From Mobula hypostoma (taxonomy: Eukaryota), in the NCBI RefSeq assembly GCF_963921235.1, contig NC_086115.1, positions 34,038,001 to 34,102,000 on the forward strand: a stretch of 64,000 nucleotides of DNA. The letters run 5' to 3'. How positions within the stretch are numbered: position 1 is the first letter of the stretch; the number at the start of each line of letters is the position of its first letter. This document shows positions 1 to 64,000 of this stretch, one piece after another. The position numbers and the translations under genes are program-made. The notes beneath the pieces are model-generated. The model worked only from the letters and a program-made list of their open reading frames with translations, was not told the origin of the DNA and did not search any database.

Positions 1-344
1 TGTATACCCTTCTGTATGCATTTGCCCGGTGCTGATATTTTGATGTTGCCCCTGTCCTCTCCTCAGTTGTAAGTGGGTTTCCTCATATTCACTTAAGATT
101 CACAGTTCCTGATTTTAAATTGTTGCCAATTCACCGATCAAGCTTCTTTTTCACTAAAATACTTGCTAAAAATTGACTCTGTTAATTTTGATATCCATTG
201 TAACTTCTTTCATTTTCCGATACCTGCTGATCTTGGTTTCTACTTTGTTATTGTTATGTTTGGTCTAGCAAGCTATTTTTTGTTTGATTTTTTCCCCATA
301 ATTTTTCTTTCATTTGATGTTGTGCTTTGCCTCTTTAATGGTCA

Positions 345-915
345 AAGGTTTAGGGGTGTTTGGGGTGTCAGGGAGGGGTAGCACCTCTGGTGGGGGAACA
401 TGTCGCGTCCTTTTCAGGGCGGTTAGTCCACCTTTGGTCCCCACCTGGCACTCAGCTCTCACCTGTGGCTCCCCGTAGCTGTTTGCATGCGACAGCAGCC
501 ACACCCCGGGCAACGGCTTCGACAAGCCGGCTAAACCAGGTGAGGGTAGCCGACGGGTCTCAAACCCTCGGTGAGATAGGGAATTGTCTATCCCAACATG
601 TGAAGACAGACTCCGGCGGGTTGAGCGGATGAGACCAATGGAAGGTCCAACGGTCAAGAAGGCGGTCTCTGCAAGCGTCGTGGAACGTGTAGAGCAGGAC
701 AAGACACAGAAGACGCCCTGGTCATCCACTGCACCTAGTCCCATCTCCAGCCGTCTCGACTCTGTCTTGCCACTGGATCCAGATGGGAATTGGGAAGAGA
801 GAGTGAGGTTGACGCTGCGCAACTCTCCCTCACTTAAATCCAAATCATACGCTAGTCTCGACACCATCAATAATGGTGTCGAGGTCCTCATCGACGTACG
901 ATGGATGAACAACAG
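345..915 (+). mobile_element. Probable non-autonomous retroelement (RTE-like 5' region / SINE-like)
   Basis: GC/CpG-rich island in AT-rich flanks, ending in a short AAC-type tail. The overlapping ORFs show no recognisable domain. Family assignment is by resemblance only. Confidence 0.35.
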
Positions 916-1489
916 TGGTCAACACATGGATGCCTCATTGTTGTTGATAGAAATCAGTTCTGCATGGTGTTCTTTGCACATTCCCCCCAAACACGGATAA
1001 TAAACATCAAATACATTCAGCTTATTATGTCAGCAGCCTGTTCCACTACATAGAAAGTCAGCTTTATATAAATCTAGCACTTTTACAGTGGTTTTGGTTT
1101 CTCCTTCCAAACAGCCATGTTGTGTCCAATCCTAGTGGAAACATCTGAAGTTTGTAGCTGATTCCACCATAGTGGGTCGTATCTCAAATAGCAATAATGG
1201 CATGGGGTCATGGTGACAACTTTTCATTCAATGTCTATAAAATAAAAGAGGGGGTTATAGACTTTAGGAAGTGAGGTTGTTCACACACTCCTGTTTATAT
1301 TAATGATTCTGAGGTCGAGAGTATTGAGACTTTGCATTCCTAGTCGTAAACATCACCAATGGTTTGTCATGATCCATTACAGGGATGCAATGGCCTAGGA
1401 AGCTCACCAGTGCCTCTTCTTTTTTGAATTGTGGACACAGCTCAGCACCTGACTGAAAACCAGCCTTCTATCTGGTGACTCCGTCAACA

Positions 1490-1980
1490 CTCTGCCAGTG
1501 CGATCATGTTTGCTGTTGTGTGCTGGGGCAGCAGGCTGAGGGTAGCAGACACCAACAGAATCAACAAACTCATTTGTAAGGCCAGTGATGTTGTGGGGAT
1601 GGAACTGGACTCTCTCACGGTGGTGTCTGAAAAGAGGATGCTGTCCAAGTTGCATGCCATCTTGGACAATGTCTCCATCCACTACATAATGTACTGGTTG
1701 GGCACAGGAGTACATTCAGCCAGAGACTCATTCCACTGAGATGCAACACTGAGCATCATAGGAAGTCATTCCTGCCTGTGGCCATCAAACTTTACAACTC
1801 CTCCCTTGGAAGGTCAGACACCCTGAGCCAATAGGCTGGTCCTGGACTTAATTTCCTGGCATAATTTACATATTACTATTTAATTATTAATGGTTTTATT
1901 ACTATTTAATTATTTATGGTGCAACTGTAATGAAAACCAACTTCGCCCGGGATCAATAAAGTATGACTATGACTATGACT
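1490..1980 (+). mobile_element. Rex1/Babar-like LINE 3' fragment
   Basis: Peptide FAVVCWGSRLRVADTNRINKLICKAS resembles the C-terminus of these ORF2 proteins. Ends in AATAAA followed by a (TATGAC)3 tail at ~1956-1980. Confidence 0.65.
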
Positions 1981-2129
1981 TCTCACTGCCTCAGTAAAGC
2001 AGCAAACATTATCAGAGACCCCGCACACACCGCAGACATTCTCTCTTTCCTCCAGCCCCCGCATTGGGCAGAAGATGCAAAAGTCCCAAAGCATGTGCTA
2101 CCAGGCTAAAGGACAAGTTTTAGTCTGTA

Positions 2130-2405
2130 TTTATTTATTGAGATGCGGTAGGGACATTCCGGCCCTTCGAGCCACACTGCCCAGCACCTCCTGATTTTAT
2201 CCGAGCCTGATCATGGGACAATTTTACAATGAGCAATTAAACCACCAACCGGTACATCCTTGGTCTGTGAGAGAAAGCCAGAGCACCCAGAGAAATCCCA
2301 CACGGCCACAGAGTGAACGTACAAATCCTTACCGGAAGTGGTGGGAATTGAACCTGGATCATCTGTACTGTAAAGCATGGTACTAAGCACCACCACCGTA
2401 CCGCT
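2130..2405 (-). mobile_element. tRNA-derived SINE (V-SINE/HE1-type)
   Basis: Minus strand carries a B-box-like GGTTCAATTCC and the core GGGTGCTCTGGCTTTCTCTCACAGACCAAGGA, shared with copies at ~41.3, 45.4, 53.7 and 60.8 kb. Confidence 0.6.
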
Positions 2406-3961
2406 ATTAGATTATTAAATGATTTCCTAGTATAATAATATGGACTCTTGACCTCACAATCTACTTTATATGTCTTTGCACTTTATTGTTTGCCTGCACT
2501 GAACTTTTCCTAATAGAAACTTTATTTCTAGCAGTGAACATCAGCAGTAGCCTGTCTTGGTCTCACCACCTGCGCAAATAAAGACAGACAAGCAATTGAA
2601 TCCATTCAGTTCCTCACAGTTGAGTACAGTGATCATTAGGAAGTGACCTTGCAAGGTAGCCTCACCTGCTGGGTGTCCTGGACGCCTTCTCATCCTCGTC
2701 TTTCTCCTCAATGCAATTTTTAATAACTGAGCTCTCCCTTGGGAAGACCAATATCCAAGTTTCTATGCTGTCCTAAGTTGTTACTGTGCCTGAATGGGTA
2801 CTGGAAAGCCTCGTTGGCAAATCTGTGAGCTGAAAACATGGACAATAATGTGTGAAGAAACCCCTGAGGAAGACGATCCTTTGAGGCCTAAAGTGAGCAC
2901 TTCTGGCCCCCCGTGTTACCTAGCAGTCCCGATCTTCTGAAATGATCAAAGCATGTCCAGCTTAATGGCACGGGAATTTGTCCAATTGGAGATTTAGGCA
3001 TCAGACAACGAACTTTCGTACATTAAAAATAATATATAGCATTTTCCACAGGATCTCCCAATTGAGACAATTCTTTAGCTAAACTGGGGATTTTCTTCAG
3101 CTACTTCTTTTATGATATCTGAAAGTTTAGAAGTGCAACACAATATTAGCGCACAGGTTTTGTCCCATGGTATCATTCAACAGTTTACTGGTTGTTGCTC
3201 CCAGCTCTCTCAGAAATACTTGGTCTATCACTCATTATATTCCTTCCTGGGCTCGCTCTCCAAATGAGCATCAGATCATTGATCACACGCCCATTGGAAT
3301 CCAGAATTTCCCCTTGCATTTTCCATTTTCTTTCTTTCTGATTCCCCATTAGTCTTCCTTCAAACTCATTCTCTTCCAGCCCTGCAGCAAATTTCCATTG
3401 CAAAGCCTTCACAAGCTTATTTTCCTCTTTCATTCATTCCTTTCTCCTCAGTCAGCCTAGTCCTGATTTCGGAGATGCCTTATAGAAAAGATTCCATTTT
3501 GACTTCAAAGGTGAGCTCAATGTTGGAGACTCTCTGTTCCTGAATTTTCAAATGTTTTTTCCTCGACTCTCTGTGCCTCCTGCTTCTAAATGAATGCCTA
3601 CGATGTCTCTAAGTCACAGTCTCCACTGAGCAGAGCTAGTGAAAGCACGGACACAGGGAGGAGATAGTTACAGAGAGAGAGCAACAGTGGAGTAACAGAG
3701 GGTTAAAGTCTGAACTCTCCTGGATTGCGTGAGGCAGTGTTTGAGGAAGATATCAAATAATTTTGTGATCTTTGGTTCTTCAAAGTCTGTTGGAATATTA
3801 TTCTAAAATCCCTTCTTCACTCTCAATAGTGTGCAGGATTAATATGTAAAGGGATTAAAATGAGTGGTGCTTGAATTAACATGACCTGTTTTTAGACATA
3901 ATTGATTATCGTGACCAATTCAATTCTCAAGGAAAAAACAGGTTTGCCAGTATTAGCTTCC

Positions 3962-3974
3962 AGTTTCATTTTCC
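3962..3974 (+). promoter_or_regulatory. ISRE of IFIT gene A
   Basis: AGTTTCATTTTCC matches the ISRE consensus AGTTTCNNTTTCY exactly and lies ~50 bp upstream of the TATA box of an IFIT gene. Confidence 0.85.
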
Positions 3975-4023
3975 ATTCCACTCTTGGTTTGCAAATTTTA
4001 CAACTCAGCCCAACCCTACAGAT

Positions 4024-4030
4024 TATAAAA
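4024..4030 (+). promoter_or_regulatory. TATA box of IFIT gene A
   Basis: TATAAAA 86 bp upstream of the exon-1 ATG; the spacing in gene C is similar (83 bp). Confidence 0.75.
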
Positions 4031-4109
4031 GATACCAGAAATCCTCCCGTTGAACAGTCACGTAGCTTTACCAGTCCTCTGAAGTACGGCCAGAATCCCA
4101 AACAGCACC

Positions 4110-4114
4110 ATGAG
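4110..4114 (+). CDS. IFIT: IFIT gene A, coding exon 1 (ATGAG)
   Basis: cagcaccATGAG|gtgagt gives a good Kozak context and a consensus donor. The phase-2 join to 7331 reads M-S-D-T-L-K. A 5-nt first coding exon is the standard IFIT gene architecture. Confidence 0.85.
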
Positions 4115-5862
4115 GTGAGTGAGCCCATTTGTTTCCACAATGTTATTAGAAGTCAGGGCATTCTAAAAAATGTCGGAAGTGTTAGCATGGATGACCTGAT
4201 CAGTCAAACTTAATGTAATCTGTTTCTGGATCTGCAGACATCTGAGAAAGGAGTTTGTGATCACTTAGGGTAAGGGGATCTGAATCCTGGTTTGTGATCT
4301 GGGAAATTTACTTGATCCTGGGGATACATACTACTGGGAAATAGTGGGGGAGGCCAAGTATAAGAGATCACCCACTTTTTTCATCCCAGGAAATCATGAT
4401 TTGAGGTAAGGTTTGTAGTCCAGGTCTCCAAAATGGAAAGAATTCATGAGGAGAGAGAGCCCAAGAGGCAAATAAGTGAACATATCCTCCATTTCAAGGA
4501 ATCTGCATTGGGGGAAAGGCTTTTCATCATCGACAACATTCAGTAGTAGTGGATTATATATTGAAGTTTATGGATATCACTAAATGATGCAGTGAGCAAA
4601 GCAGATAGGGATTAAAATGTACCAAGGATTATGATGGTTAATGCAGGTGAAGCAACTGCAGAATCTGGAGTTCAGGGTGGAAGAATGTGGACAAGTTCGG
4701 AATCTGTAGAGGAGCAGTGAAACAGAAGGAAATCATTAAACCCAGTGACTGATAATCAAAGTGAACAGCGGGAAGTGAGTCTTTAATTACAAGGAGAGCT
4801 GGAAATCAAAACTGGATCTTTGCACATCTTTGGTTAAATTATCTTTGGAGTTAGTTCTGATCACCATATCTCAGCAATGATATGTGCCAGAAGGCACAGT
4901 GACAGATCGTATAGAATATGGGATTGGCAACATTAAAATATGTTGTCAGGTTTTCCAACTGGACTGATACCTGCTTGAGTGCAAGACACTTGGGAAAACC
5001 TTACCAAATTTAAATAACTTGATGAGATTGACATGGGAAGTACATTACAACGGACATAATCTGAACTTTAGGGCTCAAGCAGTCGAAGATGATGTCAATT
5101 CACAGAATTGCATGGAGGGGTGTGGGGATACTTGTTCCATTGTTCCATTGCTTTCAACATTTGTGGCTTCAGGCTTTGACATGAATGATCAGTTTCTCCG
5201 ACATTCATGATCATCTTTATCAGCATTGGATTGGATCAGCTGTCAGCGCTACGATCCCCAGAGTTACCAGATTCACCTTCGTTGTCTCGATCTCCAACAA
5301 CTGAATATGTCTTACTGATCCACTCATGCTCTTTCCCAGTTTATAATCTGGTGCACACACATCGGCTTCAGATCCCCTTTGTGATGTTCCACTTATCACC
5401 TACTAGTCCTGGTCTCACCGCTTCCTCTGACTTCTACATACAGTTTACCTTCTCTCTACTCTTCAGATCTTATAATGAGTCTCGACCCTCATCACTGACC
5501 ATTCCTTCACCTCCACAGCGTTCGACCTGTGGAGTTTCTTCAGCATATCTTTTTTATCGCTCCAGATTCAATCATCTGCAGTCTCTTGCACCTCTATCAT
5601 CTTTACCCTATTTTTCACAACTCTCTGCACTGAGGAGGAATTATCCTAGATCTCTCAGTCTTGTCCTACAGCTAGTTATTGCATTGGGCTCTCCTGAGAG
5701 ACAGAAGTCTTTTCACGGACTTGTTTATGACAGCACCAAGCGTAAGATACTGTTGTTTTCATTTTACACTTATCACTTTACAATTTTTTGTCCAATTTGC
5801 TGTGTTGTCAGCATTGCAGAAACAGTTTAAAGTCTTAGTTCAGTTCATTTCACAAGTGCATC

Positions 5863-6393
5863 CACTGAGTGACCACTTTATTAGATACAACTGCTCTTTA
5901 ATGCAAATATCTCACCAGCCTATAATGTGGCAGCAACAAAATGCATAAAAGCATGCGGACATGGTCAAGAGGCTCAGGTATTGCTCAGACCACGATCAGA
6001 ATTGGGAAGGAATGTGATCTAAGTGACTTTGACTGTGCAATGATTGTTGATGACAGATGGAATGGTTTGTGATTCTCAGAAACTGCTGACCTCCTGGGAT
6101 TTACAAGCACAACAGACTCTAGAATTTACAGAGAACGGTGCAAAAAATGAAAAACAAACACCCAATGAGCAGAAGTTGTATGGGTGAAAAAACCTTGTTA
6201 ATGTGAGAGATCAGAGGAGAATGGCCAGCGAGGATTGAGCTGACAGGAAAGTGACCGTAGCACAGATAAACACATGTTGCAAAAGTGCTGTGAACCTTGA
6301 AGTGCATTGGCAACAGAGGCAGAAGACCACAAACAATCACTCAGCGGCCGCTTTATTATGTAACAGAGGTATCGAATAAAGTTGCAATGAGTG
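5863..6393 (+). mobile_element. Tc1-like transposon remnant (internally deleted)
   Basis: Degenerate TIRs (CACTGAGTGACCACTTTATTA ... AATAAAGTTGCAATGAGTG). The decayed N-terminal paired-HTH reads GKECDLSDFDCAMIV...SETADLLGFTSTTDSRIYRE. Confidence 0.65.
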
Positions 6394-7330
6394 GATATTC
6401 TCAGGTGAAATGAAAAAGTTACTTGCAGCAACATCACATAAAAGCATTCACAAGAGAAACATAAATCTAAATTACACACAATTCTTACAAGACAGAAGAT
6501 AATTATAACAAAAATAAACTAAACCCATTTTAGTGCAAAGCATTCAGAGTGTTAAACAAGAGAGATTAAAATTATGCTGATTGGTTCAAGAACTGAATGG
6601 TTGAAGGGAATTAGCTGTTCTTGAATGTGATGGTACAGGATTCCAGGCTTCTGTATCTTCTGTCTGATGGTAGATGTGAGAATATGGCATGTCCCAGATG
6701 ATGGATGTTGCCTTCTTGATTTAAACTGGATATCCATGGTATTTTCATAGCATCCGCAGTAGCTTTAGGCTCTTCCTTGAGACTTCTGTCAACAGATTTT
6801 TCATGAACGTTTTTGTCTGATGATGGGTTTCATCATCACTGGCTAATTAGCCTTGCTACTAATTGCTTTTTAATTTGCCAGCCATGTATTCAGACAGAGA
6901 ACCACCTGACCGACATGGTGCCACAAAGTTGCTTTTTTCTTTCCTTTTCCCGGCTACTGAGTTAATAATCTGCTGGACTGGCCCAACCCTTACATGACAA
7001 ATTAGAATGTAAATATATCCTGCTCTCTTGCTTAATTTAAAACACATTCATTTAGCATAGTCAGAACACAGTGGTTATTTTAATCTGGCTGTCTCGGCTT
7101 ATTGGTTGGTATTTCCAGTACCAAGACTGTTTTCCACTGGGTTAATCACCATCTGGTAGATACTGGTCTGATCAGGCAGGGATTGAACTGTTCTGCACCC
7201 ACCTCTCCCTGCCTGTGCTCCAGCTCAGGAATTCAGAATTTGCTAATATTGTCAGTCCAAGCATTTAGCAGTTAGGATGGAGAATTGATTTCACATCAAT
7301 AATCTTTGATTACTTTGTGCTTTCATGCAG

Positions 7331-8780
7331 CGACACTCTGAAGGAATCCCTGTTTGAGAAACTCTGCCAACTTCAGTGTCACTTCACGTGGATTCCACAG
7401 AAGGACAACACTGACTTCAGTGATATGAAGCTTAGATTACAAGATTCTATAAAACTTGGTGTCAAATATCAAGCCACATCCTACAACCACCTTGCTTTTG
7501 TAAACTGTCAGCAAGGCAACTATGAAGAAGCCATTCAAAATTTAAAGGAAGCGGAAAAGATTTGGAGAGAGAACCACAACAATGAATTTGAAAGAAGAAG
7601 CATCATCACCTATGGAAACTTTGCCTGGGTGCATTACCACATGGGACAGCTGACCGAGGCCCAGTCCTACCTCGACAAGCTGGAGATAATCTGTGAACCG
7701 CTCAGTGATGGCCCTCGCTATACAGCAATGACCCCTGAGGTGTACGGGGAGAAGGGATGGTCATTGTTGAGTTCTGCTGCTACTTATTATGTGGAGGCAA
7801 AAGAATGTTTTGAGAAGGCTCTGGAGAAAGATTGCAACAATGTGGAGTGGACTGTGGGCTATGCGACAGCTTTGCTTCGTCTGGAAAATATTTCTGGTGT
7901 TCCAGAAAATCTGGAGCGAAGTCAGCCAGTGAGGTATCTGCGACGGGTGCTGGAGCTTGATCCAGATGACACAGTGGCCATGGTTAATTTGGCCCTAAAG
8001 TTGCAAGAGTTCAATGAAGCAGAGAAGGCAAATGAATTAGTTGAAGAAGCATTGAGGAAGACCCCAGATCTGCCATATGTGCTTCGCTATGCAGCAAAGT
8101 TTTACAGAATAGGAGGAGATGTCGATATCGCAATAGGCCTGTTGAAGAGAGCTTTAGAATTTACTCCATGCTCGTCCTTCTTACACCACCAAATCGGTAT
8201 CTGTTACAGGGGAAAGCTATTCACTCTGAAAAAGAAAGCAGGCAGCAACTATCCTGACAGAGCTACATTTCAACTGAAAGCTGAGTTTATCAGTAAGAGC
8301 AAATATCACTTTGAAAAGGCATTTGAACTCAAACCATTGTTTATTTTTGCAAAACTGGATTTTGCAGGAATCTGCTTAGAAAATGGAGAAGTAGCCCGAG
8401 CAGAGGAGATCTACAACAGTCTGCTGAGCTTGGAGGATCTTGCTCTGGATCATAAGCAGGCACTAGCTTTACAAGTTGGATTATTTGAACTGCACCACAA
8501 AAGATCTAAATCAAATGCCATCATCTATTTTCTGGATGGACTTAAGATCCATCATGGAAGTAAACAATGGAAGCTCTGTGACAGCAACTTGAGAAAGATC
8601 TTAAGAAAACAAATTCAGAGGAATCCAAGAAACAGCAAAGCCTTTGGAATTCTTGGGATGGTGCACCAGCTGGCTGGGGAGAAGGATGAGGCTGTTAAAT
8701 GCTTTGAAAAGGCCTTGGAATTTGATCCTGGCAATGAAGAATATCTCAATTCTCTTTCTGACTTACGCCTTTCAACTTAG
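7331..8780 (+). CDS. IFIT: IFIT gene A, exon 2: interferon-induced protein with tetratricopeptide repeats, IFIT1/IFIT5-like (484 aa spliced)
   Basis: Acceptor tttcatgcag|C. IFIT signature motifs CHFTW, YGNFAWVHYHM, EKGWSLL, PYVLRYAAKFYR, SSFLHHQIGICY and C-terminal DPGNEEYL..L..LRLS. Uninterrupted ORF. Confidence 0.96.
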
Positions 8781-9187
8781 TCTCCAGGTACCCAAACAGA
8801 TCCGGGAGTACACTGACGTGCAAAGCCTTTCCTCAATCATTTTTAACTGTTAGAGTTGTCTGGTACCATGAGCAGTACATTAATAGAAACACATTTGATT
8901 CATGTTTCATTGGTGATCTTCTGAAGGCTTTGTGCTGAATATTGTGACCATTTGCTTCTCCCATCAGTTCTCCAACTTCCACCTCCGATGAAGTGACATT
9001 ATTTCAGGTACATCTGATGCTATGGCTAGATCAGTATCACTAGCATGTAAACACAACTTTAATTTCCCAGACCATGGGTCCAATTTAACCTGGTGTTTTA
9101 ATTGCGAGTCCACCAAGTTCTAGGTGAAACTGATTTATGTTTGACAGCACCAAACTAAGAAGTACCATCTGATTCAGTTTCCAGGTT

Positions 9188-9193
9188 AATAAA
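9188..9193 (+). terminator. Candidate polyadenylation signal of gene A
   Basis: AATAAA 408 nt after the stop. Alternatives are ATTAAA at 9501 and AATAAA at 9834. Confidence 0.5.
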
Positions 9194-10199
9194 GCTTGGT
9201 CTGAAAGAAAATGAAATGATTTATAAAATACACAAATGAAAAAGGAGAGTACTCACTCCATTTTTTTCCCAAATGAGCCATAAACAATTATAACTCAATT
9301 ATCACAGAATGTTCTATATTCCAGTTTACACTTGTGATTGACTACTATAAACTTTCCGTCCACTTTCACATTTTTTGCTCTCAATAATTGCATTCTGAGC
9401 AATTTTTGTTTGTAAGCAAAAATATTCCAGATGAAATCTTTGCAACTTGCAGTAGAGTCGACACGTCACATTAGTATTGGTTTACCTGCCATACTAATGA
9501 ATTAAAGCTTCATGCAATTTACAGTGAAAGAGCACCAAAGCTGACTCAAAATGTTAAAAATATGAAAATATTATGCTATTAAAGCAGAAAATTCTGATAG
9601 CATTTAGCAGACCATTGGAAGGGAAAACACAGTTAACTTTTCAGACTGAAGATGAGGATGCTGCCTGACTTGTGTGTTTTTTTTCAGAACTTGTACTGTT
9701 AGGAATTTGGATTTCCAATGTTTGGCATTTTTAAATCAAACATTAATTTGAAATCTTATAGTCATTAATTTCTATTTTCCTTTCAATATTGTTAAATGAG
9801 CTGTAATATCAGAAACTGAATGTAAAAGTAACCAATAAAATGTTATGATTTAATTTTCCACACCAGTAGTGAAGTGTAAGTGATTTTCTTGCTGCACACT
9901 ATGGCGAACAGTATCAGTTCAAGGAATATTTAAGGAACTTTCACTCCAGTCTTTAGTGCTGCTACTAAAGTTAACAATTCCAATTCAGTAAGCAGAGCTG
10001 ATTGTTCCCAATGTGGTTTTCCCTTCATTAAGAAATCTGTTGCAGATGTCATGCCTGTCTTGTAGCGCACCTCATTCAGTTCATGAATATGGTCTTGCAC
10101 TCATTCTTGTCTGCCATTTGAATTCTTCTTCCCACTCTGACATGTTCACTGTTCCAGCAAAGCTGAATGTAAGCTTAAGGAACAACACCTCAACCAGAA

Positions 10200-10570
10200 G
10201 GGGGCATGTCCTGGATGGTGAGGGGCCTTAATGATAGATGCCATCTTCTTGAGTCACTGTCTTAGTCTTTTGTAAATATCCTCAAATGGTTGGGAGGCAC
10301 GTGCTCATGCTGAAGCTGACTGAACCATACGCACTGGCCCCTCCATACCAGACGGTGATGTAACCAGTCAGAATGTTGTCCACAGTACATCTGTAAAAAT
10401 TTGCTTTAAACTTTAGTGACATACCAAATTTCCTCAAACCCCCAAAGAAATATTGCCAGTGGAGTACCTTCTTTGTAATTGCACCAACATTTTGGGCCCA
10501 GGATTGATGTTCGGAGATGCTGACATCCAGGAAATTGAAACTGCTCACCTTTTCTACTGCTTACCCCTCA
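10200..10570 (-). mobile_element. Rex1/Babar-like LINE fragment
   Basis: Peptide SSFNFLDVSISEHQSW...FYRCTVDNILTGYITVWYG is the RT C-terminal region of this family. Confidence 0.7.
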
Positions 10571-11989
10571 GGACCTCTTATTTGCCTGACTAGAAATGTA
10601 CCCAGCAGACAATTGAAGAGGGAGACAATTGCAAGGGAGGGGAGTTACAATAAATATTCCTGCGATGATCCCAGTCAGATGGCTCTTGGATTCAGGGCAC
10701 TGACTGCCTTCATACAGGAGAAAGTGTGAAACTGTATGTGTGCCAACCAGGAAATCTCCAGGTGAATAAAGATCATTTACATGTTAAGCAAGAAAGTTAA
10801 AAAAAACAGTTGCTGGGAATCTGAAATAAAATAGGAAACACTGGACAGCAGTTGTAGAAGGAGAAAAAAAGGGTTAATCTTTTTAGGTTTGAGAACAGAT
10901 GTTTTATCAGTTCTAGACCCGAAACTCTGCTTATCGTTCTGCAGACGCTGTCTGGCCCGTTGAGTTTTTCCAGCGTTTTCTGTTTTGCCTCATTCTCAGT
11001 TTGCTTCTAGTTTAGCAGGGGTTGTCAGCAGGAAGTGGAGTGAGATTACATAAATTTAACAGTATTTTAAGTAAGAACATGAACAGGAAAATTGCGGGTT
11101 TTCAGAATCAGGGAAGAAAACACCAAAATTTCAGCAGCTTGGCAGAGACCTGCCTCTGCGTTGTGACAGTTTCTTGGTGAGGGCTGTGAGTTGGGGGAGA
11201 AAGATTCTCTTCCTTTATTGTGGGAGGAAGCTTGCAGAAAGAATAAAGAAGGCCTGGTTGTAGAAATCAGCAGCAAAGATGAACAGAGTGATAATGCCCG
11301 TTAACAGGATCTTTGAAACACCACGTCCATTCTGATCATCAGGTTTTGATCGTAGCCTTCTGTATCTGAACTCCATCATTCTACATGATATTAAAGAAAT
11401 TCAGTTTCCTAAAAACGTTAGTAAAATGATTATTGCTACAATAAGTTTCATCGTTTCTTCCGATGGCCATGCTAAGATGATGACTGGCTTGGGAGCTGCA
11501 GAACCAACTGCTTCTCCTTCCATAGGTGGTGTCTGTGGTGTTGCATTTCCAGTTTTTATTTCAGATTTCCAGTGTATGCGTATTTTTTATTTTTACTGTA
11601 GTGACGTGGCTGAGTTCAAATTGCACTGAAGGACCCTCTCCTGGCTATATCAATATGGAATTCCACCAGTGATCACCCATGTCCCATGATAGCCCAGATG
11701 AAGGGTCTTGACCTGCAATGTTACCTGTCCATTTCCCTCCATAGATGCTGCCTGATCTGCTGAGTTCCTCCAGCTTTTTGTGTGTTGCCTTAACCCAAGG
11801 GTTTCTGTTTCTTGTATAAAACTTGTGATTATGTATACTGTTAAACAGCTTTCTAAACCTGTCTAAGTGATCTTCAAAGGCGTGTATAGTTGCATTGAGA
11901 TTGTTACTATATCCATTTTAAACTGTGCATTTCAGCTTATTTTATTACTTGTCACCCTTCAGATTTCCCTGAACCATCTCACAAACCTT

Positions 11990-12130
11990 GCCTGGTTTTG
12001 TCTTCCTCTGTTTTACCAAGTTCATCTGATCAGCTGAATTCAGTCCCATATATCCAATGTATTTGGCTCAGTAACGAGTGGGCGTCAAAGATGTCACTGA
12101 GCTGTGATCTCCACTGAAATCATGAGTCAG
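11990..12130 (+). pseudogene. Probable decayed promoter and exon 1 of IFIT copy B
   Basis: agctgtgatctccactgaaatcATGAGtc (ATG 12122) aligns with gene C agctggaattctgcacagcatcATGAGgtgagtc but lacks the donor. A degenerate ISRE-like GGTTTTGTCTTCC at ~11994 has spacing similar to gene A. Confidence 0.4.
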
Positions 12131-12319
12131 ACTTAGTTGAGTGTTTAGGATCATAGGGATGGTTTTAGGGGCAGATAGGAAAGTTATGGGTCAAATTAGG
12201 GTTTAAAGACAAGACTGTGGGGGAATTAGAGGACAGGCTGGAGTCTCATGTCTCCGTTCCATGTTCAAAGGACAGCAATGCGGACCTGAGACATCCGCAG
12301 ACCAGACCAGTCTGTTTGG

Positions 12320-13200
12320 CTGTCTACAAAGAGTACTGCCACAAGAAAACAGCATCCATCTTCAAGGATCCCCACCATTCAGGCCATGCTCTCTTCTTGC
12401 TGCTGCCATTGGGAAGGAGGTGCAGGAGTCTTAGTTCCAATACCACCAGGTTCAAGAACAGTTATTACTCTTCAACAATCAAACTGCTGAAATAATTTGA
12501 AAGTCTTCACTTACCAAAACACTGAACTGATTGCGAAACACACCTATGGACTCAATTTCAAGCACTCTACAACTTGTTCTCAGTAGTATTTATTTATTTA
12601 TTCACATCTTTCAAAAATACATCTGTTTCCTCATTAGCAACCCCAAAGATCTAGCCTTCACATCCCACAGATCATACCACCCTGACAGCAAGGCCAAGGA
12701 ACTGCTTCAGGACTTCGGGAACATGAAGCCGGGAGAAGACATTCCAGTCCTCATCAAGGGGTCAGTGGTGAAGCAGCTTCAGGTTTCTTGGTGTCAACAT
12801 CTCAGAGGATGTGTTGAGCCCAACACATTGATGCAATCATAAAGAAGGCATGCCAGTGGCTGTACTTCATAAGGAGTTGGAGGAGATTCGGGACATCAGC
12901 AAAGACTAAACATTTTATGCAGGTGTATGAAGAGCATTCCGACTGGGTGCATCACTGCTTGTTACGGGGGCTCCAATCTGCAGCATCCAACAAGCTTGCA
13001 GAGGGATGTAGACTCAACCAGCTCCATCATGGAGATCTTCAAGAGGCGGTGATTCAAGAGGGCGGCATCCATCACGAAGGTCCCTCACATGCCGTGTTCT
13101 CATTACTCCATGAAGAAGGGATTAATGGAGCACGAGGAACCACACTCAACAATTCAGAAACAGCTTCCTCCCCTACGCCATCAGATTTCAGAAAAGTCCA
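12320..13200 (+). mobile_element. Two Rex1/Babar-like LINE 3' fragments
   Basis: KDPHHSGHALFLLLPLGRR..TTRFKNSYY and KAKELLQDF..IPVLIKG motifs. Confidence 0.65.
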
Positions 13201-13466
13201 TGACCATGTAAATCAGTGATAACAAATCTGATGCTGAATATCGGAATTTCTAGTCCAAAACACCATTAAGAAGGCAACAGAGACTCTGTATTCAAATAGC
13301 AGCAAACTCATACTTTTCTCTTTGGGAAGAAAGCAGCATGCCAAATATACACAGGAGATGAAGCAATATTCAACTCAGAGTGGGAACACCTCAAACAGCT
13401 GACGTGTACCACAACCGCAGGAGACTTTGCTCACTCAACTGCATTCTGGGCATGTGCTGTAAGTCT

Positions 13467-15185
13467 TAAGACCATAAGACATAGGAGTAAAGTTAGGTCT
13501 GCCATACCCTAATTGCCTCTGGTTCATTACATAACACACTATCCAGTATAGCTGATCCCCTGGTAGGCTCAACAACAAACTGCTCCAAAAAGCAATCTCA
13601 TGGACATTCAACAAATTCACTCTCCTGAGCTCCATTACAAACCTGATTTTTCCAATCTACCTGCATGTTAAAGTCTCCCATGACTTTCGTACATTGCCCC
13701 TTTGTCATGCCTTTTTTATTTCCCACTCTATCGTCTATTCCACATCCCAGCTAACTGTTTAGAAGCCCGTATACAACTGCCATCAGGGTCCTCTGACACT
13801 TGCAGTTTCTTAACTCAACCCACAACATATCAACATCTTCTGATCCTATGTCAAATCTTTCTAATGATTTGATGCCATTCTTTACCAGCAGAGCCGTGCC
13901 ACCCCGTCTGCCTACCTTCCTATCCCTCCGATACAATGTGTAATTTTGGACGTTCAGCTCCCAACTACAACCATCCTTCAGCCACAATTCAGTGATGGGC
14001 ACAACATCATACCCAACAATCTGTAAAAGTGAAACAAGATCATCCACCTTACTTCTTATACCCCATGTATTAACATATAACACTTTGAATATTGTATTTG
14101 CTACCCCTTTTTGATTCTGTATCCTTAATGCACTGATACTCACCCTACTGCCTGCAATTATGTCCTATCATCTGCCTCCCCTTCCTGACAGTCTGACTGC
14201 ATGCTATCTTTGCTTTTTTCTTACTATCCACTCTATCCTGAGTCCCTTTATTCCTGTTCCTATCTCCTGCCAAATTAGTTTAAACTCACCCCAACAGCTC
14301 GAACAAACTTGCCCACAAGAATATTGGCCACCCTCAGGTTCAGGTGCAACCCATCCCTTTTGGATAGGTCATATCTGCTCCAAAAGAGGACCCAATGATC
14401 CAAGAACCTGAAGCCATGCCCTCTAAGCCAGCTTCTCAGCCATGCATTTATCTGCCATATCATCCTGTTTCTACCCTCACTGGTGCATGGCACAGGCAGC
14501 AGTCCAGAAATTACTACACTGGAGTTCCTGCTTCTCAACTTCCTGCCTAGCTCTCTAAATTCTCTTTTCAGGACCTCCTTGTTTTTCCTTCCTATGTCAT
14601 TGGTACCAACATGTACCAAAGCATTTGGCTGCTCTCCCTTCCCTTCCAAAATGCTGTGGATGCAAAGTGAGATGTCCCTGACCCTGGCACAAGGGAGGCA
14701 ACATACCATCCGGGTGTCCCATTCACATCCATGGAATCTCCTGTCTGTTCCTATGGCTATTGAGTCCCCTATCACTACAGCTCCCCTATTCTCCCTCTTT
14801 CCCTTTGGCCCCACCAACCCACGCTCAGTGTCAGTAGACTGGTCTCTGTGGCATTCCCCTGGGAGGTCATCCCCCACTTTAGTATCTAAAAAGGTATACT
14901 TATTATAAAGGGGAATGGCCACAGGGGTGCTCTGTGCTATCTACCTATTCACCTTCCCATTCCTTCTCATGACAGTCCTCCAGCTACCTGCCTCCTGCTA
15001 CTCAGGGATAACTACTCCCTGTAATTCTGATTGATGATCTCCTCACTCTCCCATACAAGCCGATGTCATCCAGCTGCTGTTTCATACCCCTAACACGGTC
15101 TTCACGGAGCTGCAGTTGGATGCAGTTCCCAGGGCTCCAACTCCCAGCATGAATAACACACTACAGCCATTTAAACTACACTAAG
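13467..15185 (-). mobile_element. CR1 LINE, internally deleted (ORF1 SGNH-esterase + start of ORF2 endonuclease joined directly to the 3' tail)
   Basis: ORF 14275-14922 has the GDS, HVGTND and DGLH esterase motifs. ORF 13751-14143 has the EN motifs (TELWL, RRDR..GGT). The CR1 3' tail (taagaccataagacatagg) at ~13467-13500 abuts the EN region, so the RT is missing. Confidence 0.85.
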
Positions 15186-15206
15186 TACCCCTGACACAGC
15201 AAGGGA

Positions 15207-16010
15207 ATGTTACCATTGGCCTTGAAGCTACCAGACTTCAATGAAAAGGAGGAAGCAAATGGGTTCGTCAAAGAACCACCACAGAAGGTCACTGATCTTC
15301 CATATGTGTTTCAGTATGCAGCAAAATTTTACAGACAAAAACAAGCTGTGGAGAAAGGTATCAAGCTGTTGAAGGAAGCTTTAGAAATAACTCCAAACTT
15401 CTTTCACAATGAAATGGCCATGTGTTACAATGATAAAAGAAGAAACATGCAGAGAACTCCATTCTGCAGGAACCATCACTGTCTTTTATCTGAATTGATC
15501 ATTCAATACAAGTATCACTTTGAAAAAACATATGAAAATAGTGTAAGTTCAGCAATTAAATCACAGCTGGACTTTGCAAACTTCTGTGAAGTAATTGGAG
15601 ACTCCTCCAAAGCAGACGAGATCTATACCAACTTGGTGAAGTTAAAGTATACTTGTCCAGAAAGTATGCAGAAAATATATTTATATGCTGGGTCGTTTGA
15701 ACTGCACCACAAAAAGTCTGAATCCGATGCTATTAATCTACTGCTGAAAGGCCTGAAGATTGATTATGATTCAAATGAACGCAAAATGTGTCAGAAGGAA
15801 TTGGAAAATTGGGCAGATGGGAAACTTTGCAGGTATCAACATGATGGTAAGGCCCTTGGTGTTAAAGCATTAGTGTATCAGCTGGATGGGAACAAGTCTA
15901 AAGCTATTGAATACTTTCAGAAAGCCTTGATGATTGATCCTTGCAATGAGGAATATTTGAGTGCACTTTGTGAATTATGCCTTTCCATCAAGAGTCAAAA
16001 TGATGATTGA
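15207..16010 (+). pseudogene. IFIT: IFIT copy B: 5'-truncated gene, C-terminal half still an open 267-aa ORF
   Basis: Aligns to genes A and C from the internal Met of AMVxLALKL to the C-terminus (DLPYVFQYAAKFYR, KYHFEK, QLDFA, DPCNEEYLSALCEL). The N-terminal ~220 codons are absent, with CR1 in their place. Confidence 0.85.
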
Positions 16011-17317
16011 AAGATGAACTGATTGTGTCAGGTTGGACTACAAGCATGTCGGGTGCATGTTTCACTTTTTAAATTCTTTCAGTCCCTTCCTTCATGGAGG
16101 CTTTACAGACAAATCAAAAATTTTTCAAGCAATAGTTTCAACATAATCATTATCGATCTTTGTGCTGAATTCCAAAATATTAACATTAATAATACACTTA
16201 ACATATCAGATTTGAATAGCTTTTAATTTCTGTTTAGCGTGGAAAAGCAATGAAAATGGGTTTGTGGGAATTAGAACAAATGGAGTCAAGTAGAAAATCT
16301 TTTCTGGCTTTTGTTATATGTCTCCTTTTCCTTCTGCAATTATCTCTGGTTATATTTTACTGTCCCTTGCATCACTTTTTGAAGAATAGTTTTTATAAAA
16401 TGATTGTATGTTCAAGGCCATTGTAAAATCTTCTCCAGAGGAATTAAGTCAAGGAAAGGAAAGGAAAATACCAAATCAAAGGAACAGTAACAGCAAATCC
16501 TTAACAGATGGTTCAACCTGCTGACTGTTAAAATAGAGAAATTTCAAATGATAATGTTTTTGCAAGGGAGAAAGTGAAGTTTTAATCTCAATTAGAATAG
16601 CTCACAGCCAAGGACAAATTTCTCCAGACCTGGAAACATCTAGACTCATAAGGAACCAGAAATTAGCGAAAAAGAAGGTGAGGTAAACGCCAAAACCTTG
16701 CTTGGAGTATGTTCAGCAACAATACTGAAGCAGCATTTTGCTTTTGTTCCATGACCCTGGGTGGATGTATGAGCTGTGGAAAGGGTGTGGATGCAGGGGT
16801 GGGGATGACAATGTCACGTTTACTGTATTTATACAATGCAATTTAGATAGACTTTTGTAATGAGGAACCAGGGCTTGTCAGAGTGTATACATCAAATATG
16901 TGACATTACTGTAATTGTCTGATACTAATTTGGTGCAAGCTTGTGAAGGTGTGCCAATTCTACAATTGGACAATGTAAATTGTTTGCATGCTGGAATTTG
17001 GTGAGGTTTTATCCCAGGGGCTTTGCAGAGCAGGAAAGAAAAATCAGGGAGCTCCAGAAAGGGTAAGCGTGGAGGTATTTATCTTGGGGATTGGGACTGC
17101 CAACCGTCAGCGATAAATAGAGAGAAAGGGTCAAGATGTAAATAAATCACACACAATGTAAGCCCGGTTTGATCTGAAAATGCTGAGGGCATGGATGGTG
17201 GGGTAATACTGTGGAGATTTTTGTCTCGGTCCCTTGTATTATGCACACAATCAGTTCATACCAAAAGGTTAAAAAACAAATCTACTTACTTGAAATAGTA
17301 TTGTCAGTTCACAGTCC

Positions 17318-18105
17318 TGTTACGTACCAGCAGCGATAGATCACAAATTGAGTCAGGTTTTAATGTTAAAACACTGTATTTATTATTATTATTATTGCTT
17401 TGAACTGCTGTAACTACGTTATAATTGTGTGCTTCTGTCAGTGTTAGTCTTTGGTTTGTCCTATTTTCTGTGATACCCCTCCGGAGAAAGATTCTATCAT
17501 TTCTTAATGCATGCATGCTTTTCTAAATGACAATAAAAGAGGACTGAGTGTTCTCATAATCTACTCAAAATATAGAAAATTAAACAAAATAACCAGAAGG
17601 TAATAGTGTTATGTGCGTGTGTGGCTCCCAAACTGTCAAGCTTAGGAACAGTTCTTAAAGTTTTAAGATAGCAAACTAGAAAGGTCCAGTAATCCATGGA
17701 ATAAGTGAGGGGAAGGATTGGTAAATCCACGTTAAAATGTAGAGAGGAGGTGATTACGAAGAATTCCACAGGTTCCACACTGGGAAAACGAAGTAACAGT
17801 CGCCAAAGATCTTATTCGTCGAGTTGTCCCAAAGTCCACGTAGAAATATCACAAGGTGACAGTCACAGAATATTCCTTAGCACAAGTGGTTATCACATAA
17901 CATACCCAAAACCATATAAGGGTTAACAAAGGTGGTCGCCACAGGATACTCCAGCAAAATCCACGTATGGATCGTACGAAGTGACAGTCACACATCCAAT
18001 GTGCAGTGGGTGCTGTTGATCAACCCAATTCTCTGGGCATGGGGAAGTATCAGACTTTATCCATTGTTGCAGCAAGCTCCTGCTGGCAGCTTACGGTCCA
18101 AAACT

Positions 18106-18149
<44 letters not shown>

Positions 18150-18264
18150 CTCCTCTGAAAGTCCCAGCGGTCTGTCGCAGCTTGTGATACTGACTTCGTA
18201 GTCCTGCCTCATCCAGGCGTTTCAAAGTGACACCCACGGTAAACTAAACCGTGGTCACGTAACA
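17318..18264 (-). mobile_element. Solo LTR (Gypsy/ERV-type) with a nested LINE tail and (TC)n
   Basis: Termini TGTTACG...CGTAACA; 4-bp TSD GTCC at 17314-17317 and 18265-18268. Confidence 0.85.
18109..18146. repeat. (TC)n microsatellite
   Basis: About 19 perfect TC units inside the solo LTR. Confidence 0.95.
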
Positions 18265-20349
18265 GTCCTCATAATGACCAAGCCTGTTAGAAATATAAGC
18301 GAAGGAAAAGGTCTTGATTCATGTGCTCTTTGAGACTTTGAAGTATTCAGATGTAAGTGATGAAGGGAATGTTTTTTTTTCCAAGGAGGAGTGAAACCTT
18401 TTCGGTTGACAAAGCAAAGTAAAAAAAAAATTGGTAACAAGGAGACCAGTTCAGTAGAAACATAAAATCCTCCCTCTACCTCTCCCATTAAGAAATAATT
18501 AATTTTAGAATTGTATCTGACCTATATGCATAGATTATAAAAGAAGCGTGGGCTTTCGTGATTACATACTGTAAGTGTGAACGATGAGTATTCTCTGCCC
18601 TCAGACCGGAATCACAATTGGTGCCAAGGACATCGAAGAGTCTCCAGGCCAGTCATCACAAATTGGAGGTCGGTAACGGGCAGAACGACATGAGGTTGAT
18701 ACTGTATTGATAATTCTGTACTGTTTTAAACTTGCTGTTTTGTTAATTCTTTGTATCACTCAGTGAAACAAACATGTGACTTGCTCTTTTATCAATTATT
18801 TTGCACTTAGACTAGGTGTTTTATAATTCTTTATGTTTCATTTTTCTGATCACTTAGTATACTCGAATAGAATACTTTGCAAGAACTTTTGAGTGTTCTT
18901 TCTTCTGCACTGATCCAAACCATCAAAACCTGCTTATCATTCCCTTGCACACCCATACTGATCACCACTTGGACACTGCCTGCCTTGATTAACGTTTAAC
19001 TACGGGCCATTGTGAAATCATTCTGCACGCAAATATGACAGGAAAAATCAAAGTTCGAAAGTTTAAAGGTAGGATTTATTATCAGAGTGCATACATATCA
19101 TCATATACCACTCTGAGACTCTTTCTCCTGTTGACGTGCTCAGCAAATCTACAGAATAGTAACTATAAAAAAGGATCAAAGAAAGAGCGAGAGCATCGAA
19201 GACAACAAAAAGTGTAAATGCAAAGATAAATAACGAAGGCAAGAAATAACAAGATAAAGAGTCCTTAAAATGAGATCATTGTTTGTGGGAACATCTCGAT
19301 ATATGAGTTTAGTTATCCTCTTTTTTTCAAGAGCCTGACGGTTGAGGGATAGTAACTGTTCTTGAACCTGCTGGTGCGAGTCCTGAGGCTCCTGCACCTT
19401 TTACCCGATGGCCGCAGCAAGAAAAGAGCATGGCCTGTGCAGTGAGATTCTTTGATGACGAATGCTGTTTTTTTATGACAGTGTTTCATGTAGACATGCT
19501 CTGTGGTGCTGAATCACCACAGACACAATATCTCTTTTATCAGAACTATTGGACAGAGTCACAATAGTTGTTAATGAGCAATGAGTAATATTCGGATTTA
19601 TGATGAGTGTTTCCTGGCACTTGATTATAACTCCAGGTGAGCGAGTGATTTTGAAAGGACCAGTTCAGACCTGTAGGTACACTGCAGTGTGGGCGCAGTA
19701 GCAAGGTGTTCACCATGTTAAGGTAAGGGCTATTGATCCAGCATGCAGATAAACATAAACAAACACAATTAGAGAAATTAGGGACTTGCAAGAAGTCAAG
19801 TGAAACTATCAGCAGGAAAGGAAATCACCCATCCATTTGAATCTCACCTGTACTTTTCTTGAGACCCACCCATCCAGTTCAGTCAGTGACATAGTGAAGT
19901 GGTGTAGTTTGGCAGGATAATCAGAGGCAAGTGGTTTGTGAATGGAAGACATTGTACATTGGCCTATAATCGCATCGCAATGTGCCAGTTTGGTACAATA
20001 ATTGGAGAAAAGTTTGATTCCTTTCCTACTTTTGCCTCTCCATTCTGTCTACCCGGTGAGTTACTGATATCAGTTTTTGGCATTAATACATAAGAACCTG
20101 AAGATCTCACTAAAGAATGGTGTAATCCTATTTTGTGGAGTAGACCAGACGTATCTTCCAGTGCAGTTCAGGAGAAACATCTTTAACTCTGTTCCATTCA
20201 CATACAGTAAAGAGCAGGTCCTGGGGAGTGATGTAGAACAGAGAGCGTGAGGGGCAGGTAGATGGGAGAGGGGGAGGGGGCGCAGTGTGAAGAAGGCAAA
20301 TGACACTCATGTCATGCCTTCAGTGATCAGAACAATGAGCACAGATTCT

Positions 20350-22030
20350 TGGCAGCATTTTACAGCTGTACAAGCCTTTGCTACGGCCACATATGCAGCA
20401 CTGCAAACAGTTCTGGTCACTGCTTCAGGAAATATGTCAGTGAACTGAAAAAGGTGCAAAAGAAAGATTGATGATGGTGTTACGGGGACTGGAAGGTGTG
20501 AGTTACATGGGGAAGCTGGCTGGGTTTGGGCTTATCTCCCTTGAGCATAGGACGCCAAAGGATGAATTAATAGAGATTCAGAACATCATGAGGGGCATAG
20601 ATAAAATAAATGGTCACAGTCTTTTGCCCAGATAGAGGCTACAGGTTTAAAGTAAGAGGTGAAAGATTTGAAAGTGACCTCAGGAGAATCTTTTCCAACT
20701 CCACTGGCAGCTCATTTCATATACTTACCACCCTCTCCATGAAAATGTTGTCCTCACGTACCTTTTAAAGTTTTTGCCTGCCAATCAATGACCCATAGGC
20801 TGGACTTGTTTTCCCCAAGGAAAAGACTGTACTGTGCACCTGATCAATGCTTCTCCTTATTTTAAACATCTCTATATAGTTGCCCCTCATTCTCCGATGT
20901 TGCAAGGAATATAGTTCGAGCCTGCCCTCCTTTTCCTGTAACCTGGGCTTTCTAGTGCTGGCCACATCCATGTGAATCTTTTAGCACTCTTTCCAGTTGA
21001 ACCACATCATTCCTATGACAGGATGACCAAAACTGTACACAGTACTCCAAATGCGGCTTCACCAACGGCAGGTACTACTGCAAAACAATGTTCCAAATCC
21101 TATATACGGTGCCCTGAATGATGAAGAGCAGTGTGCTTTTACACCAGACTGTCTACCTGTGAGACCGCTTCCAATGAACTAGGACTTCCTCTTTCATTAC
21201 ACACCCTAGTGCACCACCATTCATAGTAGCAGTCCTATGTGACTTAAACCACCTCCTACTTATCTGTACTGAAATCCGTTTACCACTTCTCAGCCCACTT
21301 CCCGAACTGATCAACACCCCCCAGTAATCTGTCATAACCTTTTTCACTGTCAATGACACCTCCTAATTTTCTGTCGTCCACAAACCTTGTGTACTTAAAC
21401 CCAAAACATTTATATAAGTAACAAATAACGAGGGTCCCTGTGACATATTGGTTGTCACTTGCCTCCGTTCTGTGAGGCAATCTTCAACCACCACCCTCTA
21501 TTTCCTACCACTTAGCAAAATTTAAGTCAACCCTCCATGGCACCTAACCTTCCAGACCAGTATATCATGTGGCACCTTGTTGAAGGCCTCACTAAAGTCC
21601 GAATATACAACATCCATTGTCCCACCCTCATTCGTCTTTTTTGGTTATCTCCTCAAAAAATTCTAAAATTTTCATCAAACATGACTTTTGACACTCAAAG
21701 CCATGCTGACTCTGAATCAGATTCTGTCTATTCAACGCTGGCAAATCTCATCCTTCAGATTTCTCCATTATCTACCTGACTACTGATGTCAGGCTGGTCA
21801 GCCCGCAGTTTCCTGTCTTTTCCTTAATATTCTTCTTAAACAACAAAACAACATTAGCCAAAACAACATTCCAATCTTTGAGAACTTCACCGGTGGCTAA
21901 AAATGAAGCAATATCTCCACACGGGCTTACTCAATTTCTTCTTTAGCCTCCGACAAAGTCCGAGGATGCACTTGATGAGGCCCTGAATATGTATCCACCT
22001 TAATGTGGTGTAGTTCCTCCATGGTAATTT
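20350..22030. mobile_element. Two degenerate CR1 ORF2 fragments in opposite orientation (plus ~20350-20700, minus ~20700-22030)
   Basis: Both pieces carry the CR1 C-terminal 'LYSL..RR.RG..IE.FKI' region. The minus piece also has DD-RKLGGV (RT). Confidence 0.7.
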
Positions 22031-22189
22031 AAATTTCCTCCAAATCATTGATACTTATTTCCAACCATGATTTCCTCCTCAGTAAATACAGAGGAAAAAC
22101 ATTCATTAAAAATCAATTAACCTTCCACCCCGCCACCCTTCAACATCTCCTGCAGCTCAAGACAGAGGCAGCCCTGCTAATGGATGGGC

Positions 22190-22890
22190 ACAGCTTAAAC
22201 ATCATCTGGAAATTTGCCAAAGGCCCAACTATTGTCAGAAGTTCAGATGAAGACGAAGAAGCGTTTAGGAGTGAGATAGATCAGCTGGTTGAGTGGTGTC
22301 ACAACCACAACATTGCACTCAACGTTAGTAAGACAAAGGAATTGATTGTGGACTTCAAGAAGGGAAATTCGGTGGAACACACGCCAGTTCTCATCGAGGG
22401 ATCACCAGTGGAAAGAGTAAGCAGTTTCCATTTCCTGGGTGTGAACATCGCTGAAGATTTATCCTGCGCCCAGCATATTGATATAATTATGAAAATGGCA
22501 CGTCAGCAGCTGTATTTCATGAGGGGTTTGAGGGGATTTAGTACGTCACCAAGGTAACAAATTTCAATAGATGTCCCATGGAGAGCATTCTAACTGGTAG
22601 CACCACCATCTGGTATGGAGGGGACACTGCACAGTATCAGAAAATGCTGTGGATGGTTACAAACTCATACAATTCCATCATGGACATGAACCTCGCTAGC
22701 ATTGAACCCATCTTCAAAAAGTGATATCTCAAAAAGGCAGCATCCATCATGCAGGACACCCATCACCCAAGAATGCTCTCTTCTTATTATAACCATCAGC
22801 GGGAAATACAAGAGCCTGAAGACAAATACTCACCATTTTAGTGACAGATTCTTTCTCTCTGCCATCAGATTTCTGAAAGAACACTGAACT
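22190..22890 (+). mobile_element. Rex1/Babar-like LINE 3' fragment
   Basis: WCHNHNIALNVSKTKELIVDFKK..ERVSSFHFLGVNI. Confidence 0.8.
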
Positions 22891-23131
22891 AATCCATAAA
22901 CTCTACCTCACTACTTTTTGCATTCTGATTCTTGCTTTAAAGAATTGGTACCACTGTCAGCCAGCAGGGGTCATAATAAATTCGGATTTCAAAATATGAA
23001 TCAGGTTCATTATCATTGGCATATCTTGTAAAATATGCTATTTTGCAGCAGCAGTATATTGAAATAAACAATAAAGACTATAAATTACAACAAGAAATGT
23101 ATATATACACAGACACACACACACAGACACC

Positions 23132-23641
23132 AAAGGGGTGATTGATATATTCGTGGCCTAAGGTAGAAGTAGTCAATTTTAGAAAACCCAGCACATTTAT
23201 TTTTCAACATAGTCCCCTCCTACATTTACACACTTAGTCCAGCGGTCGTGGAGCATACGGATCCCTTCTTTGTAGAAGTCGGCATCTTGGACCTCCAGCA
23301 ATTGGTCCACAGCAGGGGTGATTGATAAGGTTGTGGCCTAAGATGGAAGGAGATGAGTTATACAGCTCTTGTTACATGAACGTGTAGTTCAACTCTTTGA
23401 GTGATTACGCAGACAGTTTGAAGTTAATAACTCAGCTCCGTCTACCTTAGGCCACAAACTTATCAATCACCCCTGCTGTCGACCACTTCTGGAGGTCCAA
23501 GACGCCGACTTCTACAAAGAAGGGATCCGTATGCTCCACGACCGCTGGACTAAGTGTGTAAATGTAGGAAAAATAAATGTGCTAGGTTTTCTAAAATTGA
23601 CTCCTCCTAACTTAGGCCACGAACATATCAATCACCCCTTG
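23132..23641. mobile_element. Palindromic mariner-derived MITE
   Basis: Inverted arms of ~215-230 bp around a ~65-bp spacer; TIR motif GGGGTGATTGATA..TTCGTGGCCTAAG; TA on the right flank. The arm encodes a mariner transposase C-terminus (DADFYKEGIRMLHDRWTKCVNVG). Confidence 0.85.
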
Positions 23642-23699
23642 TATTTCTAATTAGATAAGTAGGAGAAAAAGAAAAAGATATAGGCTGAGGTCGTGTGCA

Positions 23700-25036
23700 T
23701 GGGTTCATTGTCCATTCAGAAATCTGATGCAGGTGGGGAAGAAGCTGTTCCTAAAATGTTGAATGTGTGTCCTCAGGCCCCTGTACCTCTTCGTTGATAA
23801 TAGGGTAATCAGGGCCCTTAACAATGGATGCCCCCTTTTTAAGGCATCGCCTTTTCTAAACGTCCTTAACGTTGGGGAGGCTTGTGCCCATGATTGGGGC
23901 TGTCTGAGCTTACAACTTTCTGCAGCTTTTCCGAATGTGACGCAGTGGCCCCTCCATACCTGACAGTGATACAACCAGTTCAAATGCTTTCCACTGTACA
24001 CCTCTAGAAGCTGGGGACATAGCAAATCTCCTCAAACTGCAAATGAGATATAGCCACCTCTGTGCCTTCTTTGTAATTGTATCAGTACGTTGGGCCCAGG
24101 ATAGACCTTCAGAGATGTTGACACCCAGGAACTTGCAACTGCTCACCCTCCCTATGATTGATTCCTCAATGAGGACTGATGTGTGTTCCCTCAAATTCCC
24201 TGTCCTGAAATCCACAACCAATTCTTTGGTGTTACTGGCATTGAGTGCATGGTTGTTGTTGTAGCACCACTCAACCAGCTGATCTATCTCACTCCTGTAT
24301 GCCTACTTGCCACCATCAAAACTCTGTCAACAATAGTTGTGTCATGGGCAAATTTATAGATGCCATTTGAGCTCTGCCTAGCTACATATTTGTGGGTGTA
24401 GGAAGAGTAGAGCAGTAGGCTAAACATGCATCTTTGAGATGCACCAGTGTCAGCGAGGTGGAGATGTTCTGTCTGCTCTGCACTGACTGTGGTCTCCCAA
24501 GAAGGAAGTCGAGGATCCAGTTGCAAAGGGAGGTATAGCGACCAAGGTTTTGTAGCTTGTTGATTAGTACTCAATTTATGATGGCGTTGAATGCTGAGCT
24601 GTAATCAATAAACAGCAGCCTGAAGTACATATTGCTATTGTCAAGGTGCCCCAAGGCCAAGTAGAGAGCCAGTGAGATTGCATCTGCTGTAGACTTATTG
24701 TTGCAAGGGGAAAATTGCAGTGGATCCAGGTCCTTCCTTAGGACGGAGCTGGTTATGGCCATGACCAACCTCTCAAAGCACTTCATCACAATAGACAGTG
24801 CAAATGGGCAAAAGTCAATGAAATCACTCATCCTGCTCTTCTTGGGCACTGTATGATTGTCACACTTTTGAAGCAGATAGGAACTTCTGACTGCAATAAT
24901 GAGAGTGTGAAAAAGTCGATGAGCACTCTTGCCATTTGGTTGGCACAGATTTTCAGTACTCTACCAGGTACACCATCATGCCTGATGCCTTGTGAGGTTT
25001 TACCCTCATAAGAAATGTCCTGATGTCGGCCTCCAT
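23700..25036 (-). mobile_element. Rex1/Babar-like LINE, 3' part (interrupted by CR1)
   Basis: [25 protein letters not shown] and KFLGVNI motifs. The frame continues at 28366. Confidence 0.85.
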
Positions 25037-28000
25037 AGAAACATAGAAACATAGAAAATAGGTGCAAGAGTAAGCCATTTGGCCCTTTGAGCCTGCACCG
25101 CCATTCAGTATGATCATGGCTGATCATCCAACTCAGAACCCTGTACCAGCCTTCCCTCCATACCCCCTGATCCCTTTAGCTACAAGGGCCATATCTAACA
25201 CCCTCTTAAATGTAGCCAATGAACTGGCCTCAACTGTTTCCTGTGGCAGAGAATTCCACAGACTCACCATTCTCTGTGTGAAGAAGATTTTCCTAATCTC
25301 GGTCCTAAAAGGCTTCCCCTTTATCCTCAAACTGTGACCCCTCATTATGGACTTCCCCAACATCGGGAACAATCTTCCTGCATCTAGCCTGTCCAATCCC
25401 TTTAGGATTTTATACGTTTCAATCAGATCCCCCCTCAATCTTCTAAATTCCAACGAGTATAAGCCTAGTTCATCCAGTCTTTCATCATATGAAAGTCCTG
25501 CCATCCCAGGAATCAATCTAGTGAACCTTCTTTGTACTCCCTCTATGGCAAGGATGTCTTTCCTCAGATTAGCTTACCAAAACCGCACACAATACTGCAG
25601 GTGTGGTCTCACCAAGGCCTTGTACAACTGCAGTAGTACCTCCCTGCTCCTGTACTCGAATCCTCTTGCTATAAATGCCAGCATACCATTCGCCTTTTTC
25701 ACCGCCTGCTGTACCTGCATGCCAACTTTCAATGACTGGTGTATAATGACACCCAGGTCTCATTGCACCTTCCCTTTTCCTAATCGGCCACCATTTATAT
25801 AATAATCTGTTCTCCTGTTTTTGCCACCAAAGTGGATAACTTCACATTTATCCACATTAAATTGCATCTGCCATGAATTTGCCAACTCACCTAACCTATC
25901 CAAGTCACCCTGCATCCTCTTAGCATCCTCCGCACAGCTAACACTGCCGCCCAGCTTCGTGTCATCCGCAAACTTGGAGATGCTGCATTTAATTCCCTCA
26001 TCCAAGTCATTAATATATATTGTAAACAACTGGGGTCCCAGCACTGAGCCTTGCGGTACCCCACTAGTCACTGCCTGCCATTCTGAAAAGGTCCCATTTA
26101 TTCCCACTCTTTGCTTCCTGTCTGCCAACCAATTTTCTATCCACATCAATACCTTACCCCCAATACCGTGTGCTTTAAGTTTGCACACTAATCTCCTGTG
26201 TGGGACCTTGTCAAAAGCCTTTTGAAAATCCAAATATATCACATCCACTGGTTCTCCCCTACTCTACTAGTTACATCCTCAAAAAATTCTATGAGATTCG
26301 TCACACATGATTTTCCTTTCTCAAATCCATGCTGACTTTGTCCGATCATTTCACCGCTTTCCAAATGCGCTGTTATCACATCTTTGATAACTGACTCTAG
26401 CAGTTTCCCCACCACCGATGTTAGGCTAACCGGTCTATTATTCCCCGGTTTCTCTCTCCCTCCTTTTTTAAAAAGTGGGGTTACATTAGCACCCTCCAAT
26501 CCTCAGGAATTAGTCCAGAATCTAAAGAGTTTTGAAAAAGTATCACCAATGCATCCACTACTTCTTGGGCTACTTCCTTAAGCACTCTGGGATGCAGACC
26601 ATCTGGCCCTGGGGATTTATCTGCCTTTAATCCCTTCAATTTACCTAACACCACTTCCCTACTAACATGTATTTCCCTTAGTTCCTCCACCTCACTGGAC
26701 CCTCTGTCCCCTACTATTTCTGGAAGATTATTTATGTCCTCCTTAGTGAAGACAGAACCAAAGTAATTATTCAATTGGTCTGCCATGTCCTTGCTCCCAA
26801 TAATCAATTCACCTGTTTCTGTCTGTAGGGGACCTACATTTGTCTTTACCAGTCTTTTCCTTTTTACATATCTATAAAAGCTTTTACAGTCAGTTTTTAT
26901 GTTCCTTGCCAGTTTTCTCTCATAATCTTTTTTCCCCTTTCTAATTAAGCCCTTTGTCCTCCTCTGCTGAACTCTGAATTTCTCACAGTCCTCAGGTGAG
27001 CCACTTTTTCTGGCTAATTTGTATGCTTCTTCTTTGGAATTGATATTATCTCTAATTTCTCTTGTCAGCCATGGGTGCACTACCTTCCTTGATTTATTCT
27101 TTTGCCAAACTGGGATGAACAATTGTTGTAGTTCATCCATGCAACCTTTAAATGCTTGCCATTGCATATCCACCGTCAACCCTTTAAGAGTCATTTGCCA
27201 GTCTATCTCAGCTAATTCACGTCTCATACCTTCAAAGTTACCCTTCTTTAAGTTCAGAACCTTTGTTTCTGAATTAACTATATCACTCTCCATCTTAATG
27301 AAGAATTCCACCATATTATGGTCACTCTTACCCAAGGGGCCTCTCACGACAAGATTGCTAATTAACCCTTCCTCATTGCTCAATACCCAGTCTAGAATAG
27401 CCTGCTCTCTAGTCGGTTCCTCGACATGTTGGTTCAAAAAACCATCCCGCATACATTCCAAGAAATCCTCTTCCTCAGCACCCTTACCAATTTGGTTCAC
27501 CCAATCTACATGTAGATTGAAGTTACCCATTATAACTGCTGTTCCTTTATTGCACACATTTCTAATTTCCTGTTTAATACCATCCCCAACCTCACTACTA
27601 CTGTTAGGTGGCCTGTACACAACTCCCACCAGCGTTTTCTGCCCCTTAGTGTTATGCAGCTCTTCCTATATCGATTCCACATCCTCCCGGCTTATGTCCT
27701 TCCTTTCTATTGTGTTAATCTCCTCTCTAACCAGCAACGCCACCCCACCTCCTTTTCTTTCATGTCTATCCCTCCTGAATATTGAATATCCCTGAATGTT
27801 GAGCTCCCATCCTTGGTCACCCTGGAGCCATGTCTCTGTGATCCCAACTATATCATATTCATTAATAACAATCTGCACTTTTAATTCATCCACCTTGTTA
27901 CGAATGCTCCTTGCATTGACACACAAAGCCTTCAGGCGCGCTTTTACGACTCTCTTAGCCCTTATACAATTATGTTGAAAAGTGGCCCTTTTTAATGCTT

Positions 28001-28360
28001 GCCCTGGATTTGTCAGCCTGCCACTTTTACTTTTCACCTTACTACTTTTTGCTTCTACCCTCATTTTACACTCCTCTGTCTCTCTGCACTGGTTCCCATC
28101 CCCCTGTTGTGGACTAAGCTCCTCTCGCCTTGGCTCTTTAATTTGATTCCCACCCCCCCAACCATTCTAGTTTAATGTCACCTCAGTAGCCCTCACTAAT
28201 CTCCCTGCCAGGATATTGGTCCCCCTAGGATTCAAGTGTAACCCGTCCTTTTTGTACAGCTCACGCCTGCACCAAAAGAGGTCCCAATGATCCAAAAACT
28301 TGAATCCCTGCCCCCTGCTCCAATCCCTCAGCCACACATTTATCCTCCACCTCATTGCAT
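25037..28360 (-). mobile_element. Young CR1 LINE (end of ORF1 + near-complete ORF2 with a few lesions)
   Basis: EN (GITETW, SDH), RT (GVPQGSVLGP, FADD) and an (ATAGAAAC)n tail. Flanked by TCCAT at 25032-25036 and 28361-28365. Confidence 0.93.
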
Positions 28361-28365
28361 TCCAT

Positions 28366-29560
28366 GACAGAGGTTACAGGGTTACCAAGGGAGCATAAAA
28401 GATGTTGCGCTCATCTGGAATTTCAACAGCACAGCAATTCACAATGTTAGGTTACACTTTGTAGCAGGTACTGTCTTCAAACCCTGTCAGAACTGATGTG
28501 CATCCATTTCTGTTTCTAACTTTAATGGTAATTTTTGTTTCACTCTTAAATAGCCTTCCATAGGTCATAAGTAGATTTTTTGCATAGTTCTGGATCACTG
28601 GTCTTGATTGCCACATATTTAGCCCTCAGCAGACTATGAATCCCCTGGTTCATACACAGTATTTGAATTAGATATGTTCTCAAAGGCACACACTCATCCA
28701 CAGAGGGGAAGTTGGTAACAAGTGTGGTATTTTCATTCCTGAATATTGTCCAGTCCACTGACTCAAAGCAGTCCTGTAAATAACTGTGCCTTTATTGACC
28801 ATACTTTCTTGGTCTTCACCACTGGTGCTGCGGTCTTTAGTCTCTGCCTATATGCTGGGTGTAGAAGGATAGCCAGATGATTGGACTTTCCAAAGTGTGG
28901 GGATGTAAAAGCCGTCTTGATGGTAATATAACATTGGTCAAGTTTTGTTGGCTCCTCCACATCCATAGGTAATATGTTGGTTGTATTTGTTCTGAGACCT
29001 CTTCAAGCTGGCCTGGCTGAAATCCCCAACAATGACAGGGAAGGCACCAGGGTGTGCTGCTTTGTGACTGCTGATCATGATGCTTAGGTCCTCCAGTTCC
29101 TGCCCGATGTTGGCCAGAGGTGGAATGTACACCGCTACCAGGGTGATATAGGAATATTCCCTCGGCAGATAAAATGAACAACACTTGACAGCTAGATGTT
29201 CCAGGTTTGTGTGGGGAAGGCGGGAACAGAATAGTCATGTATATATACCACAATGAGTTAATCATAAAGCATACACCCCCTCCTCTACTTTTAAAAGACT
29301 CAACCGACATATCTTTACAGAGAACAATGAAGCCATCTGGCTGCAGCAATGCTTTCAAAATGGCGGTTGTGAAACATGTTTACATGAAGCAAAGTATACA
29401 GCACTCACCAATGTCCCTCTGATCCCATTCTGAAGTCTTCAATTTTACTTTCCAGAGATTGAACATTTGCCAGCAGGATGGCCAGGAGTGGGAGATTATA
29501 GGCCTCTACATTTCAATCTTAACTGTGGGCGAGCAGGCCTTCCCCACTTCTATTTTCATA
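28366..29560 (-). mobile_element. Rex1/Babar-like LINE, 5' part (endonuclease region)
   Basis: SRGGGVCFMIN, YIPP, IVGDF and PHFGKSNH motifs. Joins 25036 to read PVTSVMEADIR. Confidence 0.8.
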
Positions 29561-32500
29561 AAGAGGAACTGCACTCACAACCTGAGTCTGACAAATGGAG
29601 TCCATTGATTTTGAGGATTGATATATTTTTCAACACGTCTTAAAATGATGTTGCTTACTGAAGTAGCCATGGCTGTGACTGGAGAATTCAGCTGTATTTA
29701 TCCGAAATGGGAATATTTGATGATTCCCGTTGGAGCAGCACATAAAGAGTCACCACTTATCAGCACCATTTTAGTACCTGTTACTGCCTGACCCAATTTC
29801 CCATTTTTTTCTGTGAGGTGGTCATTGTTAGATATGCACTGGTTCAGCAGGCCAGCAAGAAATAAACAGAATATTTCTAGATACAACTACTGGCAATATG
29901 CAAAACTATTTTTGAAGTTAGATGAATATGCACATCTTGCAGAATCTCAGGGCAACTCTTTTCCAAGAAAAATGAGGTTGGAAAGACAAAGAAGCTACAA
30001 ACTGTGTGCCCAATTGAAAAAGGAAGAAATGAAATATGACCACAACATGCTTGATTGCAGCATTAAGCTCTCACACCCAGACTTAGCAAAATTATTGCAT
30101 AATTTTGTTGCCTTTCTTTGTTACAAGCAGCATGTATAATGAGATTGAATTGAAATTGATCAGTGTTGTGGGAGATACTGTATACAGTTTTGGTAGTAAC
30201 CCGGTGATCTGCTGTGCCTGAAGAAACTTGGTGTTAAGATTTTGCGGGAACCATTGGATTTGTGAGGAATCACTTTCACTAAAAACTGAGCAGAATCATG
30301 CAGATGTGTAAATTGATCACACTGAACAAAGCAGGGGGCAGAATTGTGGAAATTAGTGCAAGTTTATTCCTGCTAACCTGCTGAGTTCCTCCAGCATTTT
30401 GTGTGTATGCCAAACATGTAGTTTTAAAGTACAGGCTCACGTGAGATAGGTTCGTGTGCAGAATGAGTCAAGTTATGATTCAGGTTTATTGTTCTTTTTG
30501 TGTATGCATGCCTATGATTAAGAAATACTACAAATGTTAGCTGTCTAGCAGCAGCACAGTGGATTACAAATATGATAAAACATTAATTAACATAATCTTA
30601 AAATAACATGTTATTTATAATTTACATGATAAGATAAACATAAACATAGAAGATAAATAATCAATGGATTTAGAGGCAGTTGTTATCAGGGCTGAATCTC
30701 CATCTTTGTAAAAAGTCCTGAAAATGCAATCAGAGGAATTGGAAAATAAAATATTCAAGAATTACAGGTGAATTTTTTGTGTTGTGTGTCCTTGCGTGCA
30801 TAGGGACCAGGTGCAGCTCACGCTGCCACGAAGCAAACACAAAGTCACTTTAAAATGTAAACAATGATGTCATATTCTGCCCGATTAGTTTACAAGTTAA
30901 TGGTGTGATCATTAACTTCTCTAATTTCCAGTAGACTGCTCCCTCGCTGTCCCTTTTTTCTGTCCTGATCTACCCAGTTCCTCCGACTCACACAAACTAA
31001 ACCCCCTTCATCCTGATTCTTTCCCAACCCAGACCCACTCCATCTGCCCATTTCCCACATATTCCTTCCTCGAAATCCCTCCTGCCACAGATCTAAATTG
31101 CACTTCCCCGTTCCTCGCCTGATTCCACTTTCTCCTCCTATCAGACTGAATTTCAAGTTCAAGTTTATTTTTATGTTGTTGGCATGCTGTACATGCACAC
31201 AGTATGGATGCCATGAAGTCAAGCTTTTTGCAGCAGCAAGGTACATGAAATCCATGATGAACAGACTTAACATAAACTTAGCTTAATATAAAATATACGT
31301 AACGTACACATCCTCCTCCTCTTCTTCTTCAATTAAATCTTCAATAATTTAGAGCTCCACTGGGAAGTTAGTTATCTCGATTTCCACACTCTCAGAACAT
31401 GCTACCTTTAAAAATGGGCTTCCAAATCTTTCAGCAACACAAACAACCAGAAGCATAGATAACAAAGAGTGAAGAAACTGCTGATCAAACCAGATCATCA
31501 GAACTTGAAGGGAGAGTTTCTTCTCCTCCTTGTTACCCAGCAATCCCAACCATCTGATCAACTCCAATCCACCATAAAGAAAGAGCAGTTTATCTGTTGG
31601 GGGAATTAGATGTCAAATCATCATTTTCCTCAATCCCCAAAAGAAAAGACCTTGTCTCTGTTTATATAGCATTGTCCTCAAATTCAGGATGTCCCAAATG
31701 CAGCCAGTTCTTTATTCTGATATGAAATCTGTAAGTTTGTCAGCTTTGCAAAGTAGCAAATGCAATACAGATTTTGCACTCGTCTGGTCCAGACTTTTAC
31801 TGGCTGCTCTCATCTCAGTGTCACTTCCACTCTCTAAGTTTGGTGGTAAATCTCAGTTTCACATTCACTTCATTTCCGAGTTTTGTTCTTCCTGATTCTT
31901 AATCCTGTAGGTACTAACTTCTTCTGCTTGATTCCCAAACCTGAAGTCTCAAAATTCATAATGGAGCTCAATCCTCAATCTCTTTCTCAGATTGAGCTCC
32001 TTTTCACAGTTTCATTTGTCATTTACATCCAGTCTTGGTTGGGTATCATTGGTAAAAGTGAATACTGCACCATCCTCATGGAAATGGATCTGTCCAGCAC
32101 TGGGGTTCAATAGGTTCAATAGCTACATTTAATGTCAGAGAAATGGATACAATATACACCTGAGAGTCTGTTGTGTCACTTTTTCCGAGCTCTGCACCCA
32201 GAGAGTCGGCCCCAGAAAGGCTCAGGTCTCTGGACTCACAGTACACATCCACTAACCCGCTGGTCCAGATGTTCCATGTTCTCCCGCGAGGTCTCAGTCA
32301 GGTGCACCAGCCTAGAATCAGCCTGTCTCCAGAGCCATGAAAACCCGGCACCCTGAAGGTGCACTAGTCTTCCAGGCCGTGTCCTTGGGATATCAAAAAA
32401 ACGGCAGGTCTTGAGGTCCTGGGAGTGGGTCACATTCCCAGAAAGAACTGAAGTCAGAGTGTAACTCCAAGTCAGGGTCTTCAAAGGAGACTTGAAAAGG

Positions 32501-32639
32501 GAATAAAAGAGATATCAAAGATAGAAATAGAGCTGTTTCCAAAGATGCAAGTAAAGGAGTCGCCATTTAGCACCACCATAATTTCACTCCTCCCCTTCGA
32601 ATCCACCATCGTGTTATGTAGAATTGTGGACCTGGTAAA

Positions 32640-35600
32640 GACCATAGACAATAAAACATAGGTGCAGAATTAGCCCATTTATCCCATTGAGTCCACTCCA
32701 CCATTACATCATGGCTGATCCCGGATCAGATTTAACCCCATACACCTGTCCTCTCACCATATCCCTTGATGCCCCGACCAATCAGGAATCCATTCACCTC
32801 CGCTTTAAATATACCCGCAGACTTGGTCTCTACTGCAGTCTGTGGTAATGCATTCCACAGATCCTCCACTCTTTCTCTCCTTACTTCTGTTCTGAAAGGT
32901 CACCCCTCAATTTTGAGGCTGTGTCCTTTAGTTCTGGATATTCTCACCAGAGGAAACATCCTCTGCACATCCAACTTATCTAGACTTTTCAGTGAGATAG
33001 GTTTTGATGAGGTCCCCCTGCATTCTTCTAAATTCCAGTGAATACAGGCTCAAAGCTGCCAAACACTCCTCATATGTTAACTCCTTCATTCCTGGAATCA
33101 CTCTTGTGAACCTCCTCTGGACTCTCTCCAATGACAATACATCTACATCTTTTCTGAGATATGGGATCCAAAACTGTTGACAATAGTCCAAGTGTGGCCT
33201 TACCAGTATCTTAGAAAGCTTTAGCATCATCTCCTTGCTTTTATATTCTATTCCCCTTGAAATAAATGCCAACATTGCATTTGCCTTCTTTACCACAGGC
33301 TCAACCTGTGAATTAACCTTCTGGGCGTCTTGCATGAGGACTTCTAAGTCCCTTTGCACCTCTGATGTTTGAATTTTCTCCCCATTTTGATAAGAATCTC
33401 CACTATTGTTCCTTTTACTAAAATGCATTATTATACATTTCCCAACACTGTATTCAATCTGCCACTTTTTTGCCCATTCTTCCAATTTGTCTAAGCCCTG
33501 TTGCAATCGCATTGCTTCCTCAGCACTACCTACTCAAACCCATCTTTGTATCATCCGCAACCTTTGCCACAAAGCCATCAATTCCACTATCTAAATCATT
33601 GACAAGCGATGTGAAAAGTAGAGGTCCTGATACTGACCCCTGAGGAACACCACTAGTCACTGGCAGCCAAACAGAAAAGGCCCCCTTTATTCCCACTCAC
33701 TGCCTCCAGCCCATCAACCATTCCTCTATCCATGCCATTATATTTCCTGTGGTACCATAACATTTTATCTTGTTAAACAGCATCATGAGAAGCACCTTAT
33801 CAAACGCCTTCTGAAAATACAAGTAAATGACATCCACTGCCTTTCCTTTGTCCACTATGCTTGTTACTTCCTCGAAGATTTGTCAGATTTGTCAGATTTG
33901 TCAGGCAAGATAGCCTTTACAGAAACTGTGCTGACTTTGACTTATTTTATCATTCGTCTCCAAGTACCCCAAAACCTTGGCTTTAATAATGGACTCCCAA
34001 CACTTTCCCAACCACTGAGGTTGGGATAGCTGGCCTATAATTTCCTTCCTTTTGTCTTCCTCCCTTCTCGAGGAGTGGAGAGACACTTGCAATTTTCCAG
34101 TCCTCTGGGACTAAGCCAGAATCAAGTGACTCTTGAAAGATCATGACCAATGTATCTGTTATCTGTTCAGCAACCTCTTTCAGGAATGTGGGATGTAGTA
34201 CATCTGGTCCAGTAAACTTAACCATCTTAAGACCTTTCAGATTTACTAGCACTTTTTCCTTTGTAATAGCAAAGGCACTTAATCCAACTCTCTGACACTC
34301 ACAGACCGCTAGCATACAGCTATACCTTCCACAGTAAAAGACTGAAGCAAAATACTTAATAAATTCATTTGCCATTTCTTTGTCTCCCATTACTACCTCA
34401 CCAGCATCATTTTCCAGTGGTCCAATATCAACTCTCAACTCCCTTTTATTCTTTATATAACTGAAAAAAAAATTAGTATTCTGCTTTATATGATCAGCTT
34501 GTTTGTCTACATATTTCATCATTTCCCTTCTTATAGCTTGTTTAATTGCCTTTTTCTGGGTTGTAAAAGCTTGCCAATTATTCAACTTCCCACTCACTTT
34601 TGCTACCTTATACACCCTTTCCTTGCCTTTTATGCAGTCTTTAACTTCCCTTGTCAGCCATGGCTGCCGAGCTCTGCTGTTTGAGAACCTCTTCTGTGGG
34701 ACATATCTATCCTGAACTATTCCCAGAAACTTCAGCCACCTCTGTTCTGACGTTATCCCCACCAGTATCCCACTCCAATCCATCTGGGCAATCTCCTCTC
34801 TCATGCCTCTGTAAATCGCTTTATTCTATTGTAATGTTGATACATGTGACTTATGCTTCTCCCTCTCAAATTGCAGTATGAATTCAATCATTTGTGATGA
34901 CTGCCTCCTAAGGGTTCCTTTATGTTAAGTTGACTAATAAGATCTGGGTTATTACAAAATGCCCAATCCTAAGATAACCTTTCCCCTTATAGGCTTAAGT
35001 ACAAGTTGCTCTAAAAGCCACCTCATAAGCATTCAATAAACTCACTTTTTTGTGATTCAACACCAGCCTGATTTTCCCAATCCCTTTGCATACTGAAGTC
35101 CCCCATTACAATTGTGTCTTTACCCTTATTACATGCCTTTTCCAGCTCCCTTTGCAATCTCAACTCCACATGTTGGCTACTACTTGGAAGCTTATATATG
35201 ATTCCCATTATGGCACTATTTTACCCTTGCAGTTTTTTAACCCTACCCACAAATATTTGACATTCTCTGACCCCATGTCATCTCTTTCTAAAGATGTAAT
35301 TCCATCTCTTACCAACTGAGCCACGCTGCTGCCTATGCCTTCCTGCCTCTCCTTTCAATACAAAGTATATCCTCTGATGTTAAACTCCCAACTGTGGCCA
35401 TCTTTCAGCCACGACTCAGTGATGCCCACAACGTCATACCGACCATTCTCTAAATACGCCACTGGTTTGTCCACCTGATTCCTAACGCTACGTACATTCA
35501 GATATATCACCACCAGTCCTGTATTCTTCATCCTTATGGATTTTGCCTCTGTGGTACAATTTAACTCTTTGCTCTGTCTGTAGTTGTACTGAATGATTGG

Positions 35601-35680
35601 CTTGTTCATCATTTACTGCTGCTCATCCTCAGCTCTGTCATACTGGTTCCCACCCCGCTGCCGTATTAGTTTAAACACTC
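32640..35680 (-). mobile_element. Degenerate CR1 LINE (ORF2, full length)
   Basis: EN (GITESW), RT and C-terminal fragments in successive ORFs; CR1 3' tail at ~32640. Confidence 0.88.
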
Positions 35681-35699
35681 CCTCCCAACAGCTCTAGCT

Positions 35700-36480
35700 C
35701 TAAATTGGAATGACTCTGAACAGAACAGGCAGCTCTGTACTAGATGTCCATGAGGTGCTGTGACTCATTATCAGCAGCAGGAATCTGCAATAGGCAGAGC
35801 AGACATTACACTAATGGATCAGACCTACTCAATCTTGTCATCAAAGGTGGAGGGTGATAAATCTACTAACAGGAGTGGGAATCTCCGAGAATTCCCAACC
35901 TCGCTGACAGCAGAGTTGGAATGGCAATGCTTAAAAAAGGGATAAAAAAATATTCACAGCCATGTCCAGCAAGAAGTGCCAAATCAGCGATCCATCTCAG
36001 CTTCCAGTTGGGACTCTCAGCACCATGGAATCTTGCCTCCAAGCAATTCAATTCATTCTATATCATGACAAGTGACAACTGAGTACAACGGACACAGCAA
36101 AAACCATGGGACCGGACAACATCCCTTTGAAGACCTGTTCCCTAGAATCAATTATGCCTCTATTCAAGCTATTACAGTTCAGGAACAATATGCAATGTGG
36201 AAAATTGCACAGATATATTGTGTTTTCCTAAACAGTCCATATCCTTGGGATCATTATTGCCTCGAATATTGTAGATTAGGACAGAGTGGGACAGAGTGGT
36301 ACCCAGTGGTAAGTGACTCATCATCTGACACCCCAAAGCCATTCTGCCATTGCAGGGAACAAATAAGGGCCTTGATGAAATGACTTCCATTTGTCATTTG
36401 GGTGCAGCTAGAACACCTCTCAAGAAATTTGACTCTGAACAGCTTTAATCAGCTCTCTTTATTGGCACCAGATCACTGCA
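35700..36480 (-). mobile_element. Old non-LTR RT relic (RTE-like)
   Basis: Only ADLALLA and PLGTTLS resemble RT motifs; heavily decayed. Confidence 0.3.
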
Positions 36481-38139
36481 CTAAACATTTACTTCCTCAA
36501 TCTCACACTCTGTATATGCTCCCTTTCCCCTTTCATCACATCCTTCTTCTGATGTCAGCCCAGCCCTAATTTCAGAGACCACCCACTTCTTTATTGTCAT
36601 TCAATCATACGCATGTATACAGCTAAATGAAACATTGTTCCTCTGGGGTCAAATTGCAAAACACAGTTCATATAGTCATGCAGACAACATATAGTTGTGA
36701 TCCAGCACACAGAGTCACAAGATAATATTAGCGCAAGTCCTTGAGAGACATGGCCTGATGATTGAAAGGTTGGTGTAAGATACAAGGTGCATAATTATGT
36801 AAGACTGTATAATGTGAATAACACTATTATAGTTTTAAAAAACAATAAAAGATTCCTCCTTGGCTTTAGAGAAGAGCTCAGTGTCAGAGGAACCATGCTC
36901 CTGACTCCTGCCAGCTCCACTCCTTGTCTTCACTGTCCGGTGCATTAGAGCTGATGACCTCTCTGAAACATAGCTGTTTGAGAAGTTGGAGATTTGTGGA
37001 TGAAATGGAAACATTGTAGAAGAGCTGCAGATTTAAATCCCGGATGTCTTATACTACTTGAAGTGCTCCCTGACAGTGACATATACAGTACGAGGGGATA
37101 TTGGCCATTCGGACCAAAATGTCTGCTCTAACATTCCATCCGGGCGGATTTATTATTCCTCTCAACCCAGTTTCCTGCTTTCTCCCCATGTCATTCCATG
37201 CCCTTACTGATCAAGAACTTATCAACCACTACTTTAAATATAATCAATGTCTTGGCCTCCACTGCCATCTGATGCAATGAATTCCACAGACTCACCACCC
37301 TCTGGCTAACGAAATTCCTCCTTTCTCTGTTCTAATTGGATGACCCTCTACTCTGTAGCTGTGTCTGTCAGGGAGTATTCTAGAGTTATGTGAGTAAGGC
37401 AGATGTTAATTCAGGTGAGAACCAGTCTTCATTTCTTCATGTGAGTTGCAAACTGAAAGCAGTAAATTGACATTAAAAGCACCCTTTGCACCTTCTGTGG
37501 TGCATAGGCCGCCCATAAATGAAGCAAAATCGTTTCCAAGATACTGACTGTGAGACGTTTGCATATGCATCAGCCAAATGTTAAAACAATGGGGTGGTGC
37601 TCATTGGCCTGCAGCCATCCAGGCAGCTCTGGGCTTAAACACAAGAGAAGCTATACATGCTGGAAATCCAGGGAGCACACACAAAATGCTGGAGGAATTT
37701 AACAGATCAGGCAGCATGTATGGAAATGAATAAGCAGTGGATTTTTCAGGCCGAGACCTTTTATCATGCCCCCCCCACTTCAGGACTCAGTAGGAGTTAA
37801 GTAATTTGCCCCATTGTAAATGGGTTCAAGTAAGGTTGCAATTCGCAAAGATATTTGCATATTCAGAATTCTCGCGCTATAGATATGTAATTCAAAGGAA
37901 GCATTGTCAATCCAAAATATTGAAGCAACTGATGTAATAGTATCTGTTGAAACTGCAATGAAACACCACTGTTACATTTGATCTTAAGGGTGTAAAAATG
38001 TGATGTATCTTTGGGTTTGTGAGCCCCTACCGAGAGTGACTCCAGAATGATTTTGGCTTCTTGTGCTGAACAACGAATTCTATACCACCAGCTTCAGTGT
38101 TTCTCTGGTCACTTTGATCACATTCACAATCGTGCCCTC

Positions 38140-39448
38140 TTGTCCGTGACTCCCCTACTATAGGAAGCTTTCCCCCTACATCCGATCCATCCTGACCTTT
38201 CAGTATTGGATAGGTTTCAATGAGATCCCCCTACCTATCAACTAAACTGCAGTGGGTAGAGGCCCAGGGCCATCAAAAGCTCCACATAGGTTAACCCTTT
38301 AATGCCTGGAATCATTCTCATGAACCTCCTTTGGAGACTCTCCAATGCCAGCATATATTTTCTTAGATAAAAGGCACAATACTGCTCACAATTCTCCAAG
38401 TGTGGTCAGACCAATGCTTTATAAAAGCATTAGCATTACGTACAGTACTTGCTTTAGCATTTTAGTCCCTTTGAAATGAATATTAACATTGCATTTGCCC
38501 TCCTCACCACCGTCTCAACCTGCAAGTTAACCTTTAGGGAATCCTACACAAGGACTCACAAAACCCTTTACTACTCAGATTTTTGAATTTTCTCCCCACT
38601 TAGAAAATAGTATACGTGACCATAACTTCCCTACACTATATTCCATCTGCTACTTCTTTGTCCATTCTTCCAATCTGACTCAGTCCTTCCACAGACTCCC
38701 CGCTTTCTGATCTCAATTTGCCTCTCTACCGATCTCCAGATCATCTGAAAACATGGCTACAAAGCCATCAATTCTGTCATCAAATCATTGTGAACAGAGC
38801 ACCACTACTCACTGGCACCCAACCAGAAAAGGTCTGATTTCATCCCAGACTTTGCCTCTTTCCAGTCAACCAATCTAATGTATGTCCATGCTAGAAACTT
38901 TCCTGCAATACCATGGTTCCTTTTCTTGTTAAGCTGCCTCATGTGCAGTACCTTGTCAAAGGATTTCTGAAAATCCAAGTAAACAGTATCCATTGACTTT
39001 GCCTATCCTGCCTGTTATTTCTTCAAAGATTTCCAACAGACTTGTCATGCAGGTTTTCCCCTTAAAGAAACCATGCTGACTTTGACCTATTTCATCATGT
39101 GCCTCCAGGTACACTGAAACATCATCATTAATAGTGGATTCCAACATCTTCTCAATCACTGAATCCAGGCTAACTGGCCTATAATTTCTTTTCTTCTGCC
39201 TCCCTTCATTCTTAAAGAGTGGAATGATATTTGCAAATTTCCAGTCCTCCAGAACTATTCCAGAATCTAGTGATTCTTGAAAGATCACAACGTAGGCCTG
39301 CACTATTGCTTCGTCTAGTTCTTTCAGAGCCCTGGAGTGTAATCCACCTTGTCCAGGTGACTTATCTATCTTCAGACCTTCCAGCTTCCCAAGCACCTTC
39401 TCCTTAGTAATAGAAAATAGACTCGCTTCTGCCCCCTGACATTCTCAA
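38140..39448 (-). mobile_element. 5'-truncated CR1 immediately upstream of the gene C promoter
   Basis: DKSPG..GLH, NYRPVSL, SQHGF and YLDFQK motifs. Confidence 0.88.
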
Positions 39449-39505
39449 CATGGAAAATTCTTCATGACACAAACAATTTCCAGGGAGAAAACATCCGGCT
39501 TCTTC

Positions 39506-39577
39506 AGCTTTGCTTTCTTCATCCACTTTGAGACAAATATTTTGATAGATTTTAGCTCCACCCGGACACTATATAAA
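39506..39577 (+). promoter_or_regulatory. Gene C promoter: degenerate ISRE (AGCTTTGCTTTCT, 39506-39518) and TATATAAA (39570-39577)
   Basis: Positionally homologous to the ISRE and TATA box of gene A. Confidence 0.65.
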
Positions 39578-39652
39578 CAACTAGAACAACACTTTGCAGA
39601 GTTACTCAGCTAACCAGCCATCTGAGGTGCAGCTGGAATTCTGCACAGCATC

Positions 39653-39657
39653 ATGAG
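39653..39657 (+). CDS. IFIT: IFIT gene C, coding exon 1 (ATGAG)
   Basis: cagcatcATGAG|gtgagt. The phase-2 join to 42002 reads M-S-N-T-P-G-D-V-L-K. The intron start is homologous to that of gene A. Confidence 0.87.
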
Positions 39658-41274
39658 GTGAGTCGTATCTTCATTTACAGAATGTTTACAAATTCTCGGA
39701 CATTTGACAGTGACATTAGCATGGATAGCTGGATCAGTCAGATTTAATATAATCTGTTTCTGGACATGAAGGGACCTAGAAAAGTTGCCGGTGTTCATTC
39801 AGCATAAGGATTGTGGATCTGATCTCAGGTTTGTGATGTGGGGACTTTAGCTTGATCCTGGGATCAGAGACCACTGGAGTGGGATGAGCCCACAGAATGT
39901 GAGCACTCAGTTTGATATCCCATGGTCTGATAATAATTTGAAATAAGGCCTGTGGTGCTAAGACATTGAAGGATAGGGAGCTGATTGGGAGTGTGGAAAG
40001 CGAACATTACACGAAGGAGCGTATCCTCCGAATTGATGACATGATTTTTAAGTTCCGCAGTGGGGAACTGACTTTTCCCAGTAGTTTGCATTCAGTGAAC
40101 TGCAGGAGCAGTGAGTGAGATACTAAAGTTTACAGCTGTCACTGAGAGGTCTAGTGAATTGAGCAGATGGGGATTAAAAGCTGCAATGGATCATTGGCAA
40201 AAAGGTGAGTAGGAAAAAGTGAGCAAACCGGAATGTGCTGTGAAAAATATGGATACTGGTGAAAGAGCAGAGAAATACAGGGAAATTATGACACTCAGCA
40301 GACAAATAACTGACGTGACAAATAGAAACATAGCCTTAATTTCAAGGGATGTTGGAATCTACGTATACTTGTTGTGCTACTTCTGTATAAATCTCTCAAT
40401 AATTTACAATGGCTGAGTTTTAGAGTTTATTCTGGGCACAATATTTCAAACATCAGACTCTGAGCTTGAAGATTCCTTAAAATGAGGCTGGTCCTGAAAG
40501 CACTAATTGTGAAGACAGGTTATGTAGAAAGGCTGATATTTACCTAGATGTTGGAGATTACAGTAAAAGATTTGATAAGGTCCACTGAGAAAACTCTCTG
40601 CCTGACCTGCTGAGCTCCTCTAGCACTTTGTGTGTGCTACTCTGCAGAATACCATGTGTCATGAAAGCGCGTTCTTTATCTGAACACTTCTGTCAAAACA
40701 ACTTGCACTCACGGGACAGCAATTTAGTTGTTGGAGGTGATACGCACAGAATGCTGGGGGACCTCCGCAGATGAAGAGATGAAACAGTAGATGTTTTGGG
40801 CCAAAACCCTTCATCCCGGGTTCGGATCTGAGGACACATTTTGGTATGGAATGTTGTTGTTTGCTTGAATTATTTCACAACTTGTGTTTTTTTTATTCTC
40901 TTGCACATCGGGTGTTCATCTTTTATTGTTTCCATTCAGTGTTCAAAGTTCCAAGTGAATTTTATTGTCAAAGTACATATATGTCACCATATTCAATCCT
41001 GAGATTCATTTTTGTGAGCATACTCAATAAATCTATAGGATAACAGTTATTACATAATTAATGAAAGATCACTCAACTAGGCTGTTCAACCAGAATGCAG
41101 AAAACAAACTTTGCAAATATAAAAAAAAGAAATAATAAAAATAAATAAGTAATTAATATGGAGAACATAAAATGAAGAGCCTTTGAAACTGGGTCTAATG
41201 GCTGTGGGTACATTTCAATAATGGGCCAAGTGAAGTTGAGTGAAGTTTTCCCCATTGGATCAAGAGTCTGATGT

Positions 41275-41475
41275 GACTGCATGGGTTTCCTCCGGGTGTT
41301 CGACTCTCCTCCTACATTCCAAAGATGTATGGGTTAGGGTGGGTGTGCATGTTGGTGCCGGAAACATGGTGACACACTTGTCGGCTACCCTTTTTCATCT
41401 GATATAATGTCAAACGAGGTATTTCACTGTATATTTTCATGTACATGTGATAAAAAAAGCTAATCATCAATCTTA
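41275..41475 (+). mobile_element. V-SINE-type fragment in the gene C intron
   Basis: GGGTTTCCTCCGGGTG..CTCCTCCTACATTCCAAAGA core. An orthologous insertion is present in the paralogous intron at ~60775. Confidence 0.6.
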
Positions 41476-42001
41476 AATTCTTTAAAAGTAGGATGTGGTT
41501 CAGCTCTGCCATATACTACATCTATGTAGATTTGAGCACATTGGAGCTTATGGGGTGTATTGAGTACTTAGTTAATAAACCAGAGGAACATGCTACTCTA
41601 AACTGTCATAACTTCCAGCCCCTAGTGGCTTTCAGGACAGGATGGAGGAACTGCATCCATGGTGCGGCAAATTCATCTCCTTTGGGAGAAACCAAGTGCA
41701 ACATCAGTGTAGTGAAACAACAGATCAGCTGCCTAGGCTGTTCAGGAGACACATTTCTATCTTCATCACATGAATCAATTCTTCATATAGGGTTATTGAT
41801 CTGAAACATTGATAGATTCTCCTTCCTCAGATGCAGACTGACAGGCTGAGCATTTCCAGGCTTTCAATGTCATAATTTTAAAAAAAACTTTAAAAGGCAG
41901 CTTTCATACAGTTAGTAAATCAGCTCTTTATGGGATTACAGGGCAGATCTGTATCAAGTGATCTGAGATGGAATTCATGATTATGTTTTTCTCTCTTGCA
42001 G

Positions 42002-43436
42002 CAACACACCGGGAGATGTATTGAAAGAGAAGCTCGATCAACTGCAGTGTCACTTCACATGGAGACCACAGAAGGAAACTATTGACTTGGAAGATCTGAT
42101 GCACAGATTGCAAGATTCTATCGATATGAATATGAAGTATAAAGATCAGGCCTACAACCAATTTGCTTTTTTAAATTGTTTGCAGGGCAAATGTGTGGAA
42201 GCAATTCAAAATTTAAAGGAAGCTGAAAAAATTCTGAGGGAGAACCACAAAGATGAATTTGAAAGAAGAAGCATCATCATCTATGGAAACTTTGCCTGGG
42301 TACATTACCACATGGGACAGCTGACCGAGTCCCAGTCCTACCTCGAAAAGCTGGAGATGATCTGTAAACCGCTCAGTGACGGCCCTCGCTATACAGCAAA
42401 GATCCCTGAGGTGTACGGGGAGAAGGGATGGTCATTGTTGAATTCTGCTTCTGAATTCTATGAGGAGGCAAAGGAATGCTTTGCAAAGGCTCTGGAGCAA
42501 GACCCTGACAACACCGAGTGGATAATGGGATATGCGACTGCACTGTCTCGTCTGGAATCAATGTCTGGAACCCCAGAGAGTCGTGATCAGAGTCAGTCAG
42601 TGAAGTATTTCCGACGAGTACTGGAGCTTGATCCAGATGATGCTGTGGCCATGGTGCTGTTGGCTCTAAAACTGCTGAGGTTACAACAAAATGAGGAAGC
42701 ACGTAAATTCGTTGAACAAGCATTGCAGAAGACCCCAGATCTTCCATATGTGCTTCGCTATGCTGCAAAATATTATAGACAAGTAGGATCTGTGGAGAAA
42801 GCAATCGAGCTGTTGAAAAAAGCATTAGAGTTAACTCCACACTCTGGTTTCTTATACCACCAACTTGGATTGTGCTACAGAAAGAAGCTGAAATACACTC
42901 GTAGCAGATACGCTCGCAATCCTGAATTTCAGCAGAGAGCTGAGTTGATCAATCTATGCAAGTATCACTTTGAAAAGGCTTTTGAGCACCGTCCAAGGTC
43001 ATTTATTAGAGCACAACTGGACTTTGCAGACATCTGCATAACAAGTGGGGAGTATTACAGAGCAGAGGAGATCTACAGTAGATTGAAGGAGTTAGTGGAC
43101 ATTCGACCAGAAAACATGCAGAGCATATGTCTGGAAGCTGGGTTATTTGAACTAAACCAGAAGAATTCTGAAACAAATGCTGTTCGCCTCTTCCTGAAAG
43201 GAGTGAAAATTGAATATAACTCAATAGAACGGGAAAAATGTCGCATGAATTTGGAGGAGTGGACAGATAGAAAACTTAGTGTAAATGCACAAGACAGCGA
43301 GGCTCTTGGTGTCAGAGCATTTCTGTATCAGCTGGATGGGAACCAGGGTAGAGCAGCTGAGTACTTTGAGATGGCCTTGGAGTTTGATCCTGACAATGAG
43401 GAATATGTGAGTGCTCTTTCTCGGTTACGTATCTGA
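42002..43436 (+). CDS. IFIT: IFIT gene C, exon 2: IFIT1/IFIT5-like TPR protein (479 aa spliced)
   Basis: Acceptor ttttctctcttgcag|C. Motifs CHFTW, YGNFAWVHYHM, PYVLRYAAKYYR, GFLYHQLGLCY and DPDNEEY. Uninterrupted ORF. Confidence 0.96.
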
Positions 43437-43829
43437 GCACCACTGGGATGTTTAAAAGATGCATTTCTATCTGATTTGAGGATAGGTTTGGTGGGGTGTT
43501 TCTTTACTAGTTATATCCTCTTAGCACCTTCTCTTACTCATTAGTGTTCGATTTGCAAAAATGGTCCCTTTGTAACTATACCCAATTATTCTGCTTCTTT
43601 TATAAAAATACTAATTCCTCAAGGACCCTGAGCAAACTGAATTCGGTTGTGCTTCTCTAGACTTTGGAAAAATGGGATTTGGGATACTGCAGCAAGTGGA
43701 GTGAAATGAGAAATCAAATATTTTTCTACATTGGTTTGTTGGTCCTATTAACCATTGAATGTATTTTACTTTTCACATGTATTCTAATGTATTAGCGGAA
43801 CTCTGGAATGATTTTTCGAGTGTGATTGT

Positions 43830-44659
43830 TGTGACGAAAAATCAAGTTATCAGAAGATTGATGCTAATGAAAGAGGTAAGTGAGACAATGGAGAAACATT
43901 CAAAATGTTAATGAGAGAGGAGAGAGAGATAACGGAAAGAGACACCAGTCCGAGTATTGACAGACCGATTGTATGAACCTGAACTGTTTGAAGTTTGATG
44001 GACGAGTGACACCCCAGCAGGGGGATAAAAAGAACAGGTTCGCTAAGGCAAAACACACCACGAGATCACGAGATAACGAGACCCTGGAAGAGCGGTGTGC
44101 CCCCACAAGTTGGTATGATTTGGAGGTCTGGACGCGGGAACCGACCATAGACGCACAGGGTGAAAAGGTACAATTGGCAGGAACCTGGTGTGTGTGTCCA
44201 CCCTCGCCTGGGTGCTGGGTTCACCGCGGAAGAACGGTCGTATCCGGAACGGAGGGGTCACATCGGTGACCACAGAAGACATTAAAAGGCTTCGCCCGAA
44301 AGCTAACTGCGAAGAACACCAAGGTCTGCCTGAATCAGATTTGCATATCATCCTCTCTCTCTCTCTCCCCAATGGCACAACAGTGATTACTGCGAACTGT
44401 CCTAAGCTGAACTGAACTTTGCATCACATGAGACTGATCATTTTACCCCTAGACTGCGATAGAGCTTGTTTGATTCCTATTACCCTAGTTCTGTGTACAT
44501 GTGTGTTTTATCATTGCTAATCTGTTGCATTCATATCTTTACGATTAGAGTACTGTGTTACTTATTTCTTTAATAAAACTTTCTTAGTTCCAGTAATCCA
44601 GACAAAACTAAGTGGTCCATTTCTGCTGGTTTGGCAACCCAGTTATGGGGTACGTAACA
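43830..44659 (+). mobile_element. Solo LTR (830 bp) downstream of the gene C stop
   Basis: TGTGACG...CGTAACA termini; 4-bp TSD TTGT (43826-43829, 44660-44663); TATA-like GATAAAA at ~44024; AATAAA at 44572. Confidence 0.9.
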
Positions 44660-45329
44660 TTGTATCTTAAGGATAATGGTAAAATGTCCTTTTTAGATAT
44701 GTCTGATAATTAAAGCTTCAGAGCAAAAGTTGGTCTTGTGTTGACACAATCAAAGGAACGCAAACAACAAATCCTTAACAGCATGATTCCAACCTGCTGA
44801 GTGTGGTGGAGGAGTGTCCTGGAAGGGGAATGACTGGCAAGTTGCGGTAGAGCGGTTTTGTCAATTATTCATGGATTTCAAAAAGGTAATATTTTTAACA
44901 AAAAAAAAGGATTAGAGTTTTCATTCATAATAGCTAACAGCCAAGGACAATGTATCTGCAACACAGCAAACAAGACTGTGTGAGCCAATGGACTCATAAT
45001 GGAAAAAGAAGATGGAAGGTTATAGTGCAAGGATCATGCCTTTGACTTGACCAATGGTGTTGGTAAAGTGATAGCCAAAAGACATTCCTGTGATGTGCAA
45101 GGGATTGGCTGCTGATAATGAGATAACCGCATAATTAGACAATGGAAATCAGATATGGTTATACGCTAAGTGAGCTGTTGTCCCCATAAAATTTTCAGAG
45201 TTGAGAAGAATGAGAAGGGAGATGCAGAAAAGAGAAAGCCATATGAGAACCAGCTCGGGAACAATCATCTGAAATTTCAAAGAGAGAAGGTGTCATCGCC
45301 GATTAACTGGACACTTGTTCCTCAATCAC

Positions 45330-45605
45330 CACGGTAGAATAGTGGTTAGGAGAATGCTATTCTAGCTTGGACATCAGAGTTCAGAGTTCCATTCTGATGC
45401 TGTCTATAAGGAGTTTTTCTGTTCCTCTGGGTGCTCCGCTTTTCCTCCCACATTCCAAAGTCAAACCTGTTAGTAGGGTGATTTGTCATTGCAAACTGTC
45501 CTGATATTATGCTAGGGTTATATAGGTGGGTTCTGGGTGGTGAGTCTCATTGGGCTAGTACAGGCTGGTCCATGCTGTATGTCTAAATAAAATAAATAAA
45601 ATAAA
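45330..45605 (+). mobile_element. V-SINE-type SINE
   Basis: tRNA-like head, GGGTGCTCCGCTTTTCCTCCCACATTCCAAAG core, (TAAAA)n tail. Confidence 0.65.
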
Positions 45606-45739
45606 ATTACACTTCACTTACTTGTGCACAAGACGAAGAGCATGTCTTCTGTCTCCACACACTTCTGAAGTCTGAACAGAGAAATGTCATTTTTATACAG
45701 AATTGACTAGCAGGTACAAATGTAGACCATTCCCAGTGA

Positions 45740-46260
45740 TGAAACATTTTAATTCTCATTCCCATTCCCACTGTGACATCTCAGTCCATGGTCTCCTCTT
45801 GAGATCACCCTCAGAATGGAGGAGCAACACCTTACATTCCGTCTGGGCAACCTCCAACCTGATGGCATGAATATCAACTTCTCTTTCTGCGGAGAAAGAA
45901 TTCCCTAACCCTTCCCTCTTCTTCTATTCCTCATTCTGGCCTCTTAGCTCTTCTCACCTCTCTATCACTTCCCACTGGATCCCTTCTAACCCCCCTTTCT
46001 CCTCTGGTCCACTCTCCTCTCCTCTCCTGTTGAGTTCCTTCCTTTCCAGCCCTTTATCTTTTCTACCTTTCTGGTATCACGTTCACCAAACACCTTCTAA
46101 CTGTTCCCCCTCCCCCCAAAACTTTTTTTTGATCTGGCGTTTTCCACCTTTTCTTTCCAGTCATGAAGAAGGGTCTCATCCAGAAGCCTTGACTGTTTAT
46201 ACATTTCCCTGGATACTGCCTGACCCGCGGAGTACGCACAGTATTTTGTTTGTGTTGATT
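45740..46260 (+). mobile_element. Penelope-like element 3' fragment
   Basis: GIY-YIG C-terminal EEQHLTFRLGNLQPDGMNI, a pyrimidine-rich UTR and a decayed hammerhead-like tail. Confidence 0.7.
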
Positions 46261-47369
46261 TCTTGAAGCTGTGCATGTTTGAATTTCTTATTTGCAAAAT
46301 CAATAACCACTCACAATACAGGTGGTTAAAGTCGATATAAAATACTGCCTAACAATTGACAATATTTAAAATTTAATAACACAATTATTCCTTAATTGGT
46401 GCGTACCCCTTGAATACTTCAGTTTAATTCTTACCTCATCTCTGTCAGCTAAAACGGCTCCAGTTCTTAGCAGTGAAAATGGAAGCTACATTCATCAGAT
46501 ACCTTTCTTACCTAAGCTGTCTGCACCTATCTACAATCGATCCTTGCCCGGACATTTTGTCCATCCTTGCTTTGCCTCAACTTCCACAAAGGGGCAGGCT
46601 GTTGTCGGTTTACAAGCAACACAAGGACTGATGGGAAAGTGCAGAGTGCTCAGCAGAACTTTGATCATTTTCAATATAATGCACACCATGCTCTGCCTGT
46701 CACCACTTAGACATGTTATGTTTCATATTCCATGTTTCTGTTTAGCTCCTTATGCAGAAGAAGGCCATTCACCCCATTTAATTAATGCGATGCAAACTCT
46801 CCCATCAGAGTTTATTCCCGCCTAACCCTTCTCTCTAACATGTTCACTCATCTCACTTTGATTCCCCTTCCGAAAATTATGCTGGATGCAATTTACAACA
46901 ACCTTGTAAATTGTTAACCTATGAAGTATGCGGATGTGGCAGATTTACACAGACCCAAGGGGACCAGGCTCAGTCAATGAGCTGAAGTGGTCGACCTGTC
47001 TGAAGAACCACCCAACATCATGCCTACAGCACTAAAGTTGGCAAGGGTTCTGTATTTGGTCCACATTGACATTTTGTCCATAAGAGACACAGGGAGCAGG
47101 ACCTCATATCATTGGACCAAACCAATGTTTTAAAGAGACATGATCAGCTATTGAAAGCACTCAGTGTAACAGTGAGACTCTCCACCCATAACACACCAGT
47201 CACTGCAGCTCTTCAGCAAACCTTCAGAATCCCTCATCATAGTAGGCAGGAAATTCTGTCTAATATCTGAATACTGGTGCCATCTCAGTCAGGGAAAATA
47301 AAAAGAAGGAAGTTCAAAGTGAATAAAAATATGATGAAAAGAATAATGGACAATTGCCTAAAATTTGAG

Positions 47370-48505
47370 TAACACAGAAAATGCTGGAGGAACACAGCAG
47401 GCCAGGCAGCATCTATGGAAAAAAGTACAGTTGACATTTTGCGCCAAGTCCCTTCAGCAAGACTGGATAAAAAAATGAGGAATAGTTTTAAAATGTGGGG
47501 GGAGGGAAAAGAGAAGCAAAACCGGTAAGCGAAAGGGTGAAGTGAAGAGCTGGGAAGTTGACTGGTGAAAGAGATACTGGGCTGGAGACAGGGGAATCTT
47601 TTATGTGGGGATAGTAGAATGTAAAGGGGTGAGGAGTACCACAGGGAGGTGACGGGCAGGGAAGGAGTTACGATGAGAGAAGGAAAAGGGGGCAGGACTG
47701 GTGACAGAGGGGGTGGTGGTGGGAGGGTGTTGGAGACACTACTGGAAGTTCGAGAAATCGAGGTTGGAGGCTACCCAGACAAAATATAAGGTGTTGTTCC
47801 TCCTCTCTGAGTGTGGTTGTAGGGGAAACCATTGTTTGACATTTCGGAATGGGAATGGAAAGTGGAATTAAAATGAGTGGCCGCTGGAAGATCCCACTTT
47901 TTGTGGCAAATGGAGCGTAGGTGCTTGGCGTAAAGGTCTCCTAGACTACGTCAGGCCTCAGCGATATACCTGAGGCCACAGTGGGAGCACTGGACAGTAT
48001 ATGACACAACAGACTCACAGGAGAAGTGTCGCCTCACCTGGAAGGACTGTTTGGGTCCTTGAATGGCAGTGATCAGTGTGGTGTTAGGGTCAGGTGTAGC
48101 ATTTGTTCCGCTTGCAAGGATAAGTGCCAGGAGAGCGATCAGTGGGGAGGGACGGATGGAGAAGGAATCACGTACAGTTCGATCCCTGTGGAAAGAAGGA
48201 AGTGGGGCTAAGGGAAAGATTTGATTGGTGGTAGGATCCCAATGAAGGTGGCTGAAATTTCAAAGAATTAAGTGCAGGACGTGGAGGCCGGTCGGATGGT
48301 AGGTGAGGACAAGAGGAACCCTATCCATGGTAGGGTGGCGGGAGGATGGATTAAGAGCAAACATGCGTGAAATAGAAGAGATGCAGTTGAAGGCAGTATT
48401 GATGGTGGAGGAAGGGAAGTTCCTTTCTTTGAAAAAGGAGGACATCTTCTTTGTTCTAGATGAAAAGGCTCATCCTGAGAGCAGATGTGGTGGAGATGGA
48501 AGAAT
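47370..48505 (-). mobile_element. Penelope-like element (RT thumb/GIY-YIG + tail)
   Basis: MSSFFKERNFPSSTIN..DRVPLVLTYHP; tail homologous to the other copies. Confidence 0.8.
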
Positions 48506-48514
48506 TGAGGGAAG

Positions 48515-49108
48515 GTCTCTGTCCGCCAGAGAAACAAAGATCTCCCAGTGGCCACACATTTTAATTCCACGTCCCATTCCCATTCTGATATTTCTTTCCA
48601 CTGCCTCCTCTACTGTAAAGATGAAGCCACACTCAGGTTGGAGGAGCAACACTTTATATTCCGTCTGGGTAGACTCCAACCTGATGGCATGAACATTGAC
48701 TTCTCAAACTTCCACTAATGCCCCACATCCCCCTCATACCCCATCCGTTATTTAATTATGTACACACATTCTTTGTCTCTCTCTCCTTTTTCTCCCTCTG
48801 TCCCTCTCACTATACCCCTTGCCCATCCTCTGGGCTTTTGCCTCCCTCCCACTTTTCTTTCTTCCTAGGCCTCCTGTCCCATGATCCTCTCATATCCCTT
48901 TTGCCTATCAACTGTCTGGCTCTTGGCTCCATCCCTCTCCCTCCTGTCTTCTCCTAGCATTTTGGATCTCCCCCTGCCCCTCTCAAATCTCTTACTAGCT
49001 CTTCTTTCAGTTAGTCCTGACAAAGGGTCTTGCCCGAAACATCGACTGTACCTCTTCCCAGAGATTCTGCCTGGTCTGCTGCGTTCACCAGCAACTTTGA
49101 TGTGTGTT
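48515..49108 (+). mobile_element. Penelope-like element 3' fragment, inverted relative to 47370-48505
   Basis: DLPVATHFNS..HS, EEQHFIFRLGRLQPDGMNIDFS and a tail with a hammerhead-like motif at 49012-49048. Confidence 0.8.
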
Positions 49109-49377
49109 GAGAGAAGGGACGGCGTTTTTACAAGTAATAGGGCGGAAAGAGGTATAGTCCAGCTAGCTGTGAGAGTCCGTGGGTTTGTCATAGACATCAG
49201 TAGACAAGCTGTCTCCAGAGATAGAGATGGTGAGATTGACAGAAAGGGGAGGGAGGTATTGGATTTATAAGAGACATTAATAGATAAGCAGTCTCAAATT
49301 TCAATGGTTTGACCCTACATTGTGGATGACATGATCCAAATTTTAAGCTAACTAAAAAAACTGTTGCAACAAAAGGA

Positions 49378-49707
49378 TAAGACATAGATGTAGAATTAGG
49401 CCATTTGGCCAGTTGAGCCTGAATCACCATTTAATCATGGCTGATTCAATATCTCTCTGAACCACATTCTCCTGCCTTCTCCCCACAACATCTGACACCC
49501 TAACTAATTTAGAACCTATCAACCTCCGCTTTAAAAACACACAATGACTTGGTCTCCATGGCCGTCTGTGGCAATCAATTGCACAGATTCACTAGACTTT
49601 AGCTAAAGAAATTCCTCCTCATTTCTTTTCTAAAGGGACATCCTTCTATACTGTGACAATGACATCTGGTCCAAGACTCTTCCACTGTTGGAAACATCCC
49701 CTCCTGG
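49378..49707 (-). mobile_element. CR1 3' end fragment
   Basis: CR1 3' UTR (taagacatag..gaattaggccatt) and C-terminal coding remnant. Confidence 0.7.
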
Positions 49708-50669
49708 TGTCATACGGGGGGGCGTGAAGAGGACCCAAATGCAGGACACAGACTCTGAAGTACTAGGAACAGGACTGGACTAGAGTTAGGGACTTGACTG
49801 GACACTGACTAGGAGCTGGGACAGGAACACAGACTAGGTCTAGGACTTTGGCGAGGAAAGTGGCACCAGGAAAAGGAACTTTGAACTACGAGCCTGGGCT
49901 TGGACTCCGAGCCAGAGACTGGACAAGGACCCAGAGCCTGGGTCTTGACTCGGGCTCTGAACCTGGAACTAGGCAAGGACATGACGAGGCTTGGGTTCTT
50001 CGAGGCTTGAGTATGGACTCCGAGCCAAAGACTGGGCAAGGACCCAGAATCTGGGTCTTGACTCGGGCTCGGACTCCGGAGCGAGGCGAAGACATGATGT
50101 GGTCTTGGGAGACAGGAACCTCGGAGCCTTGGACGAGGACTGGATGCTCGAAGCATTGGTCCAGAGCATGGGAACACGGAGCCTTGGACTTGAGAGACAG
50201 GAACATGGAACACAGAGTTGTGACCCCTTCTTGGGAACAGGACATAGGGCCAGGACTCAAACACAGAACACGGAGCTGGGACACCTCCTTGGGAACGGGA
50301 CATAGGGCCGGGACTCATACACGGAATGTTGATCACGATGAGATGGTTCCCAACACAAGTTAGCAGCAAACAGCTGGAACTACCTTGCGAAGGCGTGAAC
50401 ACAGAGACAGTTCTAAACAACGATAGACAGTTCCTTATCTGGACACAGCAAGGCTCTGGTCTTATTCCGGCGCTAGAACTTGACGGGGAATTCTGACAAA
50501 GAGGCAGATGAAGGTAGCAGGCAAGGATTCAGAAGGAAGGGGAAAGGAACAGTCCAGCCTCAGGGTTATGGCAAAGGTGGTCTGGCTTACCCAACGGAGG
50601 CAAGGACAGGAAGGGACAGATCCAACCTCAGAGTAACGGCAAAGACAGCCTGACTTACCCCACAGAGGC
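49708..50669 (-). mobile_element. Partial LTR with internal tandem repeats (same family as 55490-56354)
   Basis: Starts TGTCAT; colinear similarity with 55520-56160; internal ~114-bp-period duplication at 49890-50080. Confidence 0.65.
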
Positions 50670-51685
50670 GAGTGCCAGAAGGGAGATGAGTGGGGAGGGA
50701 CGAATAGACAAGGGAGTAGAGTAGGAAGTGATCCCTTTGGAATGAGGAAGGTGGGTGGAGGGAAATATGTGCCAGGTTGTGGGATCACATTGGAGGTGGT
50801 GAATCTCTAGTAGGCTAGCGAGATGATGGGGTAAGAGCAGACCTCGCAAACAAATCTCTGGATCCAGACATTTCTGCATCAGCACACACCATAGTCCCTG
50901 GTCCTCAAAGGCAACAAAATTCAGCTGCACAGTGCCATTATGCATGCATGCAGTGGAATTATTTGAGGACAAATATGATTTATTCCAGGTTAAATCAATT
51001 TTATTTCATAACCTTGTAAAATATGGTGCTATGCAATGGAATTTCCAGACATATGAACGATAGAGGCAAGCCATTTTTTTTTCAGAACTGCTGTTTGTCA
51101 CACATTAACTACTGTGACAGGGTCCTGAATTAACCCTATGAACTGTGCTTTTGAAAAGAGAGAGCGAGAGAGGTGCTCAACAACAGACACCTTGTTAAAA
51201 GAAGAAAGAGAGGGTTATTTAACATCGACATCTTGTTTTTAAGAGAGAGAGAGATGAAGACTGCTTTGAGATGGTGTTATGATTTTTCTGCAGCATGTTT
51301 ACATTTCTACAAGGACATGGGCTGCTTGTACATTCTTACACAGAGAGAGAAGGGAGGAGCTGATTTGAGAGACAGTTGGTATTCAGCACGGGGAGATATA
51401 CAGAAGGTCAGATGATAGACCTGCACCATATGATTTTGGACACTGAATGAGCTATGTTGTGCCCACAGAAAAAGTGGATTTTTGAAGGATCGATCAGTGG
51501 CTCACGCAGTGTGGACAGGGTGTGACCAGTGGGGAGTTATGTGTATAGCCAACCCTCAAATCTCTCCCTCTCTCTCTCTCACCATTACTACTCAACTCAA
51601 TACCACGAACTGAACTGAACTTTACTCATCATCGTAAGACTATCTATTTACCCTTAGACTTGAAGAAACTTGGTTTTCATATATT

Positions 51686-52064
51686 CTTTCTCTCACTCTC
51701 TTTTTTCTCCCTCTGTCCCTCTGACTATACCCCTTGCCCATCCTCTGGTTCCCCCCCCACCTTGTCTTTCTTCCCGGACCTCCTGTCCCATGATCCTCTC
51801 GTATCCCCTTTGCCAATCAACTGTCCAGCTCTTGGCTCCATTCCTCCCCCTCCTGTCTTCTCCTATCATTTTGGATCTCCCCCTCCCCCTCTCACTTTCA
51901 AATCTCTTACTAACTCTTCCTTCAGTTAGTCCTGACGAAGGGTCTCGGCCTGAAACGTCGACTGTACCTCTTCCTAGAGATGCTGCCTGGCCTGCTGCGT
52001 TCACCAGCAAATTTGATGTGTGTTGCTTGAATTTCCAGCATCTGCAGAATTCCTGTTGTTTGCC
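51686..52064 (+). mobile_element. Young Penelope-like 3' tail insertion
   Basis: Flanked by the 12-bp direct repeat TTTTCATATATT (51674-51685, 52065-52076); highly similar to 48770-49108. Confidence 0.85.
51927..51964 (+). ncRNA. Minimal type I hammerhead ribozyme motif (Penelope-type)
   Basis: UAGUC-CUGACGA-AGG(GUCUCGG)CCU-GAAAC-GUC^GACUG: both catalytic boxes are intact. Helix I is UAGUC/GACUG, helix II is AGG/CCU, and helix III is the palindrome ACGU. Confidence 0.75.
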
Positions 52065-52868
52065 TTTTCATATATTTCCACACTTACTGATACACTTACT
52101 TATATATAATCATTGCTAACCTGTTTGATTTATCTGCATTTATATTACTGTATTGAGTAGTTACTAATCAATATCATTAGTTAGTAGCAATACCGGACTC
52201 CAAAGTGTTTTCCATCTCTGCTGTTTTTTTGGGTTTTTTTTGCTATAACTGTATTTGGTGCTCAGTGTTGGTATTGTGCATTCATAGGCACATCAGTAAA
52301 GACAGATCAGGATGCTTGTGTCAAAAGTAAAGCAGACTTATTATTTCAGGCCAATAAGCTTTCATTGCAAGAAATTATCTCCCATTTAAACAGATTACAG
52401 CCCAGTCACTTGTTTCAACAACACCAGACAGATAAACATATCCAGTACTTTCTGTTGTTATTTAGACGTCTAGTATCTGCAACACTTTCTGTACCATTTT
52501 GGATGCTTAGCAGTACCAAGGCTGGTGAGAGTAAGACGTCAGAGAATGTCAGTGTCACCACAGACAAAAATAGGCCTTTGGCCCATCATTGAGTTGCTGC
52601 CACGTGATTGACTGATCGGATATTTGCATTAACGAGCAGGTGTACAGGTGTACATAATAAAGTGTACAACTTGATGTATATGTAATAATGCAAATATGAA
52701 ATAAAAGTAACTCCCATTTGGGGTCGCTAGATGGACAACTTGAAATTTATTCATGTGTTGTTTAAAGTTAGGAGGACACAATAACTCTCGGCTTTGTTAC
52801 AAGTAATGATGTGAAGAAAAATGATCATGTATGAAGTGATGAATTTCATGAATTTTCTTCACTAACAG

Positions 52869-53290
52869 CAACACACAAAGAGATTTGTTGAAAGAGAAGC
52901 TCGATCAGCTTCAATGTCACTTCACGTGGGACCCTCAGAAGGGAAACGTTGACTTGGAAGATATGACATACAGACTGTGAGATGCTATAAAAATCTGGGT
53001 GTGAAATATCAAACCATGTTTCACAATCAACTCGCTTTCATAAATGTCTGCAGGGAAACAATAAAGAAGCCATTCAGAACTTAATTGAAACCCTTGTCAC
53101 CCTGCATTTCGCCAGAAAGCAAAGTTGTTTAATCAATACAAGCATCATTTTGGAAAGGCATTTGAGCACCGTCCAATATCAGCTATTAAACCACAACTGG
53201 ATTCTGCAGTTGTAAGTGAAAGAAATGGAGAGTATTCCAAAGTGAAGGAGATCTACAGTAATCTTTTGAAATTAGATGATATTCATCCAA
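52869..53290 (+). pseudogene. IFIT: IFIT copy D pseudogene (stop, frameshifts, ~690-nt internal deletion, 3' truncation)
   Basis: Acceptor ctaacag|C, then NTQRDLLKEKLDQLQCHFTWDPQKGNVDLEDMTYRL* with an in-frame TGA at 52978. It jumps from AIQNL to QYKHHFGKAFEHRP..QLDSA and ends at DIHP. Confidence 0.92.
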
Positions 53291-53599
53291 TAATTTTTTT
53301 CCTACTAACTGTTCAATAAAGCATAAATTTGTAAATATACTTTCTTTACAATATACAAAGTGTACGACCTGTTACTTCTTGCCAATGGCGAAATGCATGC
53401 GGACAGTATTTACATAGTAATCGCTCAGACTGGGGTGCGGGTGGTCGATATATCCTGGCTGTCCCAGTCTGCTGGGACCCAAGTCCTAGATGTACGGAGT
53501 TGGAGAAAGGTGGTTTTCTCACCGCTGAATACGTTGGCTTGTTAGTGAGAGGCTAACCTGCCGTGTTTCCAGAGATGTCCGCTCAAACAGGGTTTCATT

Positions 53600-53870
53600 T
53601 ATTTCAAGATGCAGTGCAGAACAGGTCAGGTACTTCCAGGAAATGAGCCACACCTCCCAGCAAATACTTATTTCACACAGGCCAAATCGCAGGGCCATTT
53701 AAAATGAACAATTAACTCAAGAACTGTGCGTCTTTGGACAGTGGGAGAAAACTAGAGGACCGGGAGGAAACTCAGAGAGAACATACAAACCCCTTACAGA
53801 TGGTGCCAGACTTGAACTCCAAACTCTGAACGGCCCGAGCTGCAATAGTGATGCACAAACCGTGTCGCTA
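53600..53870 (-). mobile_element. V-SINE-type SINE
   Basis: Reverse complement of the same SINE core (GTTTCCTCCCGG..TTTTCTCCCACTGTCCAAAGAC). Confidence 0.6.
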
Positions 53871-54319
53871 CCATAGCAACCATTTATGAAAGTGTGATTT
53901 TGAAATAGTAACTTTGTTATTATCATTCCCACGCCTTGTGCTTCGTTGAAGATTACTCACTCCAGTATTCAGAAACAAAAGTGGGCTTCAGGGGATTAAA
54001 GTCTAAAGGAACCAACTCTGAAAATCATGATGAGTCTTCTAATGAGATTCCTTCACTGCAGGTGACACGAAGGTTGGTGGTGTTACGGATAGCGCAGAAG
54101 TGAAAGGCACTTACTGACCATTCAGGACACAAGAGGATGCATGTGTACTTGTTTGAGAGAATGTATAGTGTTTGTAAATGTGTTCATGTTCTTTAAGATT
54201 ATGTTTGAAACTTTTAAGTAACACACTTTTATACAACAGGGATCAGAAGTTCAGTGGCACTGAAGTGGATGATTACAGAGTACAGACCAAGTGATTTTCA
54301 GTATGTCTCTGTCTGTCTA

Positions 54320-55370
54320 GGTACCATATCCGATGTGGACGTTGGTAACAATGGTTTTCCATATAGATCTATCCCTCATTTTTCGGATGACTTCCATTAC
54401 CTCGATGTGTAGCCACCTAGCTAGGCTTTTGATGTACATAGGCCGAGGTCTTCCTCTCGATCTTTCCAGAAAGTAAGTTTTTCTTGTTGATCTTTCCGCA
54501 TGATGTGTCCTAGGAATCTGAGTTGTCTTTCTCTTATTGTTGGTATGAGTAATCGAACTGCTTGGGCTCTTCTGAGAACTTCTTCATTTGATGTGTGTGT
54601 GGTCCATGATATTTTTAACATTCTCCTGTAGAACCATAATTCAGTTGCTTCTAGTCTCTTTTCCATTGCTGGGGAAATGGTCCAGCTTTCACTTCCTTAA
54701 GATGGGATAAAATAAACATAGCACTGCAGTATTCTGTTTTGAGAGTACATGCTCATCTTTCTGTCTGTTAATATGGTCTTTATTTTTTGGAAAGCTTCTT
54801 TCACCATTGCTATTCTGTATTTGATATCTGTGTCGCACCTGCCATCACTTATTATTAGGCTGCCAAGATATCCGAATGTGTTGACTTGTTTGATGTTTGT
54901 ATTTCTGATCTTGATCACACATTGTGGGATGTTTGTCTTTCTGGAGATGACCATGCTTTCTGTCTTCTTGGTGTTGATTGAGAGGCCTCTGCGATTACTT
55001 TCTGCTGCCACTACAGTGAGTAGTTCTTGAAGTTTTGTTTCTGAGACAACTATTAGTATGATGTCATCAGCATATCTGATGTTATTTATATTATGGCCTC
55101 CAATTGTGAATCCTTTGATGCTTTTGATACTTCTCAAGATATTTTCACTATTCAGGTGGAATATGTCTGTCGAAAAGACAACCTTGCCTGACTCCTCTCA
55201 TGATATTCACATACCCACTCACTTCTCCTTCTATTCTGATGGATGCTGTCTGGTCCCAGCATAAGTTTCTTAAGAAAGGTATATCTTTCCCATCTATGTC
55301 AAGATCTTGAAGCATTTTCAGAAGAACTTGGTGTCTGACAGTGTCAAAAGCTTTTGTATAGTCGATGAAA
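54320..55370 (-). mobile_element. RTE-clade LINE 3' fragment
   Basis: NNIRYADD, GLSINTKKT, FGYLGS and EATELWFYRRMLKISWT are typical of RTE RT. Confidence 0.88.
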
Positions 55371-55489
55371 CATTGCCTAAGGGTGACCTGGAGGTAGCTG
55401 TGGTAATGGTAAACTCATTACCCAAAGCAAATGCTCCACAACCAGATGTAGTTTATCCTCTTACCCAGGAGCTTTCAGTATGTCAGTAT

Positions 55490-56354
55490 GACTGGAATCT
55501 TGGAACCTAGGACACGGAATAACAGGAATGCAGAACACAGAGCCTTGGTCTTGGGGAGGACACGGGAGCCTTGGTCCAGAGCACGGGAACACCATGCCTT
55601 GGGCTTGAGAGACAGGAACACAGAGTGGGCACCCCTCCTTCGGAACAGGACTTCGGGCTGGAACTCGTACACGGAACATAGAGCCAGGACCCCTCCTTGG
55701 GAACAGGACTTGGGGCCGGGGCGCTACACAGAATGCTGAACACGACGAGACGGTTCCTAACACTAGGTAGTGGCAAACGGCCAGACCTACCTAATGAATG
55801 CATGGACACAGAGACAGTTCTAACTCAATGACATACATTTCCTTATCTTGATGCAGCGAGGATCCAGTCTCGCTCCAGTGGTAGAACTTGACAATGTTGC
55901 AGGCAAGGCTCCAGACACAGGCTGCAGGCAAAGGCTTCAGACACAGGTTGCAGGCAAGGCTCCAGACACAGGCTGCAGGCAAAGGCTTCAGACACAGGTT
56001 GCAGGCAAAGGCGTCAGAAGGAAGGGGAAGGGAAAGGAGCAGTCCAGCCTCAGGGTAACAGCAAAGATGGCCTGGCTTACCCAATGGAGGCAAGGACAGG
56101 AAGGGACAGATCTAACCGCGGGGTAATGTTAAAGACGGTCTGACTTACCCCACAGAGGCAAGGACAGGATACTGACAGACAAACCAGACACCACACTCGA
56201 ACCCAGGGCCACTTATATTCCCAGTCCCAAAACAAGCATCAGGTGCCTATGATTAAGCCCAACTGAAACAAGGAACAGCAGGAAGACATGGAGTCCGGAG
56301 ACCATGGACCGGACCGTGACCCGGAAAGTGGACTTCACGGACCGGACCATGACA
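55490..56354 (-). mobile_element. Partial LTR (family of 49708-50669)
   Basis: Ends CATGACA at 56354; TATA-like motif on the minus strand at ~56213; colinear with the 50-kb copy. Confidence 0.7.
55896..56010. repeat. Minisatellite, 51-bp unit (25+26 dimer) x2.3
   Basis: GTTGCAGGCAAGGCTCCAGACACAGGCTGCAGGCAAAGGCTTCAGACACAG repeated exactly at 55896 and 55947. Confidence 0.9.
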
Positions 56355-56399
56355 TGACGCTGGTTACTATCATTCACAAGTCCTTCATCACGGGGAATA

Positions 56400-57130
56400 G
56401 CAGAGCATTTTGGATGCGCTGACCTCACTTAAAATTGCTTATGGAAATTCAGAATATTCTCGCACAATCTCGCAAAATGATTGAGGTTCACCAAGTCACC
56501 CAAAAGATATATAGGCGTGGTAAAAGTGAAATGCCCGAGGAATCTGCGGGACACAATGGCCCAGGGAGAGTGGGGTGGTACATAGGCAACTCGTGGGAAT
56601 AACTGTAACGAGGAGAGATATTCATGCTTTAAGGTTGAAGTGAGGCTGTGATGGGGGAGGTGAGAGTAACTGGGAAATGATAATGCCTGTGGTTCAGAGA
56701 GCTGATGAGCCTGCCATGGGTTATGCAGAGTGTAAATATTAAGCATATGGGGAACACTCCAGTTGGGAAATCCATGGATGGCTGATCCAGTCTACATGAA
56801 AATGCAGAATGAAGGCCTGAGCTCAACCCAGCAGGAAGTTTTAGTTTTGGGGATAGTTGAGGGATCAACCTATTCCACGAGAAAGATAAAGGTGATGGCA
56901 CAGTATGTTACAGCTATGGCCAATCAGGGCAATGTGTCCAACAAAAAAGAGAAAGCTGTGAAAGTCACCCACCAAAACAGGCAGCAGTGCCTTCTCTGAC
57001 TGACCAGATTAGTATCCAGGTCAGACACGTAGCTGGTGGCCGCATCTATTGTCGATACTGGTCACCCACGGATGTACACAAGAGGTTTCTTTGTAGGCTA
57101 GCAATGTGATATGCCTGTAGACACAGGGTT
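56400..57130 (-). mobile_element. Possible Gypsy integrase relic
   Basis: LSSGLH and SRRFLGHF resemble the integrase SSGxHP and GPF/Y motifs; heavily decayed. Confidence 0.35.
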
Positions 57131-57254
57131 ACCAGTCTTAACTGATCAAGCTTTGCCAGTGGCTGGAGAGATGATATACATTACGAGTGTAGAGGTGTAT
57201 GAATGAGGGCAGAGAGAAGGGAGCCTCAGTTACTTGAGATTGAGGGAGTGCAGT

Positions 57255-57607
57255 GTTGCTAGCACAGATAACTGGATCAGTTAAATGTAATGTGATCTGT
57301 TCCCAGTCTTTCAGACACCTGGAGAAGGCAACTGTGAGCATTCAGCATACGGATTTTGGACCTGATCTCAGGTTTGTGATTTGATTATAATTTGAAACAA
57401 ATCCTGTGGTGCTACGGCATTTTAGAATAGGGAGCTGACTGGGAGTGAGGAAAGCGAGAATTGCATGAAGGAGTGTGTCCTCCGAACAGATGACATGATT
57501 TCTGAGTTCTCCAGTGGGGAACTGACTTTTCCCAGTTGGTTGCATTCAGTGAACAGTGACTGATATAATAAAATTTACGGCTGTCGCTGAGGGGTATAGT
57601 GAGCTGA
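57255..57607 (+). repeat. Paralogous copy of the gene C intron 5' region (39710-40165)
   Basis: Colinear similarity, e.g. GATGACATGATTT..AGTT..CAGTGGGGAACTGACTTTTCCCAGT..TTGCATTCAGTGAAC. Confidence 0.9.
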
Positions 57608-57609
57608 TC

Positions 57610-58500
57610 TGATAAGACCATAAGACCATAAAACAATGGAACAGAATTAGGCCATTTGACCCATCGAGTCTGCTCTGCCATTCAACTATGGGCGGTTCTT
57701 TTTTCCCCTCCTCAGCCCCACTCCCCGGCCTTCCTCCCGTAACCTTTGATGCTATGGCCAGTCAAGAACCAATCAATCTCTGCTTCATATACACCCAACG
57801 ACCTGGTCTCCATAATTGCCTGTGGTAACAAATTCCACAAACTCACCACCCTCTGGCCAAAGAATTTTCTCCGAATCTCTGTTTTAAATGAATTGCCCTC
57901 TATCCTGAGGCTGTGCACTCTTGTCCTAGTCCTCCCACCATGAAAAACATCCTTTCCACATCTACTCTGTCCAGGCCTTTCAGCATTCTGAAGTTTTCAA
58001 TGAGATACCACCCAATCCTTCTAAATTCCAGTGAGTACAGGCCGTAAGCTATCTACTGTTCCTCATATGGTAACCCTTTCATTCCCAGAATTATCCTTGT
58101 AAACCTCCTCTGAACCCTCTCCAATGCCAGCACATCTTATCTTAGACAAGGAGACAAAACTGTTCACAATAGTCAAGGTGAGGCCTCACCCGTGCCTTAT
58201 AAAGCCTCAGCTTCACATCCCTGCTCTAGATCTAGATCTCATGAAATGGATGCTAACAATGCATTTGCCTTCCTTAGCAACAACTCAACCTGCACGTTCA
58301 CCTTCAGGGAATTCTGCACAAGGGCTCCCAAGTCCCTTTGCATCCCAGATTTTTTTGACTTTCTCCGCATTTGGAAAATATTCTGCACTTCTATTTCTTC
58401 TACCAATGTGCATGACCTTGTATTTTCCAACATTGTATTTCATTTGCCACTTTCTTGCCCATTCTCCTAATCTGTCCAAGTCCTGCAACATTCCTGTTTT
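57610..58500 (-). mobile_element. CR1 3' fragment
   Basis: (TAAGACCA)n tail; LQDLDRLGEWARKWQM. Confidence 0.85.
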
Positions 58501-60100
58501 TTCAGAAGAGAAACTTGGAAACAAAGGCTAGTTAGATTAACATCTGTTTTTGGCAACGTGCCAGAATCCCAAGATCAAAGAAGAAACGGACATTTGGGCA
58601 AGTTTTTAATGCAATTAAACCAAGTTAAAAGGGTATATACAGTAAGTTTGGCAAATCTGTCCACCATACAACCATTGGCTGATTATGAACAAGCAATCAC
58701 AAAACTGCACGATGCTGTCTGTTTACAAGAAACGGCCACCCCAATGCATTTCATATTATAGTCAGCGACTTTAACCAGGCCCGTTTGAATAAAGCCTGCC
58801 CAGTTTTATCTAGCAAGTAACCTTTTGCACCAGAAGTTGCAAGCACCAGACCATTGCTACACTGCAATAAGGAATGCCTATCATTCCTTGCTCAAATCAC
58901 GTTTTGGTAAGTCGGATCATTTGGCTGTACTCTTACTACCTGCATACCGACAGAGACTAAGGTGACCTACATGGACTCTGATAATAAATTTTACTTGGAA
59001 CTTTTAAGTTCCTTGAGGATTAACAAGTCGAGTTAATTAAAAGGAAATGCATTTAGATTTTGGGAAGGTATTCAAATCAGGGCCACACCTTACTGTGTAG
59101 TTTACTGTACTGTGGTGTATACAGCTCAGTTCATCAAAGGAAAAGACCTCTCCACCATTGAGCACATCCACAGAAACCACTACCATGAGAAAGCAGTGTC
59201 CACCATCAAGGTCCACTATCATCCACGCATGCAGTCTTCTCACTGCTGCCATCGGGAAGGAGGTACAGGAGCCTTAGGTCCCACACTACCAGGTTCAAAA
59301 ACAGATATTGCCCTTCAACCATCAGGCTCGAAGAGGAAGTTAGATGCCAGTTTTTGAAGACATTGAACAAATGAGACAGGATCTAGACTAGATTATCCTG
59401 GAGTGGGTATTGTGGAAATGAGAAAAAATAATTCACAATTTTGTCGCGCATGGGCAGTTTAGAGAGCGACCATAACAGTTTAGAACTCTTCATTAATATG
59501 CTGGGTGAAGTCACAGAATGAAATCAAGTGTCTGAATCTGAACAAATGAAATTATGCCTACCCAACAGACTGGCAAACTATTCAATGGGTTGATCGTGAA
59601 TGGGCATTGTATGATGTTTGGAGAATGAGCTACAACAATGGTTCATTCCTGATTGGCACAAAAATACGTCAGGAAAGAAGGGTCAACCCTGTGATGGAAA
59701 TTCGGGACAGAATTAGACCAAAAAAAAAAGCAGCAGCTTGAGGATTGGGAGCAGTTTAGAGTTCAGCCAAGGAGGGCAAAAAAGATTGCTTAACAGCAGT
59801 AAGATGAAGTGTGAGAGTAAACTGGCAGGGGACATAAAATTGATGGTAAATATGGAGAAGTGAAATAAAATAGTGACCGGAGTTGTAGATTGTTTACAAT
59901 CAGAAACAGAGGAAATTATAATTAGTTGAAAAACAATGCTCAGAACAACCCATTACACTGGCATTTTGCTGACATGTACATTATTTTTATGGTTAAGCAA
60001 TGCTTATGCAGGAAACACTTCCGATTTGCTTTGAGTTGCTTCAGCGTTATCAACAGACTTTGAATTTGACTTTCTCGTGATAATAAGGAAGTAACGATCG

Positions 60101-60212
60101 TATAAAGGGTTGTCAAGTCGAACATCAGATGCAGCAACGTAAACGCAGCAGAAGAAGAAACGCACAAACTGAGAAAGACACAAATTGCTTTCCATCCAAC
60201 TAACATCATGAG
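60101..60212 (+). other. Candidate TATA box + exon 1 of a fifth IFIT copy (E); ATGAG at 60208-60212
   Basis: TATAAAG at 60101 and aacatcATGAG|gtaaag, followed by sequence paralogous to the gene C intron. Exon 2 is not in the window. Confidence 0.55.
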
Positions 60213-60769
60213 GTAAAGAACTTTTCCTTGCAATTAATCTTTATGTGCAGATTATTATAGAGGAGGTGGTTTATGGAAAATAGTGGATCATAGTGCACTA
60301 ACTTTGAAATACCCAGAGTGAAGACACACTGGCTAACACTGTAGTTGACTAACAAGACTGTAGGGTAATCCGTACATTACTCTGCTGGGGTGTAAACAGT
60401 GCAGGGAACTGCAGTGGTTTACTATTATTTTTTGTTATTAACATCCAATAAAAAGGCTGTAACCACAAGATTTGCATCTGATTCCTGACTTCTGAAGAAC
60501 CTTCTGTATTGTATGATAGCCAGATCCAACAGCAAGTTCAAGGGATCATGAATAATCCTTGTTCATGACAGGAGAGGAAAGAGGAGTAGGAGAGTAGGAG
60601 TCTGATCAAGTCAGCTTATCTGCACTTGTCTTCTTCAAACAGGGATCTTTACCTCAAACAGGTACGACTGCGAACAATGACAGTCAGAGAAAAACTGAGC
60701 AGTCAGAGCAATCGCTTTACCACGGATCGATTTCGACAGTAATTTGGAAAGACTGTGTTCATTCTCTCT

Positions 60770-61172
60770 GTGACTGTGTGGGTTTCCAAAGATGTATGGG
60801 TTAGGGTTAGTGAGCACGTTGGTGCCAGAAACATGCTGACACACTTGCCGGTCGCTCTGCACAATCGTTTTTGATCTGATATGATGCCAAACTATGCATT
60901 TCACTGTATGTTTTGATGTACATGTGACAAGGAGAGCTAATCTTTAATCTCCAATATCTTTAAAAGTATGAGATGACAGCTACAGCTATGCTGGACAGTA
61001 TAGCCATGTAGATTTGACCACACTGGAGCTTATGGGGTGTATTCAGAACTGAGTTAATACACCAGAGGAACATGCTACTCTAAACTGTCATAATTTCCAG
61101 CCACTAGTGGCTTTCAGGACAGGATGGAGAAATTGCATCCATGGTGCAGCAAATTCATCTCCTTTGGGAGAA
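60770..61172 (+). repeat. Paralogous copy of the gene C intron 3' region (41310-41692)
   Basis: Near-identical blocks such as CCAGAGGAACATGCTACTCTAAACTGTCATAA and GCAAATTCATCTCCTTTGGGAGAAA. Confidence 0.92.
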
Positions 61173-61399
61173 AACAACAGGCAGAGTTGATCTTAGAGTA
61201 GGTTTAAAGGTCGGCACATCATGATGGGCTGAAGGGCTGTAAGGTGCTGTGAAGATCTATGTTCTATGCTGGTCTGTGTTCTTTCAGAAATGTACAGCAG
61301 GATCAGGGGATGTTGCTCATGTAATTGCACTGTGAACTGGTCTGATAACTCGTAACTTGCCAGACTTCAGTGGACTTCACAAAACAGCTTTATCTTACT

Positions 61400-62200
61400 G
61401 ATGTTATTGATGTTCTCGGTCTTAAAGACATTGTGTCTGACTATTGGTGGCTGTCAGGGGAAAAGCACCACTTCTCTGCCCCTAGATCTGGAGCTATTCT
61501 CAGGCTTCTGGCAAAAAAATTTTATTTTAGATCACTAAAATCCAGTTTCCGAACAAAATCACTTTCAAGTGACATCAGAGTAAGATGACTCAGCCTGTCC
61601 TGTCCCATTGTGGATCTGAGCCTATGTAGTTGCCATTATCAGGCCTGCCAAATATGTCACTGGAGCCTAGGATAGCCAGTCCCCTCTCAACCAAAAACTT
61701 CACAATCACCAACACTCTTCTCGATACATCGGTCCAGTAGACACACTCTGACTCGAACTGTTTTTGCAGTTCTGTATCTATTCTTCTGCTGTCAGACGCC
61801 AGCATAATGTAGGTCAGTATCATTTTCCTGCGGTGTTCACTATTTTCATGCTCTCCTGTGCACTCAGCGGCATGTTTCCAGTCGCTAAAGCCAGTTTTGA
61901 AGATGGACAGACAGTTACCATCACTGAAGATGCTGCATGCAAAACAAAACACACAGCCGGTGGAAGGGGAATCTAAGAGCCATTGCTTTGATATGTACTC
62001 ACCATTTACGAGCTTGAGTTTGAAGTGAAATTTGGAGGAAAATATGTCTCTGCTGTTTGTATACTCGTTCCAAAGCTTTGATATCCACATTCTTATTCTG
62101 GCAGGACTCCGGCCCTTTCTTAGCCCAGTACGCTCGGACTGAATCATCTAATGTTTCCTTTCCCCAGCGAGCAGAATCAGTGCTGTAAGGATCCTCAGTA
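61400..62200 (-). mobile_element. hAT transposon, internally deleted (TTF-type Zn finger/DUF4371 fused to dimerisation domain)
   Basis: WLLDS..VFCFAC..GFSDWKH..HENS..H and FLVERGLA..NGNY, then in another frame RSTMGQDRLSHLTLMSLE. Confidence 0.85.
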
Positions 62201-62209
62201 GTGGTAACG

Positions 62210-63933
62210 TTAAGGGAAAAGTTTTATGAGAGAAAACTGGCAGGGAAGATAAAACCTGACTGTAAAAGCTTTTATAGATATGTGAAAAGAAAAAGATTGG
62301 TTAAGACAAATGTAGGTCCCCTACAGACAGAAACAGGAAAATTGATTATGGGGAACAAGGACATGGCAGACCAATTGAATATCTACTTTGGTTCTGCCTT
62401 CACTAAGGAGGATATAAATAATCTTCCGGAAATAGTAGGGGACAGAGGGTCTAGTGAGATGGAGGAACTGAGGGAAATACATGTTAGTAGGGAAGTGGTG
62501 TTAGGTGAATTGAAGGGAATAAAGGCAGATAAATCCCCAGGGCCAGATAGTCTGCATCCCAGAGTGCTTAAGGAAGTAGCCCAAGAAATAGTGGATGCAT
62601 TAGTGATAATTTTTCAAAACTCTTTAGATTCTGGACTAATTCCTGAGGATTGGTGGGTGGCTAATGTAACCCTGCTTTTTGAAAATGCAGGGAGAGAGAA
62701 ACTGGAGAATTATAGACCAGTTAGCCTAACATCGGTGGTGGGGAAAATGCTAGAGACAGTTATCAAAGATGTGATAACAGCACACTTGGAAAGCGGTGAA
62801 ATCATCGGACAAAGTCAGCATGGATTTGTGAAAGGAAAATCATGTCTGACGAATCTCATAGAATTTTTTGAGGATGTAACTAGTAGAGTGGATAGGGCAG
62901 AACCTGTGGATGTGGTATATTTGGATTTCAAAAGGCTTTTGTCAAGGTCCCACACAGGAGATTAATGTGCAAACTTAAAGCACACGGTATTGGGGGTAAG
63001 GTATGGATGTGGATAGAGAATTGGTTGGCAGACAGGAAGCAAAGAGTGGGAATAAACGGGGCCATTTCAGAATGGCAGGCAGTGACTAGTGGGGTACCGC
63101 AAGGCTCAGTGGTGGGACCCCAGTTGTTTACAATATATATTAATGACTTAGATGAGGGAATTAAATGCAACATCTCCAAGTTTGCGGATGACACGAAGCT
63201 GGGCGGCAGTGTTAGCTGTGAGGAGGATGCTAAGAGGATGCAGGGTCACTTGGATAGGTTAGGTGAGTGGGCAAATTCATGGCAGATGCAATTTAATGTG
63301 GATAAATGTGAAGTTATCCACTTTGGTGGCAAAAACAGGAAAACAGATTATTATCTGAATGGTGGCCGATTAGAAAAAGGGGAGGTGCAGCGAGACCTGG
63401 GTGTCATCATACACCAGTCATTGAAAGTAGGCATGCAGGTACAGAAGGCGGTGAAAAAGGCGAATGGTATGCTGGCATTTATAGCAAGAGGATTCGAGTA
63501 CAGGAGCAGGAAGGTACTACTGCAGTTGTACAAGGCCTTGGTGAGACCACACCTGGAGTATTGTGTGCAGTTTTGGTCCCCTAATCTGAAGAAAGACATT
63601 CTTACCATAAAGGGAGTACAAAGAAGGTTCACCAGATTGATTCCTGGGATGGCAGGCCTTTCATATGATGAAAGACTGGATCGACTAGGCTTATACTTCT
63701 TGGAATTTAGAAGATTGAGGGGGGATCTTATGGAAACGTATAAAATCCTAAAGGAATTGGACAGGCTAGATGCAGGAAGATTGTTCCCGATGTTGGGGAA
63801 GTCCAGAACGAGGGGTCACAGTTTGAGGATAAAGGGGAAGCCTTTTAGGACCGAGATTAGGAGAAACTTCTTCACACAGAGAGTGGTGAATCTTTGGAAT
63901 TCTCTGCCACAGGAAACAGTTGAGGCCAGTTCG
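62210..63933 (+). mobile_element. Young CR1 ORF2 fragment (same subfamily as 25037-28360)
   Basis: Near-identical protein to the 25-28 kb copy, with one frameshift at ~62930. Confidence 0.93.
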
Positions 63934-63934
63934 T

Positions 63935-64000
63935 TTCAAAGTTGCTGGTGAACGCAGCAGGCCAGGCAGCATCTCTAGGAAGAGGTACAATCGACGTTTC
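63935..64000 (-). mobile_element. Penelope tail inserted in CR1, cut by the window edge
   Basis: Reverse complement of 51952-52015, beginning GAAACGTCGA (the 3' half of the hammerhead). Confidence 0.8.

What the first reader, a model, noticed from the sequence alone, without database searches (positions are those of the whole stretch)
3900..64000. Tandem IFIT antiviral cluster in active birth-and-death, with all stages visible in 60 kb
Seen: five same-strand IFIT units, namely A (intact), B (N-half lost), C (intact), D (pseudogene) and E (exon 1 + intron only). Non-coding flanks are duplicated with them: the intron blocks, and 16470-16620 matching 44745-44950. Established: IFITs are two-exon interferon-stimulated genes that expand lineage-specifically. 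Inference: this is a chondrichthyan-specific expansion, not orthologous to individual mammalian IFITs. The 5-nt first exons are invisible to the ORF track, so its start codons for A and C are wrong.
Basis: partly seen in the sequence, partly recalled or inferred. Interest (0 to 1): 0.7.

Follow-up and report, generated by a model that had tools for sequence, protein, structure and literature searches.

The report
Devil-ray IFIT antiviral gene array
This window is an eighth of a 525-kb tandem array of IFIT-family genes in a devil ray, with 18 open and about 13 broken copies; the intact ones likely act as interferon-induced antiviral proteins, the array likely grows by ordinary duplication and loss, and some copies likely borrow a neighbour's tiny first exon and promoter.

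Summary
The five units exist at the stated places, but they are 64 kb of a 525-kb array with 31 coding-exon loci, 18 of them open. All copies fall in a ray-and-skate clade apart from mammalian IFIT1/2/3/5, so birth-and-death and non-orthology hold. The units are not stages of one series. A, B, C and the parent of D are four old lineages, each with its own sawfish orthologue. B is a recently halved orthologue of an intact stingray gene. D is one of six copies sharing a 700-bp deletion, amplified after death beside live C-type genes. E is an orphan first exon with TATA box and donor intact. The array has two first-exon families. C carries the family otherwise used by A-type genes, and a copy 10 kb beyond the window likely uses a dead neighbour's first exon. 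A spliced contig shows the five-base first exon for one paralogue; the two window junctions are not shown by reads.

The parts
3962..3974 (+). ISRE-like element of gene A promoter
   Evidence: aligned at the same place in the other A-type promoters
4024..4031 (+). TATA box of gene A
4110..4114 (+). Coding part of gene A first exon (type I family), GT donor at 4115
   Evidence: joined frame equals P0120
7331..8780 (+). Gene A coding exon, intact IFIT, 484 aa when joined
13518..15115 (-). Interspersed repeat with an SGNH-esterase frame (LINE ORF1-like; family name CR1/L2 is recalled) abutting the break of B
15207..16010 (+). Unit B: C-terminal half of an IFIT, frame still open, no first exon or N-half; orthologue of intact stingray P0331 (91%) and sawfish P0072
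16403..16684 (+). 3' flank of B, weakly homologous to 3' flank of C (44659-45020)
39506..39657 (+). Gene C promoter and first exon, type I family: degenerate ISRE at 39506, TATA at 39570, ATGAG at 39653-39657, GT donor
42002..43436 (+). Gene C coding exon, intact IFIT, 479 aa when joined; its first 160 nt are identical to paralogue C3 (likely gene conversion)
   Evidence: three contigs of runs guessed to be RNA match its 3' part without a difference
50969..52534 (+). Remnants of D's promoter region; the first exon itself is deleted
52869..53290 (+). Unit D: dead copy of the gene at C64:34269273, with a 700-bp internal deletion shared by five more copies
57260..57613 (+). Remnant of a type I first intron without its exon; likely marks the left end of the duplicated module
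60101..61519 (+). Unit E: type II promoter (TATA 60101), ATGAG at 60208-60212 with GT donor, 5' part of intron; own coding exon lost
62189..64000 (+). Young LINE with reverse transcriptase frame downstream of E; 94% identical to an inverted copy at 25218-26925

Best explanation
The window is part of one 525-kb tandem array of IFIT genes in a devil ray, with 18 open and about 13 broken coding exons, which likely evolves by unequal crossing-over, deletion and short gene conversion, and whose intact members, including A and C, likely encode interferon-system proteins that bind viral RNA 5' ends. Shown: several paralogue lineages (A, B, C, S1, S2-5, Z) each have a sawfish orthologue; the A and C lineages then multiplied. 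Inferred: the C lineage multiplied as a two-gene module (C-type gene plus S1-type gene); the S1 copy in the module lost 700 bp once and was carried along dead six times (unit D). Inferred: because every first exon codes only ATG plus two bases in the same phase, a deletion or crossover in an intron can join any promoter to any downstream body, which likely gave gene C a type I promoter and gave the copy at C64:34112286 the promoter of a dead neighbour. B likely died recently by losing its 5' half; E is an orphan promoter that may be dead or may serve the next coding exon.
For: IFIT identity: E 8.5e-105 to IFIT1 and 2.4e-99 to IFIT5 structures. One locus: 43 of 43 matches on C64 within 33.876-34.400 Mb. 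Tree of 43 proteins: batoid clade 100/98, mammalian clade 100/99 (same picture with 143 proteins). Pairwise dN/dS below 1 over whole genes in 34 of 34 pairs: A 0.33-0.49, C 0.37-0.85, S 0.19-0.46. Six D copies share one deletion junction, 700 bp against S1 as measured on D3, and module flanks repeat collinearly at 80-93%. First-exon profiles find 10 type I and 19 type II copies. Of 6 module copies of the S1-type first exon, 1 keeps GT, and it lies before the one C-type exon that lost its own first exon; joining them gives exactly the annotated protein P0008. A contig of run X3 joins a type II first exon to the coding exon of paralogue C3. Long identical tracts in 4 of 34 pairs at p<=0.0005.
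Against: Gene C's ISRE is degenerate, and E has no match to the ISRE patterns scanned, so interferon induction of C is doubtful. The public automatic model of C (P0002) uses a different N-terminus, not the 39653 exon. K151, described as needed for RNA binding in human IFIT1 (PMC13197388, one passage), is Ser in A and Asn in C, so the binding mode may differ or be weak. The promoter-capture junction rests on an automatic gene model whose support I could not see; the 5 dead donors may come from a single mutation, so 1 of 6 is weak evidence for selection. Whether C gained a type I promoter or kept an ancestral one cannot be polarised without relatives' DNA.
Confidence: 0.82

Rival explanations
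1. The five window units are successive stages of one recent duplication series.
For: All five are on one strand, and intron and flank blocks are shared.
Against: A and C are 60% identical with dS about 0.7; A, B, C and D's parent each group with a different sawfish protein at 98-100 bootstrap; D copies share one deletion.
Confidence: 0.04
2. One promoter and first exon serve many alternative coding exons, an inverse of the protocadherin or UGT1A design (names recalled).
For: Public models label different paralogues as 'isoforms'; 13 coding exons downstream of C lacked a first exon like C's in the first search; two type II exons lie in tandem before C3.
Against: Profile searches find a separate first exon before 17 of the 17 other open coding exons, one of them with a dead donor; only the exon at C64:34112286 lacks its own.
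Confidence: 0.06
3. B and the D copies are functional truncated IFITs (a C-terminal-half regulator and short N-terminal peptides) kept by selection.
For: B's 267 codons are open, with 7 own changes against 10 in the intact stingray orthologue, and lineage dN/dS about 0.4 like intact genes. D3, D4 and D5 keep an open N-terminal frame. D-like fragments appear inside stingray gene models (P0003-P0005).
Against: B has no first exon, and no half-length relative was found among 741 candidates; a recent break explains the open frame. D1, D2 and D6 are frameshifted, and the first exons of D3-D6 have dead donors.
Confidence: 0.08
4. Part of the array is assembly duplication of haplotypes.
For: One pair (C64:34301223 and 34314680) is about 98% identical, flanks included.
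Against: Other open copies are at most 91% identical as proteins; several have separate orthologues in a second Mobula species; run contigs match C and C3 letter for letter as two sequences.
Confidence: 0.03

Closest known systems
Vertebrate IFIT family (human IFIT1/IFIT5 structures 5W5H, 3ZGQ; survey in PMC3688568)
   Same: All-TPR protein of about 480 aa; first exon with ATG plus two bases; ISRE near a TATA box in A; tandem same-strand cluster; lineage-specific expansion; elephant shark already known to have 8 genes.
   Different: 18 open copies against 1-11 per species in the rows of that paper's table that I saw; not orthologous to any single mammalian IFIT; K151 non-basic in 13 of 18; two non-alignable first-exon families.
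Mammalian IFIT1/IFIT1B birth, loss and gene conversion (PMC4887208)
   Same: Repeated gain, loss and conversion between neighbouring paralogues.
   Different: Conversion tracts here are short (about 30-160 nt) and scattered, not a recurrent 5' two-thirds block; turnover involves a two-gene module with a dead passenger and first-exon exchange.
Automatic RefSeq/UniRef models of ray IFIT1-like and IFIT5-like proteins (Mobula, Hypanus, Hemitrygon, Pristis)
   Same: The proteins are already in databases; P0120 equals gene A, P0002 contains gene C.
   Different: Names carry no orthology; the model of C has another N- and C-terminus; several stingray models fuse a D-like fragment to the next gene.

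Membership tests
IFIT family | Full-length homology to solved IFIT proteins, all-TPR architecture | tested here: met
   residues 6-467 align to IFIT1 at E 8.5e-105; the next non-IFIT natural hit is at E 3.5e-11
IFIT family | Two exons, the first coding ATG plus two bases (PMC3688568) | tested here: met
   A and C join in frame; spliced contig for paralogue C3. The window junctions themselves are not shown by reads.
IFIT family | ISRE within about 200 bp of the TATA box | tested here: inconclusive
   Present in A (3962, TATA 4024); degenerate in C; not matched in E. Some zebrafish and mammalian IFITs also lack it (PMC3688568).
IFIT family | Induction by interferon or poly(I:C) | not testable with these tools
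   No run on record as RNA or as stimulated
IFIT family | RNA 5'-end pocket residues R38, K151, R187, R255, W147 (PMC13197388) | tested here: inconclusive
   R38, W147, R187 and R255 kept in A and C; K151 replaced by Ser or Asn
IFIT family | Conserved neighbourhood (SLC16A12 downstream; LIPA upstream is recalled) | tested here: inconclusive
   An MFS transporter exon lies 31 kb beyond the last copy and two lipase-family exons 0.65-0.73 Mb upstream; the gene names are inferred, not tested
Orthologue of mammalian IFIT1, 2, 3 or 5 | Groups with one mammalian paralogue | tested here: not met
   AU test for C with IFIT1 rejected; the same test for A was not run
Birth-and-death multigene family | Lineage-specific paralogue clades, pseudogenes, purifying selection on intact copies | tested here: met
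Birth-and-death multigene family | Positive selection at sites (often, not always, present) | not tested
   Only pairwise NG86; C-halves of some C-type pairs reach 0.95-1.03
Shared-exon variable cluster | One exon spliced to many alternative exons | tested here: not met
   A first exon of its own before all but one open coding exon

The most novel reading that the evidence does not exclude
The five-base, same-phase first exon makes IFIT promoters plug-compatible, and rays use this to shuffle promoters among bodies: live genes capture first exons of dead neighbours, selection keeps exactly those donors, and orphan exons such as E act as second promoters. Together with a hypervariable K151 position, this gives rays a large IFIT repertoire with varied regulation and RNA-end specificities unlike those of mammals.
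Probability: 0.3. Interest if true: 0.62.

Novelty: new member of a known kind. Interest (0 to 1): 0.4.

Why it matters
It gives a worked map of an antiviral gene array larger than those tabulated for the family (18 open copies against 1-11), in a lineage for which my searches found no study. It corrects how such arrays are read: dead copies can be passengers rather than separate deaths, and orphan first exons need not be dead. It offers two testable leads: promoter capture across a dead exon, and natural replacement of a residue held essential for RNA binding in human IFIT1.

Tried and rejected
RNA: no RNA holder listed; three runs of one study, guessed to be RNA and kept as contigs, were laid. 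No contig covered C's first exon or joined 39657 to 42002 at 98% likeness; this is no evidence either way. In one search repeats filled the tables, with most rows cut. Shared first exon for many bodies: considered, rejected. An ATGAG at 57203 as E's exon: rejected, no GT donor and no profile match. ATGAG|GT sites 90 nt before three S-type exons: not favoured, no TATA or ISRE, and one disagrees with model P0067. Prolines and small deletions in B as signs of decay: rejected, the intact stingray orthologue has them too. Half-length relatives of B: none among 741 candidates. The 185-aa frame at 61593-62147 had no Pfam or NCBIfam match. NCBIfam gave only generic TPR matches, one above its cut-off. 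No structure or complex was predicted. The scan's earlier findings gave nothing by place and two unrelated notes by words.

Full report
1. Observation. The five units are present as described. A and C each have ATGAG followed by GT, an AG acceptor, and an open coding exon; joined they give 484 and 479 aa. Pfam finds only TPR-type families, and C aligns over residues 6-467 to the IFIT1 structure at E 8.5e-105. B is an open C-terminal half, D a deleted and frameshifted fragment, E a first exon with part of an intron. The duplicated non-coding blocks are real; the 16470/44745 match scores 96 against at most 46 in 200 shuffles.

2. The whole locus. The window is G000:C64:34038001-34102000. All 43 matches to C lie on C64 between 33.876 and 34.400 Mb (77 of 77 candidates scored). 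I read 200 kb upstream and 400 kb downstream. There are 31 coding-exon loci and one small inverted fragment. Eighteen are open for 450 aa or more; one of these has a dead first-exon donor. Proteins identical to these genes are named Mobula hypostoma by their sources. An MFS transporter exon follows the array and lipase-family exons precede it, which fits the known neighbourhood; the gene names are my inference.

3. Phylogeny. A FastTree tree of 143 proteins used 100 of the 120 listed hits; the 20 left out were same-species models, two unnamed hits and a few partial models. An IQ-TREE tree used 43 proteins, 14 of the 19 local ones. Both place all local copies in a batoid-only clade (100/98) and four mammalian IFITs in their own clade (100/99). 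Joining the C lineage to primate IFIT1 costs 262 log-likelihood units (p-AU 3e-83). Within rays, A, B, C, S1, S2-5 and Z each group with a separate sawfish protein. The C clade holds one sawfish protein and more than 30 stingray and devil-ray proteins. Catshark copies form separate expansions.

4. What the broken units are. B is 91% identical to a full-length Hypanus protein and has 7 own changes against 10 in that protein, so it is a recent loss of an old single-copy gene (inference). A LINE-like repeat abuts the break. D derives from gene S1 (88-90% over the 5' part). Six D copies share one deletion junction, 700 bp on D3, and five share a second 3' junction. Flanks repeat collinearly in the order type II first exon, C-type exon, S1-type first exon, D. 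I infer one death followed by amplification of a two-gene module. E's intron homology ends at 61519, and the intron before the next C-type exon is a paralogous copy (81%), so E's own exon is lost.

5. First exons. Profiles find 10 type I and 19 type II first exons at E<=1e-35; three weak matches were ignored. Type II subtypes align with each other (z mostly 5-19), but mostly not with type I (z about 2 or less, with two weak exceptions at 4-6). Type I serves A-type genes, Z and C; the six other C-type genes use type II. Of six module copies of the S1-type first exon, five have dead donors; the live one precedes dead D2 and the one C-type exon without a first exon of its own. Joining them gives exactly the annotated P0008. 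This is the best case for promoter capture, but it rests on an automatic model. A has an ISRE and TATA box; C has a TATA box and a degenerate ISRE; E has a TATA box and donor.

6. Expression. Three runs of one study, guessed to be RNA, hold contigs that match C's 3' exon and UTR without a difference (324, 385 and 614 nt); paralogues are at most 91% alike there. One contig carries the four alleles of paralogue C3 and continues into its type II first exon, which shows the five-base exon design in use for that paralogue. The window junctions remain unshown.

7. Selection and function. Whole-gene dN/dS is below 1 in 34 of 34 within-group pairs, and highest among C-type genes. Identical tracts exceed chance at p<0.01 in 8 of 34 pairs, 4 at p<=0.0005, including the first 160 nt of C and C3; this permutation test ignores relatedness. 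R38, W147, R187 and R255 are kept in A and C, while K151 is non-basic in 13 of 18 open copies and varies across sharks and rays. An antiviral RNA-binding role follows from the family and is not tested.

8. Literature. I saw passages only, no whole texts and no supplements: PMC3688568 (gene structure, ISRE, counts, lineage-specific expansion, 8 genes in elephant shark), PMC4065003 (zebrafish set, synteny), PMC4887208 (birth, loss, conversion), PMC12543323 (R187, rapid evolution) and PMC13197388 (pocket residues). The supplement of PMC4887208 lists 51 vertebrates and may include a cartilaginous fish. Searches for IFIT with elasmobranch and expansion and with stingray gave 0 papers; the listings showed no title on ray IFITs or IFIT first-exon exchange. 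The library lacks most subscription journals.

9. Verdict. A real, large IFIT array evolving by a known process. The first-exon exchange and the variable K151 are the parts worth a follow-up. New member of a known kind, interest 0.4.

Noticed in passing
window 23133-23640: A 508-bp element made of nested inverted repeats (arms 73 nt at 93%, 81 nt at 99%), inserted between two opposed repeat copies; MITE-like.
   Followed up: partly
window 25034-28195; G000:C64:34132171-34134786 and 34195807-34198964: Young LINE copies about 95% identical lie inside the array and could seed unequal crossing-over.
   Followed up: no
window 61593-62147, minus strand: A 185-aa frame right after the end of E's intron homology; it looks like a DNA-transposon fragment from memory, but has no Pfam or NCBIfam match.
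   Followed up: partly
G000:C64:33903212-33908931: A 5.7-kb insertion splits one A-type copy near residue 220, close to where B breaks; a short stretch in it reads like a retrotransposon integrase motif (recalled).
   Followed up: no
G000:C64:34022541-34027429: An A-type copy has a fully open coding exon but its first-exon donor reads GA: a possible very recent death.
   Followed up: partly
G000:C64:34137440 and 34139305: Two type II first exons with live donors lie 1.9 kb apart before one coding exon; the upstream one is 91% like E.
   Followed up: partly
G000:C64:34345688-34351712: The only inverted IFIT copy, with ISRE-like element and TATA box, shortened to 453 aa.
   Followed up: partly
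G000:C64:34367959-34371105: A 3.1-kb inverted repeat at 90% identity between the inverted copy and the last gene.
   Followed up: no
P0062-P0119: Catsharks show their own IFIT expansions, with 9-10 listed proteins per species, outside the ray clade.
   Followed up: partly
P0003, P0004, P0005: Stingray gene models contain a D-like N-terminal fragment fused before a C-type gene, hinting that the dead-passenger module is older than devil rays.
   Followed up: partly

What the first reader, a model, noticed from the sequence alone, without database searches (positions are those of the whole stretch)
7584..7778. Likely gene-conversion tract between IFIT A and C, with mostly replacement differences
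Counted by hand: 7584-7778 versus 42255-42449 (65 codons) differ at only 10 of 195 nt, of which 2 are synonymous and 8 non-synonymous. The C-terminal halves, in contrast, are very divergent and contain indels. Near-absence of silent changes is not expected from protein constraint alone and points to ectopic conversion of the TPR2-3 region, making the genes mosaics. Gene conversion is established for mammalian IFIT1/IFIT1B; recurrence here would be convergent.
Basis: partly seen in the sequence, partly recalled or inferred. Interest (0 to 1): 0.7.

Follow-up and report, generated by a model that had tools for sequence, protein, structure and literature searches.

The report
Gene-conversion patch in ray IFIT genes
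Two old, otherwise very different antiviral IFIT genes of the devil ray Mobula hypostoma share a nearly identical stretch of about 200-250 bases because that stretch was copied between gene copies, as is known for mammalian IFIT1/IFIT1B, and the same stretch is also homogenised in sawfish and skate.

Summary
It is far beyond chance. Synonymous divergence (dS) is 0.051 in the tract against about 0.88 in the rest of the gene, and no permutation of 500 reached the observed signal.

The window is the Mobula hypostoma IFIT cluster. A is an "IFIT5-like" gene and C an "IFIT1-like" gene.

With sawfish, skate and shark DNA, the flanks give ((MhA,PpA),((MhC,PpC),skates)), but the tract groups A with C. 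Informative sites in the tract are 5 species-wise to 1 orthologous, against 13 to 130 outside.

The same patch is the low-dS segment between subfamilies in Pristis and in skate. Lineage-specific residues are also shared across subfamilies in stingrays. This is therefore a recurrent, family-wide conversion hot spot on the most conserved protein segment, not necessarily a direct A-C exchange.

A diverged skate paralogue shows normal silent divergence in the tract, and no RNA structure is detected, so nucleotide constraint alone fails. One residue is unexplained: Mobula-Pristis orthologues still show 2-3 times less silent change here.

The 8:2 ratio equals the neutral expectation. It is a new member of a known kind, of moderate interest.

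The parts
7584..7778 (+). Core homogenised tract in IFIT A. It covers codons 87-151 of the protein and encodes TPR2-3.
   Evidence: 10 of 195 nt differ from C. dS is 0.051 against 0.88 in the rest. The third-position scan gives 7583-7781, with 0 of 500 permutations reaching it. Five species-wise informative sites fall here: 7649, 7705, 7733, 7739, 7767.
42255..42449 (+). Matching tract in IFIT C, 34,671 bp downstream on the same strand.
   Evidence: The alignment with 7584-7778 is ungapped.
7527..7583 (+). 5' shoulder of the tract in A. The counterpart in C is 42198-42254. Divergence is intermediate: 8 of 57 nt differ.
   Evidence: The all-sites maximum-likelihood segment is 7527-7778 (18 of 252 against 0.326 outside). 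This may be an older or longer conversion tract.
7329..8780 (+). IFIT A exon 2, the whole coding sequence apart from the first codon or two. It is annotated as 'IFIT5-like' (P0001/P0121) and belongs to the A-type subfamily.
   Evidence: 100% match to P0001 residues 2-484. Matches human IFIT5 and IFIT1 structures at E=1e-102 and 5e-99.
42000..43436 (+). IFIT C exon 2. It is annotated as 'IFIT1-like' (P0147, XP_062928165.1) and belongs to the C-type subfamily.
   Evidence: The ORF is intact. The nearest paralogues are 85-87% identical.
15189..16010 (+). IFIT B, a C-terminal-half fragment. It lacks the tract region.
   Evidence: tblastn matches only residues 205-469 of C.
52867..53289 (+). IFIT D, an internally deleted remnant. 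It also lacks the tract.
   Evidence: tblastn matches A residues 5-64 and 313-375 only.

Best explanation
The patch is a product of non-allelic (interlocus) gene conversion within the tandem IFIT cluster.

Genes A (A-type) and C (C-type) belong to subfamilies that split before skates and rays diverged. Their flanks are saturated with silent differences.

The stretch of about 200-250 bp that encodes TPR2-3 has been overwritten from another family member since the Mobula and Pristis lineages separated. In this stretch A and C therefore share a much younger ancestor.

The same stretch is repeatedly homogenised in other batoid lineages and across all three subfamilies. It is the most conserved protein segment of elasmobranch IFITs.

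The likely reason for the location is inferred, not shown: this segment keeps enough nucleotide identity for homologous repair, while the flanks have escaped.

Since the last homogenisation, A and C have gained about 3 and 7 private changes at a neutral ratio of replacement to silent.

**Shown:** the dS dip, the two-sided boundaries, the tree incongruence and the recurrence in other lineages.

**Inferred:** the repair mechanism, the donor and direction, and the reason for the hot spot.
For: - **Silent divergence.** Tract dS is 0.051 against 0.88 in the rest. Same-amino-acid codons differ at 2 of 54 against 74 of 224 (p=2e-6), and no permutation of 500 reached the signal.
- **Flank tree.** The flanks give ((MhA,PpA)100,((MhC,PpC)82,skates)100). 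They reject A+C by 149 lnL units (AU 6e-6).
- **Tract tree.** The tract gives (MhA,MhC) with 89% support and rejects the flank topology (AU 0.0175).
- **Quartet sites.** In the tract, 5 sites group by species and 1 by orthology. Outside it the counts are 13 and 130 (Fisher 8e-5).
- **Shared derived states.** A and C share four states absent from all Pristis, skate and shark copies. Three are silent (7649, 7733, 7739) and one is T>S (7705).
- **Distance order.** In the tract d(A,C)=0.051 is smaller than d(C,skate)=0.23-0.30. In the flanks C is closer to the skate genes than to A.
- **Recurrence.** Pristis A2/C differ at 2 of 56 same-amino-acid codons against 71 of 257 (p=2e-5). Skate L003/L004 differ at 4 of 57 against 70 of 281 (p=0.002). 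Independent scans pick overlapping segments each time.
- **Protein level.** The motif reads PLSDGP in all 69 Myliobatiformes proteins of the three subfamilies. It reads PLTDGP in all 19 Pristis, skate and Narcine proteins. MGHL occurs only in Hemitrygon, in 4 of 6 A-type and 5 of 13 C-type proteins.
- **Against constraint.** The diverged skate paralogue shows 17-19 of 41-46 same-amino-acid codons changed in the tract, the same as its flanks.
Against: - Mobula-Pristis orthologues also have fewer silent changes in the tract. Pooled, 8 of 109 same-amino-acid codons differ against 117 of 590 (p=0.001). The MhC-PpC scan was reached by only 2 of 200 permutations. Conversion cannot produce this.
- If the A-C expectation is scaled by that factor, the count of 2 of 54 is only mildly surprising (p=0.03).
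- The tract is short. The AU test against a second orthology tree gives only p=0.085.
- One site (7709) still groups C with Pristis C.
- No DNA of the other Mobula paralogues could be obtained, so the donor, the direction and the timing are unknown.
- The GC3 rise in the tract (0.59 against 0.41) is also seen in the paralogue that does not exchange. It is therefore weak evidence for biased conversion.
Confidence: 0.85

Rival explanations
1. Nucleotide-level constraint alone explains the pattern. Under this view an RNA or DNA element embedded in the exon keeps silent sites fixed, and no sequence has passed between paralogues.
For: Silent divergence in the tract is below the flanks in nearly every pair, orthologues included. 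The ratio is about 0.3-0.45 for Mobula-Pristis and 0.4-0.6 against shark. The MhC-PpC scan finds 7542-7829, reached by 2 of 200 permutations. The Pristis C tract has hardly changed since the common ancestor.
Against: - Constraint cannot change tree topology or erase the old A/C split. Only 1 orthology site remains where 4-8 would be expected. There are 5 species-wise sites where about 0.8 would be expected.
- d(A,C) is smaller than d(C,skate) in the tract.
- The diverged skate paralogue shows no reduction.
- RNA folding z-scores are +1.0 and +0.2, and there is no Rfam match.
Confidence: 0.05
2. Conversion and a weak silent-site constraint (or a biased repair process) act together on the same patch. 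This rival accepts the conversion explanation and adds a second layer to it.
For: A 2-3-fold deficit of silent changes remains between orthologues, and conversion cannot create it. GC3 is raised in the tract in all copies. Three of the four derived changes shared by A and C run from A/T to G/C.
Against: The numbers are small (3 of 54 and 5 of 55). The MhA-PpA2 scan is not significant (113 of 200 permutations). Another valley of similar depth lies at alignment codons 290-340, where the protein is not conserved. No RNA structure is detected. By my own estimate, GC-biased conversion strong enough to give GC3 of about 0.7 would lower the rate by only about 15%.
Confidence: 0.3
3. Strong protein constraint together with shared codon preference makes the codons identical by chance.
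For: The peptide is nearly invariant across all elasmobranch IFITs.
Against: The test restricted to codons that encode the same amino acid still gives 2 of 54 against 74 of 224. Shark and the diverged skate copy keep the peptide but have changed 20-44% of those codons.
Confidence: 0.02
4. An assembly artefact or an unequal crossover produced a chimeric gene.
For: Tandem paralogues are prone to both.
Against: The two copies still differ at 10 sites. The patch has two boundaries inside one exon, whereas a single crossover gives one boundary. The same pattern appears in independent assemblies of Pristis and Leucoraja and in skate transcripts.
Confidence: 0.02

Closest known systems
Recurrent gene conversion between mammalian IFIT1 and IFIT1B (Daugherty et al. 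2016, eLife, PMC4887208)
   Same: It involves the same gene family and tandem paralogues in one cluster. Part of the gene is repeatedly homogenised in several lineages while the C-terminal part diverges. Gene trees are scrambled as a result, and the converted region includes the TPR2-3 codons.
   Different: In mammals the whole 5' portion is homogenised (about nt 1-948, at 97-98% identity), with a recurrent breakpoint two-thirds of the way along at the 'pivot'. Here the first 230 nt of exon 2 are as diverged as the 3' end (dS about 1.0). The tract is an internal patch of about 200-250 bp that ends at codon 151-152. The exchange also crosses at least three subfamilies rather than linking one pair.
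Short-tract non-allelic gene conversion in tandem gene families (general knowledge; reviewed in PMC4467073 for human duplications)
   Same: The tract is a few hundred bases long, the paralogues lie on the same chromosome in the same orientation, and the result is a mosaic gene.
   Different: Those cases mostly involve young duplicates that are more than 90% identical. Here the flanks are only about 70% identical, so the tract survives only where protein constraint has preserved identity.

Membership tests
Interlocus gene-conversion tract (concerted evolution) | A local drop in silent divergence between paralogues relative to the flanks, beyond chance | tested here: met
   dS is 0.051 against 0.88. 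None of 500 permutations reached the signal. Fisher 2e-6 on same-amino-acid codons.
Interlocus gene-conversion tract (concerted evolution) | A patch bounded on both sides, with two breakpoints | tested here: met
   Differences are dense before about 7527-7583 and again from 7779.
Interlocus gene-conversion tract (concerted evolution) | Tract and flanks give different trees: paralogues group by species in the tract and by orthology in the flanks | tested here: met
   Quartet sites are 5:1 in the tract against 13:130 outside (p=8e-5). AU p=0.0175 on the tract and 6e-6 on the flanks.
Interlocus gene-conversion tract (concerted evolution) | Not explained by nucleotide constraint, meaning silent sites in the tract are free to change in copies that do not exchange | tested here: met
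   In the diverged skate paralogue 17-19 of 41-46 same-amino-acid codons have changed, equal to its flanks. Caveat: Mobula-Pristis orthologues keep a 2-3-fold deficit.
Interlocus gene-conversion tract (concerted evolution) | Donor and direction identified | not testable with these tools
   DNA of the other Mobula paralogues could not be retrieved. There is only a weak protein hint that A was the recipient: it ends in LLSSA, while its nearest A-type relatives end in LLT[SF]G.
Interlocus gene-conversion tract (concerted evolution) | A GC-biased footprint | tested here: inconclusive
   GC3 is 0.59 against 0.41, but it is also raised in the paralogue that does not exchange.
IFIT protein family | A TPR protein of about 480 residues homologous over its full length to IFIT1/IFIT5 | tested here: met
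   Human IFIT5 matches at E=1e-102 over residues 1-483 and IFIT1 at 5e-99. Source names read IFIT5-like and IFIT1-like.
IFIT protein family | Interferon inducibility and binding of the 5' end of RNA | not tested
   No expression or biochemical data were available here.
Mammalian-type IFIT1/IFIT1B conversion | The 5' two-thirds is homogenised, with the breakpoint at the subdomain pivot | tested here: not met
   The 5' 230 nt have dS of about 1.0. The tract ends at codon 151-152, whereas the mammalian tract runs to about nt 948.
Mammalian-type IFIT1/IFIT1B conversion | Recurrence in independent lineages | tested here: met
   Seen in Mobula, Pristis and skate by DNA, and in Hemitrygon by protein.

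The most novel reading that the evidence does not exclude
The patch is more than a conversion hot spot and also carries a function at the nucleotide level, or is kept uniform by selection. Under this reading all hetero-interacting IFIT paralogues keep the same RNA-end-binding TPR2-3 module while the rest of the protein diversifies. This would explain why silent sites are 2-3 times less diverged even between Mobula and Pristis orthologues, which conversion cannot achieve.
Probability: 0.2. Interest if true: 0.6.

Novelty: new member of a known kind. Interest (0 to 1): 0.4.

Why it matters
IFIT gene trees in cartilaginous fishes will be misleading if this patch is included. Orthology calls and tests for positive selection need it masked, as was necessary for mammalian IFIT1/IFIT1B.

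The result also shows that partial homogenisation of IFIT paralogues arose independently in vertebrates separated by more than 400 million years. It always includes the TPR2-3 module. That points to a shared functional or mechanistic reason for keeping this module uniform.

The natural mosaics could guide domain-swap experiments on RNA specificity. These include A and C, each of which carries several departures from the otherwise fixed peptide.

Tried and rejected
- **Mobula DNA.** Look-ups for other M. hypostoma and M. birostris paralogues returned no DNA because the sample files were too large. Donor, direction and dating against the Mobula split are therefore open.
- **Metagenome scan.** The one scan found only an unrelated vertebrate IFIT at 39% identity (L002).
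- **Short Logan/ENA cluster members.** P0136-P0138 are unrelated 36-53-residue peptides.
- **RNA-structure hypothesis.** Folding energies are no better than shuffled sequence (z +1.03 and +0.17), and there is no Rfam match.
- **A second tract at 8022-8069.** All 10 same-amino-acid codons are identical there, but 374 of 500 permutations reached this, so it is not significant.
- **GC-biased conversion as an independent proof.** Weakened, because the paralogue that does not exchange also has raised GC3 in the tract.
- **Positive selection on the 8 replacements.** The ratio equals the neutral expectation. Only omega of 0.2 or lower is rejected (p=0.02).
- **The antisense ORF 42373-42840.** It has no counterpart in A and was treated as chance.

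Full report
**What the window is.** The 487-codon ORF at 7317-8780 (A) matches a Mobula hypostoma protein at 100% on a 66.69 Mb chromosome. All close relatives are annotated as IFIT5-like or IFIT1-like proteins of rays, sawfish, skates and sharks.

The ORF at 42021-43436 (C) is annotated as IFIT1-like XP_062928165.1. A matches human IFIT5 and IFIT1 structures over its full length, at E=1e-102 and 5e-99.

The window also holds a C-terminal-half IFIT fragment (B, 15189-16010) and an internally deleted remnant (D, 52867-53289). Neither contains the region in question. Outside exon 2, blastn detects no A-C similarity in the flanking DNA.

**The observation.** There are 10 differences in 195 nt, 2 silent and 8 replacement. 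Overall A and C are 59.6% identical in protein, and the C-terminal half carries indels.

- NG86 gives tract dS 0.051 and dN 0.054. The 5' flank gives dS 1.01 and the 3' flank 0.85.
- A maximum-likelihood scan places the low-divergence segment at 7583-7781 on third positions. There, 4 of 67 differ against 0.40 outside, and none of 500 permutations reached this.
- On all sites the segment is 7527-7778.
- Among codons that encode the same amino acid, 2 of 54 differ inside against 74 of 224 outside (Fisher 2e-6).
- The 3' edge is abrupt at 7779. The 5' edge is graded.
- The longest perfect run is now only 38 nt.

**Protein context.** The 65-residue peptide is the most conserved part of elasmobranch IFITs. 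It is nearly invariant across three batoid subfamilies (A-type, C-type and a third, T-type) and is strongly conserved in sharks.

It aligns with human IFIT1 residues 89-153, which is TPR2-3. From memory of the Abbas et al. structures, this stretch ends at the Trp and Lys of the RNA 5'-end pocket. I did not verify that here.

All eight replacement differences are departures of A or C from the family consensus. Two to three lie on the A lineage. Five replacements and both silent changes lie on the C lineage.

The 8:2 ratio equals the neutral expectation from 154.5 replacement sites and 40.5 silent sites. Only omega of 0.2 or lower is rejected (p=0.02). This suggests relaxed constraint, or shuffled family variants, rather than demonstrated positive selection. 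Several of the variants recur in other paralogues.

**Bringing in other species.** DNA of other Mobula genes could not be fetched. I obtained the following instead:
- A carcharhiniform shark IFIT (L001).
- Skate transcripts (L003 and L005).
- Leucoraja genomic copies (L004; L010).
- Four Pristis pectinata genes: A-type P0017 and P0016, C-type P0024 and T-type P0037 (L006-L009).

Non-coding DNA around C aligns with the Pristis C-type locus at 70-80% identity. This supports orthology and gives a neutral yardstick.

**Segment trees.** The flanks give ((MhA,PpA)100,((MhC,PpC)82,skates)100). So the A/C split predates the skate-ray split. A grouping of A with C is rejected by 149 lnL units (AU 6e-6).

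The tract gives (MhA,MhC) with 89% support and disfavours the flank tree by 11.2 lnL units. AU is 0.0175, or 0.085 for a second orthology tree.

Quartet-informative sites for MhA, PpA2, MhC and PpC:

| Region | Orthologous | Species-wise |
|---|---|---|
| Outside the tract | 130 | 13 |
| Inside the tract | 1 | 5 |

Fisher gives 8e-5.

A and C share four derived states that are absent from every Pristis, skate and shark copy. Three of them are silent.

In the tract, d(A,C)=0.051 is smaller than d(C,skate)=0.23-0.30. In the flanks C is nearer to the skate genes than to A.

**Recurrence.** The same patch is the lowest-divergence segment in other pairs:

| Pair | Same-amino-acid codons differing in tract | In the rest | p |
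|---|---|---|---|
| Pristis A2/C | 2 of 56 | 71 of 257 | 2e-5 |
| Pristis A1/C | 4 of 58 | 71 of 253 (0.28) | 3e-4 |
| Skate L003/L004 | 4 of 57 | 70 of 281 | 0.002 |

For Pristis A2/T, the third-position scan picks an overlapping segment, reached by none of 200 permutations. The segment boundaries vary between pairs but always cover about 7581-7760.

At the protein level, one motif reads PLSDGP in all 69 Myliobatiformes proteins of the three subfamilies. It reads PLTDGP in all 19 Pristis, skate and Narcine proteins. The variant MGHL occurs only in Hemitrygon akajei, in both A-type (4 of 6) and C-type (5 of 13) genes.

So the patch is exchanged family-wide. The A-C identity need not come from a direct A-C event. 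A's nearest A-type relatives end the tract with LLT[SF]G, while A has the C-type-like LLSSA. This hints that A was a recipient, though tree support is weak.

**The constraint rival.** RNA folding of either copy is no better than shuffled sequence, and Rfam finds nothing.

A diverged skate paralogue at another locus keeps the peptide fairly well. It has nevertheless changed 39-44% of same-amino-acid codons in the tract, the same as in its flanks. The tract is therefore not intrinsically frozen.

A residue remains. Mobula-Pristis orthologues show 3 of 54 and 5 of 55 changed codons in the tract. Their flanks show 56 of 300 and 61 of 290 (pooled p=0.001). The MhC-PpC scan singles out 7542-7829, reached by only 2 of 200 permutations.

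Two copies from different species cannot share an ancestor younger than the species split. Conversion therefore cannot explain this 2-3-fold deficit. With that scaling, the count of 2 of 54 alone is only mildly surprising (p=0.03). The case for conversion therefore rests mainly on the topology and on the shared derived sites.

GC3 is raised in the tract (0.59 against 0.41), but the paralogue that does not exchange shows the same rise. It is therefore weak evidence for biased conversion.

**Comparison with what is known.** Daugherty et al. 2016 showed recurrent conversion between mammalian IFIT1 and IFIT1B. It homogenises about nt 1-948, with a recurrent breakpoint two-thirds of the way along.

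The ray case involves the same family and the same process, and it includes the same TPR2-3 codons. It differs in three ways. It is a short internal patch. The first 230 nt are fully diverged. The exchange spans several subfamilies.

Two full-text searches found no report on elasmobranch IFIT conversion.

**Verdict.** It is a new member of a known kind and of moderate interest. One unexplained residual remains: the silent-site deficit between orthologues.

Noticed in passing
window 7542-7829 compared with L007 and L008 (Pristis orthologues): Silent divergence between Mobula and Pristis orthologues is 2-3 times lower in the tract than in the rest of the gene (pooled 8 of 109 against 117 of 590, p=0.001). 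Gene conversion cannot explain this. It could reflect weak silent-site constraint, biased repair or sampling noise.
   Followed up: partly
window 18568-18681, 41985-43409, 54321-54485, 60620-60739: The public 585-residue gene model for C (P0147) joins C's exon 2 to an exon 23 kb upstream and to two exons 11-17 kb downstream. It skips C's own stop codon. It looks like a read-through or chimeric annotation.
   Followed up: partly
window 59353-61506: This stretch aligns with the region upstream of the Pristis C-type gene (L007 8452-11025). It fits the 5' end of the next C-type gene (P0045), whose large exon lies just beyond the end of the window.
   Followed up: partly
window 25035-28340 (-) and 62224-63935 (+): Two LINE-type retrotransposon copies carry endonuclease and reverse-transcriptase ORFs. 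They are 85-87% identical to copies in the little skate locus L004, which is unusually similar for such distant species.
   Followed up: partly
window 14275-14922 (-): An ORF with a GDSL-lipase/OSK-like domain sits just upstream of the truncated IFIT B. It is probably the ORF1 esterase of a CR1-like retrotransposon.
   Followed up: no
window 3955-4814 and 39451-40600: Both stretches lie 1.5-3.3 kb upstream of A and C. Both match the same region upstream of the Pristis A-type gene (L006 6807-7963), at 66% and 75% identity. The shared region may be a promoter or first-exon region, or a repeat.
   Followed up: no
L010 19768-21174 (Leucoraja erinacea): A diverged skate IFIT subfamily at a separate chromosomal position has much higher GC3 (0.59 overall, 0.83 in the tract). 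It takes no part in the homogenisation.
   Followed up: partly

Follow-up and report, generated by a model that had tools for sequence, protein, structure and literature searches.

The two intact IFIT genes of a devil ray, Mobula hypostoma, analyzed here encode proteins that combine an arginine at position 35 with a small residue at position 147 (numbering of the first gene), where human IFIT5 and IFIT1 have the lysine that contacts the 5'-triphosphate of bound RNA. What appears to be new is the recognition of this combination as the dominant, ancient and so far uncharacterized pocket of cartilaginous-fish IFITs, one that recurs in chimaeras and frogs. The explanation we favor, with moderate confidence, is that these proteins are functional, interferon-type clamps for RNA 5' ends in which the positive charge is supplied by Arg35 and residue 147 would tune affinity or specificity among paralogs. 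IFIT1 and IFIT5 are a textbook case of how self and non-self RNAs are distinguished by their 5' ends, and what is known of the mechanism of IFITs has been learned almost entirely from the proteins of human and mouse. In the literature searched, we found no RNA-binding data for non-mammalian IFITs of the IFIT1/5 type and no paper describing the RNA pocket of cartilaginous-fish IFITs.

Two intact IFIT genes, two relics and the RNA tunnel

The window (the entire 64 kb stretch of DNA analyzed; 42.5% G+C, no runs of N) encompasses, on its plus strand, two intact IFIT genes, denoted A and C, and two IFIT relics, denoted B and D. It also contains fragments of several non-LTR retrotransposons, with many LINE insertions. 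The ISRE pattern GAAANNGAAAS has 8 exact matches in the window compared to 1.98 expected. The features that are relevant for the analysis below are:

3963..3973, minus strand: ISRE of the gene A promoter, AGTTTCATTTTCC as read on the plus strand, exact match to GAAANNGAAAS, about 140 bp upstream of exon 1
4024..4031, plus strand: TATAAAAG, the TATA box of gene A as seen by direct reading of the sequence, located about 80 bp 5' of the ATG
4110..4114, plus strand: coding part of gene A exon 1, ATGAG, followed by the donor GTGAGT (ATGAGGTGAG match)
7331..8780, plus strand: gene A exon 2, nearly the whole IFIT1/5-type coding sequence including the stop codon; acceptor ...tttcatgcag/C at 7330/7331
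7434..7436, plus strand: gene A Arg35, equivalent of IFIT1 R38 and IFIT5 T37 (alignment)
7446..7448, plus strand: gene A Ser39 (TCT), equivalent of IFIT5 Q41 and IFIT1 Q42 (alignment)
7770..7772, plus strand: gene A Ser147 (AGT), equivalent of IFIT5 K150 and IFIT1 K151 (alignment)
15189..16010, plus strand: IFIT relic B, C-terminal half only (tblastn match to residues 211-481 only)
39506..39517, plus strand: degenerate ISRE/IRF-like element of the gene C promoter, AGCTTTGCTTTC, two mismatches to AGTTTCNNTTTC; weak evidence
39570..39577, plus strand: TATA box of gene C, TATATAAA, from reading of the sequence
39653..39657, plus strand: coding part of gene C exon 1, ATGAG, followed by the donor GTGAGT, the same layout as in gene A
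42002..43436, plus strand: gene C exon 2, IFIT1/5-type coding sequence including the stop codon; acceptor ...tctcttgcag/C at 42001/42002
42105..42119, plus strand: RLQDS motif of gene C, with Arg as the equivalent of R38 and Ser as the equivalent of Q41/Q42 (alignment)
42441..42443, plus strand: gene C Asn (AAT), equivalent of IFIT5 K150 and IFIT1 K151 (alignment; context EKGWSLL-N)
52870..53289, plus strand: IFIT relic D, an N-terminal piece with in-frame stops that is joined to a middle-region piece (tblastn and translation)

The joined exons 1 and 2 of gene A encode a protein of 484 amino acids that is identical to the database protein P0001, and the conceptual product of gene C consists of 479 amino acids; the two proteins are 59.8% identical. 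Both are ordinary IFITs and annotated as such, with the closest database proteins carrying the names IFIT5-like or IFIT1-like. Considering the evidence presented below, genes A and C most likely belong to a large elasmobranch-specific expansion of monomeric RNA clamps of the IFIT1/IFIT5 type, with RNA binding being predicted.

To assign equivalent residues, we compared the two proteins with all PDB chains using phmmer, with IFIT5 (3zgq/4hor) and IFIT1 (5w5h, 6c6k, 5udi) as the structures of reference, and obtained concordant alignments with MAFFT, apart from a one-residue ambiguity between HMMER and MAFFT in the mapping of the L46/T48 loop. The best matches are IFIT5 (E=4.5e-102) and IFIT1 (E=5e-99) for gene A, and IFIT1 (E=3.7e-104) and IFIT5 (E=2.1e-98) for gene C, compared to ~1e-9 to 1e-11 for the next non-IFIT natural protein (1e-98 to 1e-104 for IFIT1/IFIT5), so that generic TPR proteins trail by a wide margin. 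The alignments are full-length and ungapped at both EKGW.LL and RLQDS, with conserved flanks (EKGW.LL/EEGWALL; genes A and C), and the QCHFTW motif (N-terminal CHFTW) was found in both genes. An alignment artifact at the two sites can be ruled out, given the ungapped HMMER alignments with identical flanks and the agreement with MAFFT.

An earlier note on this DNA had described both genes as intact and as lacking the lysine and the glutamine of the triphosphate-binding site. The full open reading frames and the splice sites, together with the identity of the gene A product to P0001, bear out the first statement, and the formal alignment to the PDB structures of IFIT5 and IFIT1 agrees with all residue calls at the two sites. 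The lysine is replaced by Ser in gene A (context EKGWSLL-S) and by Asn in gene C, and the glutamine by Ser in both, within the RLQDS motif (7434-7448 in gene A). The retention of an IFIT1-like arginine (R38) and of the equivalents of R186, Y250, R253 and H287/Q288, also proposed previously, was confirmed by the alignment as well; the complete list of equivalents kept in both proteins includes K48, Y156, R186, Y250, R253, Y254, K257, R260, H287 and Q288. Neither of the two characterized residue sets is complete in the ray proteins. From the triphosphate set of IFIT5, T37 is replaced by Arg, Q41 by Ser, K150 by Ser (A) or Asn (C) and E33 by Asp, with Y250, R253 and Q288 kept. From the cap0 set of IFIT1, K151 is replaced by Ser or Asn, I183 by Thr and Y218 by Val, with R38, R187, W147 and L150 kept.

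The AlphaFold2 model of the gene A protein (58-sequence alignment; mean pLDDT 92, pTM 0.87) consists of 24 helices. In a Foldseek comparison against the PDB, the model is closest to IFIT5 in complex with PPP-RNA (4HOR; TM 0.90), followed by IFIT1-RNA complexes (TM 0.84-0.89), apo IFIT5 (TM 0.81-0.83), IFIT2 (TM 0.61) and IFIT3 in the IFIT2-IFIT3 dimer (TM 0.49). Because this ranking favors IFIT5 and IFIT1, the gene A protein is predicted to adopt the all-helical TPR fold of a monomeric IFIT1/5-type clamp.

The predicted fold bears on the possibility that the paralogs without the lysine bind no RNA at all and instead are partners or regulators of those paralogs that have Lys or Arg at this site, in the manner of mammalian IFIT3 acting on IFIT1. 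Hetero-complexes are known for mammalian IFITs, and the same genome does retain such paralogs, apparently on the same chromosome-scale contig (P0060, P0086 and P0101 with Arg, P0115 with Lys). Nevertheless, a partner role appears quite improbable, given that the fold is that of the IFIT5/IFIT1 clamp rather than that of IFIT2 or the IFIT2-IFIT3 dimer, the C-terminus is IFIT5-like, and every other tunnel residue evolves at a low rate. Furthermore, the mammalian IFIT2/3-like representatives show the opposite pattern, whereby the lysine is kept and other tunnel residues are lost.

Position 147 in elasmobranchs and other vertebrates

We compiled 120 close homologs from sharks, rays, skates and sawfish which, together with A and C, made a set of 122 elasmobranch IFITs. 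At position 147, these proteins contain Ser (56), Lys (22), Arg (18), Thr (13), Gly (7), Asn (4) or Ile (2), so that 82 of the 122 (67%) have neither Lys nor Arg, and in 80 of these 82, the residue is Ser, Thr, Gly or Asn; small residues prevail at the lysine site of elasmobranch IFITs. The glutamine site is occupied by Ser in 102 proteins and by Ala (7), Leu (5), Thr (5) or Ile (3) in the others. Position 35, the site of IFIT5 T37 and IFIT1 R38, is basic in all 122 proteins (109 Arg, 13 Lys). These counts indicate that the entire expansion is characterized by Ser at the glutamine site and by Arg at position 35, and with 82 proteins lacking Lys or Arg and 102 containing Ser, two genes like A and C next to each other are to be expected.

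A wider vertebrate set, obtained by searching representatives at 50% identity exhaustively with HMMER, consists of 52 near-full-length IFITs; Lys occupies the site in 29 of these. The exceptions include Asn in the chimaera Callorhinchus milii (XP_007895004) and in Hymenochirus, Thr in Xenopus laevis IFIT5 (XP_041424678) and in Aldrovandia, Leu in Hyperolius, Ser in two proteins of Gastrophryne, and Asp in Conger. Thus, the previous description of the lysine and the glutamine as conserved was too strong: the lysine is missing in most elasmobranch paralogs, a chimaera, frogs and an eel, and the glutamine is replaced by Ser almost throughout the elasmobranch expansion. Judging from these representatives, the two residues appear to hold in amniotes and in many but not all bony fishes rather than family-wide.

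We constructed a maximum likelihood tree of 127 proteins (IQ-TREE, LG+G4, SH-aLRT support) rooted with bony-vertebrate IFITs. Changes between basic and non-basic residues at position 147 number at least 10 on this tree, 7 of these being forced by well-supported branches, compared to about 38 with shuffled labels. Several early-branching shark lineages have Lys or Arg at position 147 (in one case, Ile) and Leu or Ile at the glutamine site. The bulk of the sequences form a clade of 110 rows (support 99) in which the glutamine site is mostly Ser (with a few Thr and Ala) and position 147 is mostly small. Nested in this clade are a shark clade with Lys at position 147 and mostly His at the Y250 site, as well as two batoid clades with Arg or Lys at position 147. 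Gene A groups with sawfish, skate, stingray and Mobula proteins in a clade of 26 (support 100), all with Ser, Thr or Gly at position 147, and gene C belongs to a clade of 28 proteins from sawfish, stingrays and Mobula (support 99), all with small residues. Given that both genes lie within batoid clades with exclusively small residues, the small-residue state at position 147 is old and maintained. The Asn of gene C itself is recent because Ser is found in its sisters, P0081 and P0084; the Asn codon AAT is one step away from AGT.

The relative evolutionary rate of position 147 is 1.53 (rank 97 of 482), and the rates of the other tunnel residues are in the range of 0.12 to 0.91. Hence the earlier proposal that the RNA tunnel is retained is supported, both in terms of these rates and in terms of the predicted fold of gene A, which is nearest to RNA-bound IFIT5 and IFIT1. 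The tunnel overall seems to evolve under purifying selection, with position 147 being its single labile member.

The elevated rate at position 147, the two IFIT relics and the many LINE insertions in the window could be taken to indicate that the changes simply reflect decay of functionally relaxed duplicates in a cluster with a fast turnover. This explanation is largely refuted and, in our view, has very little chance of being correct: the reading frames of A and C are open over the full length, both genes possess promoters and canonical splice sites, and the Ser/Thr state at position 147 is ancient, being found throughout the batoid clade that includes gene A as well as in many sharks. Moreover, the tunnel residues of A and C are conserved, unlike those of relic B, in which the R253 equivalent is Gln and the H287/Q288 equivalents are Asn and Glu. 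Relic B shows, within the window, what relaxed constraint looks like, in contrast to the kept tunnels of A and C. Taken across the alignment and the tree, the replacements of Lys by Ser or Asn and of Gln by Ser appear to be old, lineage-wide states rather than local defects.

Arg35 and recognition of the RNA 5' end

The details of residue contacts discussed here were taken from two studies (PMC3950709, PMC9677429) and a review (PMC13197388). In IFIT5, T37 contacts and stabilizes K150 which, in turn, contacts the beta and gamma phosphates (PMC3950709). Electrostatically, the triphosphate nucleotide interacts most strongly with K150, followed by R253, R186 and K48, and K150 forms four hydrogen bonds to the triphosphate and Mg-water (PMC9677429), so that the statement of the earlier note that this lysine contacts the 5'-PPP is well founded in the literature. 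In two studies, the K150M substitution in IFIT5 raises the KD for PPP-RNA, from 1.4 to 100 nM and from 13 to 204 nM, respectively, a 15-70-fold loss of affinity, without abolishing binding; the published results on Q41E conflict, and R186H is a single substitution that uncouples 5'-p from 5'-ppp binding (PMC9677429). Cap0 binding by IFIT1 requires R38 (PMC3950709).

Because T37 contacts K150 in IFIT5, positions 35 and 147 are expected to be spatial neighbors in the ray proteins. We classified the residues at these two positions in the 121 aligned IFITs with an intact tunnel, that is, those in which W143, R183, R/K252, K/R256, R/K259 and Q287 are all kept. In raw counts that ignore phylogeny, both positions are basic in 46 of these proteins (the IFIT1 type), only position 35 in 74 (the type of A and C), only position 147 in 1 (the IFIT5 type), and neither in 0. 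All aligned IFITs in which neither position is basic are truncated or have a degraded tunnel. The counts fit a putative rule whereby the 35/147 pair must contribute one positive charge or more, with Arg35 replacing the lysine, although the assessment of covariation by phylogenetically independent contrasts includes only 5-8 pairs, too few for statistical power. A scan of the alignment columns for a compensating basic residue elsewhere detected no column that is fixed as Lys or Arg in the class with a non-basic residue 147; the largest shift in the Lys/Arg fraction, from 0.03 to 0.35, occurs in a column that is Ile in gene A.

Given the presence of Arg35, it is probably wrong to view the ray pocket as simply lacking the positive charge. 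The earlier note had named a nearby basic residue filling the same site as the observation that would speak against altered 5'-end specificity, and Arg35 plausibly is such a residue, judging from the sequence and from the T37-K150 contact in IFIT5. That said, R38 and K151 have both been reported as required in human IFIT1, so the arginine alone might be insufficient.

If the ray proteins are indeed functional clamps with the charge on Arg35, the 5' end of single-stranded RNA would still be threaded into the tunnel, with the 5' phosphates held by Arg35, Lys45, Arg183, Tyr249, Arg252, Lys256 and Arg259. The number of charges contributed by the 35/147 pair would be the same as in IFIT5 (Thr37 and Lys150), with the charge moved to the other helix. 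Residue 147 then would be a tuning position, where paralogs toggle between basic and small residues, and such toggling could diversify affinity or the preference for particular 5' ends (PPP versus cap-type) across a multigene antiviral array.

A different interpretation of the same observations is that the tunnel is kept but the loss of both Lys and Gln has moved the specificity away from PPP and cap0 ends, yielding a third, uncharacterized class of IFIT ligands, for which 5'-monophosphate, 5'-OH, other cap chemistries and internal RNA are the candidates. We view this as the main rival explanation, albeit a less likely one. It draws on the role of K150 as the contact of the beta and gamma phosphates, with four hydrogen bonds to the triphosphate and Mg-water, on the cost in affinity of K150M, and on the precedent of IFIT5 R186H, which shows that single substitutions can separate 5'-p from 5'-ppp binding. 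In addition, Arg35 combined with a small residue 147 recurs in the chimaera and in frogs, and at least 10 toggles at position 147 are what would be expected of a specificity-determining position. However, Arg35 probably holds a positive charge at the same spot, and all the remaining phosphate and backbone contacts are conserved. Furthermore, given that K150M IFIT5 still binds PPP-RNA at ~100-200 nM, the loss of the lysine alone predicts weaker rather than different binding.

On the cap side of the pocket, the equivalents of human IFIT1 D34 (Asp31), R38, K49, W147, L150, E176 and R187 are kept, and three positions are changed, I183 to Thr in 102 of the 122 elasmobranch proteins, Y218 to Val in 75 and N216 to Asp in 73. 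These changes are clade-wide, and the predicted pocket is smaller-sided and more polar than that of IFIT1. The replacements of I183 and Y218, together with the small polar character of nearly all substitutions for the lysine (80/82), are consistent with a roomier pocket, and because of the cap-side differences from IFIT1, a real change in 5'-end preference is possible. In its strongest form, this line of thought would make Arg35 with a small residue 147 a third type of pocket, beside those of IFIT5 (Thr37 and Lys150, PPP only) and IFIT1 (Arg38 and Lys151, cap0/PPP), which recognizes a different 5'-end chemistry; from the sequence comparisons, we consider this doubtful. Possible ligands would include caps that are bulkier or non-canonical, as well as 5'-P or 5'-OH ends. 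If such a pocket type exists, the toggling at position 147 would be the means by which the expanded IFIT array partitions the 5' ends of viral RNAs. If the ray proteins merely bind PPP or cap0 RNA, the replacements amount to an ordinary relocation of charge in a conserved pocket.

Returning to the clamp with its charge on Arg35, the implication is that, over hundreds of millions of years, cartilaginous fishes seem to have been able to do without a lysine regarded as critical, as long as the neighboring arginine is present, and that the respective position toggles repeatedly inside a large array of paralogs.

Comparison with human and anamniote IFITs

Human IFIT5 (4HOR/4HOT/3ZGQ), a monomeric clamp for 5'-PPP and 5'-P single-stranded RNA, is homologous to A and C over the full length, with ~38% identity, and shares with these proteins the IFIT5-like C-terminus and a single positive charge at the 37/150 pair. 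At the T37/Q41/K150 positions, gene A has R/S/S and gene C has R/S/N, so that the charge resides on helix 2 rather than the helix of K150; both proteins have Asp as the equivalent of Glu33.

With human IFIT1 (5UDI/5W5H/6C6K), which binds cap0- and PPP-RNA, the ray proteins share the equivalents of R38, D34, K49, W147, L150, E176 and R187, as well as those of R255 and H289/Q290, which we take to be the IFIT1 numbering of IFIT5 R253 and H287/Q288. The gene organization is also alike, with two exons and an exon 1 that contributes only the ATG and 2 nt; in the promoters, gene A has a canonical ISRE, and gene C has a degenerate ISRE-like element. The differences from IFIT1 are the replacements of K151 by Ser or Asn, Q42 by Ser, I183 by Thr, Y218 by Val and N216 by Asp, all of which are elasmobranch-wide states, and we found no evidence in A and C of the IFIT1-type C-terminal dimer or of an IFIT3-binding motif.

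A parallel to the ray pocket is found in the IFITs of Callorhinchus milii, Xenopus laevis and Hyperolius, which similarly combine Arg or Lys at position 35 with a non-basic residue at position 147 in an otherwise intact tunnel. These cases are of independent origin, with only 35-52% identity, and the glutamine site is Leu in the chimaera and Gln in Xenopus.

IFIT relics and retroelement fragments in the window

Two IFIT remnants, relics B and D, lie in the window, the former directly downstream of an ORF on the opposite strand that matches a GDSL-type esterase domain and that we take to be of the LINE ORF1 type.

14275-14922, minus strand: GDSL-esterase-like ORF (Pfam PF13472)
15189-16010, plus strand: IFIT relic B, C-terminal half only, with degraded tunnel residues
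52870-53289, plus strand: IFIT relic D, an N-terminal part interrupted by in-frame stops and fused with a part that matches residues 308-370

The adjoining esterase-like ORF suggests that relic B was truncated by a retroelement insertion. Relic D is an internally deleted IFIT pseudogene. The window also holds three non-LTR retrotransposon fragments with endonuclease (PF14529) and reverse transcriptase (PF00078) ORFs, and one further ORF.

25760-27629, minus strand: non-LTR retrotransposon fragment
32976-34804, minus strand: non-LTR retrotransposon fragment
62201-63951, plus strand: non-LTR retrotransposon fragment
61590-62147, minus strand: Cys- and His-rich ORF of 185 aa (…CVFCFACSIF…)

Over long stretches of protein sequence, the copies at about 26.5 kb and 62.2 kb are almost identical to each other. 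The Cys/His-rich ORF may be a transposase-derived fragment; a Pfam search with it gave no match at E<=0.001.

ISRE cores across the window

The ISRE core GAAANNGAAAS occurs 8 times in the whole window compared to 1.98 expected matches, a count that was reached in 0 of 100 shuffles. Beyond the gene A promoter, matches were found at 10531, 11801, 22424 and 37002 as well as within the gene A intron.

6939-6949: ISRE core match in the gene A intron

The Lys site and the RNA tunnel in elasmobranch IFITs

In the alignment of elasmobranch IFIT homologues (P-numbered database proteins), the Lys site (K150 in IFIT5, 147 in ray numbering) is Thr in the closest paralogues of gene A (P0002, P0003, P0004, P0007, P0009, P0014 and P0015), with a one-residue insertion right behind it (e.g. 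LLTFGRRVYF), and in P0002 two Arg follow roughly a helical turn further on. Because of this Thr, the adjoining insertion and the Arg pair, segment 147-151 is a hotspot of both indels and substitutions in the clade of gene A. By site-specific rates, site 150 is among the 40 fastest-evolving sites.

The alignment and the tree show Arg at the K150 site together with Lys at the Y250, Asn at the Y254 and Asp at the H287 position (IFIT5 numbering) in one well-supported batoid clade (P0030, P0038, P0058, P0060, P0077, P0091, P0093, P0095, P0101, P0107 and P0110), and this Arg/Lys/Asn/Asp tunnel is conserved from sawfish to Mobula.

Compared to genes A and C, the two intact IFIT genes of the window, the tunnel of the clade including P0030, P0060 and P0101 is more deeply remodelled.
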